Below are positions 1 to 64,000 of a stretch of 64,000 nucleotides of DNA, in pieces (position 1 is the first letter of the stretch; every line of letters begins with the position of its first letter). Origin of the DNA: Dehalococcoidia bacterium (GTDB taxonomy: Bacteria; Chloroflexota; Dehalococcoidia; UBA2979). The DNA is taken from contig OZ253555.1 of the NCBI GenBank assembly GCA_965262725.1, positions 64,001 to 128,000 of the forward strand, written 5' to 3'. Both the position numbers and the translations under genes were made by a program. The notes beneath the pieces were generated by a model. The model was not told the origin of the DNA, did not search any database, and saw nothing but the letters and a program-made list of their open reading frames with translations.

Positions 1-472
1 GCCCAAGAAGCCACGAACGTTTGCGATACTGCCGGACCTTCTCACGATTCGTCGCCCTGGCCCCGAGCGCGACGGCGGCGTCCCGCGGCTCGCGCATGGG
101 TTCGCGCCAGATCGCCCGGACCGCTTCCCCCTGGACCATCGCTTGTGCCAGCACCCCCTGCCCTGCCTCGTTGAGCACGTGGCGCGGCTCGCCGCCGATC
201 TGCCGGACAACATCATTCTTGACAGTGAGCAGAGACAGCCAACTCCGAAGCCACGCCTCGTCGCCTGCCAGGGCATGATGCTGTGCGGCAAGAAAGGCGG
301 CAGCATCCAATACGTCCGACTCCTCCGCCACACGGGAGGTGTAGTGAACGAGGAGCTCCCGCCACGCATCGGTGCGCGACAGCAGCGTCGAGATCAGTTC
401 GACGAGCTCGTCAACGCTGAAGTCCCTCTCCAAGTCCTGGAGTCGCTCATCGAGAGTAGGCCGGCTGGTCAT
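1..472 (-). CDS. Partial CDS (runs off window), probable Xre/MbcA/ParS-type antitoxin
   Basis: Not in the ORF track. Hand translation MTSRPTLDERL...AAVALGARATNREKVRQYRKRSWLLG is open to base 1, with an AGGAG RBS upstream. The end resembles the HTH of antitoxins partnered with RES toxins. Confidence 0.55.
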   Translation of the reverse strand, partial: MTSRPTLDERLQDLERDFSVDELVELISTLLSRTDAWRELLVHYTSRVAEESDVLDAAAFLAAQHHALAGDEAWLRSWLSLLTVKNDVVRQIGGEPRHVLNEAGQGVLAQAMVQGEAVRAIWREPMREPRDAAVALGARATNREKVRQYRKRSWLLG

Positions 473-556
473 CACCTTGTTCTCCTGACAGTGGTCCTCC
501 TATCCTACCACCGTCAGGGACGTCAACGCCGTCTCGGCTTGAGCTGCAGCCCCAGG

Positions 557-752
557 CCCGTCGTGCTGCTTTGCGACAGCGGCGCCGGGAAGTCGCACCG
601 CCAATCGGACTCGGCATGGCCGCCTGCCAGCGCGGCTTGCGGGTGCGCTACACGACGGCGGTCGCGCTCGTGAACGAACTGGTCGAGGCCTCGACGAGCA
701 CCTGCTCTCCGCGCCTTGTCGCCCGCTACGGCCGGCTCGACCTGCTCTGCCT
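557..752 (+). pseudogene. istB: IS21-family IstB helper ATPase remnant
   Basis: PVVLLCDSGAGKSH (Walker A), then frameshift to IGLGMAACQRGLRVRYTTAVALVNELVEA, then LVARYGRLDLLCL. Confidence 0.8.
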
Positions 753-989
753 CGCAAGCCGCAGGTGGTGGTTCGAGAGAGCCGCGCGGGACATGGTTGT
801 CGTCGTCAGCAGCTACGTCGGCGCGATGGGCGGCACGGTGAACACGTCGCGAAGTTCCCCGACCGCCCGTCCATAGTGCTGGCCGGGATCGCGGCCCTGG
901 ACGAGGAATAGGGCGAGCCGGGTGAGCGCGGGCAGCGCGTCACCACAGCTGCGCGTGGCGGAGGTGGCCCGCTCGTGGCTGGTGGTGCG

Positions 990-1344
990 TCAGCCTTGTC
1001 CCTCGGCTTCAGCTAGCAGCGCCCGCAGTTGCGGGATCAGCGTGGGAATGTCGCCGCTGACGATCTCCCAGACGATCTGATCGCGGATGCTGCCGTAGCC
1101 GTGAACGATGCGGTGACGCGTCCCCGTGATGTCGGCCCAGGGAATCTCTGGGTGGGCCTGCTGCACGGCGTCCGGGATGTTGTTGGCCGTCTCCCCGAGC
1201 ACCGTGATGTTCCAGAGCGCGGCATCGTAGAGAACCCGCGCACCGACAAGCTCGTCGCGGCCGAGGCCGGCCGTGTAGTCCTCAGATCCGCGCGCAGCAA
1301 TCGAGCATGTCCCGGACGTAGACGTCCCAGCGCCCCTCAGACAT
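990..1344 (-). pseudogene. hepT: HepT-like (DUF86) HEPN RNase toxin, frameshifted near 1283
   Basis: MSEGRWDVYVRDMLDCCARI* continues in another frame as EDYTAGL...IPWADITGTRHRIVHGY (RX4H). One extra base (ATC-T-GAG-GAC) explains the shift. Confidence 0.8.
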
Positions 1345-1642
1345 ACACGGCGTCTGCCTCGATGTAGGGACGTAGTTCGCCTCGCACCTCGGTCTCGACC
1401 ACGAGGTCGATAGGGCGGCCGAACAGGCCCTCCAGGTAGCGCAGGGCTTCGCCGTAGCCGCTCCAGCCGCGCGCCCGCGGCAGCGTGATGAGGATGTCGA
1501 TGTCGCTGTTGGGCCGGGCCTCGTCGCGGGCGGTGGAGCCAAAGAGCGCCAGTGCGCCGACGCCGAAGCGCTCGGCGAGTACGGGCTTGTGCTCGCGCAG
1601 CAGCGCCAGCACTTCGACTTTGCTCATCGCCTGCTCGACCAT
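1337..1642 (-). CDS. MNT-family nucleotidyltransferase antitoxin
   Basis: FGSTARDEARPNSDIDIL (GSX10DXD); overlaps the HepT start. Confidence 0.9.
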   Translation of the reverse strand: MVEQAMSKVEVLALLREHKPVLAERFGVGALALFGSTARDEARPNSDIDILITLPRARGWSGYGEALRYLEGLFGRPIDLVVETEVRGELRPYIEADAVYV

Positions 1643-1980
1643 CCCGGTTCTCCGGCGCCCGATCTTCCGCTGGCTCTATCCAGCCACGGCCGCAGCTGCG
1701 GGCGTAGTCGAGGAAACCCCTCGTGAGGCGCTGGTGCAGCGCGTCGGCGCCGGCCACGGCGGCCGGAACGTTATCGACGGCGAGGTAGCGGGCACGCTCT
1801 CGCAGAAGGCCCAGGCCTCCTCCACCTGAGCGCCTACTTCGAGTCGACGAGGGACGCCTACTACGCTCACCTGCTGGCACTGACGGAGCGGGGGGAATGG
1901 GCGGCTCGGCGGCGTCCCTTAGCGTTGACAGCCCGAGCAGCGCGAGAGGATTATGGCAAGAGATTGAGGGCGGTCTGACC

Positions 1981-2208
1981 ATGGATTGGCGTGAGCACAT
2001 CACTGTCGACCCGAACGTCTGCCATGGGCAGGCTTGCATCGCCGGTACCCGTGTGATGGTCACCGTCATTCTCGACAACCTCGCCGCGGGATTGGCGCCC
2101 GCGGAGATTGCCGAGAGCTACCCGTCCGTGTCTGCCGATGCAGTCAAGGCGGTCCTCCAGTACGCCGCCGAGTTGGCCAGGGAGCGGATTGTGCCGCTGG
2201 GCGCATAG
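1981..2208 (+). CDS. DUF433-family antitoxin
   Basis: MDWREHITVDPNVCHGQACIAGTRVMVTVILDNLAAG...YP; GAGGG RBS; TTGACA at 1925. Confidence 0.9.
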   Translation: MDWREHITVDPNVCHGQACIAGTRVMVTVILDNLAAGLAPAEIAESYPSVSADAVKAVLQYAAELARERIVPLGA

Positions 2209-2217
2209 CGACACTCC

Positions 2218-2500
2218 ATGCGGGTCAAGCTCGACGAGAACCTGCCGATTCAACTCAAGCACCTGTTCACGGAATCCGGCCACGACGCGGCTACGGTCGT
2301 CGACGAGGGCCTAGGCGGCGCGCTGGATGAGGCGATAGCATCGGCCTGCATCACCGAGGAGCGGGTGCTCGTCACCTAGGACCTGGACTTCTCCGATATA
2401 CGGACGTACCCGCCGGGCGAGTATGCCGGCATCATCGTGTTCCGGCTGCCCAGCGCGGCGCGGGATGCTCTCCTTGAGGTGAGCGCCATCCACCCCTCCA
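2218..2500 (+). pseudogene. DUF5615 PIN-like toxin with an in-frame TAG (2377-2379) and eroded C-terminus
   Basis: MRVKLDENLP...GHDAATVVDEGLGG...RVLVT*DLDFSDIRTYPP...GIIVFRL. Confidence 0.85.
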
Positions 2501-2560
2501 GAACGGGGCCGATGGCGAGCCGATTACGTTTGCGGACAGGGGTCTGGCTTCGCGTCCGCC

Positions 2561-2589
2561 TTGCGACGCCGCCCGCCCGCCGCCATCCT
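2561..2589 (+). promoter_or_regulatory. Candidate sigma70 promoter for the tRNA
   Basis: TTGCGA-N17-CATCCT, 20 bp upstream of the tRNA. Confidence 0.4.
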
Positions 2590-2609
2590 GAAATCTCGGC
2601 CTCGCGCGC

Positions 2610-2685
2610 GCGCCGGTAGCTCAGGGGACAGAGCATCAGTCTTCGGAACTGAGGGTCGAGGGTTCGAATCCTTCCCGGCGCGCCA
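2610..2685 (+). tRNA. tRNA-Arg (anticodon TCG)
   Basis: 76 nt. Acceptor GCGCCGG/CCGGCGC, D arm GCTC/GAGC, anticodon stem TCAGT/ACTGA with loop CTTCGGA, T arm GAGGG-TTCGAAT-CCTTC, encoded CCA. Confidence 0.97.
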
Positions 2686-3210
2686 CTCACTCGTGCCCGC
2701 GTTGTTACGGTAGCCTTCCGTGCGACTGTGAGTAGCCACAAGAGCTTCGTCGCGGCGAGTCGTCATTCTCTAGCGGGGCCTCTTCGAGTCGCTCCGCAGA
2801 GCGCTCGGGATGCACGGGCCCCGTGCTCAGGCGAGTCGCCGCTTTGCCACGGGCGCGTTACCGAGGCCAATCCCGCACCTGAGTCGCCTACTGCGATGCG
2901 CTCCGCCGCCCGGCGTTCGTGCCTCGGGGTGGTTACGCCACGTGGGCGATGCGTACGGGCACTGTCGCGCGGTGCCTCGTGCTGCAGCACCTTCTGGCCC
3001 GACTTGCCGCGACATTGAACCGTCGCTGCGCCGTCGCGTCGGTCAGAGACTTACTCATCACCAGAGTAGGCACTATATCTGATCCAGCGAAGCGCGAGAA
3101 CGAAGTGGCAGAACAGTAGGGCGCCTCGTGTTGCCACCGGAGGCCGACCGTAGGTAACCTTCCGACGCCTTGACGAGCCGATCTGGCGACTTGGTGGACG
3201 GGGCGCGCCG

Positions 3211-3984
3211 ATGTCGATTTGGCTGGTCGAGCAGCTACGGCTGACGGTCTTCCCTGCTGTGCCGGTAGCACCACTCGCCGAAGAGTGGTGGACGTCGGTA
3301 GTTGGGCTGCCGCCCGACGAGTACCGGGCACGTCCGTCCCAGGGGACCTCCACCGCCACCGGCCCACTGGTTCACGATAGCCTCGCGTCGGCACTACTTG
3401 AACTGAATCTAGCACCAGGTCGTATAGACTGGTTACTGCAGTCTAATGGCGACCTAGACAACAAGGGGATGGAGGGACTCCCAACGATCGGAGGTGTCGC
3501 TGATGTGCTCCCCCTATTCACGGCGAGAATCGGCCCGTGGTTGTTTGAGATCGGCGACCCGCTGCAGCGAATAGCGCTCGGTGCTGTCGTCCATCAGCCT
3601 GTTGAGAGTCGGCGCGTGGGCTATGAGGTCCTGGTACCGTTGATCCCGAGCGTGACGCTCGAACCTGATGCTGTGTCCGACCTGATCTTCCAGATCAACA
3701 GACCTCGGCCGTCACTGACATACCCGGATATCGTGCTTAATCGCATGGGCCATTGGAGCGTGACGCGATGGCAGTTGATTCAAACGTCGATATCGATTCC
3801 TTCGGGCGGCGCACAAGTCCAAGAAAACAGTCACGGTTTCTCTGTACGCTTACAGTCCGAGATTAACACTGCTGTACCGCTTCCGGACGGGATCGAACAA
3901 CTAGACTCGAGTCTCATTGCGGACCTTCTTTCTGAACTACAGAGTGGGCTTGACCGAACAATACAGCACGGAGATATCGCGTGA
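3211..3984 (+). CDS. Hypothetical protein, TIGR04255-like; gene 1 of a coupled triad
   Basis: 257 aa ORF with LAPGRIDW, RIALG and INT segments reminiscent of TIGR04255-like proteins; GTGA overlap with the next gene. Confidence 0.6.
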   Translation: MSIWLVEQLRLTVFPAVPVAPLAEEWWTSVVGLPPDEYRARPSQGTSTATGPLVHDSLASALLELNLAPGRIDWLLQSNGDLDNKGMEGLPTIGGVADVLPLFTARIGPWLFEIGDPLQRIALGAVVHQPVESRRVGYEVLVPLIPSVTLEPDAVSDLIFQINRPRPSLTYPDIVLNRMGHWSVTRWQLIQTSISIPSGGAQVQENSHGFSVRLQSEINTAVPLPDGIEQLDSSLIADLLSELQSGLDRTIQHGDIA

Positions 3985-4667
3985 GCAATCAAATTGACAC
4001 GGCGACCATCGCAATGGATGGCGATCGTCAGGGGTCTGACTACGCCATTCGGCGTAAGTGCTACCTGCGCAATGATACTGATTGGTCGTGCACTGACGTG
4101 GTCGTTTTGGCTGCCGAAGCAGATGCATCATTCGTCGCTCAAATCGTATCCGCTACTAGTATCCTGCGCGGACCATTACAGGCTTCGCCGCAGAGGACTT
4201 TTATCTCACACGGGGACGATTATCAACCGCTTATGTTCACTGCGATTGAGGCCTTCTCGGCCCCGACCCATCCTGGTGATGTCTCTGATGTTTCTTGGAC
4301 CACGCCGACCGCACTTCAGCATGCCTTGAGTACTTCGTTCCTTAAGCGATTGGAAGACATCAGCCGCCTGCGCGATGGTTGGGTCGATGACGGCATTGCG
4401 ATTGGCGGAGATGTCCTCTCACGTGCCCAGATGCTCGCAAGAGAGACGGCCCAAATCGGTGGCGAACCGGACCTCATCCCCGCGCTTGATGGGGCAGTCC
4501 AACTCATCTGGTACTTTGGTCCGACCCATTATTTCACGCTGTATGTCGACGCAGATGGCGAGTGGCGACCGGGTGCGCTCCGTCGCGGAGCGAACTTCAG
4601 CAGCGTTCTGGCCGAGAGCCTCTCACAGATCAGGGCCGTGCTCCGTGAGGGAAGGGACGGTGAGTGA
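3981..4667 (+). CDS. Hypothetical protein (putative antitoxin); gene 2 of the triad
   Basis: 228 aa. C-terminal LKRLEDISRLRDGWVDDG...PDLIPALDGAVQLIW domain preceded by a ~110 aa extension. Confidence 0.65.
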   Translation: MSNQIDTATIAMDGDRQGSDYAIRRKCYLRNDTDWSCTDVVVLAAEADASFVAQIVSATSILRGPLQASPQRTFISHGDDYQPLMFTAIEAFSAPTHPGDVSDVSWTTPTALQHALSTSFLKRLEDISRLRDGWVDDGIAIGGDVLSRAQMLARETAQIGGEPDLIPALDGAVQLIWYFGPTHYFTLYVDADGEWRPGALRRGANFSSVLAESLSQIRAVLREGRDGE

Positions 4668-5076
4668 TGCGATTGCGCCGCATGAGCACGTCGTCCGCTT
4701 CTTCCACCGGCACTGCGTGAGCAGGGGGCGTTTGCGTGGCAGTGTAGTCAGACGAACGCCATACACCGAGCCCAAGTCAGTATTCGTCGTTGAGCGAGCG
4801 CCCGGTGGTACGGCGACCGAGCTACTCGCGACAAAACCGAGTCACGGCTGGATCAGGTGGCGAGTCGATGCGCTTCGTTCGAAGCCCCTCAATTCCGAGC
4901 CGAGGTTCGACGTGAAGTGGAATCCGGAAGGGGCTGTGGGACCCTTTGCTAACTTTCGCGACTCCCACGCGCTCCTAGTCGGCCCCGTATCTGACGCGGC
5001 GGCTGTGGAGGAACTAGTCGCATTAGCCGTTCATGAGAATGCTGGCCTTTTTGTGGATCCTTCTGACCACGACTGA
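4660..5076 (+). CDS. Hypothetical protein (putative ART/RES-like toxin); gene 3 of the triad
   Basis: GTG at 4660 overlaps the previous stop; 138 aa; HEHVVRF...KSVF...FDVKWNP...SHALL pattern. Confidence 0.6.
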   Translation: MSDAIAPHEHVVRFFHRHCVSRGRLRGSVVRRTPYTEPKSVFVVERAPGGTATELLATKPSHGWIRWRVDALRSKPLNSEPRFDVKWNPEGAVGPFANFRDSHALLVGPVSDAAAVEELVALAVHENAGLFVDPSDHD

Positions 5077-5177
5077 TGCCGCTCGCCCAGCGGACCGATC
5101 GTCTTCTCCGCTTGACGACGTCGAGCCTTCTCTGGTGGGTGGCGAGTTCCGTAGACCGGCCATCTCGAGATCGCGCC

Positions 5178-5557
5178 GGAGGAGGCCGCACGCAGTTGCC
5201 GGCAGCAGACGAATCGTCTCGGATGCATTGGCCCACCGAGTCGTCTCGTACTGAGCCTCGCGCTACGGAACCGTGTTCGGCAGGGATGGAGGCGCTGGGA
5301 CACCCCTTCGTGGGCCCGCAGGCGCCACACGGACGCAGGCCGATCCATGGCCGCGGGAGCTCCCGAGGGAGAGCAAGAACGTCCCGACGTACCACTCGAA
5401 CCGCCAGACGCCGGGCACGGCGACCCGCCAACTGGACTTCGTCTTCGCATCGAGAGAGCTGGCGGGGTCCGTGCAGGTACGGGCGCTCAACGAGCCGGAT
5501 CAGTGGGGCCCCAGCGACCACTGCCGCTTGGCGATCGGGATTTCGTAGCGAGGCGTG
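5178..5557 (+). pseudogene. Truncated, internally deleted copy of the EEP gene at 9479-10306
   Basis: Near-identical to 9840-10315 except that ~9910-10005, which includes the AGDLN motif, is missing. Confidence 0.9.
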
Positions 5558-5650
5558 CGCCCGGGCTCACCGCCTCCGCGGAATGCGAGTTCGCGTGGCC
5601 TCGGGGGCCCTGCGTTCGAGCAACCGGACCTGAGTCGACGGTTGGCAGCG

Positions 5651-5729
5651 CCTTCGCCTGTGCTGCCACCGTGCCTGAGCGTCAGTTTGGCTAACTGGGG
5701 TTGCCGTTCTAGTTCTCACCGGGTACTCA
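5651..5729 (+). repeat. Eroded tRNA-Arg 3'-half/att-like site
   Basis: TGCCACCGTGCCTGAGCG-TCAGT-TTGGCTA-ACTGG-GGTTGCCG-TTCTAGT...CCGG. Confidence 0.6.
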
Positions 5730-5773
5730 GGTATGTAGTCCCCCAAATATCCTCGGTGCCGGTCGGGCGCGGG

Positions 5774-7558
5774 TCAGGGGAGGAAGAGCTGCTGCCAGCG
5801 CGCCGAGCCCCGGCCCCAGCAGTCGACGGAGCCGTCCGGCCGAACGCCGCAGCTGTGGTCACGTCCCGAGCTGACCGAGACGAACGGCCCGGGCGGGGGT
5901 GTCGCCTCGCCGTAGTCGTCGAGGCCCCAGCAGATGACGGCGCGGTCGGTTGCCACCGCGCAGGTATGGTCCGCCCCCGAGCTGAGGGAGGTGAACGTTC
6001 CGCGTGGTGGTGTGGAGCGCCCGTGCCCGTCCCGGCCCCAGCAGGAGGCGGAGCCGTCCGGCCGGAGGCCGCACGCGTGGCTCCAGCCGGCGCTGACGGA
6101 GGCGAACGTCCCGAGTGGGGGCACGGTCTCGCCGTCGGTGTCCTCGCCCCAGCACGCGAGGGAGCCCACGGCCGTCACCCCGCAGTAGTAGCGCGGTCCG
6201 GCGCTGAGGGAGAGGAACGTCTCCTCCGGTGGCTCGGCCGAGCCACCCCCCTCCGAGCCCCAGCAGACGAGCGTGCCGCCCGGCCGGAGGCCGCAGGTCG
6301 AGAACCACCCGGTGCTGACGGAGGAGAAACTTCCTGCGGGCGGCGTGGCCCTGCCGAACTGGTCGTTGCCCCAGCAGGAGGCGGAGCCGTCTCGCCTGAT
6401 GCCGCAGCTGTGGTACCTCCCGGAGCTGACGGAGCGGAACGTCCCGTCGGGTGGTATCGCCTGCGGGGAGCTGCCCGAGCCCCAGCAGGTGAGCGATCCG
6501 CCCTTCCGCACGCCGCAGGTGTGCTCCGTGCTCGCGCTGACGGAGGCGAACGCTCCGTCCGGCGGCGAGGCGCGCCCGCCGCCGTCGTGGCCCCAGCACA
6601 CGAGGGCGCCGCCCGGTCTGACGCCGCAGCTGTGTAGGACGCCCGCGCTGACGGAGGCGAACCTCCCCGCAGGTGGTGTGGACTGACCATCCTCGGTGTT
6701 GAAGCCCCAGCACTCCACCTCGCCGCCTGGCCGGACGCCGCAACTGTGGAGGTGCCCGGCGGTCACGGAGGCGAACGCCCCGGGGGGGACGTCGATGAGC
6801 GGGTCCCACCCCCAGCAGTCGACGGCGCCACCCGGCCGGACGCCGCAGCTGTGGAGGACGCCCGCGCTGACGGAGACGAACCTCCCGTCGGGCGGGGTGG
6901 ACTGGTGGTTCTCGTCCGATCCCCAGCAGGTGATCCAGCCGTCGGCGGCCACCGCGCACGTGTGGCCGGTCCCCGCGCTGAGGGAGAGGAACCGTCCCGC
7001 GGGCGGCGTCGACCGCGTGGTTCCATCGAGAGCCCAGCAGTCGACGGAGCCATCCGGCCGGAGGCCGCACGTGTGCGCCCCCCCGGCGCTGACGGCGGTG
7101 AATCTCCCGGGAGGCGGCGTCGCCCGCCCGCCACCGCCGTCGCCCCAGCAGGTGGCGGTGCCGTCTGTCCTCACCCCGCAGGTGTGTGCCGTCCCGGCGC
7201 TGACGGAGGTGAACGTCCCCGGAGGTGGCGTGGCCCGGCCGCTCTCGTCGCTCCCCCAGCAGAGAACGGAGCCGCCGGTCGTCACGGCGCACGTGTGGCG
7301 GGTGCTGGCGCTGACGGAGGCGAACGATGCCGGGGGGTCGGTGGTTTCAACGGAGTGCGCCTCCTCCGCGCCGCCGGGGCTCGGGGTGGGGTTCGGCGGA
7401 TCACCGGCCCGGCCGGGTGTTCCGTGTTCCCCGGGAGTGCTGGCCGGTGCGTGCGGCAGAGAGCCCGGTTCGGGCGAACAGGCGGCCGCGAGCGCGAGCA
7501 CCGTCACGAGGGCGAGCGGGCCGGCCCATCGCCGGCGCTGGGGGCGATCGGATGCCAT
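5774..7558 (-). CDS. RCC1-like repeat lipoprotein
   Basis: Lipobox LAAAC, Pro-rich linker, 14 tandem FxSVSAGxxHxCGxRxDGxxxCWG repeats. Confidence 0.92.
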   Translation of the reverse strand: MASDRPQRRRWAGPLALVTVLALAAACSPEPGSLPHAPASTPGEHGTPGRAGDPPNPTPSPGGAEEAHSVETTDPPASFASVSASTRHTCAVTTGGSVLCWGSDESGRATPPPGTFTSVSAGTAHTCGVRTDGTATCWGDGGGGRATPPPGRFTAVSAGGAHTCGLRPDGSVDCWALDGTTRSTPPAGRFLSLSAGTGHTCAVAADGWITCWGSDENHQSTPPDGRFVSVSAGVLHSCGVRPGGAVDCWGWDPLIDVPPGAFASVTAGHLHSCGVRPGGEVECWGFNTEDGQSTPPAGRFASVSAGVLHSCGVRPGGALVCWGHDGGGRASPPDGAFASVSASTEHTCGVRKGGSLTCWGSGSSPQAIPPDGTFRSVSSGRYHSCGIRRDGSASCWGNDQFGRATPPAGSFSSVSTGWFSTCGLRPGGTLVCWGSEGGGSAEPPEETFLSLSAGPRYYCGVTAVGSLACWGEDTDGETVPPLGTFASVSAGWSHACGLRPDGSASCWGRDGHGRSTPPRGTFTSLSSGADHTCAVATDRAVICWGLDDYGEATPPPGPFVSVSSGRDHSCGVRPDGSVDCWGRGSARWQQLFLP

Positions 7559-7992
7559 CGCGCCGTTACCTCTCCCGCCCGCGGGCGGCTCGATCGGGGT
7601 TCCGGCATCCGGACTCGGGGAGGCCGCGACTCACGGCCGCGGCACTCTAGCAGGTGGACGGGCCTCCTGCGTCCGGGCAGGCTCGGGATCCGCACCGGTA
7701 CGGATCCGGGAACGATTCCGCGTGCGTTGCAGGCGAGGCCGGGAGCGTGGCCTCCCCTCGGTGCGGTTCAGGGCCTAGGACGGCCCTTGGTCCCTCCGTT
7801 GAGGCGCTCGTCCGTACAGACAAGTCGCTCCTCGCGGGACTCATACGCGGCGGATCGGTTCGGATTGGGGAGGCGTGCGGAGACGCCCAGCCAGCGCCGT
7901 GTGCGTATGACAGTCTGAAGTCCTACGCCTGCAAGGTGGAGGCGCTGCTCGCGAGGGTTGCAGCATGCGGGCTGCAGGACGACGTCCTCAAG

Positions 7993-8388
7993 CTAGTTCA
8001 TCGTCACCTTGTCCGGCGTGATCTTGAGGATGACGCGCTTGTCGGCGTCGAGCTGCGCGGCGAGGGCGGCGTCATCGGCATTGGACTCCCTGCCGTGGGC
8101 GGCTCGAATTCTGCGGGTGGCCCCAACGCGTACCGGGTCGTCGCCAATGCGCTCAGCGGTGCCATAGAGCACGAGCTGCTGCGGGCCTTCGTTGACAACC
8201 ATCGCGACTTTCGGCTGGCGACCCACGTTGTGCCACTTGGCCCGGTCCGCCGTGACCGACATGAATACGTGGGAGCCGTCGAAGATGTAGGACATCGTGG
8301 AAACCTGCGGGGAGCCGTCGCGACGGCCGGTAGCGAGGACGGCGTGGAGGTGGTCCCGGAGGAACTGCTCTTGCTCGGGGGTCATCAA
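7993..8388 (-). CDS. PPOX-class F420-dependent oxidoreductase
   Basis: AVLATGRRDGSPQVS...RAKWHNVGRQPKV...RVILKITP; GAGG RBS. Confidence 0.88.
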   Translation of the reverse strand: MMTPEQEQFLRDHLHAVLATGRRDGSPQVSTMSYIFDGSHVFMSVTADRAKWHNVGRQPKVAMVVNEGPQQLVLYGTAERIGDDPVRVGATRRIRAAHGRESNADDAALAAQLDADKRVILKITPDKVTMN

Positions 8389-8652
8389 TCGCCTCGTTGG
8401 GTTGAGTGTTGAGAGTCTACCGCCGAACCCAGCGCCATGCCCGCTCGCACACGGGATCGGGGGTGGCCCGGCCCGAGCGATCGCAGGGGCCGGTTCCCGG
8501 CAGGCCCGTCCGGTCGGGACTCACCAATCCCAGATGCCACCCGGCCGACACCGTCGCTCAGTTGGCCAAGCTGGCGCTCGGGCCCTGCAACGATTCGGTC
8601 CCTTGTCTGGCCTCGTAGGATTAGCGCCGAAGTTGGAAAGGGCGTCGGCGCA

Positions 8653-9174
8653 ATGCCCAACGGCGGCTCGGATTGCTGCGGGACCTGCTGGTTCAACCGT
8701 GCGAACGGCGGCGAGCCGGGCAGTGCGAATCACAATCACGAGATCCCGAGCTACTGTGAGATTCGCGAACTCGAGATTCCGAACCCGTTCTACACCTACT
8801 GCGCCAACCATCCGTATCACCGCCCGCAGCGCGATCACATCCCGATCGGGCCGGTGACCGTGCATGAGGGCGAGAGTGTCGAGAGTGAGCCGGGCCACCA
8901 CGAGATCCGTTCGTGGCGCGAGCCGTGGCGGCAGTCCCCCGACACGGAGGTCATTCGCCGTCACCTCCTGTCGTTGCTGGAAGACCCGGTCGCCGCCATC
9001 GACGAGGGCTACCATTTCTTCACGAGTCCTGCACTCTGGGTCGCGCTCGATCAGTTGATCGAGTTCCGCGAGCAACGCGCCATCCCCATCCTCGAACGAG
9101 TGATCGGGGAGATGGCCATGTCCGGCGAGGATGCCTCGGAGTTGCGTCGTGTCGTGGAGCAGATCCGAGGGTGA
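8653..9174 (+). CDS. Cys-rich hypothetical protein (putative metal-binding domain plus helical C-terminus)
   Basis: MPNGGSDCCGTCWFN...YCEIR...YTYCANHP; GGAAAGG RBS. Confidence 0.8.
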   Translation: MPNGGSDCCGTCWFNRANGGEPGSANHNHEIPSYCEIRELEIPNPFYTYCANHPYHRPQRDHIPIGPVTVHEGESVESEPGHHEIRSWREPWRQSPDTEVIRRHLLSLLEDPVAAIDEGYHFFTSPALWVALDQLIEFREQRAIPILERVIGEMAMSGEDASELRRVVEQIRG

Positions 9175-9478
9175 TGCGTCAGTGAAGGAACGGATCAAGC
9201 CGCCACGCCGATCGAAGTGACCGTCGCGTCCCGATGGACTGCTGCCAGCCATCTCGGGATCGGGCCGTTCACCGGGCGCTACGGCGCAGCGGACGCACAG
9301 GGCGTGCTGGTGGCGGCGGCACGGCCGGAGCGCGGTTGAGGAATGCGTGGTCCGGCAGCGAGAGGTCAACGTCTCACTCAGCGTGGCACGATAGGACCTC
9401 GCTACCGCTGGAATCGCCGACCGAGGGCTTCGCTCCCGTTCTCAGGCCACGCCGAGCGCAGGAAGGCACATCCGCCCG

Positions 9479-10306
9479 ATGACAGTGACGATCGTCTCCT
9501 GGAATGTCGCGCGCCGCCGGAAGCCGTGGCGTGTCCTAGGCGACATGGATCTCGATGTCGCGTTGCTCCAGGAGGCAAGCCGCCCGCCGCGGGACGTCGC
9601 AACCCGCATCGAGCTGGACCCGGCGCCCTGGCCGAAGCCAAGCGCGCGCGCATCGCGACGCTGGCGCACGGCAATCGCCAGACTCTCCGAGCGCGTCTGC
9701 CTGGAATGGATCGACGCGAAGTCGCTCGAGGATGCGGCCAGCGGGGAGCTGGCTGTCAGCCATGCGGGCACGCTCACCGCTGCGCGCGTGTCCGCCCCCG
9801 GCATCGAGCCCTTCCTCGCCGTCTCCATGTACGCGCCGTGGAGGAGGCCGCACAAGGTGACCGGCAGCAGACGGATCTTCTCGGATGCATCGGCCCACCG
9901 AGTCGTCTCCGACCTGTCCGTGCTCGTCGGCCGCGAGTCCGGCCACCGCATTCTGGCCGCCGGGGATCTCAACATCCTCCATGGCCATGGAGAGCGCGGC
10001 AGCTCGTACTGGGCCTCGCGCTACCGAACCGTGTTCGACAGGATGGAGGCGCTCGGGCTCCCCTTCGTCGGCCCGCAGGCGCCAGACGGACGCCAGGCCG
10101 ATCCATGGCCGCGGGAGCTCCCGAGGGACAGCAAGAACGTCCCGACGTATCACTCGAACCGCCAGACGCCGGACACGGCGAGGCGCCAGCTGGACTTCGT
10201 CTTCGCCTCGAGAGAGCTGACGGGCTCCGTGCGGGTACGGGCGCTCAACGAGCCGGATCAGTGGGGCCCCAGCGACCACTGCCGCCTGACGATCGACATC
10301 TCGTAG
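9479..10306 (+). CDS. Endonuclease/exonuclease/phosphatase (EEP) family protein
   Basis: SWNV, DVALLQEA, AGDLN, QLDFVF and SDH motifs. Confidence 0.92.
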   Translation: MTVTIVSWNVARRRKPWRVLGDMDLDVALLQEASRPPRDVATRIELDPAPWPKPSARASRRWRTAIARLSERVCLEWIDAKSLEDAASGELAVSHAGTLTAARVSAPGIEPFLAVSMYAPWRRPHKVTGSRRIFSDASAHRVVSDLSVLVGRESGHRILAAGDLNILHGHGERGSSYWASRYRTVFDRMEALGLPFVGPQAPDGRQADPWPRELPRDSKNVPTYHSNRQTPDTARRQLDFVFASRELTGSVRVRALNEPDQWGPSDHCRLTIDIS

Positions 10307-10362
10307 CGAGGCGTGGGCGTGAGGGCACAGAGGAGCACGCCACGCCGAGAGGGCTTCGTCGA

Positions 10363-10740
10363 GTGAGCGAACACGCGGACCCGCCGCTGGAGCTGCGGTT
10401 TGACCGCCTCGCATCCCTCCTTCCCATGTTCGAACCTCCCGACTTCTCCTTCGGGACGGCGAAGGCTGCCGAGCAGTTCGTCGAAATCGCGTATGAGGAC
10501 GGTTGGGTGCGGCCGGAATTCGCCTGGATGGAGTGGCTTGGCACGGATCACCACCAGCGCTTCGAGCAGGATCACGAGACGGTTGCGGACGCGAGCGCTG
10601 GCGAACTCGCGCAACTGCTCACTACGCACATTCGGCTGGATCGGTTCTCCTATGGCGCTCTGGAGGAAGCGGGTCAGTCAGGCCTCTTCACCGCCATTCT
10701 GCGGCGCATCGACCGACTCCACCGCGAAGCGGCCGGGTAG
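10363..10740 (+). CDS. DUF6508-like protein
   Basis: FVEIAYEDGWVRPEFAWMEW...LLTTHIRLDRFSYGAL...GLFTAILRR; start codon uncertain. Confidence 0.75.
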   Translation: MSEHADPPLELRFDRLASLLPMFEPPDFSFGTAKAAEQFVEIAYEDGWVRPEFAWMEWLGTDHHQRFEQDHETVADASAGELAQLLTTHIRLDRFSYGALEEAGQSGLFTAILRRIDRLHREAAG

Positions 10741-10764
10741 GAAGACCCGTCGTCCTCGCGCCAC

Positions 10765-11496
10765 CTATGGCCGGATCCGCTCAATCGTTCCGTCGGTCCC
10801 CCGCTCTCCTGAACCGAGCGGAGGGCCGATCGGCTTCGTGTACCGCCGGTCACGCCGACCGCTTTTCGTGATCCGCCATCCCTCGGTGTCGACGGGATCC
10901 CGCTCGCCGCTCGGCTTGGTCACGTAGCGCAGCGTGGTGACGATCGTCTCGACGGGGAGCTGATCGTGCTCGGGACGCTCCGGCGTGGGAAGCCCCATCG
11001 CTCCCCTGAGCGCGTCCGTCCAGTTGCGCATGTAGCGGTCGATCCCGGCGGTCATCTCACTCATGGCGCGGAGGGCGGACGGCACGTCCACGGAGTCCAG
11101 AAGATCATCGGGAATGGTCAGGTCGAGATGCGAGATCGGGCGCGTCCCCGGAACGCAACTCGAGGGTTCCGTGCTCCCCTCCCCGGAACCACCGGAGACG
11201 ATGTCGCTACAGTGCTCGATGCCCGCGGCCCGGATGCACAGCCCGTCGAACGTCCAGCTCGTTTCGGACGCGACCTTGTGCATCGTCTCGCCGGTCGCCC
11301 CACGATCGGCTGCCAGCATCCCGGCCTGGATCTCGGCGCCCAGGTCGTCGTCGAACGGCCGGCCGTGCACGGCCTCCGCATCGGCTATGTCGAAGAAGAG
11401 CAACTGCTGCAGGGTGTGTCCCGACACGACGATGTTGAGCCGGCGCACGCGCACGCCGGCGATCTCCAGGTTCTGCTCCCTGACCGACGCCGTCAT
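10765..11496 (-). CDS. Hypothetical protein, third gene of the phosphatase/ADP-ribosylhydrolase operon
   Basis: ATGA overlap with the ARH stop; 243 aa; basic ITKSGRRDRRY motif near the C-terminus. Confidence 0.75.
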   Translation of the reverse strand: MTASVREQNLEIAGVRVRRLNIVVSGHTLQQLLFFDIADAEAVHGRPFDDDLGAEIQAGMLAADRGATGETMHKVASETSWTFDGLCIRAAGIEHCSDIVSGGSGEGSTEPSSCVPGTRPISHLDLTIPDDLLDSVDVPSALRAMSEMTAGIDRYMRNWTDALRGAMGLPTPERPEHDQLPVETIVTTLRYVTKPSGERDPVDTEGWRITKSGRRDRRYTKPIGPPLGSGERGTDGTIERIRP

Positions 11497-12473
11497 CGAG
11501 GGACTCCCGGCTGCTGTTCGGCGCTCGGGGTTCGGCGGCTGTGCTCGTGGAGGCGGTCGGCGAGCGTCGCGATCTCGGCCTCCATCGCCAGCTGCTCCCG
11601 CCACGGGGCCGGGATCGCCCCGGCGCCGTAGTGGGCGCCGGCGAGCTGCCCGTAGATCGCACCCGTTGTGTCGGCGTCGTCGCCCAGGTTCACGGCGAGG
11701 AGTGCCCCCTCGCGGAAGTCGCGTGCGCGGGAAAACGCCCAGAGCGCCGCTTCGAGGGACCGGACCACGTAGCCCGAGCCTTGGATCTCGGGAGGATCGC
11801 GTTCCGCGAACGACCCGCCGGCGACGCGCGCGATTTGCCCGGCCAGAGGCTCTCGCTCCCACAGCCCGGCGACCGGGCAGTAGTCCGCGGAGAGGAGGGT
11901 CTCCTTCTCGACGCCTCGCAACGCGCCGACGAGCAGGCCGGCGAAGTAGCGGCAGGCATCGACCGCTTCCCGCACGCGGTGCGTCGTCCTCGAGCTGTCG
12001 GCCGCCCGGCGGATCGCCTCGGCGGGGTCTCCCGCGAAGTACATCGGCACCGGCGCGAGCCGCATCAGCGAGCCGTTGCCGGCCGAGTAGCGATCGCTCG
12101 AGCCGGCGTAGGGCTTCCCCTCCTGCTCGAACCGCGACAGGGCCGCGCGGACGGTGACCCCGATGTCGAAGCAGTGCCCCGTCGAGGAGAGGTAGCCCTC
12201 CCGCCACCACCGCACGTAGCGCCGCATCTGGTCCGCGGCGTCGAAGCCACCCCGCTCGACCAGACTCGTGGCCAGGCACAACGCCATCGAAGTGTCGTCC
12301 GTCCACTCTCCCGGCCCTAGCCCGAACGGCCCGCCGCCGACCATGTCGTCGATCGGTTCGAAGCTCCCGGGCGGACTGAACTCGAGCGCGGTGCCGAGGG
12401 CGTCGCCTGCCGCGAGGCCCAGCAGGCAGCCCCGGAACCGCTCGCTGGCGGTGATCTGACCCGTGCTGCTCAT
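11493..12473 (-). CDS. ADP-ribosylglycohydrolase (DraG/ARH family)
   Basis: GDALG, WTDDT, GNGSLMR, GDDADTTGAIYGQLAGA. Confidence 0.96.
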   Translation of the reverse strand: MSSTGQITASERFRGCLLGLAAGDALGTALEFSPPGSFEPIDDMVGGGPFGLGPGEWTDDTSMALCLATSLVERGGFDAADQMRRYVRWWREGYLSSTGHCFDIGVTVRAALSRFEQEGKPYAGSSDRYSAGNGSLMRLAPVPMYFAGDPAEAIRRAADSSRTTHRVREAVDACRYFAGLLVGALRGVEKETLLSADYCPVAGLWEREPLAGQIARVAGGSFAERDPPEIQGSGYVVRSLEAALWAFSRARDFREGALLAVNLGDDADTTGAIYGQLAGAHYGAGAIPAPWREQLAMEAEIATLADRLHEHSRRTPSAEQQPGVPR

Positions 12474-13021
12474 CGCGCTCCAGGCTCCGTCCAGCCGCGG
12501 ACGTACGCACGCTGTTCCCGTGTCTCCGGCGAGTGAGGCCGGCGATGCGCCTTCTCCACTTCCCTCCACCACTCGGCGACCTGGACCAGGGCCTCGTCTC
12601 CCGTCCTCCCGCATCGCACGAGCCAGCACCCGACCGCGGTCGCGGTCCGGCCGACTCCGCCCCAGCAGTGCAGGTAGACGGTCTCGCCGCCGTGCAGAGC
12701 GGCGTCGATGGCGTCGAGAATGCCGGTCATCTCCGTCGGGCTGGCCGGGATCGAGACGTCGACGACCGGATGCCGCTCATGCACGACGTCTGCGCCGAGG
12801 CGGGCGGCTTCCACCGCCGCGATCTCGGCATACGGCGCCAGGCCCTCGCCCGGCTCGGTGAGATCGACGAAATGGTCGATACTGGCGCTCAGTAGCGCCC
12901 GAAGCCTGGCCGCGGCCTCGTCGGGGTCCTTCGCGCCCGGGTACTCACCGGCCGCGAACCGGCCCGGGACGACCCAGTAGCTGTTGGGAAGCGGGCGGCC
13001 TTCGCCTGCTGGTGCGCTCAT
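12470..13021 (-). CDS. Dual-specificity/tyrosine phosphatase-like protein
   Basis: HCWGGVGRT (CX5R); SPETREQ; ATGA overlap with ARH. Confidence 0.92.
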   Translation of the reverse strand: MSAPAGEGRPLPNSYWVVPGRFAAGEYPGAKDPDEAAARLRALLSASIDHFVDLTEPGEGLAPYAEIAAVEAARLGADVVHERHPVVDVSIPASPTEMTGILDAIDAALHGGETVYLHCWGGVGRTATAVGCWLVRCGRTGDEALVQVAEWWREVEKAHRRPHSPETREQRAYVRGWTEPGAR

Positions 13022-13124
13022 CTTTGCGGGCGCCTTGGTGCGCTCCGGGCGGCCCGCCCCCTTGCCGGGCGAGCCCCCGATGTACTGTAGCGCCCGCGCT
13101 CGATCCTCCGTGCTGGGCTGCGCG

Positions 13125-13186
13125 CCGCCGGGGCCGCCCATGGATCGACAGACGACATCCGCGAGCGGGGGCCACCCCTCCCTCTC
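13125..13186 (+). repeat. Eroded IS5-like transposase-derived repeat (copy 1 of 3)
   Basis: GGGCCGCCCATGGATCGACAGACGACATCCGCGAGCG is shared with ~29225 and partly with ~22168. Confidence 0.55.
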
Positions 13187-13276
13187 GCTCTCGGCGCTCG
13201 ACGTGTGCCTGTTCGAGCACGGGTAGGTGTATCGGGGGCGCCGTAACCGGGCGGTGGAGAGGACGCGGAGAAGGCG

Positions 13277-13912
13277 ATGTCACAACTGATCGAGCACCTG
13301 CGCTCCTTCAACAGGAAGGAGCGCTTCATCCTGCTGCGCGAGGCCCTCGGTACCGACGCGCTGGGCGACGACTTCCGCAGTCGGCTCGGGGATCTAATCG
13401 GCACCACGGTCCCCGCCGACGCGTTCGTCGCGATGGACTACCACCTCGACTGGCTGCAGATGGCGCTCTACCTCGCCGGTACTCCCTCGCCGCCGCAGCC
13501 AATTCCCAACGACGACGAACTCGTCGTCGGGAACCAGGAGGATGCGGACCTCATCGTGGCCTTCGAGGGCGACTCCACGACGCACGTCGTGCTGGTGGAG
13601 GCGAAGGTGGAGACGGGGTGGACGAACGGCCAGCTCAAGTCAAAGGCAGAGCGGCTCAGCAGGATCTTCGCCGAGGGCCGGCCCGGTGCTCACCTGGTAA
13701 CGCCCTGCTACGTGCTCGCATCACCCGAACCGCCCCCTCCGGGCATCAGCACCGCCGGATGGCCCTCCTGGATGAACCTCGGCGGCGAGCCGCTCTGGAT
13801 GGAACTCGCACGGCCACCCGGGCTCAAGAAGCCGACGCGCTGCACCGCGCAGGGGGAGACCTCGCGTCGGGGCGGCTTCGTTCGCATCGATTCGTTGAGC
13901 GGCGCCGGCTAG
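13277..13912 (+). CDS. PD-(D/E)XK nuclease-like protein
   Basis: EDADLIVAF...VVLVEAK...W...QL motif; GGAGAAGG RBS. Confidence 0.8.
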   Translation: MSQLIEHLRSFNRKERFILLREALGTDALGDDFRSRLGDLIGTTVPADAFVAMDYHLDWLQMALYLAGTPSPPQPIPNDDELVVGNQEDADLIVAFEGDSTTHVVLVEAKVETGWTNGQLKSKAERLSRIFAEGRPGAHLVTPCYVLASPEPPPPGISTAGWPSWMNLGGEPLWMELARPPGLKKPTRCTAQGETSRRGGFVRIDSLSGAG

Positions 13913-14717
13913 GCGACGTCGAGCGGCACCGGTCAGCGCGAGACAGGGCGCGGCGGCCCGGGCGTAGACCGTGTGACTCTGTGGGATGCGTCGTCTGGAC
14001 CGCGGGCCGGTGCAACAAGCGCGCCTCAGGAGACCGCTACGCTGTCGCGGGGGAAGTGCATTGCGGACGCACTCCACGATCTGGGCCCGAGAGCGATGGC
14101 GGCGGGGTCGAAGCCGACGAGAGCGTGGCGGGCGTGAGGCCGCAGTACATCCTCACCCCCGGGGCGGTGCCCCGCACGCGCAGCGTGGCATTAGCGGGCA
14201 TCGCCTTCTGTCTGCGAGACGAAGCCGATGCCGTGGCTCGTGAGATATGGGCCCAGCGATGACAGATACGCCACCGGGTCCGATCGCAGAGTGACCTCAC
14301 GCCCGCCGATGCCGAAGTATCCGGGAGTACCCGGGAGCGGGATCGGCTTCGGGCTCATCATCTGCCGCGGACGGCGGCGCCATGCGCGCCTCAATCCGGC
14401 CGGGATGACGCCGCTGCGTGGAGCGATCAGCGCACCGGACGCGTCCACGTCGATTCGGATGCGCCGGTCGGCTATGAGCACCAGAGTCGCTACAGCGGCC
14501 ATCAGAATCCGAACTCCTGGATCGCTTGCCACGCCCGCGGGCCACATTGTGGAGGTCGTCTTCTCGCAGGGCCAACCCGCAACACGTGCGAGCCCCTACC
14601 AATCGCTACACGAGTGGATCTACCCTACGCCCCTAGGAACGCCGCACACGCAATCGCAGCGAGGTCCGGGCAGCACGCACCGCGTTGCCCGTCTCGCCAT
14701 CTGGCAGAATGCGCCGC

Positions 14718-15074
14718 ATGGTCTCCGCTCCAATGCCCGACATCATGACGTTGATCGAGAGCGCCCCCTGGCGAGAGGCAGTGACCTACCGCGACACGTG
14801 GCCCCACGAGTACGTCGTGGCTGGCCGCGATCGCCAGGAAGCGCTGCTCGCGGCGTTCTGTGCCCGCATCGCGCATGGCGAGGGTGTCGAATGCTGCTTC
14901 TTCGGACAGACGCGACGATATCTCTTCCTCGGTGATCACAAGTACTGGACGATGACCGACTGCGCCGAGATCGACCTCGCCTCCGACGACTACGTCCTCA
15001 ACCGCGCACGCCTCTACCGCGACCGCCGCGACTTCGACGTGCGGGCTGGCGACCGCGGTGTGAGGGACGAGTAG
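14718..15074 (+). CDS. Hypothetical protein
   Basis: APWREAVTYRDTWPHEYVV...YLFLGDHKYWTM...VLNRA; high-GC3 codon usage; start uncertain. Confidence 0.75.
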   Translation: MVSAPMPDIMTLIESAPWREAVTYRDTWPHEYVVAGRDRQEALLAAFCARIAHGEGVECCFFGQTRRYLFLGDHKYWTMTDCAEIDLASDDYVLNRARLYRDRRDFDVRAGDRGVRDE

Positions 15075-15246
15075 AGGTCCGGTAGGCTGACCCGCCGACG
15101 GCGGTGACCTCGTCTGCTCGCAGACACAGAACTCGGACGGCTCCGTACGCGGAGCGTCGAGGCCATCGCGCGGCCGGAGCGAATCCGCAGCTTCGGCGAC
15201 CTGCACATCGAGCGAGCCAGTGACCGGCCCCCCGAACTCACCTCGC

Positions 15247-15317
15247 GCATGCCGCCCCGCATGAGCATCAGTGCGGACAACTGATGGTTCGGTGTTCGAA
15301 TCGTCCCCGGCCCGCAT
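15247..15317 (+). repeat. tRNA-Arg 3'-half/att-like site
   Basis: GCATGCCGCCCCGCATGAGCA-TCAGT-GCGGACA-ACTGA...TTCGAAT...CCGGC; 33/43 identical to the tRNA outside the loop, gapless. Confidence 0.8.
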
Positions 15318-15859
15318 CCCCCGCTCGTCCCGCAGTCATGTGCTGGTGGGGCCCCGCCCCGTCACGACCACGGCACGGAAGAAGGGAACAGCCATGCACT
15401 CGGTAGCGTTCAGCGACGCCGACCGCGACGCACCTTCGCTGATGAAGTAGAGGAATTTGTCCCCGCGTGGTGTGGTCAGCCCGGCGTCGACCGGATCCGT
15501 GGACGCCGTGACGGCGGCAGATCCGCCCACGATGAGGCGGCGGCGCGGGACCTCTGGCGCCACTGAAGCGCGGCCTGTGGGTTGTTCCGGCCTCGACCCG
15601 CAACCGCGGCCCGGCATCGCTCCGCCGGCTACCTGCCGGGGCATTGTCATGACCGCCCTCCCAATGCATGGCGCTCAACATCACCGTTGCGAGGGCGAAG
15701 TTGGCGTCCCGGAAGCTGATGCCCGCGAGGACCGTCCTGACCGGGTCCGTGCAGCGATAGATCCCTGGGACCCCCGTTGCAGCCGGCCCGATGAGAACAA
15801 CAGTGAGGACAGCAAGCAGGGGAGACTCCGCCGAGCATGGACCGCCGCGCCATCGTCGC

Positions 15860-16450
15860 TCAGGTGTGGCGAGTGCGACGGGCCATCACGACGGCTCCCG
15901 CTGTGGCCAGCACGACCGCCGCGACAAGCAGCGACCAGTGCGCGGTGTCGCTCGCCGTCGGCTGGGCGTCGGTCAGACCGGTTCCTGCCGCAGGCGGCTG
16001 CGGAGGCACGGCAGCCTCCCCGGAGTCAGCCACGCCGGCGCCGCCTGGCTGGCCCGCGTCCAGCAGGGCCACCTCGTCCTGTGCGTACTGTAGGGGGACC
16101 GTTCCTCCGCAGAGCCACACCTCCAGTGCTTCATCGAAGGCGTAGACGAGGTACTCCCCTCCCTGCTCGAAGGGGTAGCCGCAGTCTCCCCACCCGAGAC
16201 TCGATGTCGTGACGACGATTTCGGAAGCTTCCGGGCCCTTCCACACGCTGTAGACGTCGAACGTGATGTCAACGGGATAGTCGCCGCTGATGGCGACGGC
16301 CCTGCCGGAGAAGACTGCGGCGGCGTCCTCGAACGCCTCCAGCGGCGCGAGCGGGGCGCAGCTGCACGCGAAGGCGCGCTCGGTGGTCGCTGCCGGAGAC
16401 AGGCCGAGGAGGACGACGATGACGGCAAGACGGAGGAACGAGCGACGCAC
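15860..16450 (-). CDS. Secreted TIMP/NTR-like protein with a C-terminal sorting-like signal
   Basis: Signal peptide AFA|CSC, VFSG, WKG, DCGYPF, YLVYA; C-terminal PAAGTG + TM helix + RRTR. Confidence 0.85.
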   Translation of the reverse strand: MRRSFLRLAVIVVLLGLSPAATTERAFACSCAPLAPLEAFEDAAAVFSGRAVAISGDYPVDITFDVYSVWKGPEASEIVVTTSSLGWGDCGYPFEQGGEYLVYAFDEALEVWLCGGTVPLQYAQDEVALLDAGQPGGAGVADSGEAAVPPQPPAAGTGLTDAQPTASDTAHWSLLVAAVVLATAGAVVMARRTRHT

Positions 16451-16854
16451 CGAGGAAGCCTATCAGATGTCATGAAGGTCGGTCCCCGCTTCGGAGGGGT
16501 GACGACGGGCCGAGGGGCACGGCTCCGTGAGCCGGGCGCACTGCGCTCGCAACCTGGGTCCTCACGAGCGGCCCGTGAGCGCGGACGTCGATCGGCACGA
16601 TTGCGGGTGGGCTGTACGCGTTCGAGCGGCTGAGTGGTGACCACCGTGAGCTGATCGCTCTCATCGCGTCGACCTTCGAGGCGATGGGTGCCCGGCGTGA
16701 CGTTCTATCGCCGGCACGATGAGATCGTGCTGTACCTTCCCGTATCCGGGTCGTAAGCGAGTGGGGTGTTCTGCGGCGGGACAACGGGAGTGACAGCGCG
16801 TCATCCCGACCTCACGCGTGCGCTCCAGCCGGCAGCTGCCTGGGCGTTCATCGG

Positions 16855-16925
16855 GCGTACCGTCGCGGGCGACGCTCAGTTCATGGGACTGGGGGTCGAG
16901 GTTTCGAGTCCTCCCTGGCGCGCCA
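16855..16925 (+). repeat. tRNA-Arg 3'-half/att-like site
   Basis: TCAGT-TCATGGG-ACTGG-GGGTCGAGGTTTCGAGTCCTCCCTGGCGCGCCA; 38/43 outside the loop. Confidence 0.9.
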
Positions 16926-17193
16926 CCTCCGCTCCATGCCTCCTGCATGCGATGTCGCGACCACCGACAGATCGTCGATGTCGTCCGGCGGTGGACGCCG
17001 CACGGGCGGGAGCAGTCCGTGGCACCACCACCTCCCGGAGATCATCAAGCGGCAGCGAGAAGAAGAACCTGCGGGTGCGCGCCGGGCTCCAGGTCTCCCT
17101 GAGTGCGCGTCTTTCGACCCATGCCTCTCCCTATTCGAGTTTCGAGTGGTGAGAAGTCGGCCGTCGGTGGTCCTGCGGGCGAGGCAATCGTGC

Positions 17194-18465
17194 TCAGTTC
17201 GGCCGCTGGGGCACGGGCCGTGACGGATCCGCGATAGTCGTATCGCCCTCCGGGCTTGCGAGACCTCGCTCGAATGCCGTGAACGCCTCGATGAGCTCCG
17301 GCGCCTCGAACGCGCGGTTGCGGCGGCCAACCGTGATCTGGACCAGGATCCCCGCGCGAACCAGTTGGTCCATCGCCTGGGTCGTCGCCCGCAGCGAGCG
17401 GCCGATGAGATCCGCGGCGACGGACGTGGTCAGGACCGGCGCCTCGGGGAGCGCGTCGATGAGCAGGCGGAGCGCCGAGCCGCCCCGCGCGGGACCCGCT
17501 CGCTCGAGCCATTCCGCCTGGAGCGCCTGCACCCGCTCCTCGAAGCGCGCAGCGTCGCCCGCGGCACGCAGGCAGGCTTCGGCGGCGAGCGCGACCCAGC
17601 GGTCGAAGCCGTCGCGCGCCTCGGTGCTATCGGACGGCCCGACGTAGCGCGTCGCGGTCAAGCCGGCCACGTAGGCCGAAGACCATGTCGCCAGCACCAG
17701 CGAGATGGGCGGTTGGACGCGGAGCCCCAGGCCGCGGCGTCGCAGCACCAGATGGATCAGGGCACGGCCCACGCGTCCGTTGCCGTCCACGAACGGGTGA
17801 ATGGTCTCGAACTGCGCGTGCGTGATCGCTGCCTGGACCAGCGGTGGCCACGCATCGGCGCTGGCGAAGGCGCAGAGGTCATCGAACAGGTCCTCCACGA
17901 TCTCCGGGGGTGGCGGCACGAACGCCGCGGCGCACGGGTTGTACCCGGAGCTTCCGATCCAGTTCTGCCGGTCTCGCAGGCGCCCGCCGTGTTTCTCGAG
18001 CGGTGTGCCGGCGAGCAGCAGGCGGTGCATCTCCAGCAGGACAGCCGGTTCAATCGGGTCGCCAGGCCCCACCGTCTCTACACCCATCGACATTGCGTCG
18101 ATGTTGGCCAGCACCTCCTCGGCTGTACGGTCGCGCGGGTCATTGCCGAGACGGCGCGCCGCATCGGCACGGAGCAGCCGCCGGCCCCCGACCACCAATC
18201 CTTCGATGCGAGACGACGCGACCGATTCGGCGCGCAGGATCAATCGGGCGAGGGAGTGGCTGCCGGCGAGCGCGGTGGCCGATTCATCGAGGCGCACGAG
18301 CGCGGCCTCGGCCGCGGCGACATCCGCGGTGACCTCGCCCGAGAGCGCGAAGTCGCGGCCGGCGAGTGGATCCGGCAGGTATGTGTCGTAGTTGCAGGGC
18401 CGCCGGTCGCGGTAGGTTTGCCCCGTCGGGCTTCCCTGCCACTGTCGGCGCTCGTAGCCAGCCAT
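17194..18465 (-). CDS. Fic-family protein (class II, autoinhibited) with C-terminal HTH
   Basis: HPFVDGNGRVGR catalytic motif; SSRIEG inhibitory motif; AGAGAGG RBS. Confidence 0.95.
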   Translation of the reverse strand: MAGYERRQWQGSPTGQTYRDRRPCNYDTYLPDPLAGRDFALSGEVTADVAAAEAALVRLDESATALAGSHSLARLILRAESVASSRIEGLVVGGRRLLRADAARRLGNDPRDRTAEEVLANIDAMSMGVETVGPGDPIEPAVLLEMHRLLLAGTPLEKHGGRLRDRQNWIGSSGYNPCAAAFVPPPPEIVEDLFDDLCAFASADAWPPLVQAAITHAQFETIHPFVDGNGRVGRALIHLVLRRRGLGLRVQPPISLVLATWSSAYVAGLTATRYVGPSDSTEARDGFDRWVALAAEACLRAAGDAARFEERVQALQAEWLERAGPARGGSALRLLIDALPEAPVLTTSVAADLIGRSLRATTQAMDQLVRAGILVQITVGRRNRAFEAPELIEAFTAFERGLASPEGDTTIADPSRPVPQRPN

Positions 18466-18540
18466 ATCAACCTCTCTTGCTGAATGTTATCACCTAACCT
18501 CCTATATGGAGCCGTACTATCGGAGGTTAGGGTCGCCCGC

Positions 18541-18573
18541 GCTTCGCCTGCGCCGCCTCAGCCCCTGAGCGTC
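18541..18573 (+). repeat. Isolated left arm of the att-like repeat
   Basis: 26/33 identical to 5651-5683; ends at the TC of TCAGT. Confidence 0.55.
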
Positions 18574-18574
18574 C

Positions 18575-18632
18575 GAGCGCGGCGTGGCCCTCAGCTATCT
18601 CTCCGAGATCGAGCGCTGTCGCAAGCCAGGCT
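18575..18632 (+). pseudogene. XRE-family HTH fragment
   Basis: ERGVALSYLSEIERCRKPG. Confidence 0.6.
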
Positions 18633-18956
18633 GCGATCGCAGCATTGACTGGTAGCGCCGGGACCTTCAGCAGGACCATCGACGCCCTGGTAGTCGACTG
18701 ATCGTCATCCGGCTCGTGGTACCCGGTGGCGGGCGCGCCCGAGCGCCAGCCTCATGGACTTGGGGGTACGGGCCGAGCTCGATGGCCGCACGCTTTGTTG
18801 AGACTTCCGTCCGGCCACGTGGGGGCTCGGTCTTGTTGAGTGGCAAGCTCGCCGGGTGTGACCGCATGTGCGCGTAAGCGGGTTTGCCGATCTTGTCGCT
18901 ATGCTGATATTCTCGTATGCGGACCACTTGCAGACTGTTAAGTTCTAGGTTAGCGT

Positions 18957-19328
18957 GTGATTACGCTCAGGCTAGTTCGTCGAGGCGACCAGAAGACGCT
19001 CTACGCGCTAGCGCAGGAGAGCGGCAGGTGTCGCTACGAGAAGTTCATCGATGCGCTCGTTGAGAAAGATCGCATCAAGCTGACCAGTCTACTTGACCGT
19101 ACCGTAAGCCACGGGCTACCGCGGAATACGCAGAGATTCAAGCACTTGGAGGACGGGATCTATGAGTTCAAGTCCGATCAGCACCGGCTTCTGTGCTTCC
19201 AATTGCCCGACAATTTGATCGTCATCACACACGGTCTCACCAAGAAGAAGAACAGAATGCCCCGGGCTGAGATCGAGCGGGCAAAGCGAATGCGAACCCA
19301 GTTCTTGGAAGCGGGAGGAGCGTCGTGA
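18957..19328 (+). CDS. RelE/ParE (HigB/Gp49-like) toxin of a TAC operon
   Basis: FKHLEDGIYEFKSDQHRLLCF...ITHGLTKKKNRMPRAEIERAK; possibly leaderless (TAGGTT 5 nt before GTG). Confidence 0.9.
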   Translation: MITLRLVRRGDQKTLYALAQESGRCRYEKFIDALVEKDRIKLTSLLDRTVSHGLPRNTQRFKHLEDGIYEFKSDQHRLLCFQLPDNLIVITHGLTKKKNRMPRAEIERAKRMRTQFLEAGGAS

Positions 19329-19741
19329 TCGAGAAGGCGGGGTTGCTCGATCGGTATGTCGAGGAATACGAGCGAAATCCGCAGTACGTCGCTGAGGGCT
19401 TGGCGATCGACCTGCTGGAGAATGCCATCTTCATCATGCAACAGAAGAAGCTCACACGAGCGGAGGTCGCACGGCGTATGGGCATCTCGCGCTCCGCTGT
19501 GAGTCAACTCTTTGGGCGGGGTAGCCATAACCTGACTCTGCTCACAATGGCAAAACTGGCCGATGCCATTGGCTCGGAGTTCCGCTGCTACGTCGACGAC
19601 CGCGTGCTTGGCGAATCGCTGCGTGCGCCCGCTCCGGTGCCGGACGACAGCTTCGGATTCATCGAGCGATTCATGGTCGAGATGGAAGGGACCGACGATG
19701 CCCCGGTTCAGGACCCTACAGCAGTCGCGGCTGCAGCCTGA
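19325..19741 (+). CDS. XRE-HTH antitoxin with C-terminal extension (ChAD-like)
   Basis: LTRAEVARRMGISRSAVSQLF...NLTLLTM, then a ~50 aa tail ending AVAAAA; GTGA overlap. Confidence 0.9.
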   Translation: MIEKAGLLDRYVEEYERNPQYVAEGLAIDLLENAIFIMQQKKLTRAEVARRMGISRSAVSQLFGRGSHNLTLLTMAKLADAIGSEFRCYVDDRVLGESLRAPAPVPDDSFGFIERFMVEMEGTDDAPVQDPTAVAAAA

Positions 19742-20162
19742 CTTCTTCTGGGTCGACCGGTTCAGCTTCGAGACGCGCCCCGATCGCCAGGAGCGTGCCG
19801 GGAAGGCCGTGGGCGTCAAGGCAAACATCCAGTTCAAGGGGAGCGCCGATGACGAGGCTGGCGTTCTCGTCCGACTGGCTCTCGAGAGCTCCACGTCCAA
19901 GCATGATGGCTCGCCCTACGACTTCGCACTGGATGTCGGCGCCGTCTTCAAGATCGCGAACGATGATGACCCAGTTTCGCGGCGCCGACTGATCCGCTAC
20001 AACGCACCCGCTGTCTTGTATGGCCTCGCCAGGGGCTATGTGGCGTCGGCCACCGCGATGGGGCTGACCCTACCGCTCATGCTGCCGTCCGTTGATCTTG
20101 TTGAATTCCTGAGCCCGCGACCCGCGTTGGAAGAGCGGGCGAGCGAAGCCCCAGTCCCATAG
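19698..20162 (+). CDS. SecB-like chaperone of the TAC operon
   Basis: PYDFALDVGAVF...NAPAVLYGLARGYVASAT...PLMLPSVDL. Confidence 0.88.
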   Translation: MPRFRTLQQSRLQPDFFWVDRFSFETRPDRQERAGKAVGVKANIQFKGSADDEAGVLVRLALESSTSKHDGSPYDFALDVGAVFKIANDDDPVSRRRLIRYNAPAVLYGLARGYVASATAMGLTLPLMLPSVDLVEFLSPRPALEERASEAPVP

Positions 20163-20194
20163 CCTCGGTCGACCCCCACGCGCTTCGGCTCGCG

Positions 20195-20265
20195 GCGTGC
20201 CACCGGGCATGACCATCAGTTCGGGCAACTGAGGGTCGCGGGTTCGAATCCTTCCCGGCGCGCCA
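20195..20265 (+). repeat. tRNA-Arg 3'-half/att-like site (best preserved)
   Basis: GCGTGCCACCGGGCATGACCA-TCAGT-TCGGGCA-ACTGAGGGTCGCGGGTTCGAATCCTTCCCGGCGCGCCA; 42/43 outside the loop, 2/7 in the loop. Confidence 0.97.
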
Positions 20266-20406
20266 CCCTCCGCTGCGGGGGGGGGGGGGGCAGACTCCAC
20301 CGAGCTAGGCACCGGGCGGTCGGGGGTAGACGTGTGAGTTCCGGCGCTGACAGCGACAGCCCTTGGGCCAACCGGAATGCGCGGCGTCGCGAGATCGCCC
20401 GCAGCA

Positions 20407-21423
20407 TCAGTGCCCATTGGCCCTCGCTTGAAGGTCCGCGCACCGTCTCATGAGATCGTCGAACGACTCGGCACTCTCGAGCAGCATGCCGTCGCTCACC
20501 ATCCTGGCGTAGTCGTCGGCTAACGCGTCGTACGCAGAGCCGTCCGGCACGAGTTGCAGGTCCCCCGCGACCGCCGCCTCGTAGTCGATCACGTTCCCCT
20601 TGGCGTCGTTCGCCCGGTAGAACATCGACTTGTGCCGTGCAACCGCCATCGCGAGCGACCGGTCGGCGAGCGCGGCCCATCCATAGCCAGCATCATCCAA
20701 CCGCACGAGGTCGTGCCAGTGCCGGGAGAGACGCCCGCCCCGCTGTCGCTGCTGGCGGCAGAAGACGTGTACGGCCGTCGCCTTCTCCCAGAATGTACGC
20801 TCGGCCAACATCACGAAGACGCGGACCGAGGGGAACGCGACTTCCGATATCTCTGCGGCTGCGTCGCACTCGATTGCACGCGCCTCGCGAGGCTCACCGC
20901 TTGAGCGGGCACCGAACTCCACCAGCACCTCGGGCTTTACGAACCCGGACCCCGCGACCAGCGGCGTGTAGTTGACGAATATGCGGTCTCCGTCAGCACG
21001 AAGCTGAACCGCCAGACCGGCCCGGCGCAGTCCCGTATCGACAGCCGGCAACGCATGCTCCTTCACCCACCCCGGCAGCCGCCGCCTGATCTCCCGCGTC
21101 CAGCGTCCCTCCTGGCTGCGGATGGCGGGAAGCGCCTCGTCGTCACCGCCCGCCACCAGGTCAGGCGCGAAGGCGCGGATGTCGAACGTCATGTCGAGGT
21201 CTTCCGAGAACCGTCGAATCGCGTGATACGCCTTCGACAACGAGGTGCCGCCCTTGAAGGTCAGGTGCTCGCCAAACGGCGCTTCTGTGAGCGTCTGCAA
21301 CGTCCGGACGACCCAGATGTCCTTCTCCAGCAGATGCGCGGGGCGCCCGCTGCGGCTGGATGCGACCTCCAACGTGTCACGCCGGTCATCGTCCGAGAGC
21401 GATTGGAACGAGGGGCTATCCAT
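20407..21423 (-). CDS. abiEii: AbiEii/AbiGii nucleotidyltransferase toxin
   Basis: LEKDIWV, FKGGTSLSK, RFSEDLD, ERTFWEKAT, RHWHD. Confidence 0.95.
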   Translation of the reverse strand: MDSPSFQSLSDDDRRDTLEVASSRSGRPAHLLEKDIWVVRTLQTLTEAPFGEHLTFKGGTSLSKAYHAIRRFSEDLDMTFDIRAFAPDLVAGGDDEALPAIRSQEGRWTREIRRRLPGWVKEHALPAVDTGLRRAGLAVQLRADGDRIFVNYTPLVAGSGFVKPEVLVEFGARSSGEPREARAIECDAAAEISEVAFPSVRVFVMLAERTFWEKATAVHVFCRQQRQRGGRLSRHWHDLVRLDDAGYGWAALADRSLAMAVARHKSMFYRANDAKGNVIDYEAAVAGDLQLVPDGSAYDALADDYARMVSDGMLLESAESFDDLMRRCADLQARANGH

Positions 21424-22012
21424 TGGCAAGCAGGGCGCTCACCGGCTCGGCGATCCAAGCTGGCATCACAGCGCGCGCCGCCGCCAACTCCTCAACGTCC
21501 TGGTGCGAGAGCCTGCGCTGGATTGCCTCCAGGCTTGTCTCCACTTCCTCGGGGCCCAACCAGGCCAGCGCCCGCACGGCGTCGCCTGCGGGCCGGTGGG
21601 GTGCCACCAGCTGCCACCGGGGAGCATGACGCAGTGCGACCGTCACTTCGCCGAATTTCAATCGCCGGTCGGGGCCCGATGTCAGGTAGACCGACCGCAC
21701 AGGGACCTGCGTGGTGAGGCCGAGCGCATTCGCCTCGGCGCCGCCGCAGGGAACGATCGTCTCTCCCCGGAGCTTCGACAGCGACGCGATCACCTTGTCG
21801 ACGGCAGGCGGTCGCGGACCGAAGCGGGTTGCGATGGGCGTGACGTACATTCCCTGGCAGAGCCGCAGCAGGCGTCCGTTGCGGGTCAGACGGGACAGCG
21901 CCTGGTCGATCGCCGTTCTGCTCCCCAGATGTAGCAGTGACTTCGGGTGCAGCACGGTGCCTTCGGGTAGGTCCGAAGCGTATTCTAGTAGGAGTTGCGG
22001 CAGGCTTCTCAT
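21416..22012 (-). CDS. abiEi: AbiEi-type antitoxin (DUF6088)
   Basis: AIDQALSRL...GMY...ANALGLTTQVP...YLTSG; overlaps the toxin start. Confidence 0.9.
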   Translation of the reverse strand: MRSLPQLLLEYASDLPEGTVLHPKSLLHLGSRTAIDQALSRLTRNGRLLRLCQGMYVTPIATRFGPRPPAVDKVIASLSKLRGETIVPCGGAEANALGLTTQVPVRSVYLTSGPDRRLKFGEVTVALRHAPRWQLVAPHRPAGDAVRALAWLGPEEVETSLEAIQRRLSHQDVEELAAARAVMPAWIAEPVSALLANG

Positions 22013-22032
22013 GGTCACGTCGATCCGCTTGA

Positions 22033-22060
22033 TGTCAGTAAGATATGGTGATTTCTGACG
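22033..22060. promoter_or_regulatory. Inverted repeat, likely abiE autoregulatory operator
   Basis: GTCAGTAA-N10-TTTCTGAC just upstream of abiEi. Confidence 0.55.
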
Positions 22061-22184
22061 CATCTCAAGCCCCGGGTCTCTCGCCATGCTTCCCCCGCCC
22101 AACTCCCAAGCAGGATCACGGAGCGGCGGGAGTCCTCACACCAGCACTCCCGAGGTGCCCGAGGTACAGACGACATCCGCGAGC

Positions 22185-22300
22185 GGGGACCACGCCAAGG
22201 CACGACGAGCGCCGCCCGGCCGCTCTCGGCCGAGCACTTCACGGTGGGCGGGACGCTGCTGGAGACCTGGGCCTCGCTCAAGAGCTACCGCCCGAAACAG
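22185..22300 (+). pseudogene. IS5-family transposase remnant
   Basis: LSAEHFTVGGTLLETWASLKSYRPK matches the LSDEHFSVDGTLIEAWASxKSFRPK pattern, with the catalytic D lost. Confidence 0.75.
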
Positions 22301-22850
22301 CTCCCGTCGGCCCTAGTCGCACTTCGCTGGTGCACGCATCGCACGTCTGCTCGTGAAGCCGGCGCTCCAGGGCGAGCGACTCGTCGGACCATTCCCGGGG
22401 TTGCGGCTCGCCGGGCATCCGCAGCGCGAGGTTGCTCCGCGCCGCCCGGGCGCCGAGCTCGGCGGCGACCTTGATGGCGGTCACCTTGTAGTGGCGCGAC
22501 AGCAGGTACGCCTCATCCATCGTCAGCGCGCAGCCGCCGCCCGCGCCGTACCGCTCGACGAGTCCGTAGAAGTGGCGCCAGAACCGGCGCGAGTGGTGCT
22601 CCGTCGGCGGCAGCACAAGGTGCGCGAGCTCGTGGAGGAGTGTCGACGTGAGGGCAGCATGGCCGCGGTCCGAGGCTGCACGGATCACGATGCGGCGACG
22701 GCGAGGTTCCGCCCAGCTCTTCGGCCTCGAATCGCCCCAGTGCCACTCGATGCGGCAGTGGTACGGGTAGTCCGCGTCGTCCAGCACCCGGTGCGACAAG
22801 GCCTGCGCCCACTCGGGCGTCGGTAGCATGGGGAAGAAGATGTCGGCCAT
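22278..22850 (-). CDS. SprT/YgjP-like zinc metalloprotease-like protein (copy A)
   Basis: LLHELAHLVLPPTEHHSRRFW (HExxH...H..F). Confidence 0.75.
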   Translation of the reverse strand: MADIFFPMLPTPEWAQALSHRVLDDADYPYHCRIEWHWGDSRPKSWAEPRRRRIVIRAASDRGHAALTSTLLHELAHLVLPPTEHHSRRFWRHFYGLVERYGAGGGCALTMDEAYLLSRHYKVTAIKVAAELGARAARSNLALRMPGEPQPREWSDESLALERRLHEQTCDACTSEVRLGPTGAVSGGSS

Positions 22851-23107
22851 CGCCCGCGCAGTCTGCACCAACCTCGGCGCTGAGGCCCACTGGCGATACG
22901 ATCACCCCTAGACGGTGTAGCCGATCATGAACATCGCCGACTGGAGCGCGCGCCGGCGTTCGCAGCGGCGGCGCATCCGAGCGCGAGGAGTTGTCTCTCG
23001 GCTACCGGTTGGTTGTGGCCAAAGCGACGTGAGGGCGTCGCTCCGCTGAACGACGTGGCGCCCGCATTGACGCTTCAGGGAGTCCGGTCGCTGCCTCTAC
23101 TCCCACC

Positions 23108-23821
23108 TCACAGCTCCACCCAGTATCCCCGAGCCGCGAAGAAGAACATGAGCCCGCCGGTCCAGACGGCATGACTCCACGTATGAGTCCGCAGCCGAAA
23201 CCATACGGCGAGGGAGAAGAGGAAGACCACCGCCCCAGTGGCGAGCAGGACAAACTCCAGGCCAACCTTGTCCCGAAAGTCGGGCTCCAGCCACTGTGGG
23301 AACGCGAGAGTGGCGATGCCCAGGAGGATCGGTGACGCCATGGCACCCGCCATCGCCGCGGTCAGCCGCGGATACAGGACCGCTCCGGCGTACGCAACGG
23401 ACGCAAGGAGGACCGCGCCCAGGAGGCGCTCCATCACGGCGGCGACCGTCCATTCAGCAATCTTAGGGTGGAACCACGCCGAGACGAGATACCACGCCAG
23501 GGCCACTAGGATGACCGAGCAGAGAAACGGGAGCCAGGACGCACCGCGCCCGGAGGCGAGTGCCGCGAACCGTCCAAGCCGAGGGCGCGTCAGCAAGCCG
23601 ACGACCGCGCCCAGCGGGAAGAGCGCCAGTTCGATTCCCTCCCGTCCTACTGGACCAGACGAACCAGATTGGGAGAGATAGAAGTACGGCGTGAGGGGTG
23701 AGATCAGAACCGGAGAGATGAGAAGGACCGTCAGTGCGAGCATGGCGGCGATCACCACCGCGATGAGCAGGATTAATCCGCACCGCTCAACTATGGGTTT
23801 CGGCTCGGAGGAGTCGTTCAT
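23108..23821 (-). CDS. Multi-pass membrane hypothetical protein
   Basis: ~7 hydrophobic segments; starts MNDSSEPKP. Confidence 0.75.
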   Translation of the reverse strand: MNDSSEPKPIVERCGLILLIAVVIAAMLALTVLLISPVLISPLTPYFYLSQSGSSGPVGREGIELALFPLGAVVGLLTRPRLGRFAALASGRGASWLPFLCSVILVALAWYLVSAWFHPKIAEWTVAAVMERLLGAVLLASVAYAGAVLYPRLTAAMAGAMASPILLGIATLAFPQWLEPDFRDKVGLEFVLLATGAVVFLFSLAVWFRLRTHTWSHAVWTGGLMFFFAARGYWVEL

Positions 23822-23848
23822 CTCTTCGTTCCCGTGTGCACACATCCT

Positions 23849-23896
23849 GTCGATATGGATGTGGCTCATGAAGACGTTACGGACTTCGTCGGGCAC
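23849..23896 (-). pseudogene. N-terminal stump of a TIR-like (DUF1863/ThsB-type) gene
   Basis: GAGGAGG RBS followed by GTG PDEVRNVFMSHIH, overlapping the end of higA. Confidence 0.5.
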
Positions 23897-25091
23897 TCTG
23901 CGCCTCCTCAAACTGTTGCCGGACCTTGCCGGTCCCGACCAGCTGCGAGAGGAGCCGGTAGTTGCCTGACTCGTGGCGCAGCCTGCCGGCGACGATCGCG
24001 GGATGGATGCCCACGGAGTTTGCAAAATAGATCACGTTCAGGGTGGCAGGCTCCAGCGAGATCCCGCTCCCCTCCCACTGGTCGCGCGGAATGAGCGCGT
24101 CCTGCGCCCACTCGTCGGCCTCGGCTTCGCGGGCGTCGTCGCCGGGCAGGTCTAGGTCGTCGACGAACCCCTCGGGGCGGCCGTCAAAGTGGCGGCCGAT
24201 GTGAGCGAGCTCATGCATCAAGCAGAACCAGAAGTTGTCGATGCGGTCGTAGCGCAGGGTCAGACCGATGACGGATGGCTTCCCCGGCAGCCTGAAGACG
24301 GCGCCGTCGAGGTGCGTTCTCGGGAGGTGGCGTTCCACCCGCAGCGCAATCCCGTGCTCGGCGAGGAAGTCCCTCGCCTGCACCGGTCCGTCTTCCGACT
24401 GGCTCAGTCGCGCGACATCCCGCAGGAAGTCGGGGGTGACGGCCCCGGGCTCGTATGGAGCGCTCGGGGGGGCGTCGTTCGCGGAGGCGAGTACCTGCCA
24501 GCACCAGGCTCGCAGAGCGTAGGGGTCGGTCTTGGCGTTGATGCGCTGGTGGTCGTTCTTCCGATACATCGGGACCGCAACGAGGGCGTCGCGGCCACCG
24601 GCGCGGTCGAGCAGGCCGGCCACCAGCTCGCTCGCTTGCCCCTTCAGGTCGGCAACGTCGGGGAGCCAGGCGCGCTTCACCATCTCCTTCAAGGGGAAGC
24701 GGTCGGCGTCGAGGCCGGCGTCGTCGGCGGGCGCCGGCTTCTGCAGGAGCACCTCGGCGGGGATGCCGAGGTGCTCGTGAAGGGCCCGCGCCATGGACAT
24801 CGTTATCGCACGCCTCCCTGAGAGAACCTCGGAGACCCTGGCGCGGCTCCCCATGTACGGGACGAGGTCACGCTGGCTCAGGCCCCGCTGGTCCATGCAG
24901 AACTCGATGGCGGCGACCGGGTCGGGGTAGCCCATGGGAACGTGCTTGTCCTCATAGACTCCGACAAGGTCGACGAGCACGTCGAGCTCCTCCCCCTCGG
25001 GCGTTCCTTCGCGGGCATCCATGAGCTCCGCAACACGCGCGAGGGCGGCTTCGTAGTCGGCTTCAGTGCGGACGGGCCTCACGTTGACCAT
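23877..25091 (-). CDS. higA: HigA-type HTH antitoxin fused to an ImmA/IrrE metallopeptidase domain
   Basis: RTEADYEAAL...SRARVSEVLSG; RYDRIDNFWFCLMHELAH; EAEADEWA. Confidence 0.93.
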   Translation of the reverse strand: MVNVRPVRTEADYEAALARVAELMDAREGTPEGEELDVLVDLVGVYEDKHVPMGYPDPVAAIEFCMDQRGLSQRDLVPYMGSRARVSEVLSGRRAITMSMARALHEHLGIPAEVLLQKPAPADDAGLDADRFPLKEMVKRAWLPDVADLKGQASELVAGLLDRAGGRDALVAVPMYRKNDHQRINAKTDPYALRAWCWQVLASANDAPPSAPYEPGAVTPDFLRDVARLSQSEDGPVQARDFLAEHGIALRVERHLPRTHLDGAVFRLPGKPSVIGLTLRYDRIDNFWFCLMHELAHIGRHFDGRPEGFVDDLDLPGDDAREAEADEWAQDALIPRDQWEGSGISLEPATLNVIYFANSVGIHPAIVAGRLRHESGNYRLLSQLVGTGKVRQQFEEAQSARRSP

Positions 25092-25093
25092 TG

Positions 25094-25387
25094 CTACACC
25101 TCCCGTGCATCGATGCGGTCGTACTCGACGTGCGTTCCCACGAAGCGGACATACACGATCCGGTACCGATAGTTGATCTCGACGATCAGGCGGTAGTCGT
25201 TGCCTCTGATCTTGAAGACCGCCCGGTTGCCGCCAACGATGCTGGCCTTGGGGAACCTCGCCGTCACCATCGCCGGTGAGTCCCAGTCCTCGCCCTTGAC
25301 GGTGCGGTACCAGGAGCGCAGCGGTTCCGCAGCGTTCGGATGGCTCTCCCAGTAGTCTCGCAGCGTTCGCTTGGCGATGATGCGCAC
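25094..25387 (-). CDS. higB: HigB mRNA interferase toxin
   Basis: MRIIAKRTLRDYW...VFKIRGNDYRLIV...FVGTHVEYDRID. Confidence 0.95.
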   Translation of the reverse strand: MRIIAKRTLRDYWESHPNAAEPLRSWYRTVKGEDWDSPAMVTARFPKASIVGGNRAVFKIRGNDYRLIVEINYRYRIVYVRFVGTHVEYDRIDAREV

Positions 25388-25403
25388 AGGTGAGCCGCTT
25401 CGA

Positions 25404-25416
25404 TCCCATTATGGGA
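25404..25416. promoter_or_regulatory. higBA operator palindrome overlapping the -10 box
   Basis: TCCCA-TTA-TGGGA; reads CATAAT on the minus strand. Confidence 0.65.
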
Positions 25417-25788
25417 CTAAGTATGTACTGATACAAGTGGGATTGTACAACTTCACGCCTGAGTGGGAAACCTCGTGGTGCCTCGTGGCGGCTCGTGGCG
25501 CTGTTGGTCCGAGTGGTGGTCACGTGACAATGTCGCTTGGCTCAAGAGGCTCGGGGCGCTCGATGGAGTTCCCGAACGGGTCGAACGTGCTGGTGCCTCG
25601 GGACGGAGTGGAACCATCAGCCAACGTGAAAGGACGCTATGGGAGGGCGAGAAGTCGATGCCGTCGGAGCAGCACGATCAGTGGAAGCGCGACCTCTTCC
25701 ACTTGGACCGCAACGGGAGCGGTTGTGTCTTGTGCGAGGATGGGCCCTTCGGCTGTGGTGATATTCTTGGCGGACAGTCGTGGGGGCG

Positions 25789-26853
25789 ATGATCCAGAGC
25801 GCCGCGCCCCCGAACAGGGGGCAAGCCACGGATTCTCCTGCTGTGGCCGAGGGTGACGCCGCGGTCATAGTCGAGGGCGTCGCGAAGCGGTTCGGAGAGG
25901 TCGTCGCTCTTGACGGCGTCGATCTCCGTGTCGGTCGGGGATCCGTGCTCGGTTTGCTGGGGCCGAACGGCGCTGGCAAGACGACGCTTGTCCGCATCCT
26001 CACGACACTTCTGGCGGCGGACTCGGGGCGAGCCGTCGTTGCGGGCTACGACGTTGTTCGCGGCGCTTCCGCCCTCCGTCACGTGATCGGATTGGCGGGG
26101 CAGAGCGCCGCCGTGGACGACTACCTCACCGGGCGCGAAAACCTGGAGCTCGTCGCTCGTCTCTATCACCGCCCTAGGCGTGAGGCGCGGCGGCGCGCCG
26201 ACGAGCTCCTCGAGCGTTTCGATCTCGTCGACGCTGGCGGCCGGCAGGCCCGCACATACTCGGGCGGGATGCGCCGCCGCCTTGATCTGGCCGCTAGTCT
26301 CATCTCACAACCGCAGGTCCTGTTCCTGGACGAACCGACGGCTGGCCTCGATCCGCGTAGCCGCGCCGGTCTGTGGGAGGTCATCAAGGGACTGGTCAGC
26401 GAAGGCACGAGCGTGCTGCTGACGACGCAGTACCTCGAGGAAGCCGATGAGCTGGCCGACCGCATCACGGTGATCGACCACGGTCGCGTGCTGGCGGAAG
26501 GGACGGCGGACGATCTGAAGCAGCAGAGCGCGCAGGCGGTGCTTGCCGTGCACGTCGAGCAGCCGGAGCAGCTGGCGGATGCGGTGGCGGTGATTCGACG
26601 CCTGTCGGAGCAAGACCCGGAGATCGAACGGGGCAGAAGGCGGGTCTCGGTTCGTACGTCCCAGGGGTCGTCGCTGATCGTCCGTGCGGTACGTGAACTG
26701 GAGGCGGCCGGCGTGGATGTGGCCGACATCGGGCTGCGCCAGCCGACGTTGGACGAGGTGTTCATGGTCCTCACGGGCCACCACGCCGAGCAACCGGCGA
26801 ATGGTGGCGGGGCTGCACGTCGCGAGTCCGCCGGTGATGGAGGACGTGCGTGA
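25789..26853 (+). CDS. DrrA-type ABC exporter ATP-binding protein
   Basis: GPNGAGKTT, YSGGMRRR, FLDEPT, TTQYLEEAD. Confidence 0.95.
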   Translation: MIQSAAPPNRGQATDSPAVAEGDAAVIVEGVAKRFGEVVALDGVDLRVGRGSVLGLLGPNGAGKTTLVRILTTLLAADSGRAVVAGYDVVRGASALRHVIGLAGQSAAVDDYLTGRENLELVARLYHRPRREARRRADELLERFDLVDAGGRQARTYSGGMRRRLDLAASLISQPQVLFLDEPTAGLDPRSRAGLWEVIKGLVSEGTSVLLTTQYLEEADELADRITVIDHGRVLAEGTADDLKQQSAQAVLAVHVEQPEQLADAVAVIRRLSEQDPEIERGRRRVSVRTSQGSSLIVRAVRELEAAGVDVADIGLRQPTLDEVFMVLTGHHAEQPANGGGAARRESAGDGGRA

Positions 26854-27656
26854 CGTTCGCCAGCACCGTCGCTCCCACCACGGCTGTCGCGTTGAGCAGC
26901 ATCCGCTGGGCGGTGTCCGATTCCCTGTTGATGGCGAGGCGCAATGTCCTGCGCATGAGCCGTAGGCTCGACTACGTCGTCTTCGTGACGATCCAGCCGG
27001 TCATGTTCATCCTCCTGTTCAATTATGTCTTCGGGGGCGCGATAGCCACGCCCACGGAGAACTACGCGGACTTCTTGATCCCCGGCGTGCTCGTGCAGAC
27101 GGTGCTCTTTAGCGCGATGAACACGGGCATAGGACTGGCAGAGGACCTCACCCACGGGATGATCGACCGCTACCGGTCGTTGCCCATGTCACGGGTGGCA
27201 GTGGTAGCCGGCCGCATTCTTGCAGATCTGGCAATCATCGCCATCACCGTCTCGATCATGCTTGTGGTCGGGTACGCCGTCGGATTCCGTCTCCACGGGA
27301 CGCTGATCGAGTCGATGGGCGTCCCGGTGTTCACCGTGCTCTTCAGCATCCCGTTTCTGTGGGTGTCGGCATTCCTCGGCGTCTGGATCCGCAACGTCGA
27401 GACGATGCAAAGCGCCGGCTTCCTGTGGATCTTCCCGCTCACTTTCATCAGCTCCGCGTTCGTTCCCGTGGAGTCGATGCATCCCTGGGTACAAGGCTTC
27501 GCCGAGAGAAACCCGGTGACGATCGCCATCGATGCGGTCCGCGGGTTGTCGGCCGGTGCCGTGGACACGTCGGATCTCTGGCAAACGCTCGCGTGGACGG
27601 TGGTGCTCACGCTGCTCGCCGCTGCTGTGGCCACGAACCGCTACCGGCGGGTCTAG
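26850..27656 (+). CDS. DrrB-type ABC-2 permease
   Basis: QPVMFILLFNYVFGGAI...SSAFVP; GTGA overlap. Confidence 0.93.
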   Translation: MTFASTVAPTTAVALSSIRWAVSDSLLMARRNVLRMSRRLDYVVFVTIQPVMFILLFNYVFGGAIATPTENYADFLIPGVLVQTVLFSAMNTGIGLAEDLTHGMIDRYRSLPMSRVAVVAGRILADLAIIAITVSIMLVVGYAVGFRLHGTLIESMGVPVFTVLFSIPFLWVSAFLGVWIRNVETMQSAGFLWIFPLTFISSAFVPVESMHPWVQGFAERNPVTIAIDAVRGLSAGAVDTSDLWQTLAWTVVLTLLAAAVATNRYRRV

Positions 27657-27900
27657 CCGTCATGTCCGCGCTTGGGCGAGCGGAGCCCGCGTTACCTGTC
27701 CAGGCGGAACGGCCAGCAGGTCCCGGTCGACGACCAGGGTTGGAGACCAGGAAGAACGGCCGGCGTCACCTGCGCTACAGGGGACGGATTGGTCTTCCGC
27801 TCAGCTGAGCGGGCTCTACGTACGGATAGTTCTGGATGAGAAGAGGCCTGGTCCCAATTCCCGCGCGCCGGAACAGCGGGATTGGCATACTGATCGCCCT

Positions 27901-28401
27901 ATGCGACGGCGCCGCAAGTACTACGAGCCTGAGGACCTCGGCCGCGAGCAGGCTCGCCGTGACGCCGCCGACCGCAGCCGGCGGTTCTACGTCTACGCCC
28001 TGAAGACCAACTACGGCCACTACGTCGGCCACACCGCGCATGTGGGGGCACGGCTCCGCCAACACCGTGGCGATGAGGTCGAATCGACGGCTGGAGGCGA
28101 CCCCTCTCTCGTCTGGACGTCCGGGCCGCTTGCCACCCGCAGGGACGCCGCCGCGTTCGAAGCGGCGATGAAGTCGCTTCGCGACCAGCACTCGCCGCGC
28201 TTCGCGGAGATCACGGGCGTCACGCCCATCCCCTGGCGATACGGCCGCCGCCGCGCCGGCTGGCCGGTGCCCGCGTTGCGCCGCGGGACTCGGAGAGCCG
28301 GCCGCAGCCGCCGAAGACGGCGTATGTGGATGGTGATCGTCGTGGCCGCCGTCCTCGTCGGACCTGTCGTCATCGATGCGATTGGCGACGCCCTGTTCTA
28401 A
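27901..28401 (+). CDS. GIY-YIG-like nuclease domain with a C-terminal TM helix
   Basis: FYVYAL...HYVGHT...RLRQH...E; Arg-rich linker; WMVIVVAAVLVG. Confidence 0.75.
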   Translation: MRRRRKYYEPEDLGREQARRDAADRSRRFYVYALKTNYGHYVGHTAHVGARLRQHRGDEVESTAGGDPSLVWTSGPLATRRDAAAFEAAMKSLRDQHSPRFAEITGVTPIPWRYGRRRAGWPVPALRRGTRRAGRSRRRRRMWMVIVVAAVLVGPVVIDAIGDALF

Positions 28402-28507
28402 CCGCCCGGACGAGTCGTGACGTATGCGCTTCCCCATCCGACCCGTGGCTGGGAGCGACACGCAACGAGTCCGAAGCCTCGGTAGACGATTTCCGCTGCG
28501 GTGATCA

Positions 28508-28570
28508 GCCACCCGGGACCTCAGATTCATGGACTGGGTGTTGGCGGTTCGAGGCCATGCCGGCCGCTCG
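28508..28570 (+). repeat. Eroded tRNA-Arg 3'-half/att-like site
   Basis: GCCACCCGGGACC-TCAGA-TTCATGG-ACTGG-GTGTT-GGCGG-TTCGAGG-CCATG-CCGGC; 28/43 gapless. Confidence 0.6.
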
Positions 28571-28833
28571 GGGCCCGGCACCGAGCCCTGACGCTCCCAA
28601 AGGGGCGCCGCCCGCTTCTCACGAGGCTGATGCGGGTACTGCTACGTCGCCTCGCACGAGGCTCTTCGCAGCACACCAGCTCCCGGCCGTCCGTGACGGC
28701 GCAGCTGCGCATTGCACTCCCGCCTTCCCGGACGTGCGGTGCCTGCCCTCGGACGTGCCGCCGCGAGTGTGGTTCCGCAGCACTCACTTCGACGTAGCGC
28801 CTCTACGGCCGGGTGGGTCGCGTGGATCGCATC

Positions 28834-29058
28834 GGAATTGGCATACTGACCGCACTATGCACAGGCGCCACATGCATCTGCTACGAGTCCGGGGACTTCG
28901 GGCGTGAGCGGTCTCTCCCTGCGCGGGCTGAACACGGCGTTGCGCCGCGAGATTCGGACGGTCGGCGTCAGCCATCGACGGCGACGCATCTTGCTGGTGA
29001 TCATCCTGGTCGCCGTCCTCGTCGGACGACACGCCGTCACGTGATCGCTAACGCCCTG
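28834..29058 (+). pseudogene. Internally deleted copy of the GIY-YIG/TM gene
   Basis: Shares ATTGGCATACTGA..CGC.CTATGC at the 5' end and GGTGATC.TC.TGG.CGCCGTCCTCGTCGGAC at the 3' end with 27880-28400. Confidence 0.75.
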
Positions 29059-29249
29059 TCACGACCGCCCGCGGGGGAAGCCGATGGGGCTCCTGACCTG
29101 CGTCGGGTGCAGCGTTCCGCTGCGCGAGGGCGGCCGAGGATTGGGCTGTCGTAGCAGAAGTGAATCGCTTGGGGCAGGAGCGATCAGGCGGCACCGCACG
29201 TCCGTCGCGGTCGGGCCCCCCGCCCCGCCGGGGCTGCCCATGGATCGAC

Positions 29250-29983
29250 GGACGACATCCGCGAGCGTGGACCACTCCAAGGGCACGACGAGCGCCGCCC
29301 GGCTGCTCTCGGCCGAGCACTTCACGGTGGGCGGGACGCTGCTGAAGGCCTGGGCCTCGCTCAAGAGCGACCGCCCGAAAGAACTCCCGTCGGCCCTAGT
29401 CGCACCTCGCTGGTGCACGCATCGCACGTCTGCTCGTGAAGCCGGCGCTCCAGGGCGAGCGACTCGTCGGACCATCCCCGGGGTTGCGGCTCGCCGGGCA
29501 CCCGCAGCGCGAGGTTGCTCCGCGCCGCCCGGGCACCGAGCTCCGCGGCGACCTTGATGGCGGTCACCTTGTAGTGGCGTGACAGCAGGTACGCGTCGTC
29601 CATCGTCAGCGCGCAGCCACCGCCCGCGCCGTACTGCTCGACGAGTCCGTAGAAGTGACGCCAGAACCGGCGCGAGTGGTGCTCCGTCGGCGGTAGCACG
29701 AGGTGCACGATCTCGTGGAGGAGTGTCGACGCGAGGGCAGCATGGCCGCGATCCGCGGCTGCACGGATCACGATGCGGCGACGGCGAGGGTCCGCCCAGC
29801 TCTTCGGCCTCGGATCGCCCCAGTGCCACTCGATGCGGCAGTGGTACGGGTAGTCCGCGTCGTCCAGCACCCGGTGCGACAAGGCCTGCGCCCACTCGGG
29901 CGTCGGTAGCATGGGGAAGAAGATGTCGGCCATCGCCTGCCCAGTCTGCCCCAACCTCGGCGCTGAGGCCCACCGGCGATACG
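29250..29983 (+). repeat. ~730 bp direct repeat, copy B
   Basis: Near-identical to 22168-22900; offset ~7083 bp. Confidence 0.95.
29361..29933 (-). CDS. SprT/YgjP-like protein (copy B)
   Basis: LLHEIVHLVLPPTEHHSRRFW; same length as copy A. Confidence 0.75.
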   Translation of the reverse strand: MADIFFPMLPTPEWAQALSHRVLDDADYPYHCRIEWHWGDPRPKSWADPRRRRIVIRAAADRGHAALASTLLHEIVHLVLPPTEHHSRRFWRHFYGLVEQYGAGGGCALTMDDAYLLSRHYKVTAIKVAAELGARAARSNLALRVPGEPQPRGWSDESLALERRLHEQTCDACTSEVRLGPTGVLSGGRS

Positions 29984-30382
29984 GTCGCCCCCTTCGGCCC
30001 CGACATCGACCTCCGCAGATGGGGTTTGCGGTACGCGGAGTCGGGGGCCGCGATGGGTTGGCGAGCACCCACGCCGACCAGCCTCGTGGGCTGGCCCACT
30101 TGGGCGTTAGTGCAACGCAGCTGACTGGCGTCGTCCAAGAGAAGGCGCCGGCGCAATGCCAAGCGGCGGCTCGGATGGTTCAACCGGGGGCGAAGTTCTT
30201 GGATGACCTGCGTGTTGCTCACACCGGCGAGTGAAGTATCACTAGTAGCCATGGAGCGGATCCACCCATTCAGCCGCGCCTCCCTTCAGGGTGTGGTGAA
30301 GTTGCTCCGCCGCGCGACCAGCCTCTTCGCTTGGGCGCAGGAAGCATCGCGTCGCAAGCTACGGCAGGAGGTCTTGCCTGAC

Positions 30383-32172
30383 ATGCTAGCCGAGGAGGCG
30401 CCTGCCCGATCAGGGACAGTGATACTCGACACTCCGGGCGCTGCCGAGGCGCTCAACAGCATTTCGCGCAAGGAGCACCGGTTCTACCGGATTCACACCG
30501 CGTTCCAAGAGCACGTCGACACACGTGACAATCCAGTAGTGCAAGCGGTGGTCTGGATGCTGGGCTACCGATTCGTCGACGCCAATGACCGACCGAAGCG
30601 AGAGCGCTACAACACGTTCAAGCCCGACATTGAATTCCAAGACCGTATCTTCCCTCCGTACCTGGATGACGTGGGGCGCCGCGACGATATCCGGTCGATC
30701 TGGGGAGATCTCGCTGGCCTCGTGGAGTCCCCAGCGGTGAGGGCGCGACTGCATGATCTGCTGTGGATCACTGAGCGAGGGCCCGACCGTCACAGTCACG
30801 CCATCAGCGCGATCGAGAACTATCTGCTGGCTGCGACGCCGGCACCGGGCACCGATCCTTGTGTAGAACAGCGACTCGACAGCGTCAGCCAGCTCACGAG
30901 GGCGTCCGAGCTGTCCGGAATGATCGGCGCGCCGGAACTCGCCGCGCGTGTATGCGCCCGCGCTGTGGAAGTCGTCGCTAGCGAACTGTGTCAGGAGGAC
31001 GCCAGTTCTCGTCCCGGTGCCTGGATGCCGCTTCTCGATCTGCTGATCAGCCTTGACGAGGAACAGCGTCCGTCGGATCTGCCGGGATACCTTGCCCGTG
31101 CCCACGAGCTTCTGACCCACCCCAATCACCGCTTGGCGCTCTTCCAGATGGAGGAAAGGCTCGCCCGTGGTCATCAGGATGAGATTGACCGGATCCAGCA
31201 AGCGGAAGCTGACATGCTCATTTCACATGCCCTGCAGCAGGAGGGGGGCTCGCAAAGGCGCACTGGCTCAGACAGGCGCTTGAGCTCACACGAGGCAGGA
31301 GTTGGGCAGGGAGCACCGAGCAACGCATCGTCGGAGAGCTGCAGCAGATCGACCCTGACTCATTCGACTGGCAGCAGATCACGTCTCAGGTCGAGATCTC
31401 AGCGGGGGATGTAGAGCGTGTTGTCGAATCGATCGTTGGCGAGGATCAGATCGAGGCAGCGCTCAAGCGTTTCGCTATGCTCGGTGGATCTCCGGTCGGA
31501 ACCCGCGAAGCGAGCGAGCGGGCGGTAGACGAGGTTGCCCAGAAGCTCGTGATCACGAACCTAGTGAACCGTAGCGTGTTCGACGAGAACGGCTATCCGA
31601 TTCGGCATGCGGAGACCCCCGAGAGCAAGCGTGAACTGGACATCCTTTCGCATGAGGCGCAGAACATTCTGTGGGATGGACTCTTCCGCGTGGTCGCACT
31701 CGACAGAATCGGTGCGCAATACGATCCCGACAGAGCGACGCTCGCAGAGCTCTTTCTGACGGAGGTCATCAATCAAGAAGAGGCGGATGCCTTCGCGCGG
31801 GCATTCGAGCACTACCGGGGGGAACGACCTGACGAGGCGATCCTAGTAGCGATGCCGCGCATCGAAGCGGTATTCCGCAAGCTACTCGAGGCAAGCGGTG
31901 GCGTCATCTATGACCCACCTCGGGGGGAGCGTCCCGGAGGGGTGAGAACTCTGGCCCCCATACTCCGCGCCCTTGGGGCATCGGCCGGGGACGAGATGAC
32001 GGACTGGTGGCGTTTCTTCCGCATCGCGCTCACCGAATCAACGCCCGGCTTGAACCTGAGAAACCGCTACGCCCACGGACTGGTGGTGACCGCGACGAAG
32101 CAGGACGCGGCAACAGTGCTTCGAATATGCGCGCTGTTGCGATTGTTTCGCGGCGAAGCGTCCAAGGCGTGA
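30383..32172 (+). pseudogene. DUF4209-like (C-terminal HEPN) protein split by a frameshift in a G6 run at 31243-31248
   Basis: Adding one G joins the N-terminal ORF to LAKAHWLRQALEL...RIEAVFR...GLNLRNRYAHG (RX4H); start uncertain. Confidence 0.75.
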
Positions 32173-32444
32173 CGGGTGACATACTCGTCACTGTGCCGCT
32201 ACTAGCCGGAGTGCCCACTCGAACGCGGCCTATCGCGCACGCAGCTTGACGATCACGAAGGTCGTCGACCCGCCTCACACCGAGCGCCGCCATGAAGCGC
32301 TCCCGCACCGCAGCGACGCGCAGCGTTGCCCGGTGAGGAGCTGCGAGAATGCTCTTCTCACGGGTGACGAGGATCCAACGCTTAGGATCGCCGGGCCGGA
32401 TCTGCTCTCCGTCGAGCCGTTCGGGGCGATCGGCGATCGGCGGC

Positions 32445-33353
32445 CTACATGTTCAAGAGTCGCAAGAATTCCCGCTCGTCGATGATCTCCAGGTCGTGAC
32501 CCTCTTCGGCGAGCGTCACCGCCTTGCGCAGTTTTGAGGACATCCCGTCGCTGCCGACTACCCCGAAGCGGGTCAAGCCGACTACGAGGTAGTTGAGAGT
32601 CTTCGAGACTGAGTCGGTAGGAACAGCCCCAACATCCAATACGAACTGGGCCGCTTCGGTGCGAGTCATCACATCTAGCGTTCCAGTGAACGCCACGCGT
32701 GCACCGTAGAGGGAGTGACCCTCGTCAAACTCATCGACGGTTGCGGCCAACTGTGCGAGCGACGGTGACCGGGTGGACGGAGTGAATGGTCCGCTGGATG
32801 TCAAGCGCCCAAGTGCACACTGTGTACGCTCGGCCAAGTCGATGAGTGACGTTGCACCGTGATAATCGCACAGCCATGCTGCCAAATGGGCCGCGGCCCT
32901 CGCGTCCGACAACGGTTCATGGTGATCAAGGTCGATGCCCAGTTCAGCGGCCAGTCGATCAAGACGGTATGTCCAGCGATCCGGCCAAGTTCTCTTCGCA
33001 AGGCGGTAAGTGCAGGCGAAGTCCCTCTCGGGACATGTATAGCCCCAGTGGTGAGCCGCAGTCCGGGCAACGGAGAAGTCGAACGCCGCATGGTGCGCAA
33101 CGGTGACGCGCTCACCAATCAGCTTGTCAACTGCTGACCAGACCTCTGGAAAGTCAGGAGCATTCGCAGTTTGTTCCGGCGTGATCCCGTGCACACTGAT
33201 GTTGAGCCCGTGGTACTCGTTGCTCGGCGGACGGATAAAATACCGATGTTCACCGGTCACCACACCATCATCGATCAGGACTAGGCCAAGGGCGCAGGCC
33301 GATGCTCGGGAGGCCGTCGCTGTCTCGAAATCGATCGCCGCGAAAGACCTCAT
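32445..33353 (-). CDS. DEDDh 3'-5' exonuclease (DNA pol III epsilon-like) with C-terminal BRCT domain
   Basis: AIDFETA, AHHAAFD, HHEPLSDA; VAFTGTL...SVSKTLNYLVVG...K..KA. Confidence 0.92.
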   Translation of the reverse strand: MRSFAAIDFETATASRASACALGLVLIDDGVVTGEHRYFIRPPSNEYHGLNISVHGITPEQTANAPDFPEVWSAVDKLIGERVTVAHHAAFDFSVARTAAHHWGYTCPERDFACTYRLAKRTWPDRWTYRLDRLAAELGIDLDHHEPLSDARAAAHLAAWLCDYHGATSLIDLAERTQCALGRLTSSGPFTPSTRSPSLAQLAATVDEFDEGHSLYGARVAFTGTLDVMTRTEAAQFVLDVGAVPTDSVSKTLNYLVVGLTRFGVVGSDGMSSKLRKAVTLAEEGHDLEIIDEREFLRLLNM

Positions 33354-33581
33354 TGGAAGACACTCACCTCTGGAAGCGCTGCTGTCCAGAACACAGCTCG
33401 GAGAGCAATATCACTGTCACGATTAGCCCCACTAGGGCGAGAATGATCAATCGCCGCCATGTAATCCACCCGGCTAGCACTTGAGCGGACGTCTCCAACT
33501 CGCTACCGCGTGCCCGCTCACTCCGCGCCGAGGTTGCCACCGGCAGTCCCCTGACCCGGACCGCGCGCTTGTCCCCGGTGC

Positions 33582-33645
33582 CGGGCCCGCCGCGCATGAC
33601 CCTCAGTCTGCTGAACTGAGGGTCGAGGGTTCGGATCCGTCCCAC
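33582..33645 (+). repeat. tRNA-Arg 3'-half/att-like site
   Basis: GGGCCCGCCGCGCATGACCC-TCAGT-CTGCTGA-ACTGAGGGTCGAGGGTTCGGATCCGTCCC; 30/32 through the T arm outside the loop; acceptor end lost. Confidence 0.92.
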
Positions 33646-33720
33646 GACCATCTCAAGAAGGTCGGCCAAATCGCGAATTTCCAACCAAACCGCCCCCGCG
33701 CCGTCCGCTGTGTTCACCCG

Positions 33721-33784
33721 CTCAGAACGAGAGCTCCAGATACAACTTGGCGCACCCCTTTTCGCACGACCGTAGCTTCATGCC
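33721..33784 (+). repeat. 64 bp direct repeat, copy A
   Basis: Matches 41167-41231 with 3 substitutions and 1 indel. Confidence 0.9.
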
Positions 33785-33929
33785 TTGTTTCCTCCCGTGG
33801 TGAGAAATCGGCCGGCGGCGGTCTCGGATATCAGCACCCTCGGCAGGGGCGAGCTCGCCCCGCCGAATGTCAGCCTGGAGCCAGCCCGCAATCGAGTAGG
33901 GCGCGCGTGCCTTCCAACCGTGAACTGCC

Positions 33930-34140
33930 CAAGCCGGCGGCTGCTCCGCGCCCAGGCCGCCCACCAGCTCGGCGAGGAACCGCGCGATGTCACCGCCGTG
34001 GAGGTGCTCGGGAACATCGAGGCGATGCTCTGGGTCGTGGAGGCGGTGCTGCCTGGGCGAACGATCACTGTAGAGATCGTGCTCGAGGCGCATCGGCGTC
34101 TGCTCGCGGGGACGCGCCTCGCGGAGCACGCGGGTCGCTA
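33930..34140 (+). pseudogene. Fic-family remnant paralogous to 17194-18465
   Basis: RRLLRAQAAHQLGEEPRDVTAVEVLGNIEAM...HRRLLAGT aligns with RRLLRADAARRLGNDPRDRTAEEVLANIDAM...HRLLLAGT. Confidence 0.85.
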
Positions 34141-34186
34141 TTGCAACTGCTTGAACGATAACCATTGATACTTCTACCATCCATCA

Positions 34187-37100
34187 GTGCAGAATCTTTC
34201 TCGATTCTGGCAGTTGGCGGGTGTGCAGGCTGGCGCCAGGCGCGCATCCGCTCGCCGGGGGGCGCCACCCCGGCGGCGCTCCTTCGCCGTGGTGGTGTTG
34301 CTTGGCCTGCTTGGGGCGCTGGCCTCGCCCGTCGCCGCCCAGATCCCACCGAGTACCGACGCCACGCTGAGCGGCCTCGAGCTGAGCCAAGGACGGCTCG
34401 ATCCGGCCTTCGCCACCGGCACGAGCGACTACACGGCCGCCGTGGGCTACACGGTCACACGCATCTCGGTCGTACCCAGCACGACGGACGCCAACGCTAC
34501 CGTCGCCTACCTCGACGGCAGCGACATGCCCCTGGCCGATGCCAACACGGTCACGGACGAACAGGATGTGGACCTGGTGGTGGGCGAAACCGTCGTGAAG
34601 GTGAACGTCACTGCCGAAGACACTTCCACCGTGCTGACCCACACCGTCACGATCACGCGCACGGAGGAGGACACCTCGCTGAGCCCGACGGCCAGCGATC
34701 CCTCGATCGCATTCGCTACCAGCGCGGTCTACCGGGTGACGTTCACCGGCGACTGGACCAGTTCGGCCACTCCGGGCGGTCTGCCCAGCGGCGCCCACTT
34801 TTCCCGATTGGTCGGCGCCGTTCACAGCGCGAACGTCACCTTTGTTGAAGGAGGCGAGACTGCAAGCGCCGGAGTCAAGTTGATGGCGGAAGTCGGCGTC
34901 ACGTCGGACCTTGGGGTCGAAGTGACCGCAGCCATGGCCGATGCGCTCTCGGTGCTCAAGGGTTCCAGCAACATCAACCGGACCAGCACCCAGAGCCTGA
35001 CGACCACGCTAACCAGCGATCATCCCCGGGTCACGCTGCTGAGCAGGGTGTCGCCGAGCCCGGACTGGTTCGTCGGCGTCTCGGGGCTACTGCTGCTCAA
35101 CTCCGATGGCCACTGGCTGCGCTCGCACCAGGTAGAACTCTACCCCTGGGATGCCGGCACCGAGGATGGCGGCGAGTTCTTGCGGACCAACGATCCGACC
35201 GTGCCGCCGGGTGAGATCACGAGCATCCGCGGCACCGGCAAGTTCTCGACCGAGCCGATTGCGAGCCTGACCTTCACGCTCGAATCGGTCAGCACCACCC
35301 GCAGCGTCGACGAGAACACGGAGGCGGGCGTCACCATCGGCGAGCCGGTCGTCGCCCCCGACAGCAGCGGCACGGTCACTTATTCCCTGGGCGGAACGGA
35401 TGCCGCATCGTTCGATGTCGTCGCAGCCACCGGCCAGCTCCAGACCAAGGCCGCGCTCGACTACGAGAGGAAGTCCAGCTACGAGGTCACAGTCACCGGC
35501 ACCGACACGGATGGCTCGGTCACCACCACCGTGGCGATCGAGGTCACCAACGTCATTGAACTCGCAACGTTCTCAGGTCCGACGATGGTCACGTTCGCCG
35601 AGAACGGCGCGACCCGCGTGGCGACGTTCAGCTATTCGTCGGACGAGGATCGGGACGGCATCCAGTGGTTGACGGGCGGGGTAGATCGCGGGCTCTTCAG
35701 CCTGGACAGCCCATCTGGCGCGCTCAGGTTCCTGCAAGCGCCGGATTTCGAGAACCCGTTGGATGTCGGGCCGCCGGGTCGCGGAACAGACAATAGCTAT
35801 GAGCTGAAGTTGGTGGCGTGGGCCAGAGACAGTGGTCCGATATTCACCGACGAGGTAGATGTCAAGGTCACGGTCACCGACGTGGACGAGGCCGGCGCGT
35901 TGTCGCTGTCTTCGACCCGTCCCGCGCTGGGCGCCGTGCTGACCGCCGTCCTCACCGACCCGGACGGCGTGACCGCCGGAACGGCGGTCTGGCAGTGGGA
36001 GAGGTCCACGGGCCGCCTGGCATGGAACGTGGTCGGCGGCGCGACCCTTGCCACATACACCCCGATGGCCGCGGACGCTGGGCACTACCTGCGGGTGAGC
36101 GCGTCCTATACCGATGGTCACGGCTCCGGCAGGACGGCCCAGACGGTGGCGCCCAACGTGGTGCTGGCGCGAACACTGAGCAGGCTTGAGGTCGCCACGA
36201 CCTCCTCAAGACAGATGTATCCCGCGTTCGACCCTGAGATTCTCCACTATGCCGTGGGTTGCATCGCGGCGGACACGCTCAGCTTGACACTCTCGACGAC
36301 GGACACCGACACCCGCCTGGCGGTCGACGGCGTCCAGTACGCCAATCAGAACACGGTCGTCGCGTTGACGGACAAGGGCGGCGGGAGCGACATCCTGATC
36401 ACGCTCGGCGGCGGCGGCGATGGTGCAAGCACCACCTACACACTGCACTGCCTCGCCGAATCTTTCCCCACGCTCACCGTGACCAAGCTCGACGGCGCGT
36501 CGGAGTCATTGATGACGGCCTCATTTGGGGTCAGCAGTGGCGTGGCGCACATTGCGATTATCGATAACAACGGCGTACCTCGGTTTCGGCGGCAACAGAC
36601 CGCAGCAGGGCACTTCAGGGCGTACCCGGACGGCGGATATCCCTATGCGTTAGCCGTCACAAGTGAACCGGCGTCATATGTCGTGTACGATGCAAATCTA
36701 GACCTTGTCCAGAGCGGGATCTCAACTGTCAATCTCCAGAACACTAACGGGTATGACTTCTTCATCAAATCGAACGGCGACTATGTGCTGATGGCCTACG
36801 AGCCTGCCGTACGTGATATGAGCTTCATTACTGAACGATACGGCCTGACCCACGGCAACGGTGATCCATTCGGCCCCGCCGAGGACACGGAGGATGCAGT
36901 TATTCAGGTCGTCTCGCCCACCGGTCGAGAGCTGTTCCTGTGGAACTCCTGGGATTACATGGCGCTCGAAGACTGTACGCAACATCGCTTCCCCGATGAC
37001 TACGCGCACATCAACTCGGTACAAGTCGTCGATGGGGACATCGTCGCCTCATTCCGGGGCTGCTCGAAGGTGTTGCGAATCGACGGGACCAGCGGCGAGG

Positions 37101-40100
37101 TGATCTGGCGACTGGGCAGGAGCAACCTCAGTACAGAGGAGTGGGAGAGCCGTGACATCGGCCCGCCGCCGCTGCAGATCGTCGGCGACCCCTATGGGGA
37201 GTTCTGTGGGCAGCATGCTGCGCGCTTGCTGGACAACGGCCACCTCATGCTCTTCGACAACGGCGTGGAGTGCCTCGAAGATCCGCGAACGGGCGAGACG
37301 GAACGAGTCGGCCGAGAGTTCAGCAGAGTCGTTGAGTACGCCATCGATCTGGACCACGGCGAAGCGATCTTCCAGCGTCACGTCTTTCTCCACGGCCGCA
37401 TGGACTCCTTGTCGTACTCGATGGGTCAAGCCGATCCGCTGGACAACGGAAACTGGTTGATCACCTGGGGTAGAGGCATCCGAAACCCCAATCCCGACCA
37501 CCCCCCTCCTGACGTGTCGGGAACGCAGGTGAATCCAGCGACCGGAGTCGAAGAACTCACGGTCGTCGCCATGAGCGGCGGCAACGTGATGACCGCAGGC
37601 CGGATGTACCCCGTGGCGCCGGTGGCGCTGGCGGCCGAACCCATCGCCCTGACGGCTGAGTTCCCCGGGAGCACGTACACATCAATCTTCAACCTCGGCG
37701 CCACCGATCCGCCGCAGGTGGTCGTGGCCTTCAGCCGTCCCGTGGTCGACTTCGACGAGACGTCGACGTCGCTCAGCGTCACGGGCGCGACAGTCGCGAG
37801 CGTGAGCGCTCACGTTGTCGCTGGTGAGCCGGCCAACGCCTACCTCGTCACACTGGCGCCGGACGGCGACGGTGCGATCAGCTTCCGTCTCGACACCGGT
37901 CAGGCCTGCGGCGCCAATGGCGGCATCTGCACAGCTGACGGGACAGCGCTGTCGGAGGCGCCCTCGGCGCTGGTGATCAGTGCTCCCGTCACCGTCTCGT
38001 TCGAGCAGTCCACTTACACCGTCACCGAAGGCGCCTCGCGGTTCGTGACCGTTCTCCTCAGTTCGGCCCACCAGGGCGTCCGCAGTGTCACCATCCCGGT
38101 CGTGCGGCAACAAACCACGGGCAGCGCCTCGGCCGATGACCTCACCCTGGACGAGAGCGTGACCTTCGAGGCAGGCGAAACCCGCAAGTCGCTGGCGTTG
38201 AACGCCACCGACGACGACCTCGTCGAGGGCGACGAGACCGCCACGATCGAGTTCGGCGCGCTGCCGGACGGCGTGACCGCCGGGTCGACCTCGACGGTGA
38301 CGCTCACCGACGCGGATCAGGCGCAGATCGCCTTCACCACCGTCGTAACGCAGATCTCCGAGGGGGGCCAGACGCAACTCAGCTTCGAGATCACGAACGG
38401 CGTCACGTTCGAGGTCGACCAGACCATCAATCTCACCGTCGGCGGCACGGCCACGGCGGAGGGCGACTTCACGCTCGTGGACGCCGGCAACCAGACGCTG
38501 TCCGATCCCTATGCCGTCATGTTCCCTGCGGGCGCGACCTCCGCCGAGGCGACCATCCGCGCAGTCGACGACGCCGACATCGAGCACGCGGCGGAGACGA
38601 TCACGGTGAGCGCACAGCTCGGCCTGACGGGCGCCACGCTCGGCACGCACACGGTCACGATTCCTCCCAGCGACGTGCCCGACACGCCGGTCGTCACCAT
38701 CGCCCCGGGGAGCGCCGTGTCCGAGGGGCAAGACGCCACGTTTACGCTCTCCCGCACGGTGACCCAGAGCCTGCCGCTCTCGGCCCCCCTGACGGTGTCC
38801 GTGGAGGTCACCGCCACGGGCTCCACACTGAGCGGTTCGCCGGCGCCGACCGTTCGCTTCGAGGGCGGCGACGCCACGGCCGACCTCGCCGTGCTCACAC
38901 TCGACGACAGCGTTGTCGAGCCCCCCGGCACGGTGACGGCCCTCATCCAGGGCAGCACGAGCAACCCCCCCGTCTACCTGACCGAGCCGCCTAACAACGC
39001 CACGGTGACCGTGAACGACAACGATGTGGCGGCCTTCACGCTCTCGGCCAGCAACGAAGAGGTAGCTGAAGGTGCCGCGGTCACGGTGACCATCGTGGCC
39101 GACGGTGTCACCTTCGCCGGGCCCCAGACGATCACGCTGACGCTCGGCGGCACGGCCACGCCAGTGGATGACTTCACGCTCGTCGACGGCGGCCGGGAGC
39201 TCTCGAACCCGTACGTCGTGACGCTGCCGGCCGGGGCCAGATCGGTGAGCGTGATGATCATGGCGGTGACCGATTCCGAGGACGATGCCGACGAGGCCAT
39301 CGATCTCTCCGTCAGCCACGAGGGCAGCGGTATCGGGAGCGTCACCATCACCATCACAGAAGCGCCCATCATTCTGCCGCCCGTCATCACCGGCGGTGGC
39401 GGCGGCGGCGGCGCGCCGTCCGGCCCGGTCCCCAGCGATGTCGAGTTCGAGTGGAACGTCACACGCGACATCGAGGAGCTCGCCAGCGGCCACGACGACC
39501 CGACCGGTGCCTGGTCCGACGGCGTCACGCTCTGGATCGCCGAGAACGGCTCCGGCGCCGCCGACGCCATCTACGCCTACGACCTCGAGAGCGGCGAACG
39601 CGTCGAGGACCGCGAGTTCGACCTGGACGCAGGCAACCTCGCGCCTCGTGGCGTCTGGTCCGACCGCACAACCATCTGGATCTCCGACAGCGGCAAGGAA
39701 AAGCTCTTCGCGCACGACCTCGCGAGCGGCGAGCGCCTCCCCGACTCCGACCTCGCGCTGCACCCCGACAACGACGACCCGCGCGGCATCTGGTCCGACG
39801 GCTCGACCATGTGGGTCCTCGACGACCGCGACGACGCCCTCTTCGCCTACGACCTCGCCGGTGGCACGCTGCTCGCCGAGTACGCCCTGCACGACGACAA
39901 CGACACGCCTCACGGCATCTGGTCGGACGGCGTCGGCGTCTGGGTCTCCGACCACAACGACAAGCGTCTCTTCGCCTACCGCCTGCCCGCCCTCGAGGAG
40001 GAGGACACGAGCGCGGACGAGGACGTCGCGGACGAGGAAGAGGACCTTGAGCTCGAACGTGTCACGGACGAGGAGTTCAAGAAACTCTCCGGCGCCAGCA

Positions 40101-41089
40101 ACAACAGCCCCCGCGGTCTCTGGTCCGACGGCGACGTCATGTACGTCGCCGACGCCAGCGACGGCAAGGTCTACAGCTACAACATGCCCGACGCCATCGA
40201 CGCGCGCCTCGCCTCGCTCACCCTCAGCGGTGTCGACTTCGGGGAGTTCGACAGTGCCCAGGCGGAGTACGCCGGGACGGCCGGGGACGACGTCACCGAG
40301 ACCACGGTCGGGGCGGAGGCGGCGCAGTCGGGAGCGACGGTCGTCATCAAGCCCGACGACGCCGACGACGACGGGGATCCGGCGAACGGCCACCAGGTCG
40401 CGCTGGAAGAGGTCTCCGAGATCACCGTCACCTCGGCCGACGGCAGCCGCGAGCGCGTCTACCGCGTGCTGGTCGGCGATCCGGCGCAGGAGGCCCCGGG
40501 CGCTCCCGCGCCCCCGTGCTTCCGGGGCGCCGTCGCGCTCGGGTTCAGCCTGGTGGTCTACGCGGGCGGCAGCGTCGAGGAGCTGGTGGACTGCGCGCAG
40601 AGCCGCCACGGCACGGCCCTCTACACCCTGCACGACGGCGGCTACGTGCCGTACATCCTCGGAGCACCCGAGTTCGTGAACAGCTCCTTCGGCGAGCTGT
40701 TCGCGGGCGGCGTCCCCGCCAGCACTCCGCTCATCATCAAGAGCGACGGGCCGCCCACCCCCGATCCCGCCGGGAGCATCACGGGCGATGACCGGACACC
40801 GCCCTGGCCGGAGTGCCTGCGCGGCACGGTCGCCACGGGCTTCAGCCTCGTCCTCTACCAGGGCGGTGCGATCGAGGAACTCGTGGCCTGCGCGGAGAGC
40901 CGCAACATCACGGCCATCTACACCCTGCACGACGGCGGCTACGCCCCCTACATCCTCGGTGCTCCGGAGTTCGTCAATCGGTCCTTCCGTGAGCTGTTCA
41001 CGGGCGGCCTGCCCTCCATCACGCCATTGGTCGCCAGGAGCGACGGGCCGCCCGCAGCGGGCGCGGACCGCGGCGATGGGGACCGTTGA
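34187..41089 (+). CDS. Giant (2300 aa) secreted multidomain surface protein
   Basis: Signal peptide; DATLSGL cadherin-like sandwich; Spondin_N-like (SPSPDWFVG, DAGTE); cadherin (LDYE, PDFE); arylsulfotransferase-like (HINS, GQH, FDNG); Calx-beta; PRGIWSDG propeller repeats; duplicated C-terminal GFSLVxYxGG domain. Confidence 0.93.
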   Translation: MQNLSRFWQLAGVQAGARRASARRGAPPRRRSFAVVVLLGLLGALASPVAAQIPPSTDATLSGLELSQGRLDPAFATGTSDYTAAVGYTVTRISVVPSTTDANATVAYLDGSDMPLADANTVTDEQDVDLVVGETVVKVNVTAEDTSTVLTHTVTITRTEEDTSLSPTASDPSIAFATSAVYRVTFTGDWTSSATPGGLPSGAHFSRLVGAVHSANVTFVEGGETASAGVKLMAEVGVTSDLGVEVTAAMADALSVLKGSSNINRTSTQSLTTTLTSDHPRVTLLSRVSPSPDWFVGVSGLLLLNSDGHWLRSHQVELYPWDAGTEDGGEFLRTNDPTVPPGEITSIRGTGKFSTEPIASLTFTLESVSTTRSVDENTEAGVTIGEPVVAPDSSGTVTYSLGGTDAASFDVVAATGQLQTKAALDYERKSSYEVTVTGTDTDGSVTTTVAIEVTNVIELATFSGPTMVTFAENGATRVATFSYSSDEDRDGIQWLTGGVDRGLFSLDSPSGALRFLQAPDFENPLDVGPPGRGTDNSYELKLVAWARDSGPIFTDEVDVKVTVTDVDEAGALSLSSTRPALGAVLTAVLTDPDGVTAGTAVWQWERSTGRLAWNVVGGATLATYTPMAADAGHYLRVSASYTDGHGSGRTAQTVAPNVVLARTLSRLEVATTSSRQMYPAFDPEILHYAVGCIAADTLSLTLSTTDTDTRLAVDGVQYANQNTVVALTDKGGGSDILITLGGGGDGASTTYTLHCLAESFPTLTVTKLDGASESLMTASFGVSSGVAHIAIIDNNGVPRFRRQQTAAGHFRAYPDGGYPYALAVTSEPASYVVYDANLDLVQSGISTVNLQNTNGYDFFIKSNGDYVLMAYEPAVRDMSFITERYGLTHGNGDPFGPAEDTEDAVIQVVSPTGRELFLWNSWDYMALEDCTQHRFPDDYAHINSVQVVDGDIVASFRGCSKVLRIDGTSGEVIWRLGRSNLSTEEWESRDIGPPPLQIVGDPYGEFCGQHAARLLDNGHLMLFDNGVECLEDPRTGETERVGREFSRVVEYAIDLDHGEAIFQRHVFLHGRMDSLSYSMGQADPLDNGNWLITWGRGIRNPNPDHPPPDVSGTQVNPATGVEELTVVAMSGGNVMTAGRMYPVAPVALAAEPIALTAEFPGSTYTSIFNLGATDPPQVVVAFSRPVVDFDETSTSLSVTGATVASVSAHVVAGEPANAYLVTLAPDGDGAISFRLDTGQACGANGGICTADGTALSEAPSALVISAPVTVSFEQSTYTVTEGASRFVTVLLSSAHQGVRSVTIPVVRQQTTGSASADDLTLDESVTFEAGETRKSLALNATDDDLVEGDETATIEFGALPDGVTAGSTSTVTLTDADQAQIAFTTVVTQISEGGQTQLSFEITNGVTFEVDQTINLTVGGTATAEGDFTLVDAGNQTLSDPYAVMFPAGATSAEATIRAVDDADIEHAAETITVSAQLGLTGATLGTHTVTIPPSDVPDTPVVTIAPGSAVSEGQDATFTLSRTVTQSLPLSAPLTVSVEVTATGSTLSGSPAPTVRFEGGDATADLAVLTLDDSVVEPPGTVTALIQGSTSNPPVYLTEPPNNATVTVNDNDVAAFTLSASNEEVAEGAAVTVTIVADGVTFAGPQTITLTLGGTATPVDDFTLVDGGRELSNPYVVTLPAGARSVSVMIMAVTDSEDDADEAIDLSVSHEGSGIGSVTITITEAPIILPPVITGGGGGGGAPSGPVPSDVEFEWNVTRDIEELASGHDDPTGAWSDGVTLWIAENGSGAADAIYAYDLESGERVEDREFDLDAGNLAPRGVWSDRTTIWISDSGKEKLFAHDLASGERLPDSDLALHPDNDDPRGIWSDGSTMWVLDDRDDALFAYDLAGGTLLAEYALHDDNDTPHGIWSDGVGVWVSDHNDKRLFAYRLPALEEEDTSADEDVADEEEDLELERVTDEEFKKLSGASNNSPRGLWSDGDVMYVADASDGKVYSYNMPDAIDARLASLTLSGVDFGEFDSAQAEYAGTAGDDVTETTVGAEAAQSGATVVIKPDDADDDGDPANGHQVALEEVSEITVTSADGSRERVYRVLVGDPAQEAPGAPAPPCFRGAVALGFSLVVYAGGSVEELVDCAQSRHGTALYTLHDGGYVPYILGAPEFVNSSFGELFAGGVPASTPLIIKSDGPPTPDPAGSITGDDRTPPWPECLRGTVATGFSLVLYQGGAIEELVACAESRNITAIYTLHDGGYAPYILGAPEFVNRSFRELFTGGLPSITPLVARSDGPPAAGADRGDGDR

Positions 41090-41166
41090 CGCGCGGGATG
41101 ACAGGCACTGCACGTACGACCGAACTGCATGGGTCGCACTCGCGCTGGGTAGGGGGCTGACCAGCC

Positions 41167-41231
41167 CTCAGAACGAGAGCGCCAGATACAACCTGGCGCA
41201 CCCCTTTTTCGCACGACCGCAGCTTCATGCC
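41167..41231 (+). repeat. 65 bp direct repeat, copy B
   Basis: Contains the perfect hairpin GCGCCAG-ATACAAC-CTGGCGC followed by ACCCCTTTTT. Confidence 0.9.
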
Positions 41232-41349
41232 GATGTTTGTGGAGTGGTGCTGGACTCGCCCGATCGACACAGCTCCGAGCGCCGTCAGGGCGGTTGGTCC
41301 GCCGCTTCAATCACAACCTGGCGAGCCCCTCGGGAGGCGCCAGTGCTCC

Positions 41350-41390
41350 CGACGCCCAGTTCGAGCAACTGGGTGTCGGGGGTTAGGGCT
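41350..41390 (+). repeat. Eroded tRNA-Arg 3'-half/att-like site
   Basis: CGACGC-CCAGT-TCGAGCA-ACTGG-GTGTC-GGGGG-TT; the outer stem pair is C/G instead of T/A. Confidence 0.55.
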
Positions 41391-41469
41391 CGCGGCAACT
41401 GGCAACCAGGATGGGGCGCCTGCATTCCCTCTAGGAGTGCGGCAGGTTTGAGGCAAGCGCCCCTTCTGG

Positions 41470-41484
41470 GATATATAATATATC
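41470..41484. promoter_or_regulatory. mazEF promoter/operator palindrome
   Basis: GATATA-TAA-TATATC containing TATAAT, before the GGAGG RBS. Confidence 0.7.
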
Positions 41485-41498
41485 TACGGGGAGGTGCC

Positions 41499-41738
41499 AT
41501 GGGCGCAATGTCGCACGTATCACGCTGGGGTTCGAGTCTCGCCGTCCGCATCCCCAAGGCTCTCGCCGAGCAGTGGGGCGTGGAGGAGGGTTCGGCCATC
41601 GAACTCCTCGCCGAAGGTGGCGACATCGTACTGCGGAAGCGCAGCTACGACCTCGCCGAGCTTGTGGCCGGGATGAACCCCGAGACTGCTCATTCCGAGA
41701 CGGACTGGGGTGCGCCTCAGGGTGACGAGGCGTGGTAG
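41499..41738 (+). CDS. mazE: AbrB/MazE antitoxin
   Basis: RWGSSLAVRIP...YDLAELVAGM...ETDWG.PQGDEAW. Confidence 0.93.
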   Translation: MGAMSHVSRWGSSLAVRIPKALAEQWGVEEGSAIELLAEGGDIVLRKRSYDLAELVAGMNPETAHSETDWGAPQGDEAW

Positions 41739-42073
41739 ACGAACCGTACCTGCCAGAGCGCGGCGACTTCGTCTGGCTTGAGTTCTCACCGCAGGCCGGT
41801 CACGAGCAGGCGGGCCGGCGGCCGGCCCTCGTCGTCAGTCCCCGCCTGTACAACGAGCGTTCCAGCGTCGCACTGCTGTGCCCGGTCACATCCAGGGTCA
41901 CGGGGTACGCGTTCGAGGTCGTACTTCCTGCCGGCAGCCCTGTGACTGGGGTCGTGCTGTCCGATCAGGTTCGAAGCCTCGATTGGCGAGCACGGCACGC
42001 CCAGTTTGCGGGCCGGGCCCCTCGGCCCGTAGTAGCCGAGGTGCTGGCGAAGGCCCGAACCCTACTCGGCTGA
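41732..42073 (+). CDS. mazF: MazF/PemK endoribonuclease toxin
   Basis: PERGDFVWLEFSPQAGHEQAGRRPALVVS...DQVRSLDW. Confidence 0.96.
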   Translation: MVDEPYLPERGDFVWLEFSPQAGHEQAGRRPALVVSPRLYNERSSVALLCPVTSRVTGYAFEVVLPAGSPVTGVVLSDQVRSLDWRARHAQFAGRAPRPVVAEVLAKARTLLG

Positions 42074-42174
42074 GCTGAACAGGTTCTCACGATCGCGGGT
42101 CCAAGGGGATTGGGGGCTCGCGTTGCACTTGCACGTGTGTCGGGGCCTCCCTCGTTCCGGTCCCTACTCAAGCT

Positions 42175-42610
42175 CCCCGGGCCGTTGTACCGTCGCTCGA
42201 CGATCGTCCGCTGAGCCGGGTGCAGGAACACCGTCCACTGCTCCCAGGGGCAATCGAACGCCTGCTCCAACTCCTCGGCGTTCGCCATTCAGCCCGAACC
42301 GTCGCTGGGCGTCCGGATGCGCGAATGGATCCGGGTTCTCGGCGGCGCGTGCACCGGCCGCACCGGCGCGCCGCCTGTGGCGAGCTCCAGCAGCGCCTCA
42401 GCGGCTTCCCTTGGCAGGTGGTCGGCGAGTTCGAACAATGTGTCCTCGTTGGCCGAGCGGACATCGGCGATCCACTCGGGGGGAACGCCGTAGGCGAGCA
42501 GGTTGTCGTCGGAGAGATGCGGGGAGCGCGGGCTTGGGCACCGCCGCCGGCTCCTCCACGGCGACGTACTGCGGTATCTCGACTTCGCGGACGGTTGCCC
42601 GGCGGAGCGC
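42175..42610 (-). pseudogene. UvrD-like helicase internal fragment
   Basis: TVREVEIPQYV / LLAYGVPPEWIADVR...HLPREAAEALLELATG / PWEQWTVFLHPAQR...YNGP, spread across frameshifts. Confidence 0.8.
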
Positions 42611-42699
42611 TCAGCGGCACGCTGAGCCACCGGTCCAGCGTGTCGTGGCGCCGATGAATCGCGTGCGGCCGCGGGAGCGTCAGTGAGAGCAGGGGGCGG

Positions 42700-43620
42700 G
42701 TGAGCGACGTCGCCATTCGGACCGATGGCCTGACCAAGCGTTACGGCAGGAATGTCGCCGTCGACGGGCTCTCGATCGAAGTGACGCGAGGGCATGTCTA
42801 CGGCCTTCTCGGCCCGAACGGATCGGGCAAGACGACGACGATCGGCATGCTGCTCGGGCTGGTCCGACCGACGTCGGGCACCTTCAGCCTCTTGGGCTCG
42901 GCTGAGCGACACCGAGACGCCCTGCGTCGAGTCGGCGCCGTCGTGGAGACCCCCTCCTTCTACCCGTACCTCTCAGGGCGCCGAAACCTCACCTACTTCC
43001 AAGGGATCTCGGGCCGGGGCTCTCCCGCCGACGTCGACGCGCTGCTCGACAGGGTCGGGCTCCTGTCCCGTGCGGACAGCCGCTTCCACACCTACTCCCT
43101 CGGCATGAAGCAGCGCCTGGGCATCGCGTACGCCTTGCTGGGGGACCCGGAACTCCTGTTTCTGGACGAGCCAACCAACGGGATGGATCCGGAGGGTATG
43201 GCCGAGATCCGGGAGCTGATTCGGAGCCTGGGCACTGGCGGCAGGACCGTGCTCCTCTCGAGCCATCTTCTCAATGAGGTGGAGCAGGTCTGCGACAGCG
43301 TGACGATCCTGTCGAAGGGGAAGCTGATGGCGCAGGGCCGGGTCGCCGAACTGATCGGGGGCCGGGGCCGACAGCAGATTCGGACGCGGACCACCGACGA
43401 TGCGGCAGCCCACGGAATCCTCTCGGCCCTGGACTGGGTCGATGAGGTGCGGTCAGCGAACGGGTTCCTCCTCGTGTCGGCCCCGCACGAGCGCTCCTGG
43501 GAGCTGACGGCCGCCCTGGGTCGCGGGGGCGTCTACGTCTCCGAACTCACGCCCGTCCAGACCTCTCTCGAGGCGTACTTCCTTGAGGTCACGGGCGACG
43601 GTGAGGCGGAGAGCGAATGA
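42700..43620 (+). CDS. ABC exporter ATP-binding protein (BcrA-like)
   Basis: GPNGSGKTT, YSLGMKQRL, LDEPTNG, SSHLL. Confidence 0.95.
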   Translation: MSDVAIRTDGLTKRYGRNVAVDGLSIEVTRGHVYGLLGPNGSGKTTTIGMLLGLVRPTSGTFSLLGSAERHRDALRRVGAVVETPSFYPYLSGRRNLTYFQGISGRGSPADVDALLDRVGLLSRADSRFHTYSLGMKQRLGIAYALLGDPELLFLDEPTNGMDPEGMAEIRELIRSLGTGGRTVLLSSHLLNEVEQVCDSVTILSKGKLMAQGRVAELIGGRGRQQIRTRTTDDAAAHGILSALDWVDEVRSANGFLLVSAPHERSWELTAALGRGGVYVSELTPVQTSLEAYFLEVTGDGEAESE

Positions 43621-44645
43621 TCGTGTACGTGCTGCGCCTCACGTCCTGGGAGTGGTTCAAGCTGCGGCGACGCTGGATGCCCTGGATCATGCTGGCCGTC
43701 GCCGTCGTTCTCACGCAGATCGCCGTGTGGGCCAGCTACGCTCTGTTCCACAATGAGTCCCTGCAGGACGCTCTTTCCGCAGGGAGCTTCTCCACCACGT
43801 ACGTCAACGACGGCCGGACCATCACCGTGACGGCGACGTGCGCGGACCTCGTGAACGAGCGGGCGCCCGACGGCATCGAGCTGCTCTCCGATGCGCAGCG
43901 GCGCGACTTCCTGGCCGACGGCGAGCGCTTCCGCCACGAGAGCTGTGGCGGCATTTCGGCGACCGAGAGCCTGCGCGAGGGATTCGTGCTGCCGAGCGCG
44001 ATTCCCAACGCCGTGGCGGGAGTCTTCGACATCGTGGCGTTTCTGGTCCTCATCCTGACCGCGTCGGCGCTCGGCAACGAGTACGGCTGGGGAACGCTCA
44101 GGCCGGCGGTCTCCGGGGGGGCAGGCCGCTGGCCGCTGCTCCTGTCGAGGCTCGTCCTGCTGATGCTTCTGGGCGCGGGCGGACTGCTCGTCGTGGGCGC
44201 CTCCGCGGCCGTCTCCAGCGTTCTCGCCTCAGTCATCCCGCCGGCCGAATCCGGAGGGCTCACGGGATCCGGCGAGTGGACCGATGCCGCCGTGACGATG
44301 GGCAAGGCCGTCTACGGACTCGCCCCCTACGTCGCGCTCGCCGCCCTCATGACCGTGCTGACCCGCTCGGCGAACGCGGGCATGGGCATCAGCATGGGGT
44401 ACTTCGTCGTCGAGTTGATCTTCGTCCCCCTGCTCCGGAGCTTCGACTGGTTCGAGAGCGTCTCGGGGGCGCTCCTCGGCACCAACGTGGGCATATGGAT
44501 GGACCGCTCGGTCGCCGGCGCGGGAGAGACGCCGCCGGATACGCTCCAAGCGTTCCTCGTGCTTCTGGTGTACACGGCGGTGCTTGCGGGGGGCGCCCTC
44601 TGGAGCTTCCAGCGCCGGGACATCACGGGCGCGACGGGCAGCTAG
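43617..44645 (+). CDS. ABC-2 type permease
   Basis: EWFKL, EYGWGT, FQRRDI; multiple TM helices; ATGA overlap. Confidence 0.9.
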   Translation: MIVYVLRLTSWEWFKLRRRWMPWIMLAVAVVLTQIAVWASYALFHNESLQDALSAGSFSTTYVNDGRTITVTATCADLVNERAPDGIELLSDAQRRDFLADGERFRHESCGGISATESLREGFVLPSAIPNAVAGVFDIVAFLVLILTASALGNEYGWGTLRPAVSGGAGRWPLLLSRLVLLMLLGAGGLLVVGASAAVSSVLASVIPPAESGGLTGSGEWTDAAVTMGKAVYGLAPYVALAALMTVLTRSANAGMGISMGYFVVELIFVPLLRSFDWFESVSGALLGTNVGIWMDRSVAGAGETPPDTLQAFLVLLVYTAVLAGGALWSFQRRDITGATGS

Positions 44646-44693
44646 CCGGAATCCGCAGAACCCGGGTAGGCAGCCGGGGGCGGGGCTCGCTCG

Positions 44694-44820
44694 GTGCTCG
44701 TCAGCTCGCCGTTCCTCGGCGATGGCCTACCGCAAAGCCTGGGCGCGGCTGCGCCTGGTCGGCGTGCGCACGTCGCAAGGCCGGGTGCTGCGGCTGACCG
44801 GGGGGCCGCCCTGCTGGCCG
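44694..44820 (+). pseudogene. IS3-family transposase fragment
   Basis: SPFLGDG/YRKAWARLRLVGVRTSQGRVLRL. Confidence 0.7.
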
Positions 44821-44883
44821 CTCGCAGTACTCACCATCCGAGCCATTCAGTTCACCACGTGGACTCGACCATGCGGTCGAAGA

Positions 44884-45234
44884 CCTGAGAGAACCTCGGA
44901 GACCCTGGCGCAGCTCCCGATGTACGGGACGAGGTCACGCTGGCTCAGGCCCTGCTGGTCCATGCAGAACTCGATGGCGGCGACCGGGTCGGGGTAGCCG
45001 CTGGGAGGTGCTTGTCCTCATGGACTTCGACAAGGTCGACGAGCACGTCGAGCTCCTCCCCCTCGGGCGTTCCTTCGCGGGCATCCATCAGCTCCGCGAC
45101 ACGCGCGAGGGCGGCTTCGTAGGCGGCTTCAGTGCGGATGGGCCTCACCTTGACCATTGCTACATCTCCCGTGCATCGATGCGGTCGTACTCGGCGTGCG
45201 TTCCCACGAAGCGGACATACATGATCCGGTACCG
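44884..45234 (-). pseudogene. Partial duplicate of the higB 3' end and higA 5' end
   Basis: Near-identical to 24817-25168; frameshifted. Confidence 0.92.
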
Positions 45235-45280
45235 CCTCACCGTTTTCGGTCAGGGCACAGGCGTGGCTTCCGTAACGGCC

Positions 45281-45667
45281 TCACCAGAGACGCGCTACGC
45301 CGTACCTGTCGAAGAAGGTCTCGTTGGAGACGAGTACAAGTTCCCGACCGATTGCCTGTGCGATGAGCATTCGGTCGAAGGGGTCGCGGTACGGACCCGG
45401 GAGCGACCCCGCGCGCACGGCATCCTCGACGGTTACGGAGAGCCTCTCGAAGCGCTGACTGGCTATGTACTCGGGAACGTTGAGGGCGAGTGTGTCCACG
45501 CCGCCCAGCCGCCCTAGCCGGTGCTTGGTGGCGATCTCCCAAGCGGATGCAGCGCTGACGAATACGTCGTTGGACTCGTCTGATATCGCCGCCCGGGCAG
45601 GCGCCGGCAGGTGATCGCTGCCCTCGAACCACCAGATGAATGCGTGAGTATCGAGGAGGAGGCGCAA
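45281..45667 (-). CDS. vapC: VapC PIN-domain toxin
   Basis: LLLDTHAFIWW, SAASAWEI, DPFDRMLIAQA. Confidence 0.93.
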   Translation of the reverse strand: MRLLLDTHAFIWWFEGSDHLPAPARAAISDESNDVFVSAASAWEIATKHRLGRLGGVDTLALNVPEYIASQRFERLSVTVEDAVRAGSLPGPYRDPFDRMLIAQAIGRELVLVSNETFFDRYGVARLW

Positions 45668-45670
45668 GAC

Positions 45671-45904
45671 CTAGGCGCCCTCCCAGGCGGCGAGTTCCGC
45701 TTCGGGGAGAGGATCGAAGAAGCTGTCATCGAGCTTGATTCGCCCCCGGAGTGCGCCGAATTGGCGCTTGCCCGGCGTCTCGCAGGCCACAAGGCGTGCC
45801 ACGGGCTTGCCGTTTCGCGCAATCACGACATCTTCACCCGCCTCGACTTGCGCAAGCAGGCGCGACAGGTTGCTTTTCGCCTCGTGAATATTGACTATCG
45901 TCAT
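45671..45904 (-). CDS. Phd/YefM antitoxin
   Basis: VNIHEAKSNLSRLL...GEDVVIARNGKPVARL. Confidence 0.95.
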   Translation of the reverse strand: MTIVNIHEAKSNLSRLLAQVEAGEDVVIARNGKPVARLVACETPGKRQFGALRGRIKLDDSFFDPLPEAELAAWEGA

Positions 45905-45946
45905 TCGCGGTTCCCTGCCGGCTCAGTCTAGCTAACTCGCGGGCTA

Positions 45947-46222
45947 ATGCAAGTTCGTGCGGGTATTGGTTGGTGGGCTCGCGAAGAACTCGTCTCGCGC
46001 CTGGAGGCCGCCGCGGACCGTGAGCTCGCGACGGGCAGCGTCACCCTGCGCTGGGGTAAGGGCCATATCGCCGTCGTGAAGCGTGCCGCGGCGATCCTCG
46101 GCGTCCCGTACGAGACCTATCTCAAGCAAGTCGTGTTCCGGCAGGCGGTCGCGGACATCGAGCACGCTGAAGCGGTACTCGGTCCGGAGCCTCAACCCAG
46201 GGGCTCCCGCCGCCGCTCGTGA
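45947..46222 (+). CDS. CopG/RHH antitoxin-like ORF, possibly 5'-truncated
   Basis: SVTLRW...VKRAAAILGVPYETYLK. Confidence 0.55.
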   Translation: MQVRAGIGWWAREELVSRLEAAADRELATGSVTLRWGKGHIAVVKRAAAILGVPYETYLKQVVFRQAVADIEHAEAVLGPEPQPRGSRRRS

Positions 46223-46335
46223 ACTGGATCTCCCCCGCCTGCGCTCGTGGGTCGTGAAGGGGTTCCCGGGCGGTCATGATGTTGGTACTATCTGATCAAA
46301 AGAGCCATTTAGTCCGATCGACGTGGAGGGGACGA

Positions 46336-46641
46336 ATGTCCGCCAGCCACATCAGTGTCGCCCACGCGAAGGCGAAGTTCTCTGCCCTGCTTGAGGGAGT
46401 CTTTCACCGTGGCGAGCGATACGTCATCGAACGACACGGCAGGGAGGTCGCGGCGATCGTGAGCCCGTCCGAGTTGCGACGGCTGGAGCAGGAGCGCCCG
46501 CTTGCTGAGCGACCCTCTGGCGCGATGGCGCTCGTCGGACTCTGGCAGGACCTGTCCGACGATGAGATCGATCGACTGCTCGCCGATCTCCGCGCGGCAC
46601 GGGATCGTGACACGGGCAGACACGTCGGACTGGGTGCGTGA
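46336..46641 (+). CDS. Phd/YefM antitoxin
   Basis: SVAHAKAKFSALL...YVIERHGREVAAIVS; GGAGG RBS. Confidence 0.92.
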   Translation: MSASHISVAHAKAKFSALLEGVFHRGERYVIERHGREVAAIVSPSELRRLEQERPLAERPSGAMALVGLWQDLSDDEIDRLLADLRAARDRDTGRHVGLGA

Positions 46642-47048
46642 CGTATCTCCTCGATACGGACACGCTGAGCGAGCTCATGAGGCGCTCGCCCTCGCCAACG
46701 CTCCTCCGGCGCCTTGCTGCGGTGCCTCCAGATCAGCAGGCCACCTCGGCCATTACCCTGGGGGAACTCCTGTACGGGGCGTACCGCGTTGAGGCTCAGT
46801 CGCAGGGGTTGCTGGAACGCATGGAACAGACGGTGACGGCCAACCTTCCGGTTCTGCCGTTCGACGCGGATGCCGCCACGGAGTACGGAGCGCTGCGCGC
46901 GCTGCTTGAGGCGCGCGGGACGCCCATCGGCAACGCGGACATGCAGATCGCGTCCATCGCGCTGGCAAGGGCTCTCACTGTCGTCACGGGCAATGTGCGG
47001 CATTTCGAACGCGTGCCGTCCCTCCCCGTCGAGAACTGGCTCGTGTGA
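46638..47048 (+). CDS. vapC: VapC PIN-domain toxin
   Basis: YLLDTDTLS, SAITLGEL, DMQIASIA, VTGNVRHF. Confidence 0.95.
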   Translation: MTYLLDTDTLSELMRRSPSPTLLRRLAAVPPDQQATSAITLGELLYGAYRVEAQSQGLLERMEQTVTANLPVLPFDADAATEYGALRALLEARGTPIGNADMQIASIALARALTVVTGNVRHFERVPSLPVENWLV

Positions 47049-47071
47049 TCCAGGGGACAGCAGAGCCGAAC

Positions 47072-47235
47072 TTGATCGAACTCAAGGCCGGCCGGGCCGA
47101 CCTGCGCGCGATCGGACACATACTCTCGTACGTGGGGACCGTCACCGCCGAGCCGGCTCGCGATATTCGCGGCATTGGGTGAGCCGCGACGGGCTCGGCG
47201 GCGACGACGTCAAGATCGCGGCCCTCAGCCCCACG
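47072..47235 (+). pseudogene. NucS/DUF91-like nuclease C-terminal fragment
   Basis: LIELKAGRADLRAIGHILSYVG...IRGI. Confidence 0.6.
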
Positions 47236-47239
47236 CTGT

Positions 47240-47656
47240 TCAGGAGGCATCCGCCCACGGATTGTACGAACCGATGTACCAGAGCTGACCCTCCGGGTCG
47301 CGCACCGAGAAGAGGCTGCCGCCGTAGTCCTGGTGGGTCAGCTCCATCGTGATGTTGGCCTCTGCCGCCACGACGCGCTCGTAGCAGTCCTCGATATCGC
47401 TCACGACGATGAAGGCGCTCTGAGTCAGCGTCCCGTCGGGCACGGGAGCGACAACGGCATCCACCGGGGACTCCTCCGTGAACGAGCCGACCATGATCAT
47501 GCCGTTGCCGAGCACGAGTTGAGCATGCGCCACGGTGTCTTCGGTATCTCCGGGCACGACAAGCCGTCGCTCGAACCCCAGGACATCGCACAGCCAGTTG
47601 ATGGCCGTGTACGCGTCGCGGTACCGCATGCTGGGGATGATGTTCGCTGCCGTCAC
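47240..47656 (-). CDS. VOC/glyoxalase-family protein
   Basis: IIPSMRYRDA...HAQL...DYGG...RDPEGQLW. Confidence 0.9.
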   Translation of the reverse strand: MTAANIIPSMRYRDAYTAINWLCDVLGFERRLVVPGDTEDTVAHAQLVLGNGMIMVGSFTEESPVDAVVAPVPDGTLTQSAFIVVSDIEDCYERVVAAEANITMELTHQDYGGSLFSVRDPEGQLWYIGSYNPWADAS

Positions 47657-47805
47657 GTCGACCGTTCCATGGAATCTCCCCACGAGAGCGTGCGTCCCGT
47701 CGGCGCTTGCCCACGGCAGTGTAGCGCTGCGACAGCGCCCCAGACCGCCGCGTCGCGGAGCGAGTCGAACCACGAGCTCCTCGAGCCCGACGTCGCAAGC
47801 CGCCG

Positions 47806-50226
47806 TCAGCGCCGTCGACGGAAGAGGTGCAGGTTGGTGGGCTCGTCGACCAGGGCGCCGCTGCGGCGCAACTCGCTGATCGCCTCCCGGCTGAGACCGG
47901 CGACCTCGGCGAGCACCTCGTCGTTGTTCTGCGCAAAGAGGGGCGCCGGCGCGCGCCGCCGGGCGGGGGTGCGCGAGAGGCGCCAGGGGAACCCGTCTCC
48001 CCGTTCGTAGCCGACCTCGGGATGCACGCCCTCGACCCAGTAGCCCCGCTCGGCGAGGTGTGGATCCATGCATACCTCCCAGTTGGCGAGGACGGGAGCA
48101 GCGGGAACGCCGGCCCGCTGGAGCCTGAGCGCTCCCTCCCTGTGGTCCAGCTCCCGACTCCACGACGAGATCGCCTCCTCGATCGGCGCGTGAGCCCCGA
48201 GGCGCGAGCCGACATCGGGGTATCGCTCGGCGAGCTCGGGCTCCCCCAGCTCGGCGCACAGCGCGCGCCACTGCTCGTCCGACTCGATGCCGATCGCCAG
48301 CCAGTCGTCGTGGCCGGCGGAGGGGTAGACACCCTGCGGGGCGATTCGCCACGAGCGGTTCCCGCGGGGCGTCATCGCTCCGTTGCCGAGTCTGTGGTTC
48401 ATCAGCGCCTCGACCATGGAGAGGGCGCCGGCCTCCTGTAGCGAGACGTCGACATGCTGGCCGCGGCCGCTGCGCTCGCGCTCCCAGAGCGCGGCCAGCA
48501 CCGCCGCGGCCGCGAGGGTTCCGGCGACCGGGTCGGCCTGGAAGGATCCCGTGCCGTACAGCTCCTCCGGTCCGTAGCCGGTCTGCGCGACGAGGCCGCT
48601 CGACGCCTCGATGTTGGAGCCCAGCGCCCGGTAGTTCGCCTCGGGCCCCGTGCCTCCGAACGCGGAGAGCGAGCACAGGATGACGCGGTCGTTCTCGCGG
48701 GCGAGCGCCTCGTACGAGAGGCCGAGGTTCGCAAAGACGCGAGGCGAGTTGTTCTCGATCACCACGTCGGCCCAGCGCACGACGCGGAGGAAGGCGTCGC
48801 GGGCCGCCGGCTGGTCGAGATCGAGGGAGATGCTGCGCTTGTTGCGATTCAGCTGGTTGAAGGAGGAGCCGCGGTTGAAGGACCGCGGCCAGGCGGAGGT
48901 CGGGCCGATGAAGCGGCTCTGCCTGGTCGCGAGCCCGCGCGTGCGCTCGACGATCACGACATCGGCGCCCATGTCGGCGAGATGACGTCCGACGAGCGGC
49001 CCCGCCCAGGCGTTCGTGACCTCGACGACGCGGAGGTCGCTGAGGGGCTGACCCCCGGGTGGCCCCGGTGCGGGAGGAGCGCCCCGCGGCCGACGGGAGT
49101 TCCTCGGCGGAGACGGGCCCGCGCCGAGAAGCGGCGCTGCATCTCCCGGCTCACACGCCGAGCGGGAGAAGCGGAGCGGCAGACCCGGGATCTCGAGCCG
49201 GCCCACCAGCGGATGCTCGACCGTCTTCCACCACCGCCTGGCGGCGAGCTGCTCGGACGCAGCGAGATCGGCCGCGGTGCGGACGGGCGCCATCAGCTGC
49301 CCGAGCGCCTGCGCGGACTCGTAGATCTCCTGGGCGGAATGGTCGAGCGCCCAGCTCTCGACGAGGCCGCGTACCTCGGGGATGGCGGCCCGCCACCCCT
49401 CCATCGTCTGGAAGCGCGGGTCGTCCCGGAGCTCGGGTCGGCCGATGAGCAGTAGCACCTCGGCGGTGCTGGGCTGCCAGTGCACCCAGCCGTCGCGGCA
49501 GCGGATGAGGGAGGAGCCCTCCCGCCGCCGGATCTCGCCTTCCTGCTCCCAGGCGGTGGTGAACCAGACCTGGGCCGCGAGCATCGACTCGAACGTCGAG
49601 ACCTCGACGCGCTGTCCGCGACCGCTGCTGCGCGTCTCCCCGAGCGCGAAGAGGCCACCGAGCGCGAGGTGCATCCCGGCGTGGAACTCGCCCTGATGGC
49701 CATGCACCATCAGCGGCTCCCGCGCCGGATCGCCGCAGAAGTAGAGGTATCCGCCCATCGCGTAGTCGACGATCTCCGAGCTCAGCCAGTCCGAGTACGG
49801 CCCGGGCCGGCCGAAGGGCGTGTGCGACACGTAGATGAGCGACGGGGAGTCCGCAGACAGGGAGTCGTAGTCGAGCCCGCGCGCGCCCATCGTGGCCGGC
49901 CCCTGCGACTCGATCAGGATCTCCGCGTCGCGGACGAGCGTCCTCAGGAGTTGCTGGCCGTCTGGCGTGTCGAGGTCCGCCACGACGCTCTCCTTGCCGG
50001 CGTTGAGAGCCAGGTGGAGCCCGCCGCGCTCGGCGTCTGTCTTCGAATCGGCAAAGGGACCGAGCCGCCTCAGGCGCTCGCCGCCCGGCGGCTCGACCTT
50101 GATGACCCTCGCGCCCAGATCGCCGAGGATCCGCGAGGCGACGCCGGCGGCGACGCCCTCCCCGCAGTCGACCACCGTCACATCATCGAGTAGCCGGGCC
50201 GGACCATCGGGAGCCGCTTCGACCAT
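47806..50226 (-). CDS. Double-domain CaiB/BaiF (family III) CoA transferase
   Basis: Two domains: LGARVIKVEP...NAGKES and WAGP...DMGADV...NRNKRS. Confidence 0.95.
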   Translation of the reverse strand: MVEAAPDGPARLLDDVTVVDCGEGVAAGVASRILGDLGARVIKVEPPGGERLRRLGPFADSKTDAERGGLHLALNAGKESVVADLDTPDGQQLLRTLVRDAEILIESQGPATMGARGLDYDSLSADSPSLIYVSHTPFGRPGPYSDWLSSEIVDYAMGGYLYFCGDPAREPLMVHGHQGEFHAGMHLALGGLFALGETRSSGRGQRVEVSTFESMLAAQVWFTTAWEQEGEIRRREGSSLIRCRDGWVHWQPSTAEVLLLIGRPELRDDPRFQTMEGWRAAIPEVRGLVESWALDHSAQEIYESAQALGQLMAPVRTAADLAASEQLAARRWWKTVEHPLVGRLEIPGLPLRFSRSACEPGDAAPLLGAGPSPPRNSRRPRGAPPAPGPPGGQPLSDLRVVEVTNAWAGPLVGRHLADMGADVVIVERTRGLATRQSRFIGPTSAWPRSFNRGSSFNQLNRNKRSISLDLDQPAARDAFLRVVRWADVVIENNSPRVFANLGLSYEALARENDRVILCSLSAFGGTGPEANYRALGSNIEASSGLVAQTGYGPEELYGTGSFQADPVAGTLAAAAVLAALWERERSGRGQHVDVSLQEAGALSMVEALMNHRLGNGAMTPRGNRSWRIAPQGVYPSAGHDDWLAIGIESDEQWRALCAELGEPELAERYPDVGSRLGAHAPIEEAISSWSRELDHREGALRLQRAGVPAAPVLANWEVCMDPHLAERGYWVEGVHPEVGYERGDGFPWRLSRTPARRRAPAPLFAQNNDEVLAEVAGLSREAISELRRSGALVDEPTNLHLFRRRR

Positions 50227-50390
50227 CACGCGCTCCCGAGCTCCCGCGCCGGGTGTATCGGTACAATGCGCGCCGCCCACACGGGGGCATCGGGGGAGCC
50301 GCCCCCGCGTCGCGCCCTGTCAACAACCTCTCGCATGGGGGGAGAGTAGCAGTGGGGAGGCGCCCGACCGCGCCTATACTGGCGCCCGCC

Positions 50391-50873
50391 ATGACGAGTT
50401 CCGAGCGGAGCCGGAAGACCGTCTACCTGGCGAGTCCGTACGGGTTCTCGGCGCAGCAGCGGGAGTTGCTGTTGCCGCCGCTGGTGGCGGCGCTCGAAGG
50501 GCTGGGGCTCGAGGTGTGGGAGCCGTTCGCTCGGAACAATCAGGTGGAGCGTGCGGAGCCCGACTGGGCGTGGGGCATCGGGCAGGCGGACTTCGAGGAC
50601 GTGCGGGAGTCGGACGCGATCGTCGCGGTGGTGAACGGGGTTCCGCCGGACGAGGGAGTAATGGTGGAGCTGGGCATGGCCATCGCCCTGGGGAAGCCCA
50701 CGTTCCTCTTTCGCGACGACTTCCGGCGGGCGACCGACAGCGAGAACTACCCGCTCAACCTGATGCTGTTCACGGGTCTGCCACGCGAGGGGTGGCGGGA
50801 CTGGTACTACGAGTCGGTCGAGGATCTCGCCGACCCGGAGAGGTCGCTCGCGCGCTGGGCGCGCGAGGGGTGA
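50391..50873 (+). CDS. Nucleoside 2-deoxyribosyltransferase family protein
   Basis: VYLASP, DAIVA, PDEGVMVELG, NLML. Confidence 0.92.
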   Translation: MTSSERSRKTVYLASPYGFSAQQRELLLPPLVAALEGLGLEVWEPFARNNQVERAEPDWAWGIGQADFEDVRESDAIVAVVNGVPPDEGVMVELGMAIALGKPTFLFRDDFRRATDSENYPLNLMLFTGLPREGWRDWYYESVEDLADPERSLARWAREG

Positions 50874-51235
50874 CGCCAGAGGGCGTCCGTCGAGCATCCG
50901 GCCTTCGCTCTCGGCGGTGGTGGCCCAGACCTCGATGAACGCAGATGGCCCGGCCGATGAGGTTGGACGTGCGCACCTGCTCCATGCGAGGCGTCCCCGG
51001 CGCCAGCGACCACGGCCATGGCCACCGAGAGGCACAACGCGGCCATCGCGCAGGCACCGGTCGATCCGTCCCGCAGTCCACCCGCCGGCGGTCCCACCGC
51101 CGACATGCACCTCACCGTCCGGGAGTCGCCGCCCGACAGCTGGGCGGGGGCGAGAGTGAGGCGGCGACGCATTGACAAATGGCTTGTCTCGGTGTCTCGT
51201 CCGGCCATGCCCCGCCGCCCGTGAAGGAGAACGCC

Positions 51236-52762
51236 ATGCCAGCCTCCTCGAAGCATCTCGTCTGGCCCGTCAGTGACTTCGGTGTGCGCGTGGGCTGGGA
51301 CGCGGATCAGTCGCCCCCGAGGGCGCAGTACCACACGATCCACATCCCCTACGAGCCTCTGACCACGCCGCGGATCCGTATCGACGAGGAGGGGATCCGC
51401 TACCCGGACGCCCTCGACCTCCAGCCGCGCCTCGCCACCTCGTGGGAGCCGGACGACGGCTATCGCAGCTGGACGATCACGCTGCGCGAGGGCGTCCGCA
51501 GCCACGCGGGCAACGAGCTCACCGCCGAGGATGTGAAGTGGAGCTGGCAACGTACCTACGCGCTCCGCGGCGTCGGCCTCTGGCGCTCCCGCCGCATCGG
51601 CGGCCTCGACAACGCCGACACCGACATCGACGTGCTGGATAAGCGGCGCCTGCGCTTCCGTCTCGCGGGTCCGAACCCGCAGTTCCCCGCATACCTGGTC
51701 TTCGCGACATCGAACATCGTCGACTCGACGGAGGCGCGCGCGCACGCGACCGACGAGGACCCCTGGGCCGCCGAGTGGCTGAGCGATCACGTCGCCGGCT
51801 TCGGGCAGTTCCGGCTCGTCCGCCAGGGCGACGACGCCGTGGAGTTCGCGGCGCGAGATGACCACTGGATGGGTCGGCCGGGCATCGACTCGCTCACGCA
51901 CGTCGCCGTGCCCGACCGCGAGACGGGGCTGAGCATGGTCGCACGGGGCGATGCGAACTTCGCTCCCGGCCTCTACCCGGAGGAACTCTCCCGCTTCGAG
52001 GGGCGACCGGAGTTCACGACGCACCGCGTGCGCGCGAATCACTCGACGCTCGAGTTCAACTGGCTCGAGCCGCCGTTCGACGACCGGAAGGTGCGCCACG
52101 CGGTGCGCGCCGCACTCCCCTACGAGCGCATCCTGCGGCAGGTCTACCACGGCTACGCACGGCCCAGCGTGAGCCCGATCTGCTCGACATCGCAGTTCCA
52201 CGACGCGAGCCTCTGGGAGCCCGTGACCGACCTGGAGCGGGCGCGGGCGCTGATGAAGGAGAGTGGCTACCCGGACGGCTTCGAGACCGAGCTCTGGATC
52301 CCGGAGACGTACGAGTCGCTGCGTTTGGCGTCCATCGTGCAGGAGGCGCTGGGGTCGATCGGCATCCGCGTTCACACTCGCGTCGACATGCCGCGGAAGT
52401 TCGGCGCCATCTACCCGATGTGGTTCCGCGAGGAGTGCGGCCACGCGCTCTACGAGCCGATGTACGACCTGGGTCACGACTACGACCCAGCCCGCGGCGC
52501 CTTCCGCGGCCAGGTCATTCGCAACGAGCGCTGGACGGAGCCGCGCAAGGCGATCCGCCTCGCGGATGCCGCAGAGCAGCCGCGCCTCTACCGCGAGATC
52601 CAGCGCGAGATCCTGGACTTCGCGCCGTGCGTGCACATCGCGGAGATCGACACCGGCTGGGTGCTGCGTGCCGACGTCGACCCGTGGGCGCTCGACCCGG
52701 CGTTCCTCAGCGCGAGCACGACGGTCTGGTCGGCCCATCGCCAGATCATGGGGTGGTGGTAG
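51236..52762 (+). CDS. Family 5 (peptide/nickel) solute-binding protein, no evident signal peptide
   Basis: YEPL...PRLATSW...TLREGVRSHAGNELTAEDVKWS; PPFDDRKVRHA; AAGGAG RBS. Confidence 0.88.
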   Translation: MPASSKHLVWPVSDFGVRVGWDADQSPPRAQYHTIHIPYEPLTTPRIRIDEEGIRYPDALDLQPRLATSWEPDDGYRSWTITLREGVRSHAGNELTAEDVKWSWQRTYALRGVGLWRSRRIGGLDNADTDIDVLDKRRLRFRLAGPNPQFPAYLVFATSNIVDSTEARAHATDEDPWAAEWLSDHVAGFGQFRLVRQGDDAVEFAARDDHWMGRPGIDSLTHVAVPDRETGLSMVARGDANFAPGLYPEELSRFEGRPEFTTHRVRANHSTLEFNWLEPPFDDRKVRHAVRAALPYERILRQVYHGYARPSVSPICSTSQFHDASLWEPVTDLERARALMKESGYPDGFETELWIPETYESLRLASIVQEALGSIGIRVHTRVDMPRKFGAIYPMWFREECGHALYEPMYDLGHDYDPARGAFRGQVIRNERWTEPRKAIRLADAAEQPRLYREIQREILDFAPCVHIAEIDTGWVLRADVDPWALDPAFLSASTTVWSAHRQIMGWW

Positions 52763-52831
52763 CGCATCGGTCCGCGGGGCCTGAGCTGACTGTAGGCAGT
52801 AGCGCACTCAAGTTGGTGGTCGCGCTGTAGT

Positions 52832-52902
52832 AGGTCGATGTCGGCCCAGCGCAGGGCGAGCAGCTCCCGCGCCGTGCTCCCGTCTCGAGCGCGATGTAGC
52901 GC
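52832..52902 (-). pseudogene. Tyrosine integrase fragment (catalytic Arg region)
   Basis: YIALETGARRG/ELLALRWADIDL with a 1-nt frameshift. Confidence 0.75.
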
Positions 52903-53004
52903 CGGTGACTCTGATCGATGAGGGGGCACCGGCCCCGGCCGTCTCTACCGAGGCCCGCTGGGCGAACGCGCCGGACGCCTAGGTGGCGCCACGAATGCGC
53001 AGCG

Positions 53005-53088
53005 AGCCTGCGACTCCGCCCACGAGCCGGCGGGGTCGCCATCGATCGGCGCCGCGATGACTGCGGAGGCGTCGACGACCGGCGTCAC
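53005..53088 (-). pseudogene. PIN/VapC N-terminal fragment
   Basis: VTPVVDASAVIAA.ID...AGSWAES. Confidence 0.55.
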
Positions 53089-54182
53089 CGTCGCGCTGCC
53101 TAGCGGCGAGGCCCGACTGATCCTGCCGCTCGCAACGATTGCGCGGGCCGTCGAGCCGCGGGTGCCGTGGCCGGTGTCGGCGGACTGGCACCGGTCGCCC
53201 GAGGCCGCGTCCATGCTCGCCGGAGGCGCGGCGAAGCTCCTGGCATTCACGGCCGCCCTATCGTGCACCGGCGACAGGTCTGGTCCAGCGGCCCCGGGAG
53301 CGGGTGACCGATGGCGCCTGTCGGCACCCGCGCGGCGTCGAAGCGCGAAGCGCGGCGCTGCGGGTTCGCACGTCCCGCGCGTGGCCCGCTCGGCGCTCTC
53401 GTCGATCGCGGTGGCCTGCACGCTGTCGGAGAATCCCCGCCACCGGGTCCCGCCGTTCCCGCCAGGCCGCCTGCTCGCCCTCCGCAATCGTGTCCGCTCT
53501 TGCGGGTACCGATCCGGAGTGGTGCAGTGCTCGCCAGCGCGAGGGCGCGGCCGCGTGTCAACGCGCGCGCCCGCGGCTGAATCAGCGGACCGCGTCCGTT
53601 GATCGCTACCAAGTCGGGATGAACGAGCGCTGGGACGTGCGTTGGCTCATGCGCGTGCTGCGACAGATGAGCACGCCGACTCGGACTGTGGACGGGAGAT
53701 TCTGTGCTTCTTCGTCTGAGCGCGTGGTGTTTCCGCAACCCCCGCAAGACGGTCGCCGCCTGGATCGTGACCGTGATCGCGGTAGTCGCGGCGGCCGGTG
53801 CCGTGGGTCCCTCGTTCTACGCGGAGCTTGAGGCGCCCGACTCGGACAGCCGCAACGGGTTCGATGTGATCGAGGAGCACTTCGGCGGCCTGGGCGGCGG
53901 ATTCAGCGGCTCCATCGTCTTCCGCTCCGAATCCGGCGTGGACGACCCACAGGTGCGCGAAGCCATGGAGGCGATGTTCCGGGAGGTCGACTCGTACGAG
54001 GGAGTGAGCGTCACCAGCCCGTACCTCGCGACGATACCGATCCCGGAGACGCCCCGGGGGCGCACCCCGCACATGCCCGGCCGGCCACAGGTGAGCGTGG
54101 ACGGTCAGGTCGCGTTCGCTCGCCTTGACCTCGGGCCGGAGCTGGACTTCAACGATACGTCCCGGCTCGGAGGAGAGTTCGT

Positions 54183-55600
54183 AGTAGCGTCCCAGCAAGT
54201 GGTGTCACAGGCGGGGAGACGGTCTCCGCAGGGGGACCTACTACCGACCACGGTGCCCATGCAGGTGGACGTAAGAGACCACCGCATCATCCTTCACGAA
54301 GTTATGACGAACGTGGAGGAGGACGACGGTGGTCAGAGAGAGCGTGGACGTGTTGGAACTGCTCCGCAAGCAGGCATCGGGAGCTGACCTCGATTTCCTG
54401 CGCGAAGCGGTGGCTGTGCTCGCCGAGGCGGTCATGGACCAGGAGGTCTCGGCGCAGGTCGGCGCCGGCTACGGCGAGCGCAGCGAGATGCGCACCACCC
54501 GGCGCAACGGCTACAGGCAAAGACGCTGGGACACGCGGGTGGGCAGCATCGACCTGCAGATCCCGAAGCTCCGCCAGGGGTCCTACTTCCCGGCGCTGCT
54601 CGAGCCCCGGCGCCGCTCAGAGCGCGCCTTGCTAGCCGTCGTCCAGCAAGCGTACGTGGAGGGCGTCTCCACTCGCCGCGTCGACGACCTCGTGCGCTCG
54701 CTCGGCTGCGAGGGCATCTCCAAGAGCCAGGTCTCGCGTATCTGCTCGGAGCTCGACACGGTCGTCACAAGTTTCCTCGGCCGGCCCCTGGACTCCGGCC
54801 CCTACCGATACCTCTGGCTCGACGCGCTCACCCAGCGGGTGCGCGAGGAGGGCCGCATCGCCCAGGTGAGCGTCGTCGTCGCCACCGCGGTCAACGTGGA
54901 GGGGAAGCGCGAGGTGCTGGGCATCGACGTCGGTACCAGCGAGGACGGGGCCTTCTGGCTGGCATTTCTCCGCGGCCTCGTAGCACGAGGGCTCTCCGGC
55001 GTGGAGCTGGTGACCTCCGACGCCCACCAGGGCCTGAGGGGAGCGATCGCGACCGTCTTCGGCGGCGCCTCCTGGCAGCGCTGCCGTACCCACTTCATGC
55101 GGAACCTGCTCACACGCGTGCCGAAGAGCGCCGAGGCGCTGGTGGCGACGACCGTGCGCACCATCTACCAGCAGCCCTCGGCCTCCGAGGTGCACGCCCA
55201 GCACACGCGGGTCGTGGAGCAGCTCGGTGCGCGCTTCCCGCAGGCCGCGGCAATGCTCGCCGACGCCGCGGAGGAGATCCTGGCGTTCACGGCCTTCCCG
55301 GTGGCGCACTGGCGGCAGATCTGGTCGAACAACCCCCAGGAGCGGCTCAACAAGGAGATCCGCCGGCGCACCAACGTGGTCGGCATCTTCCCCAACCGCT
55401 CAGCGGTCATCCGGCTCATCGGTGCGGTGCTCTCCGAGCAGCACGACGAGTGGGCCGTGGGGCGGCGCTACATGACGATGATGACGCTGCTCTCCCCGCC
55501 GGGGAGTGAGCTCACGTCAGGCAAGGAGGTGCTGCTGCAGGCTGCCGGCTAACAAATGATAAGGATGATGCGCAGTGACACCACTTGCCGGGACGTGACC
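54183..55600 (+). mobile_element. IS256-family element (1418 bp)
   Basis: 25 bp imperfect TIRs (..CGTCCC[A/G]GCAAGTGGTGTCA); 8 bp TSD GAGTTCGT at 54175-54182 and 55601-55608. Confidence 0.96.
54329..55552 (+). CDS. IS256 DDE transposase
   Basis: RNGYR, GVSTRRV, YLWLDA, TSDAH, WQRC..H, SNNPQERLNKEIRRR. Confidence 0.96.
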   Translation: MVRESVDVLELLRKQASGADLDFLREAVAVLAEAVMDQEVSAQVGAGYGERSEMRTTRRNGYRQRRWDTRVGSIDLQIPKLRQGSYFPALLEPRRRSERALLAVVQQAYVEGVSTRRVDDLVRSLGCEGISKSQVSRICSELDTVVTSFLGRPLDSGPYRYLWLDALTQRVREEGRIAQVSVVVATAVNVEGKREVLGIDVGTSEDGAFWLAFLRGLVARGLSGVELVTSDAHQGLRGAIATVFGGASWQRCRTHFMRNLLTRVPKSAEALVATTVRTIYQQPSASEVHAQHTRVVEQLGARFPQAAAMLADAAEEILAFTAFPVAHWRQIWSNNPQERLNKEIRRRTNVVGIFPNRSAVIRLIGAVLSEQHDEWAVGRRYMTMMTLLSPPGSELTSGKEVLLQAAG

Positions 55601-57830
55601 GAGTTCGTGCGCATCGCGCCTGATCTGCCCGGGCTGCGGGTGGAGATCGGCGGCGAGGCGCTCAGCGAGTTCGAGCCGCCGCAGTCGGAGTTCATCGGGC
55701 TGGCGTTCGCGGTCGTGGTGCTGATTGTTGCCTTCGGTTCCGTGATGGCGATGGGGTTGCTGATCGCCGTCGCGGTGGCGGGGGTCGGCGTCGGCCTCGC
55801 GCTGGCCGTGATCCTGTCCAACGTGCTGTCGATCCCGGAGTTCGCGACGACGATCGGCGCGATGATCGGGATCGGCGTCGGCATCGACTACGCGCTCTTC
55901 ATTGTGACGCGGTACCGGGACGGCCTGGCCGAAGAGGGGGCCGTGGAGCCCTCCGCGTATCTCGCCTTTGACACGGCCGGTCGGGCGGTGATCTTCGCAG
56001 GACTGACGGTCGTCATCTCGCTGCTCGGCCTGCTGCTCATGGGCCTGCCGTTCATCACGGGGCTCGCCGTTGCGGCAGCGCTCACGGTTGCGGCGACCAT
56101 GGTCGCTTCGGTCACGCTGCTGCCCGCGCTCATGGGCTTCGTGCGCGACCGGATCGAGGTCACGCGGTGGCGCGGGCTCGTCGCGGCGGGACTGGTTGCG
56201 GTAGCGCTGCTGGGCCTCGGACTGGGGTTCCCGCCGCTGCTGCTCGGCGTGCCGCTCGCCGTACTCGTGCTCCTCGCCGGCTTCGTGGTCAGGCCGCTGC
56301 GAGGGATTGTCCCGAGACGCGCCCGCGTGCCGATACAGCAGACGCTCGCCTGGCGGTGGAGTCGATTGGTGCAGTCCCACCCCTGGATCGCGCTCCTCGT
56401 CGGCGCCGCGCTGCTGCTCGCGATGGCCGCGCCGGCGCGGTCGCTGCACCTCGGGTTCGCCGACGACGGCAACTTCCCCGAGGGCACCACGACGCGCCGC
56501 GCCTACGATCTCCTCGCCGAGGGCTTCGGGCCCGGCTTCAACGGACCGCTCATCGTCACGGCTGAAGTACGGGATGCGCAGGATCGCGCGGCCGTGGGGC
56601 CGCTCCTCGCCGCGCTCGGGGCCGCCGATGGCGTCGTGTCCGTGAACGGCCCGCTGCCCAGCGATCTGGCGAACCCCGAGCGCTCGTCGGCGTACCTGGT
56701 GCAGGTGTACGCGGCGACTGCGCCGCAGGACCCGGAGACCGCCGAGCTGGTGGATCGACTGCGCGCCGACGTGCTCCCCGCGGCCGTCGACGGCACCACT
56801 ATGGACGTGAGCGTCACCGGCTTCGTCGCGCTGGGCGTCGACTTCACCAACTACCTGGCGGGGCGCACCCCGGTGTTCTTCGCGGCAGTGCTCGTGGTCT
56901 CGTTCATCCTGCTGATGATCGTGTTCCGGTCGGTGCTGGTGCCGCTCAAGGCCGTGGTCGTGAACCTGCTATCGATCGCCGCTGCCTACGGCGTGGTGGT
57001 GATGGTGTTCCAGCAGGGTTGGCTTGGCTCGTGGGTCGGCGTCGATGCCGGGCCCATCGAGCCGTTCATCCCGATGATGCTGTTCGCGATCGTCTTCGGG
57101 CTCTCCATGGACTACGAGGTGTTCTTGCTCTCCCGCGTGCGCGAGGAGTTCGACCGTAGCGGCGACGCGGTGGCGTCGGTGGCGGACGGGCTCGCGTCGA
57201 CGGCGCGGGTCATCACCGCGGCCGCGGCGATCATGGTGGTCGTCTTCGGCAGTTTCGTGTTCGAGGACAACCGCGCCATCAAGATGTTCGGCCTCGGGCT
57301 CGCCGTCGCCGTGCTGCTCGACGCGACGGTGGTGCGGCTGCTACTGGTGCCGGCTGCTATGGAGCTGATGGGGGCTCGCAACTGGTGGGTGCCTCGCTGG
57401 CTCGACCGCCTGTTGCCCCGCCTGACGATCGATCGCGCCCCGTACTCGAGTCCGTGAGCATGAGCGGCGTTACCTACTCTCGAGGAGCAGGGGGCGATCG
57501 CCACCACCCTCGATAGGGTCGAAGCCGGCACAGATCGGGCTCAGGAGGAGCGCGCAACCAGACACGCGTTGCACGCGTCAGTGGCAGATGAGCTGCTCAC
57601 CGCGCACGTGCGGGTGTGGGTGGGCGAGTCGACGTGGGGTTCTGTGACGCCGGCTCGGGTGTCGCGGGCAAGCACTCACGAGCGTGTACTCGCAGTACAC
57701 GCGTCCGCCAGCGGTGCCGCACCCACCGGCAAGCTCTCCGCCAGCAATGCCGCCGAGGCGGAGCTTGTGGCGGCGTTTGAGGAGACCGGGCCGCCGAGCA
57801 GGGCGGGCGCACGGACCCCGACGTCGTCGC

Positions 57831-58325
57831 CTATTCCTGCGACGGCCTTCGCGCGCGGCCGAGGCCGATCGTCGCCAGGCCAAGCGCCAGCCCGACCGGC
57901 GCGATCGCCAGCGCCGCGGGCACTGGCGCCTGGCCGACGGAGCCGGTCACCACATCCGCAAGGCTCGTGCCGTCATCGGAGTCGTGGCCGTCGCCGTCTG
58001 TGGTCTCCCGGTCATCGGAGCGGTGGTCTGCGGCCGCGTCTGCGTCGAGATTCGCGTCGATGTGCTGCCAGACCCCGAGTGAGGCACTCACGACGGCCAG
58101 AATGGCTACCGCTCGCGCCAGCCGAACCGTCACCGTCGTCTGGCGAACGACGAGGGCCACCAGGGCGACGCTGACGATGCCCAGTGTTATCCACGGCGCC
58201 AGTTGCCAGGTGGTACCCCAGTGGCGCTCGTAGGCGAGCGTCAGGGCGGTGCCCACCACGCCCAGCACCACCAGCAGAAGCAATCCCGTCCGGAGACCTC
58301 CCGCTGCACCGTCCCGTCTCAGCAT
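57831..58325 (-). CDS. Membrane hypothetical protein
   Basis: 4 hydrophobic segments, HW..WQLAPW, acidic/His loop; start uncertain. Confidence 0.65.
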   Translation of the reverse strand: MLRRDGAAGGLRTGLLLLVVLGVVGTALTLAYERHWGTTWQLAPWITLGIVSVALVALVVRQTTVTVRLARAVAILAVVSASLGVWQHIDANLDADAAADHRSDDRETTDGDGHDSDDGTSLADVVTGSVGQAPVPAALAIAPVGLALGLATIGLGRARRPSQE

Positions 58326-58920
58326 TTCGGTCGCGGCAGTGGCGCCAGCGTCATCATGGAGACGATCACGCAGTCGGCTCGGGGTCGAGAGGAACGCGTC
58401 GTCATGGAACCTCCAACGCTGCGAGATGATATCAAGTCCCGAGCCGCGGGAGCGGCCGGGGGCCGATCGGCTCCGCTCGCGCGTCACCGTGGCGGCTGGG
58501 CACCCCGTCTCTAGGATTCACCCCCGCAGCGACGTTCCCACCCGATCGGGGCTGAACCGACCAATCAGGAGATGTACGCAGCCTTCCGAAGCCTCCTCCG
58601 CAAGCTGGTCGACAGGCAGAATCCGACTGCGGCCCTGGCGCGGCAGCTCGCGAGCCCCGAAGGAGACACGCTCGTCTCGGAGCCGATCAGGCGAGTCCCG
58701 CGCAGGCGCCGATAGGACCGCGGGCGCCAGGAGCTGTGGGCCGGAGCCCCCGCGCCGTCTAGCGACCCGGCGGTGGCGACGCCTGTCCGGCGGCGTAAGC
58801 GTCCCCAGCAGACTGCCTCCCCCTACCTCCGCCAGCGCGCACGTGTGCCAGAGGCCGCGAGCGCGCCGCGGCGCTCAGCCTGTCGTCCGCACCCCGCACC
58901 CCGCATCCAAGCGACCGGTA

Positions 58921-59059
58921 TCCTTAACGTGAGTGTCAGTACCCGTCTAAGTCCGCAGCTATGGTGCGCCAGAACAAGACGCACGCCTTCGGCACTACCG
59001 ATGCCCTTAACGTGAGTGTCAATACCAGAACCAGCGTCCTTAACGTGAGCGTTAGTACC
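58921..59059. repeat. Three 22 bp direct repeats with a palindromic core (putative operators)
   Basis: CCTTAACGTGAG[T/C]GT[C/T]A[G/A]TACC with cores at 58925, 59008 and 59041. Confidence 0.85.
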
Positions 59060-59119
59060 ACCGTTATGTTGCACATCAAGGAGACGCTTGTCCATGAGCT
59101 GAATGGCCGTATTACGTGC

Positions 59120-59148
59120 GTGACAAGTCGCGCTGTACTCGCTATAGT
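59120..59148 (+). promoter_or_regulatory. sigma70-type promoter
   Basis: GTGACA-N17-TATAGT upstream of the permease gene. Confidence 0.7.
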
Positions 59149-59288
59149 CCCGCGCACCTTGAGAGCGGCTCGTGGGGATCTGTCCACGCCGGGCCGCGAG
59201 GTGATGTGGGAGCTCGTCAATCGGCGAACGGTCTGAGGGGCTTTCACCGCCGCTGTACTGGCCATGGGGCCGGCGAGGAGCGTGATAC

Positions 59289-60209
59289 ATGGTAGGTTCC
59301 ATTCTTGCCCGCCGAGCGATACAGGCTTTCGTCGTCCTCTTCCTGCTGGTATCCACGCTTTTCTTCGTCTCGCGTATGTCCGGCGACCCCGTCGTCATGC
59401 TTACCGAGGGCGTGGTCGATCCGGCCGATCTCGATGACCTCCGGAAGGCCTACGGATTCGACGATCCGATCATAGTGCAGTACGTTCGCTTCCTCGGTGA
59501 GGTCTCGCAGGGCGACTTCGGCAACTCGGTGCGCACGTTTCAGCCCGCCCACGATCTGGTGCTCGACCGCATCCAGGTGAGCCTCAAGCTGGTCGTCCCC
59601 ACCTTCCTGCTCGTCATCCTCATCGCGATACCGCTGGGTGCCATGGCCGCCGTCAAGCGCGGTGCCATCGGCGCGTTCGCGATGCTCATGGCCGTCCTCT
59701 TTCAGTCCGTGCCCTCGTTCTTCCTCGGGGTCCTCTACATTTTCCTGTTCGGGGTCACGCTGGGCTGGCTGCCGGTGTTCGGGACCGGAGGTTTCGAACA
59801 CTTCATCCTTCCGGTCGCGACGCTGATGGGCTACCCGCTCGCGCGCTACACACGGCTGATGCGGGCGCAGGTCTCTGAGACGTTGACCCAGGAGTACGTG
59901 CGCACGGCCCGTTCGAAGGGTCTCGCCGAGACGAAGGTGATCCGAAAGCACGTGATGCGGAACTCGCTGCTCCCGATCATCACGGTGATGGGAGTCGATG
60001 TCGGGACGCTCGTCGGCAGCGCGATCATCGTTGAGGCGGTCTTCGCCTGGCCCGGCTTCGGCACGCTGGTCGTCGAGGCGGCGAAGACGCGCGACTACCC
60101 CGTGATCCAGGCGGCGGGCTTCACGATCGGCGTGCTGGTGCTCGCCGGCAGTCTGGCCGCGGACTTCGCGTACGGTCTTATTGACCCGCGCGTTCGCCGG
60201 AGAAGCTAG
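59289..60209 (+). CDS. DppB/OppB-type ABC permease
   Basis: GDP, QY..FL...GDFGNS, EYVRTARSKGL, IVEAVFAWPG, RDYPVIQ, DPR. Confidence 0.95.
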   Translation: MVGSILARRAIQAFVVLFLLVSTLFFVSRMSGDPVVMLTEGVVDPADLDDLRKAYGFDDPIIVQYVRFLGEVSQGDFGNSVRTFQPAHDLVLDRIQVSLKLVVPTFLLVILIAIPLGAMAAVKRGAIGAFAMLMAVLFQSVPSFFLGVLYIFLFGVTLGWLPVFGTGGFEHFILPVATLMGYPLARYTRLMRAQVSETLTQEYVRTARSKGLAETKVIRKHVMRNSLLPIITVMGVDVGTLVGSAIIVEAVFAWPGFGTLVVEAAKTRDYPVIQAAGFTIGVLVLAGSLAADFAYGLIDPRVRRRS

Positions 60210-61169
60210 ACGCCAGGATCCGCTCACCGGGGTGCGGGGATGAGCAGCCGGGGAGCGAACGTGTGGTGGCGATGTCCGGGGGCTGTGCGGCCGGGAGGCC
60301 GTCCGCCCTCGGACTGAGCTGGTAGACACCCCATGTCCGTAACGCGCAAGGGGTGCCCCCACCCGGGCAGCGAATCGGGGTGTCGGGTGCGCGATGCGCA
60401 AGGAGATCGTGAGCAGTCGGAGCGCCGTGTTAGAGCCGTGCGCGCGGCGGTGTTCCGAGGTCGACGCCGCCGGAGAGAATGGTCCTGGCCGGCGTGAGAT
60501 GGGTGTCGGCTTCTGCGGACATGCGGTGGCTGGCCGACCGCTGCCGGTCGCCCGTGACGCGGGGTGCGCAGGTACTCGCCTCGCCGAGTTGCGCCCTCAA
60601 CGAGCTCCAGACCCTGGATGAGTCGCGGCCCGCCGAGGCGCTCCGCGACCTCCGTCAGGCGGCGAGCTCAGCGTCCTCGGTGCCCAGGCCGCCCCAGGCA
60701 GTCTCCTCGTCGTAGAGCCGGCGCTTGTGCAGGCAGCCGTGCAGGAACGCGACCAGGCGGTTGGCGAGGGCGCGCAGCGCCTGGTTGTGCCCGTCGCCGA
60801 GCGCCCGCCGCTGCTGGTAGTACGCCCGGCACCCGGGACTCGCCTGGAGCGAGCAGAACGCCCACATGTGTATCGCGTCGTAGAGGCGCCGGTTCCGCAC
60901 GTGGCGCGCGGTGACCGTCCGCTTCCGCCCCGATGCTATGGTGAGCGGCGACGTGCCCGCGTAGTTCCTGCGGGACTTCGCGGACACGAAGCGTTCGGGG
61001 TCATCCCCGAACTCGCCCAGCACCCGGGCGCCGAGCACGGGCCCCAGGCCCGGCATCGACAGGTAAATCGCGGCGTCCGGGTGCTCCTCAAAAGCACCCC
61101 ACCCCCGGCGGCCGGGCGGTGCAGCAAGCCACTAACTGGGGTGGGCCGAGCGGCGGTGTATAGTCGCGG

Positions 61170-61350
61170 CGAGGCGTGATGACCGGGCCGAGGCCGGTAC
61201 ATCGTTGGTGCGATCTGCCCGTTCAAAAGCATGGTCCGGGAGCCCTGCGACTGCATCACTGGTGACGTCCCGTCGGGGCGATCCCGTTCGGTAGAGTGTC
61301 GGTCTGGTCGTGGCTCCCTCCGGTCACACGCCCACGCTGTGGGGGAGGGG
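61170..61350 (+). ncRNA. Putative bridge RNA of IS110 element B
   Basis: TATAGT at 61159; TCAAAAGCA (61223) and TCGGTAGA (61288) match the two junctions; boundaries approximate. Confidence 0.6.
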
Positions 61351-61358
61351 GCGAGAGG

Positions 61359-62798
61359 ATGGAGACACGAGGCGAGAGTGCCCGGCGCGCCGACGGAACG
61401 CGGGGCGATCCGCCGGTACTGCCCGCGGCGCTGTCCCGGGTGAACCTGAACGCGGCCGGGATCGATGTGGGCGCCGAGAGCCACTTCGTGGCAGTCCCCG
61501 AGGACCGTTCCGATACGCCGGTGCGGGAGTTCGCAGCTTTCACGGGCGACCTGTACCGCCTGGCGGACTGGTTGGCCGAGTGCGGCATCGAGACCGTGGC
61601 GCTGGAGTCGACGGGGGTGTACTGGATCCCGCTCTTCGGAGTGCTGGAGGAGCGGGGATTCGAGGTGCTGTTGGTGAACCCGAGGGGCATCAAGAATGCG
61701 CCCGGCCGCAAGACGGATGTGCTGGACAGCCAGTGGATCCAGCAGCTTCACACCTACGGGCTGCTCTCCGGAGCCTTCCGTCCCGATGAGGATATCCGCC
61801 GACTGCGCAGCTACATGCGGCAGCGAGCCCTGCTGGTCGAGGACGCGGCCAGACACGTTCAGCACATGCAGAAGGCCCTGACCCAGATGAACGTCAAGCT
61901 CCAGCACGTCATCAGCGACATCACCGGCGCGACGGGACTGGCCATCATTGATGCCGTCATTGGTGGCGAGCGTGACCCCGTGAAGCTGGCGCAGCTGCGT
62001 GACCCGAGGATCCGGGCGGACACGTCGATGATCGCCCGGTCACTGGAGGGGCACTGGCGGGAGGAGCACCTCTTCGAACTGGCGCAGGCCCGGGATCTCT
62101 ACCGGGTGTACCAGGGCAAGATCGCCGAGTGCGACGGGAAGCTCGAGGCGCTACTGGAGGAGTGGGACGATTCCGGCGACCCCCGGCCGCCTCTCGGGAA
62201 GCCCAGGCGGTCGAAGCGCGCCAAGAATGCGCCGGCGTTCGACGTGCGGAGCCATCTCTACCGGATGACGGGGGTGGACCTGACGCGCATCGATGGCGTG
62301 GACGCCCATACGGCGCTGAAGGTCGTCAGCGAGGTCGGGGTGGACATGAGCCGCTGGGAAACCCCGAAGCACTTCGCATCGTGGTTGGGCCTGAGCCCGA
62401 ACAACCGCGTCACCGGAGGCAAGGTCATCAGCTCCCGGACCACGCCGTCGGCGAACCGGGCAGCAGCGGCCCTGCGTCTTGCCGCCTTCGGTCTTCACCG
62501 CTCCGACAGCGCCCTGGGGGCGTTCCTGCGGAGGAAGAAGGCGCAGCTGGGGCCAGCCAAGGCCATCACTGCGACGGCTCACAAGCTGGCGAGGATCATC
62601 TACTCGAGCCTGAAGTACGGACACGGGTACACGGACGCCGGAGCCGAGTACTACGAGGCGCAGCACCACGAGAGAGCCCTCCGCAACGCGAGACGCAGGG
62701 CCAGGAAGCTCGGCTACCAGCTGGTGCCGCTCGGAGGCCACGAAGCGGATGGAACCGGAGCTCCCGGACCGCCGATCACAGGTTTGGCGACGGTGTAG
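61359..62798 (+). CDS. IS110 recombinase B
   Basis: GIDVG, LESTGVYW, KTDVLD (DEDD); FASWLGLSPNNRVTGGK; ATAHKLARIIY. Confidence 0.95.
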   Translation: METRGESARRADGTRGDPPVLPAALSRVNLNAAGIDVGAESHFVAVPEDRSDTPVREFAAFTGDLYRLADWLAECGIETVALESTGVYWIPLFGVLEERGFEVLLVNPRGIKNAPGRKTDVLDSQWIQQLHTYGLLSGAFRPDEDIRRLRSYMRQRALLVEDAARHVQHMQKALTQMNVKLQHVISDITGATGLAIIDAVIGGERDPVKLAQLRDPRIRADTSMIARSLEGHWREEHLFELAQARDLYRVYQGKIAECDGKLEALLEEWDDSGDPRPPLGKPRRSKRAKNAPAFDVRSHLYRMTGVDLTRIDGVDAHTALKVVSEVGVDMSRWETPKHFASWLGLSPNNRVTGGKVISSRTTPSANRAAAALRLAAFGLHRSDSALGAFLRRKKAQLGPAKAITATAHKLARIIYSSLKYGHGYTDAGAEYYEAQHHERALRNARRRARKLGYQLVPLGGHEADGTGAPGPPITGLATV

Positions 62799-63654
62799 TT
62801 AGTCGGTAGACGCGGCCAGCTTCGACTCCAGTACCTCGAGTTGCCGGTTGATCTCCTGGAGCTGGGCAACCTGGGCGAGCACGCTGTCTGCGAACGCCTC
62901 GCTGAGCGCGGGCGCGACCGGGAGCGTGCGGAGGCGGAGTACCTCGCGTATCTCTTCCGCCCGCGTGTCCAGGTTGCGCTTGCGGCCTCCGCGCCTGAGC
63001 GCCGCGCGGAGCTGCGTCCGCGTCAGCTTCGCCGCCGCGAGCGACTCCGGGGCGACGGCCAGCACCGAGAGCGCATCGGGATGCGTGAGGTCGGGGAAGG
63101 CCTGGAGCGCGGCCGGGAAGTACTGCAGCAGCGCGCTGCGCAGCCGGTTGCTCTCGCGGGTGCGATTCCAGACCAGCTGCTGCTGGGCGCGGGCACGCAC
63201 CTGCACGGCGGAGGCGAGGGCGCTGTCGCCCGCGACCGGCCGGTGGTTGTGGCTGTCGGTGCGAACGAGGTTCGCGAGCATGCGCGCATCGCCCCGGTCC
63301 GACTTCCCGCCGCCGACCTGGTGTCGCTCGCGGTAGAGGGCCGCCACCCGCGGATTGATGGCGTAGACCCGGTAGCCCGCGCCGATGAGCGCTGCGACCC
63401 ACGGGCCGCGGTCGGTCTCGATGCCGACCACGACCTGGCCGGCCTCCTGTGCATGCTCGGCGAGCAGCGCATGGAGCGCGGTCATGCCCTCCGCTCCCTC
63501 GGGGAGTCGCTTCGCCGCGAGGCTCTCGCCCTCCTCGTTCATGAGATGGACATCGTGATGGTCCTCGGCCCAGTCGTCCCCCACGTACACCGTCAACCCG
63601 TGCTCCCTTCCGTCCCACCTGTCCGTCCCACCTGTCCGTCCCACCTGGCTGGCT

Positions 63655-63855
63655 AAACCCACGGGGCTGCTCCGCAACGAGCTAATGGCACGGTGCTCTA
63701 CCGGCACGACACCCCATCAGTGCATCGCAGGCCCGAACGAACCAGCCGGGGCACGGTCTACCACTGGAGGTCGCAATCGCCTCAGCTGTTACTAGTGCTC
63801 TCCGGCTGGCGGGTCCGGAACCAGTCTCCCGGATCGCTCTGGTCCTCTGGTTCGG
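63655..63855 (-). ncRNA. Putative bridge RNA of IS110 element A
   Basis: Four guide-like segments in LTG-RTG-LDG-RDG order matching target and donor; boundaries approximate. Confidence 0.8.
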
Positions 63856-64000
63856 CTCCCATTAGCTGTATGAGGGTGGCGGCCGCTTCGGTCGGAGGCC
63901 CCTGCGGTCACCGCTCCGAGCTCAACCGGCTGCGTGGGCGGTGCGTCCGCGCGTGCCGAAGAGCGCGGAGGCGCTGATCCGATCGTGCGGCGCAGCCGCG

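What the first reader, a model, noticed from the sequence alone, without database searches (positions are those of the whole stretch)
2610..41390. tRNA-Arg-anchored, integrase-less cassette array delimited by tRNA-half sites with a conserved arm and variable core (integron-like)
Seen: downstream of tRNA-Arg(UCG) its 3' half recurs in the same orientation. Clear copies start at 15268, 16876, 20216 and 33603; eroded copies at 5682, 28521, 41356 and possibly 18746. Most are preceded by a shared non-tRNA arm (about GCGTGCCRCCGSGCATGA[C/G]CA), and several are followed by a CCYCRCT-like tail. The intervals hold discrete cargo: the triad operon; RCC1 + ADP-ribose cluster; TIMP-like gene alone (~1.5 kb); Fic alone; TAC alone; AbiE/HigBA/ABC; HEPN + exonuclease; giant surface protein; then MazEF. 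None contains an integrase. Established: tyrosine integrases often cross over in tRNA anticodon loops, and tandem islands leave tRNA fragments (e.g. Dehalococcoides ssrA islands), but such islands usually carry their own integrase. Inference: one recombinase acting in trans repeatedly loads small defence/surface cassettes at tRNA-mimic sites.
Basis: partly seen in the sequence, partly recalled or inferred. Interest (0 to 1): 0.92.

Follow-up and report, generated by a model that had tools for sequence, protein, structure and literature searches.

The report
Integrase-less cargo array at tRNA-Arg
Downstream of a tRNA-Arg gene, a Dehalococcoidia genome holds at least ten small cargo modules with no recombinase of their own, separated by repeated tRNA-derived recombination joints, and the only matching integrase gene sits at the far end of the array.

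Summary
Downstream of tRNA-Arg(TCG) (2610-2685) seven arm + dyad + tRNA-half sites are significant in leave-one-out profile searches of the whole genome (E 2e-14 to 0.025). All lie on the + strand. The doubtful copy at 18746 is real by homology to another site, and a further cryptic site lies at about 8553. No tyrosine or serine recombinase gene or remnant lies in 2686-47000.

New here:
- The same site family occurs at nine other places in this genome, in the sister species G003 (5 sites behind its orthologous tRNA-Arg) and in a metagenome contig.
- The variable region ends exactly at the stop codon of a tyrosine integrase (window-equivalent 64119-65192, minus strand). It is conserved and syntenic in four species of the genus (dN/dS about 0.3). 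In another genus its homologue lies 105 bp from tRNA-Arg.
- Homology between loci breaks inside the sites in five cases.

Best reading: a tandem accretion array of recombinase-less (CIME-like) modules, probably moved in trans, most likely by that resident integrase. It resembles an integron only loosely. The closest known cases are Dehalococcoides ssrA islands and tycheposon islands.

Activity is not shown. Two strains about 99% identical carry the same order, and 30 of 34 homology ends lie outside sites.

The parts
2610..2685 (+). tRNA-Arg(TCG), anchor of the array (intact, single functional copy in the genome)
   Evidence: ARAGORN; Rfam RF00005 66 bits. The other ARAGORN 'tcg' call at 2331859 reads as coding sequence.
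5663..5733 (+). Site w5682: arm + dyad, spacer TTGGCTA (class C), tRNA 3' part eroded
   Evidence: Leave-one-out nhmmer E 3.6e-4 genome-wide. Same spacer as the G003 site at L013:2727-2801.
8536..8600 (+).
   Evidence: Homology to the paralogous locus starts inside site 1625572-1625652. The profile hit is only on the palindromic core, E 0.013 in the window.
15249..15320 (+). Site w15268: arm + dyad, spacer GCGGACA, diverged T-arm and acceptor, CCCCCGCTC tail
   Evidence: leave-one-out E 1.9e-6.
16857..16928 (+). Site w16876: spacer TCATGGG (class B), T-arm and acceptor with 4 mismatches, CCTCCGCTC tail
   Evidence: Leave-one-out E 1.9e-7. The left flank plus site is homologous to G003 L014:8839-8909 up to GGGTCGAG, then the homology breaks.
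18727..18798 (+). Eroded site w18746 (spacer CCTCATGG)
   Evidence: CM 13.7 bits, E 1.4. 88% identical over 182 aligned columns to the left flank plus site at genome 1869507-1869682.
20197..20268 (+). Site w20216: best copy, spacer TCGGGCA (class A), last 25 nt identical to the tRNA, tail CCCTCCGCTGC, then a 14-G run
   Evidence: CM 81.5 bits; leave-one-out E 2.2e-14; exact 25-mer match.
28502..28573 (+). Eroded site w28521 (spacer TTCATGG, class B)
   Evidence: Leave-one-out E 0.025 genome-wide.
33584..33655 (+). Site w33603: spacer CTGCTGA, T-arm kept, acceptor lost
   Evidence: Leave-one-out E 1.2e-9.
41337..41408 (+). Site w41356: spacer TCGAGCA (class A-like), 3' part eroded; last recognisable joint
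   Evidence: Leave-one-out E 2.7e-4.
3211..5633 (+). Module 1 cargo. Three ORFs of unknown family (3211-3984, 3981-4667, 4375-5076) and a fragment paralogous to the EEP gene (5076-5633).
   Evidence: No Pfam or PHROG hit. One weak PADLOC PDC-M32A match to 3981-4667, E 1.1e-4. The atlas gives only hypothetical clusters for 3211-3984 and 3981-4667. Repeats D7, D11 and D19.
5774..8388 (-). Module 2 cargo: RCC1-repeat protein (5774-7558) and PNPOx-like protein (7993-8388)
   Evidence: Pfam RCC1_2 3.4e-84, PNPOx_N 1.3e-18. RCC1 also follows a class-C site in G003.
9479..13141 (.). Module 3 cargo: EEP nuclease/phosphatase (9479-10306 +), ADP-ribosylglycohydrolase (11493-12629 -), DSP-type phosphatase (12470-13141 -)
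   Evidence: Pfam. The block 8558-14149 has a 93-98% identical paralogue at 1625591-1633312.
15860..16450 (-).
   Evidence: No Pfam, PADLOC or PHROG hit.
17194..18465 (-). Module 5 (1.8 kb): Fic/DOC protein
   Evidence: Pfam Fic 4.2e-20, Fic_N 1.6e-13. A 69% identical copy starts 23 nt after site 2540591-2540662, which has the same spacer.
18957..20162 (+). Module 6 (1.4 kb): Gp49/HigB-like toxin, HTH antitoxin, SecB-like chaperone (TAC-type)
   Evidence: Pfam.
20407..27656 (.). Module 7 cargo: AbiEii/AbiEi (20407-22102 -), HigB (25094-25387 -) with HTH-M78 protein (23877-25091 -), ABC ATPase + ABC-2 permease (25780-27656 +)
   Evidence: Pfam.
30203..33353 (.). Module 8 cargo: DUF7380/DUF4209 proteins (PADLOC candidate PDC-S39) and DEDDh exonuclease (PDC-S48, 32445-33353 -)
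   Evidence: Pfam; PADLOC.
34187..41089 (+). Module 9 cargo: 2300-aa surface-type protein (Spondin_N, cadherin-like, ASST, Calx-beta)
   Evidence: Pfam.
41499..42073 (+). MazE/MazF pair right of the last joint
   Evidence: Pfam.
52807..52898 (-). About 30-codon remnant of the resident integrase family. It lies where the intact gene sits after the SBP gene in G001 and G002.
   Evidence: blastn 91% to the G003 integrase; tblastn E 5e-5; gene order in G001 and G002.

Best explanation
The interval is a tandem accretion array. At least ten cargo modules (1.4-8.2 kb) have been inserted between tRNA-Arg(TCG) and a resident phage-type tyrosine integrase gene whose homologue in another genus lies 105 bp from the tRNA.

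Each joint is a hybrid att site with these parts:
- a non-tRNA arm;
- a dyad copied from the anticodon stem (..YCAGT / ACTGRGG..) around a 7-nt spacer;
- the stretch GGTCGAG;
- in the better copies, the tRNA's T-arm, acceptor 3' strand and native downstream tail.

The left part of a joint belongs to the module on its left. The right part belongs to what lay there before. The modules carry no recombinase, so they behave like cis-mobilizable elements and must have been integrated by an enzyme supplied in trans.

Shown:
- the sites, their shared orientation and their conservation pattern;
- the absence of recombinase genes or remnants in the array;
- the exact coincidence of the variable region's end with the integrase stop codon in two species;
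- homology breaks inside sites.

Inferred:
- the resident integrase is the catalyst (about even odds, given trans action);
- some insertions were composite blocks;
- the array can still move.
For: **Sites.** Leave-one-out E-values run from 2.2e-14 to 0.025 for the 7 window sites. All are on the + strand, while the nearest upstream genes are mixed (5 plus, 4 minus). That fits DNA joints and not mRNA elements. Information per column is highest in the dyad (1.34 and 1.36 bits), against 0.72 in the arm, 0.62 in the spacer and 0.69 in the T-arm and acceptor.

**No recombinase in the array.**. There is also none in G003's variable region C2:1093774-1141622, and no integrase hit in the 15-kb metagenome contig L036.

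**Resident integrase.**
- The G000 gene at 128119-129192(-) is 83% identical over 314 aa to the G003 gene.
- G000-G003 synteny resumes at its stop codon and runs more than 14 kb.
- Orthologues occur in G001, G002 and G003 at 76-78% and in G033 at 65%. Seven of 61 genomes, G000 included, have a match at E<=1e-60.
- In G033 the tRNA is at L028:5756-5831 and the integrase at 5936-6970(-).
- dN/dS is 0.31-0.33 among G000, G002 and G003.
- The Pfam match is near full length, 2-169 of 172.

**Same architecture elsewhere.** G003 has 5 sites, all on the + strand, behind its tRNA-Arg. G000 has 18 CM matches, against 0-3 in each of 60 relatives.

**Breaks inside sites.**
- w16876 against G003: left flank and site about 85-90% alike up to GGGTCGAG, then unrelated.
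- w8553 against 1625581: unrelated up to TCAGT, then 93%.
- L036:4616 against G003: the same pattern, 95%.
- w18746 against 1869530: left flank and arm shared, spacer differs.
- RCC1 follows a class-C site in both G000 and G003.

Overall, 4 of 34 block ends fall within 40 nt of a site, against 1.03 expected from random placement (P 0.017).
Against: - No excision or alternative junction was seen. Contigs of runs X1 and X7 (other studies, about 99% identical) bridge 15200-17026 and 18694-20269 in the same order, and all 30 bins are covered. The one clean 'skip', 18728->20226, is a contig of the paralogous site at 1869530.
- 30 of 34 homology-block ends are not at sites. Two of the four that are helped define sites w8553 and w18746, so the enrichment is partly circular. 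Without those two it is 2 of 34, not clearly above chance.
- No arm-type site carries the tRNA loop CTTCGGA, so the position of strand exchange is unresolved. Break points fall in two zones about 21 nt apart.
- Erosion does not increase with distance from the tRNA. The nearest site is the most eroded and the one 17.5 kb away is perfect.
- No tRNA-half remnant better than shuffles lies next to the integrase in G000-G003.
- G008 has one arm-type site but no close orthologue of the integrase.
- Several cargo ORFs have no known family. A novel recombinase among them is not excluded.
Confidence: 0.6

Rival explanations
1. Graveyard of independent islands. Each module is the stump of a separate integrative element that brought its own integrase into tRNA-Arg. 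The integrases and most of each element were later deleted, and the array is now inert.
For: - Several joints are eroded (5682, 8553, 18746, 28521, 41356).
- An integrase remnant exists at 52807-52898.
- Window 18571-18723 looks like the tail of a lost RelE/HTH module when compared with the locus at 1869530.
- The order is unchanged in strains about 99% identical.
- 30 of 34 homology ends are not at sites.
Against: - No integrase gene or remnant at E<0.05 in 44 kb holding 10 modules. None in G003's 48-kb region with 5 sites.
- The non-tRNA arm and the dyad are shared by the modules. The dyad is more conserved than the tRNA-derived 3' part, which is unexpected for unrelated elements decaying neutrally.
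- Modules of 1.4-1.8 kb hold one intact gene or operon.
- In a survey of six species only 6% of att-delimited islands lacked recombinase vestiges, and all but one were over 4 kb (passages of bioRxiv 10.64898/2026.01.13.699239).
Confidence: 0.2
2. The modules are trans-mobilised, but not by the resident integrase. The catalyst would be another enzyme: one of the genome's eight paralogous phage-type integrases, a Xer recombinase, or the integrase of a transient helper (phage, ICE or IME) that uses the same tRNA-Arg site.
For: - G000 has 23 PF00589 matches, among them four Xer-like genes and eight paralogues 34-42% identical to the resident one.
- A second family of 'classical' tRNA-Arg(TCG) halves, with spacer CTTCGGA and a different arm, shows that at least one other integrase type has used this tRNA. 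These are at G000 2606777 and 2616069, G004 L019:6462 and L036:4770.
- G008 has an arm-type site without the orthologue.
- Arm-type sites also occur at places far from any integrase.
Against: - The resident integrase is the only one whose position is tied to this tRNA in two genera and to the array's boundary in two species.
- It is under purifying selection.
- The arm-type pattern was found in no viral contig. Among 8 genome-collection loci only the sister genome is related.
Confidence: 0.25
3. The repeats act as RNA. They would be tRNA-like processing or stability elements, or small RNAs, that punctuate defence and toxin-antitoxin transcripts.
For: The anticodon-stem pairing is kept, with some two-sided changes at one pair (UA 5, UG 5, CG 3 of 15). 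T-arm pairing is partly kept in diverged copies (read from the sequences).
Against: - All sites share the tRNA's orientation whatever the strand of the flanking genes.
- None passes Rfam's tRNA threshold or ARAGORN.
- Many copies lack the T-arm and acceptor altogether.
- The covariation term of the consensus fold is -0.07 kcal/mol.
- Homology between loci breaks inside the sites.
Confidence: 0.03

Closest known systems
Dehalococcoides ssrA genomic islands (McMurdie et al. 2011, PMC3146451; passages read)
   Same: - Same bacterial class.
- Multiple tandem islands downstream of one essential small-RNA gene.
- Islands are delimited by direct repeats of the gene's 3' end.
- A conserved non-gene motif lies just upstream of each repeat.
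- Insertion was inferred in the T-loop region.
- 15 islands without an integration module were proposed to be cis-mobilizable elements.
   Different: - The target here is tRNA-Arg, not ssrA.
- The candidate enzyme is a tyrosine integrase, not the serine recombinase DsiB.
- Here 0 of at least 10 modules carries an integration module, against 16 with and 15 without there.
- The repeat includes an anticodon-stem dyad with a variable spacer.
- One integrase sits at the far boundary, not next to attL of each island.
Cis-mobilizable elements and accretion-mobilisation (Pavlovic et al. 2004, seen only as cited in PMC3146451; otherwise recalled)
   Same: Elements flanked by att sites but without recombination or transfer genes. 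They are built into tandem arrays by site-specific recombination and depend on a neighbour's integrase.
   Different: Those cases involve one or two CIMEs beside an ICE in Firmicutes. Here there is a long array of very small modules, and no ICE or IME was detected.
Tycheposon-built islands of Prochlorococcus (bioRxiv 10.1101/2020.12.28.424599; passages read)
   Same: Islands next to tRNA genes are built by successive integrations that push older elements inward. Partial tRNAs are scattered through the island, and the elements carry cargo.
   Different: - Tycheposons carry their own tyrosine recombinase and replication genes.
- Degenerate elements there still show fragmented integrases.
- No conserved arm or dyad with spacer classes was described in the passages read. 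Their Supplementary Doc. 1 could not be opened.
Integrons
   Same: A chromosomal platform in which one integrase could serve many small recombinase-less cassettes, each bounded by a structured site with conserved inverted repeats and a variable centre.
   Different: - The integrase is a phage-type enzyme 61 kb from the primary site.
- The sites are tRNA-derived duplex-type dyads, not attC.
- Cassette genes lie on both strands, so there is no Pc-driven order.
tRNA-gene islands in Islander/TIGER (PMC4383910; passages read)
   Same: A regenerated tRNA plus a displaced 3' fragment marks the island ends. The crossover classes described there, anticodon loop (A) and T-stem region (J), match the two break zones seen here.
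   Different: Islander accepts tandem arrays only if each member has its own integrase. It found 125 arrays of two or more and 4 of three or more among 3919 islands. An array like this one would be filtered out.

Membership tests
Tandem accretion array of tRNA-gene islands with CIME-type modules | Anchored at the 3' side of an intact tRNA or tmRNA gene | tested here: met
   tRNA-Arg(TCG) at 2610-2685 is intact. All joints lie downstream of it in the same orientation.
Tandem accretion array of tRNA-gene islands with CIME-type modules | Modules delimited by direct repeats of the tRNA 3' part (displaced fragments) | tested here: met
   Seven sites are significant in leave-one-out searches and two more are supported by homology.
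Tandem accretion array of tRNA-gene islands with CIME-type modules | Modules lack recombination genes (definition of a CIME) | tested here: met
   No PF00589 or PF00239 match in the window. No remnant in 2686-47000. ORFs of unknown family remain.
Tandem accretion array of tRNA-gene islands with CIME-type modules | A cognate integrase recombines the att sites | not testable with these tools
   There is only a positional candidate: G000 128119-129192(-), syntenic in G003 and next to tRNA-Arg in G033.
Tandem accretion array of tRNA-gene islands with CIME-type modules | Excision or circular forms, or strain differences at the joints | tested here: inconclusive
   No true joint was seen in the contigs of 4 runs over 10401-29200; contigs drop rare forms. 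Between species, homology breaks inside sites in 5 cases, but 30 of 34 block ends lie elsewhere.
Integron | IntI-type integrase adjacent to the primary site attI | tested here: not met
   The nearest integrase is 61.4 kb from the tRNA. It matches generic Phage_integrase, SAM_3 and Phage_int_M domains. The IntI-specific insertion was not examined.
Integron | attC sites at cassette 3' ends | tested here: not met
   The sites are copies of the tRNA anticodon arm and T-arm plus a shared arm. That attC is defined by its own R/L box architecture is recalled, not tested.
Integron | Mostly promoterless cassettes co-oriented behind a common promoter | tested here: not met
   Cargo genes lie on both strands: RCC1, Fic, AbiE and the exonuclease on minus; TAC, ABC and the giant protein on plus.
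Xer-dependent dif/pdif modules | 28-bp XerC/XerD sites with a 6-nt centre, in alternating orientation around modules (recalled) | tested here: not met
   The spacer is 7 nt, the dyad is tRNA-derived, and all sites are directly oriented.
Dehalococcoides ssrA-GI | Integration at ssrA by the serine recombinase DsiB | tested here: not met
   The target is tRNA-Arg. The 5 PF00239 matches lie at 0.36 and 1.99-2.11 Mb, none near the array.
Tycheposon | Own deep-branching tyrosine recombinase plus replication hallmark genes in each element | tested here: not met
   No recombinase lies in the modules. Kinship of the resident integrase to tycheposon recombinases was not tested.

The most novel reading that the evidence does not exclude
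A chromosomal cassette platform built on a tRNA gene instead of attI. A vertically inherited phage-type integrase, fixed next to dnaE, captures and reshuffles recombinase-less, self-expressed defence, toxin-antitoxin and surface cassettes through sites that mimic the tRNA anticodon arm. The recurring 7-nt spacer classes (TCGGGCA-, TCATGGG- and TTGGCYA-like, shared between loci and species) act as address codes. They decide which joints can recombine with each other, and so keep neighbouring cassettes with unlike spacers stable.
Probability: 0.2. Interest if true: 0.85.

Novelty: new variant of a known kind. Interest (0 to 1): 0.58.

Why it matters
Tandem islands at tRNA and tmRNA genes, and cis-mobilizable elements, are known. 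Standard island finders, however, demand an integrase per island (Islander). A recent six-species survey found recombinase vestiges in 94% of att-delimited islands and almost none under 4 kb.

This locus differs on three counts:
- At least ten att-delimited modules, five of them under 3 kb, have no recombinase at all.
- They share a specific site architecture.
- A single conserved integrase has been displaced 48-61 kb from its tRNA by the array.

If that integrase serves the modules, this is a second, independent route to an integron-like gene-capture system, found in Chloroflexota. It would also explain how defence and toxin-antitoxin genes accumulate at one spot in genomes with few classical mobile elements. 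The spacer classes give a testable rule for which joints recombine.

Tried and rejected
- **Excision evidence from public runs.** The 'skip' 18728->20226, seen in three runs, carries 26 inserted letters equal to the arm of the paralogous site at 1869530 and has only 21 letters on one side. It is a paralogue artefact. The joints 13175->22199 and 29200->13121 come from the internal repeats D3, D15 and D16. No support was obtained, and nothing is concluded about absence.
- **tRNA-half remnant beside the integrase stop codon in G000-G003.** No better than shuffles: 246, 111, 235 and 57 of 300 shuffles reached the score.
- **attR of the G033 element.** No second tRNA-Arg fragment was found in the 26.7 kb of that contig that were fetched.
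- **Arm-type pattern in viral contigs.** 0 matches. Of 8 genome-collection loci only 1 is related. Of 11 metagenome loci only L036 has CM matches at E<=0.01.
- **Unknown cargo ORFs.** No PHROG hit for 10 of 10. The atlas returned only unnamed clusters for 2 of 2. They are therefore neither shown nor excluded to be recombinases.
- **The site as a full tRNA-like gene.** Rejected.
- **Second ARAGORN tRNA-Arg(tcg) at 2331859.** It reads as coding sequence.
- **Part (b)** (global alignment of w16876 with 2540674) misaligned. I used the BLAST coordinates instead.
- **The G033 rows of the dN/dS table** are invalid because my slice was out of register. They were dropped.
- **Supplementary files of papers** were not opened. 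Supplementary Doc. 1 of the tycheposon preprint may list integrase-less tandem cases that bear on novelty.
- **Novelty.** It rests on four full-text searches and on passages of four papers. None described an all-integrase-less tRNA-Arg array, but this is not proof that none is in print.

Full report
**Context.** The window is G000:C1:64001-128000 of a single-contig genome of 3.67 Mb and 70.6% G+C. The sister genome G003 carries the record title 'MAG: Dehalococcoidia bacterium'. Most 2-kb bins between 2 and 46 kb have 0.63-0.69 G+C, below the genome mean.

**The observation.** ARAGORN finds one tRNA, tRNA-Arg(tcg) at 2610-2685. The repeat finder returns a family of six 57-nt copies (the tRNA, 15252, 16860, 20200, 33587, 41340) in the same orientation.

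Because my first profile was built from the copies themselves, I repeated the test leaving each site out and searching the whole genome. The E-values were 2.2e-14 (20216), 1.2e-9 (33603), 1.9e-7 (16876), 1.9e-6 (15268), 2.7e-4 (41356), 3.6e-4 (5682) and 0.025 (28521).

The copy at 18746 is not significant by profile (E 1.4; 0.12). It is, however, 88% identical over about 180 nt to the left flank plus site at 1869507-1869682.

One more joint, at about 8536-8600, emerged because window 8558-14149 has a 93-98% paralogue at 1625591-1633312 whose homology begins inside a recognised site.

The array therefore has the tRNA plus nine joints and ten modules. The first nine measure 2977, 2802, 6648, 1536, 1798, 1398, 8233, 5010 and 7681 bp. 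A last module runs from 41409 to somewhere before the housekeeping-like genes at 47.2 kb.

**Anatomy of a joint.** Anchored alignment of 14 sites gives these parts:
- an arm (about CCACCGCGCATGAGC, 0.72 bits per column);
- a left dyad arm ending YCAGT (1.34 bits);
- a 7-nt spacer (0.62 bits);
- a right dyad arm ACTGRGGGTCGAG (1.36 bits);
- the T-arm and acceptor (0.69 bits).

The dyad is the tRNA's anticodon stem. The similarity to the tRNA starts at the 3' strand of the D stem (GAGC).

The spacer never equals the tRNA loop CTTCGGA, but it falls into recurring classes shared between loci and species:
- Class A, TCGGGCA-like: w20216, 1677637, the G008 site, 2536252, w15268, w41356.
- Class B, TCATGGG-like: w16876, 2540674, G003 L014:8839, w28521, 2564147, 2600070, w18746.
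- Class C, TTGGCYA-like: w5682, G003 L013:2727, 1625581, w8553.

These are read.

The tail CCYCCGCTC after three window sites is also the native sequence after the live tRNA in G003. The right halves therefore descend from a tRNA-Arg locus, not from chance.

**Not RNA genes.** None of the copies passes Rfam's tRNA threshold or ARAGORN. The consensus fold has almost no covariation energy (-0.07 kcal/mol). All sites point the same way whatever the strand of their neighbours.

**Cargo.** PADLOC adds the candidate systems PDC-S39 and PDC-S48. 'TIMP-like', 'HEPN' and the 'triad' proteins remain unsupported.

**No recombinase inside.** The genome has 23 PF00589 and 5 PF00239 matches, none within the window. 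tblastn with 18 integrase proteins finds only a 30-codon remnant at 52807-52898 and the tail of an IS-like gene at 60321-60494. Both lie outside the array.

**The integrase at the boundary.** The first gene beyond the window is a 357-aa tyrosine integrase on the minus strand, at G000 128119-129192. It has Phage_integrase, SAM-like and central domains. dnaE follows 17 nt away on the same strand.
- It is 83% identical over 314 aa to a G003 gene.
- G000-G003 synteny resumes exactly at its stop codon (G000 128118, G003 C2:1141622) and continues for more than 14 kb.
- To the left nothing aligns until the tRNA. The variable region is 61.4 kb in G000 and 47.8 kb in G003, and neither holds another PF00589 match.
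- Orthologues exist in G001, G002 and G003 (76-78%), each beside dnaE.
- In G033, a different genus, a 65% homologue ends 105 bp from the 3' end of tRNA-Arg(TCG), in the classical tRNA-integrase arrangement.
- dN/dS among G000, G002 and G003 is 0.31-0.33.

The simplest history is that an integrase once adjacent to tRNA-Arg has been pushed away by everything later inserted at the tRNA.

**The same architecture elsewhere.**
- G003's region holds five arm-type sites, all on the + strand (E 2.8e-6 to 0.011 in 70 kb).
- G000 has 18 CM matches against 0-3 in each of 60 relatives. Fifteen of those 18 are the sites the model was trained on.
- Nine arm-type sites lie outside the window. Four of them lie in a second, minus-strand array at 2.536-2.616 Mb.
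- A metagenome contig (L036) from a close relative of G003 carries two more arm-type sites.
- The pattern is otherwise almost absent: 0 viral contigs, and only 1 related locus of 8 in 185,579 species genomes.

**Are the joints recombination points?** Five comparisons say yes:
- w16876 and G003 L014:8839 share a gene end, 115 nt of spacer DNA, the arm, the dyad and GGGTCGAG at about 85-90%. The homology then stops abruptly.
- w8553 and 1625581 are unrelated up to TCAGT and 93% identical from there on.
- L036:4616 and G003 show the same pattern at 95%.
- w18746 and 1869530 share the left flank and arm but not the spacer.
- RCC1 follows a class-C site in both G000 and G003.

The counter-evidence is substantial. 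Of 34 ends of homology blocks (at least 150 nt, at least 75% identity) in the array, only 4 lie within 40 nt of a site. Random placement expects 1.03 (P 0.017). Two of the four helped me define sites, so without them the excess vanishes.

**Where is the crossover?** Unresolved.
- One break zone is the left edge of the spacer (three cases).
- The other is the start of the T stem. This comes from one case plus the fact that w20216 and 2536252 are identical to the tRNA over the last 25 nt after 1-2 mismatches just upstream.

These two zones correspond to the anticodon (A) and T-stem (J) crossover classes listed by Islander. Exchange with the tRNA in the spacer should have left CTTCGGA. That is seen only in a second, 'classical' family with a different arm: 2606777, 2616069, G004 L019:6462 and L036:4770.

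Erosion is also not ordered by distance, since the nearest site is the worst and the one at 17.5 kb is perfect. Simple one-by-one accretion with neutral decay is therefore too simple. A composite block of six modules may have entered at once (inference).

**Is it active?** No evidence. Contigs of two runs from other studies (X1 and X7, about 99% identical) bridge the joints at 15268 + 16876 and 18746-20216 in the same order, and cover all 30 bins of 10401-29200. The apparent skips are paralogue or repeat artefacts. Contigs cannot show rare forms.

**Comparison with known systems.** The nearest description is the Dehalococcoides ssrA islands. These are tandem islands bounded by 3'-end repeats with an upstream non-gene motif and T-loop insertion, and 15 of 31 islands lack an integration module and were proposed as cis-mobilizable elements (passages). 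Tycheposon islands show the same pushing-inward logic, with scattered partial tRNAs and fragmented integrases (passages).

The differences here are these:
- a tyrosine instead of a serine enzyme;
- tRNA-Arg as the target;
- no module with a recombinase in three arrays examined;
- very small modules;
- a dyad with spacer classes;
- one conserved integrase at the far boundary.

Integron membership fails on integrase type and position, on site type, and on cassette orientation. Xer/pdif membership fails on spacer length and site orientation.

I rate it a new variant of a known kind.

**Limits.** Paper supplements were not available.

Noticed in passing
window 20277-20290: A run of 14 G lies directly after site w20216. 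It is 7 nt shorter in contigs of two runs from other studies (X1, X7). This could be a slippage-prone tract at a module boundary.
   Followed up: no
window 556-752: A 199-nt MITE-like repeat. It has 18 further copies in this genome at 81-87% and at least 17 in G008 at 81-88%.
   Followed up: partly
window 24817-24932 and 44884-44999: A 116-nt repeat, 97% identical between modules. The neighbouring 44694-44819 stretch has more than 25 copies in G004 at 80%.
   Followed up: no
G000 56053-56120 (8 kb before the window start): The tRNA-Arg 5' half plus 34 nt of its upstream flank is duplicated 10.5 kb upstream of the tRNA and is followed by a shortened T-arm. A second kind of insertion has therefore displaced the 5' side of the same tRNA. 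No PF00589 match lies between the copies.
   Followed up: partly
G000 2536182-2616090, minus strand (L001-L004): A second array with four arm-type sites and two 'classical' tRNA-Arg(TCG) 3' halves (spacer CTTCGGA, a different arm). One classical copy sits 10 nt before tRNA-Arg(TCT). One integrase lies inside, at 2602575-2603849. The site at 2536252 and its right flank are conserved in G008.
   Followed up: partly
window 8558-14149 and G000 1625591-1633312: The EEP / ADP-ribosylglycohydrolase / phosphatase module exists twice in the genome at 93-98% identity, each copy starting at an arm-type site. The paralogue has a 2.4-kb insert.
   Followed up: partly
window 22166-22908 and 29248-29991: A 744-nt repeat, 95% identical, covers a 197/235-aa gene and its upstream region in modules 7 and 8. 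The same gene is 91-92% identical in G003's array.
   Followed up: no
window 52807-52898 (-): A short remnant of the resident integrase family lies just after the SBP gene, at the place where G001 and G002 have the intact gene. IS256 (54329-55552), an MMPL gene and a nested IS region (60321-63867) lie between it and the intact copy.
   Followed up: partly
window 60976-61057 (+): An Rfam match to the actinobacterial sRNA Ms_AS-4 (51.7 bits, threshold 50) lies inside a multi-copy IS region. It probably belongs to the IS.
   Followed up: no
G000 2331859-2331933: ARAGORN calls a second tRNA-Arg(tcg) here with an odd anticodon position. The stretch reads like protein-coding sequence and has no similarity to the real tRNA. 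It is a likely false positive.
   Followed up: partly

Follow-up and report, generated by a model that had tools for sequence, protein, structure and literature searches.

The window (the whole 64,000-nucleotide stretch analysed here) holds a single tRNA gene, a functional tRNA-Arg(TCG) at 2610-2685 on the plus strand, which ARAGORN reports as the sole tRNA of these 64 kb and on which Rfam concurs. Downstream of this gene, which anchors the array, runs a 39-kb row of cargo blocks that contains no integrase and is punctuated by at least eight boundary sites; across the 64-kb window as a whole, no tyrosine or serine recombinase gene was found, and PF00589 gave no match. The 3' strand of the D stem, the anticodon arm and the variable loop of the tRNA read GAGCA TCAGT CTTCGGA ACTGA GGGTC, and the gene is a natural member of the palindromic family to which the boundary sites belong (22.5 bits with the site HMM). 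The CTTCGGA loop is kept in the tRNA-Arg of all relatives searched. The blocks between the sites measure 1.6 to 13 kb and carry several genes, on both strands. They include an RCC1-repeat protein (5774-7558, minus strand; PF13540, E=3e-84), a Fic/DOC protein between the sites at 16876 and 18742 (17194-18465, minus strand; PF02661 and PF13784), an AbiEii toxin with an AbiEi-like/DUF6088 antitoxin directly right of the site at 20216 (20407-22102, minus strand), and a 2300-aa surface protein with Spondin_N, cadherin and Calx-beta parts that fills the block from 33603 to 41356 (34187-41089, plus strand). Further cargo comprises a DUF6508 protein, a SecB-like protein, an HTH-peptidase M78 protein, ABC-2 transporters and an RNase T-like exonuclease, together with four frames in low-GC DNA that have no Pfam match. 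The RCC1 and the Spondin_N/cadherin/Calx-beta proteins are both eukaryote-like repeat proteins.

The site at 20202-20265 (plus strand; HMM 34.6 bits), called 20216 below, consists of a left arm, GCATGACCA TCAGT (20207-20220), a foreign 7-nt spacer, TCGGGCA (20221-20227), and a right arm, ACTGA GGGTC (20228-20237), 3' of which a T arm, an acceptor strand and CCA run on to 20265, the tRNA 3' part matching at 32/33. When window positions 20190-20265 were aligned to tRNA-Arg(TCG) position by position, 42/43 letters of tRNA positions 27-76 outside the loop proved identical, the lone mismatch being A50 to C, whereas the anticodon loop agrees at 2/7 (TCGGGCA vs CTTCGGA; Fisher exact P=5.7e-5 for the loop against the rest) and the 5' part upstream of the stem at 13/26. 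The original prediction had given the same tally, 42/43 outside the anticodon loop and 2/7 inside it, and had called the loop replaced rather than drifted; both statements are borne out by the alignment, since with one change in 43 positions outside and five in seven inside, the loop cannot be a product of drift. Directly after the CCA and 11 further letters, downstream of the abiEii gene, lies a run of 14 G (20277-20290), which is 7 letters shorter in contigs of two other sequencing runs (X1 and X10) and is a length-variable homopolymer.

A first BLAST of the tRNA against the window recovered only three relic copies. The pattern TCAGTT-N5-AACTG with up to one mismatch gave 14 matches over both strands against 0.13 expected from shuffles, and every core that had been listed beforehand is present on the plus strand, at 5682 (TGGCT), 15268 (CGGAC), 16876 (CATGG), 20216 (CGGGC), 33603 (TGCTG) and 41356 (CGAGC). 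Going downstream, all on the plus strand, site 5682 (5668-5708, core 5682-5698; TCAGT TTGGCTA ACTGG; HMM 26 bits) has no recognisable T arm, and site 8558 (8553-8584; TCAGT TGGCCAA GCTGG) is degenerate, with a minus-strand HMM match (E=0.019) and a right flank homologous to that of a site at genome position 1625591. Site 15268 (15254-15317; TCAGT GCGGACA ACTGA; also matched by the HMM) continues into a decayed T arm and acceptor that match the tRNA 3' part at 26/33, and site 16876 (16862-16925; TCAGT TCATGGG ACTGG) into a tRNA 3' half matching at 29/33 and then into the post-CCA flank CCTCCGCTC, which is the flank of the live tRNA in the sister genome G003. A hidden degenerate site, 18742 (18734-18770; CCAGC CTCATGG ACTTG), scores 3.3 bits with the HMM alone and is backed by the homology of its left flank to that of a site at genome position 1869510. 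Beyond 20216, site 33603 (33589-33643; TCAGT CTGCTGA ACTGA; 35.5 bits) combines a near-native loop (5/7) with a partial T arm, and site 41356 (41342-41382; CCAGT TCGAGCA ACTGG GTGTCGGGG; 22.8 bits) is the last strong site of the array.

The tRNA 3' halves at 15268, 16876, 20216 and 33603 follow tRNA-Arg(TCG) in the same orientation and match it at 26 to 32/33. At 16876 and 20216 the CCA is followed by CC(C)TCCGCT, as at the live tRNA of G003, which implies that these two sites are displaced former 3' ends of the tRNA gene. The best-preserved junction, 20216, does not adjoin the tRNA and stands fifth in the row, or sixth if the degenerate 18742 is counted, so simple one-by-one accretion at the tRNA fails to explain the order. 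When the T arm was tested at 30 sites, only five exceeded the random maximum of 27/33; most sites lack a T arm, and such sites were not made by joining to the tRNA.

The row lies in a larger island. In G004, a genome of the same genus, the DNA downstream of tRNA-Arg matches the present genome from about 139 kb onward, and the roughly 72 kb that are missing there thus form an island relative to G004. G003 has a parallel array downstream of its own tRNA-Arg, with four sites whose centres (TTGGCTA, TCGAGGC, GTGGACA and TCATGGC) resemble those of the present genome in a different order and with blocks that are only partly shared and are placed differently. Site arrays thus adjoin the tRNA gene in both genomes whose tRNA-Arg neighbourhood was read, this one and G003.

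A gapless alignment over 41 nt of 28 sites, drawn from this genome and five relatives, shows that they share a palindrome of about 31 bp, GAsCnYCAGT-N7-ACTGRGGGTC, centred on the loop and with about 11 bp in each arm. Such a palindrome around a 7-nt centre is what would be expected of a tyrosine-recombinase core, which usually has two half-sites in this geometry. A search of the 3.67-Mb genome yielded about eight further sites of the same kind, all with a left motif near GCATGAGCA directly before the stem. This motif was considered as a gene end or start and rejected, as the frames ending at its TGA have 2-83 codons and the opposite-strand frames starting from its CAT 19-237, which is inconsistent. 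A tblastx comparison of 2.5-kb flanks of the sites found no gene in common.

Mean entropy over the 28 sites is 0.46 and 0.66 bits in the two arms, 1.45 bits in the centre and 1.50 bits in the outer flanks, arm conservation partly reflecting how the sites were found, with the right arm beyond ACTGR lying outside the strict search pattern. In variability, the spacer equals unrelated flanking DNA. Although 84% of arm cells are complementary across the 28 sites, covariation beyond plain conservation is not significant, the observed score having been reached in 32/500 shuffles and the paired-cell share in 26/500; in orthologous site pairs, the arms are conserved no better than the flanks. The outer stem pair is T-G in 11 sites, T-A in 9, C-G in 6 and otherwise in 2, so that the C/G pair noticed earlier at 41356 is real, but its description as compensatory is not supported, given that arm covariation over the 28 sites is not significant. 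As for the idea that a recombinase reads either the palindromic stem or a single-stranded hairpin, the half-site geometry supports the former, and the covariation result does not support the latter. The arms suit a pair of protein-binding half-sites better than a selected hairpin.

One could also suppose that the palindrome has a function other than recombination, as a REP-like repeat, a hairpin terminator or an operator, and resembles an anticodon arm by chance. A conserved stem, a free loop, an intergenic position and some 10-20 copies per genome in one genus would all suit such a role. We nevertheless regard it as extremely improbable, as stem covariation is not significant, the sites coincide with homology breaks between genomes and with true tRNA 3' halves, arrays adjoin the tRNA gene both here and in G003, and Rfam has no match at the sites. 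The roughly 10-20 copies are clustered in islands, which, like the covariation result, is not a feature of REP/BIME elements.

A covariance model built from the 28 sites gave 26, 12, 11 and 21 matches in this genome, G001, G002 and G003, where a palindromic site may count on both strands. It gave three weak matches in G004, of the same genus, two in G008, two in G018 (one of them the tRNA gene) and none in G033, G081 or G014. The strict pattern matched in 10/99 genomes of the family, three of these matches being the tRNA gene on the reverse strand. A scan of viral contigs gave 0 matches. A scan of a genome collection returned 11 loci, eight of them in sister MAGs or a co-sampled bin and the other three in Bacteroidia, Hyphomicrobium and Mycobacterium, which are more likely chance matches or the site of another tRNA. 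A metagenome scan returned 19 loci, three of which clearly belong to the site family. Three family sites (L102, L104 and L109) lie in DNA of 64-67% GC, on contigs that belong to a MAG with the label Gammaproteobacteria; this MAG and G002 come from one sample series. These sites are either mis-binned Chloroflexi DNA or a sign of transfer between co-resident bacteria. About 6% of the words of window positions 15000-21500 recur in four sponge-metagenome runs, and these runs, with the titles of sister MAGs, hint at a sponge-associated lineage.

The 7-nt centres can be grouped into a small number of types, which turn up again with unrelated flanks elsewhere in this genome and in three sister genomes. 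TCGGRCA, near variants included, is found at 20216, at 41356, at genome positions 1677636, 2536234 and 1650797, and in G008, G002 and G003; TCATGG at 16876, at 18742, at genome positions 2540643, 2564106 and 2600078, and in G003; TTGGCYA at 5682, at 8558, at genome position 1625591, twice in G003, and in G008; and CTGCTG at 33603, twice in G003, in G002, and on one metagenome contig. The exact TCGGGCA of site 20216 is found again at genome position 1677636, in G008 and, between degenerate arms, in G002, which indicates that the centre was inherited as a unit and that the loop predates the junction at 20216. In-place scrambling of the loop was rejected on the same ground, the same loops being found elsewhere. 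Copying from other tRNAs was rejected too. A comparison of the 23 distinct centres with the anticodon loops of 63 predicted tRNAs gave no exact match, so that the first outcome named beforehand as refuting a replaced loop, a match to the loops of other tRNAs sharing this 3' half, did not arise. Six matches come within one mismatch, all with other stems; among the tRNAs of the genome, the CAGT/ACTG stem is found only in tRNA-Arg(TCG). Two further proposals about the centre are not supported. It had been suggested that the centre records the previous site, whereas the loops are a few types that recur in different genomes with unrelated flanks on both sides; and that it locks the cassette in place, whereas orthologous sites differ at 1/7 loop positions, no more than their flanks do.

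The recurrence of a few centres raises the question of whether the spacer types act as compatibility groups, in the manner of lox and FRT spacer variants: like centres would recombine with one another, the flanks would be shuffled, and the junction between a foreign centre and a tRNA 3' half would have arisen once and been copied thereafter. Identical 17-mers do stand in unrelated surroundings, around TTGGCTA at 5682, G003:1098747 and G008:1902337 (flank identity about 0.5, which is background) and around TCATGGG twice in this genome, with unrelated flanks on both sides. A metagenome contig joins about 12 nt of the proximal left flank of 33603 to about 10 nt of the proximal right flank of a G003 site around CTGCTGA. 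Two blocks are bordered by like sites, Fic by two of TCATGG type and RCC1 by two of TTGGCYA type. However, adjacent sites have like spacers in 7/26 pairs against 3.8 expected (P=0.07), and in 4/19 when strong sites alone are taken (P=0.26), neither of which is significant, and 18742 shares its left arm with the site at genome position 1869510 while having a different centre. We consider this explanation very unlikely.

Another route to the same pattern would be an old relic in which the loop changed slowly by small indels and substitutions, while the 45-nt tRNA-like part was refreshed by gene conversion in a tract ending at the loop. TCGGACA and TCGGGCA do contain the TTCGG(A) of the tRNA shifted by 2 nt, as if 2 nt had been lost on one side and gained on the other, and the many repeated tRNA 3' halves of the genome are possible partners. 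The shifted match is weak, its chance being about 0.013 to 0.035 per loop, which is not significant after correction for about eight loop types; the copy has a C50 that is absent from the live tRNA and present at the site at genome position 1869510; and 45 bp is short for a conversion tract. Gene conversion thus appears highly improbable to us.

Homology between genomes breaks at the sites. Site 16876 matches G003:1124859 over a left flank of 200 nt or more (0.72-0.88 identity) and on through left arm, centre (6/7) and right arm; the two diverge after GGGTCGAG, where the present genome goes on with the T arm and G003 with unrelated DNA. Between the sites at genome position 2536234 and G008:503830, homology covers a right flank of 200 nt or more (0.8-1.0), the site itself and about 45 nt to its left, beyond which the two diverge. 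The degenerate site 18742 (at 18746-18762), which was noticed through contigs of a paralogous locus that aligned to the window, is about 90% identical to the one at genome position 1869510 over 180 nt of left flank and the left arm; here the likeness ends where the arm gives way to the centre, and the two sites have different centres. Site 8558 and that at genome position 1625591 share the centre type and the right flank, and not the left arm. From these last two pairs it follows that the centre is not always tied to the left side, and of the informative pairs, one links the centre to the left flank, another links it to the right flank, and a third to neither. A joint from 18728 to 20226, seen in three runs, was considered as an excision and rejected, as it represents the paralogous locus at genome position 1869510; none of the remaining joints was taken for an excision. 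No excised or empty form was found in the sequencing-run contigs aligned to the window, and the analysis found neither a circle nor an intact element that carries int, an attP and both junctions.

Other tRNA relics served as controls. Those of tRNA-Gly(CCC), Arg(TCT), Asp and Glu in this genome keep their native anticodon loop, and two relics of tRNA-Arg(TCG) itself, at genome positions 2606779 and 2616071, have another left flank, a native loop and identity from A29 onward. Six of the 19 metagenome loci are relics of tRNA-Pro(GGG) type with the same arms (TGACCR CCAGT ... ACTGG GGGTC), five with the loop CTGGGGG and one with CTGCGGG. Native or near-native loops in these other relics indicate that foreign centres are special to the tRNA-Arg site family. 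The genome also holds relics of tRNA-Leu and tRNA-Met. At genome positions 56087-56162, 10.5 kb left of the tRNA, lies a second copy of the tRNA 5' half with 55 nt of upstream DNA; 32 nt of the upstream part and 34 nt of the tRNA are exact, the match ends at T34, after the CTT of the anticodon loop, and what follows is a tRNA 3' part that has decayed and lost 8 nt by deletion. This suggests entry of an element from the 5' side, with a promoter and 5' half of its own. Together with the native-loop relics at 2606779 and 2616071, it indicates that at least one other type of element used tRNA-Arg(TCG) in the classical way.

By the textbook rule, phage-type integrases that act at tRNA genes need identity across the overlap region. 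An ordinary homology-dependent integrase would account for the foreign loop if its overlap were placed farther 3', within ACTGAGG or the T loop; the anticodon loop would then fall outside the block of identity between attP and attB and be free to differ, with no unusual chemistry. The identity to the tRNA starts exactly at A38/A39 and runs to CCA and about 9 nt beyond, like any identity block, and the T loop too is a 7-nt loop between inverted repeats. The other type of element at this tRNA had an off-centre overlap, since the copy at 56087 ends at T34 and those at 2606779 and 2616071 start at A29, and overlaps at this tRNA thus need not centre on the loop. The inverted arms are nevertheless symmetric about the loop and persist in sites without a T arm, the variable loop would fall inside a core-binding site, and the tRNA-Pro(GGG) relics, which share these arms, have a native or near-native loop, as would follow if the overlap were the loop. 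On balance, we think an overlap 3' of the loop rather unlikely.

The reading that we prefer, and that we consider probable, is that 20202-20265 is a relic att junction of attR type in a row of decayed, integrase-less elements piled up downstream of tRNA-Arg(TCG). Its right 45 nt, from position 38/39 to CCA, would be a displaced copy of the tRNA 3' half, and its left arm and 7-nt centre would come from the attP of the incoming element. The attP of this element family would have been a palindrome of about 31 bp that mimics tRNA positions 22-48 and carries an N7 other than the anticodon loop, and the joint between element DNA and tRNA DNA would lie at the 3' edge of the loop or slightly beyond it on the 3' side. 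Since the arms are symmetric around the centre and standard geometry puts the nicks at its borders, we infer that the loop corresponds to the overlap region. In that case, either the recombinase would have tolerated a mismatched overlap, joining TCGGGCA to CTTCGGA, or only the strand pair at the 3' border would have been exchanged and the rest left to replication; we put this forward tentatively, as a possibility that we stop short of calling probable. The original prediction had spoken of homology-independent recombination, and of this the foreign, inherited centre and the palindrome are upheld, while homology-independent exchange as such is plausible and unproven. The observation itself is solid.

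The only integrase gene near the array (genome positions 128119-129192, minus strand) lies 119 nt past the end of the window, which places it 61 kb downstream of the tRNA. Its orthologues are 76-78% identical in G001, G002 and G003, which are three of the four other genomes of the genus and the three that are rich in sites; in the fourth, G004, the best integrase match is at 36%, there is no strong site, and the whole block is absent at the tRNA-Arg locus. The G003 orthologue sits in the same place, 48 kb downstream of the tRNA, that of G002 shares its contig with a weak site 9.5 kb away, and a 65% orthologue in G033 is convergent with tRNA-Arg(TCG) at a distance of 105 bp. An integrase convergent with an adjoining tRNA gene is the classical arrangement of an integrase and its target. 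This placement of the orthologues, notably in G033, makes it most likely that 128119-129192 encodes a tRNA-Arg integrase, pushed away from the tRNA by later insertions, the kin that point this way being few and not independent of one another. No site was found beside this integrase or its orthologues and no recombinase gene beside any site examined, the G033 contig has no relic within the 21 kb to its end, and a tblastn search of 14 integrases of this genome against the 19 metagenome loci found none. Directly upstream of the integrase is a gene for a dnaE2-type error-prone polymerase (genome positions 129209-132673, minus strand); the block with this gene is missing at the tRNA-Arg locus of G004 and seems to be island cargo. 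An integrase also lies directly beside tRNA-Arg(TCG) in G035, G016 and G018, on the 5' side in G035, the only one of the three checked.

Integrases of Williams' sublocation class, such as that of pSAM2, cross over in the anticodon loop of tRNA genes, with the symmetric stem providing the core-binding sites. The sites here resemble those of such anticodon-loop integrases, among them mycobacteriophage att sites (PMC10865867), in their inverted half-sites derived from the anticodon stem, their 7-nt centre and the identity to the 3' end that rebuilds the tRNA; they differ in that the attP and attB of those systems share the loop, while here 5/7 loop positions differ. According to the same paper, overlap mismatches are typically strongly deleterious, and the CTnDOT and NBU1 integrases of Bacteroides tolerate them (PMC10865867). 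If the loop is the overlap, the enzyme of the present family would resemble those of CTnDOT and NBU1, tyrosine integrases that do not need overlap identity; NBU1 also has a tRNA gene as its target. The Xer-dependent phages CTX, VGJ and TLC of Vibrio cholerae, which integrate at dif, are described (PMC5357621) as having an attP without homology on one side of the central region and as being integrated by a single strand exchange that replication completes. They share with our sites the host-like attP arms, the non-homologous centre and the stacking of several elements at one site, and their catalysis by one strand pair, with the recombinase acting in trans, resembles the mechanism proposed here; they differ in using XerC/XerD and dif and not a phage-type integrase and a tRNA gene. 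In geometry, with arms of about 11 bp and a 7-bp centre, the sites are also like Xer/dif modules; a genome search that allowed up to 4 changes from a dif consensus returned no canonical dif.

With tRNA-borne islands at large, the locus has in common an intact tRNA at one end, 3' repeats within and absence of the region from the relative G004. A repeat identical across the overlap would require an overlap 3' of the loop. Were the loop itself the overlap, 5/7 positions would differ at 20216, and the loop differs in most sites. Tandem islands at tRNA genes and scattered partial tRNAs are reported for the tycheposons of Prochlorococcus (bioRxiv 10.1101/2020.12.28.424599), and such islands are catalogued in Islander (PMC4383910). 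The likeness to our array lies in successive integrations at one tRNA with older elements pushed inward and partial tRNAs at the borders, and in degenerate, integrase-less elements that remain with cargo and defence genes; the partial tRNAs of those systems are plain att copies, whereas here the stem is kept, the centres are non-tRNA ones of a few recurring types, and many sites consist of the palindrome alone without a T arm. That elements stack up at a tRNA gene and leave partial tRNAs within the island is thus known, and what is new is a family of anticodon-arm sites whose centre is other than the anticodon loop.

Programs that find islands define their ends by exact partial-tRNA repeats, and tRNA-arm sites with foreign centres would escape them. 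If the enzyme truly joins unlike centres or performs one strand exchange, integration would be hard to reverse, which could explain the filling of a tRNA locus with stable integrase-less cargo (Fic, AbiE, ABC transporters, RCC1 and cadherin-type surface proteins). With one pair of arms and many different spacers, the sites also make up a small, naturally occurring series in which spacer dependence could be tested directly. Could the array then be a cassette-capture platform anchored at a tRNA in one Dehalococcoidia genus, in which integrase-less blocks with a 31-bp palindromic site are inserted, excised and shuffled in trans by a tRNA-Arg integrase that is resident and by now stranded at the island's far end, with the 7-bp centre either ignored or serving as a label of type by which recombination between blocks is prevented? 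We hold this to be distinctly unlikely; if true, it would add a third kind of cassette system beside integrons and Xer/dif modules. The array lacks the features of an integron, as there is no integrase at its entry, the blocks are multi-gene, of 1.6-13 kb and on both strands, and each site is a simple palindrome around a centre of fixed length, 7 nt.

Far from any live tRNA-Arg, at genome positions 2600000-2616100, relics are piled up a second time. This pile includes a TCATGG-type site and two native-loop tRNA-Arg(TCG) 3' halves 9.3 kb apart, and one tRNA-Arg(TCG) 3' half abuts a 3' half of tRNA-Arg(TCT) that ARAGORN calls a tRNA; an integrase gene at 2602875-2603840 lies between two tRNA-Arg(TCT) relics. 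Within the window, a Mutator-family transposase occupies 54329-55552, a G003 copy of which matches ten places in the present genome at about 86%, one of them in the window, and two IS110-family (DEDD) transposase frames stand back to back at 61296-63707, near the right end.
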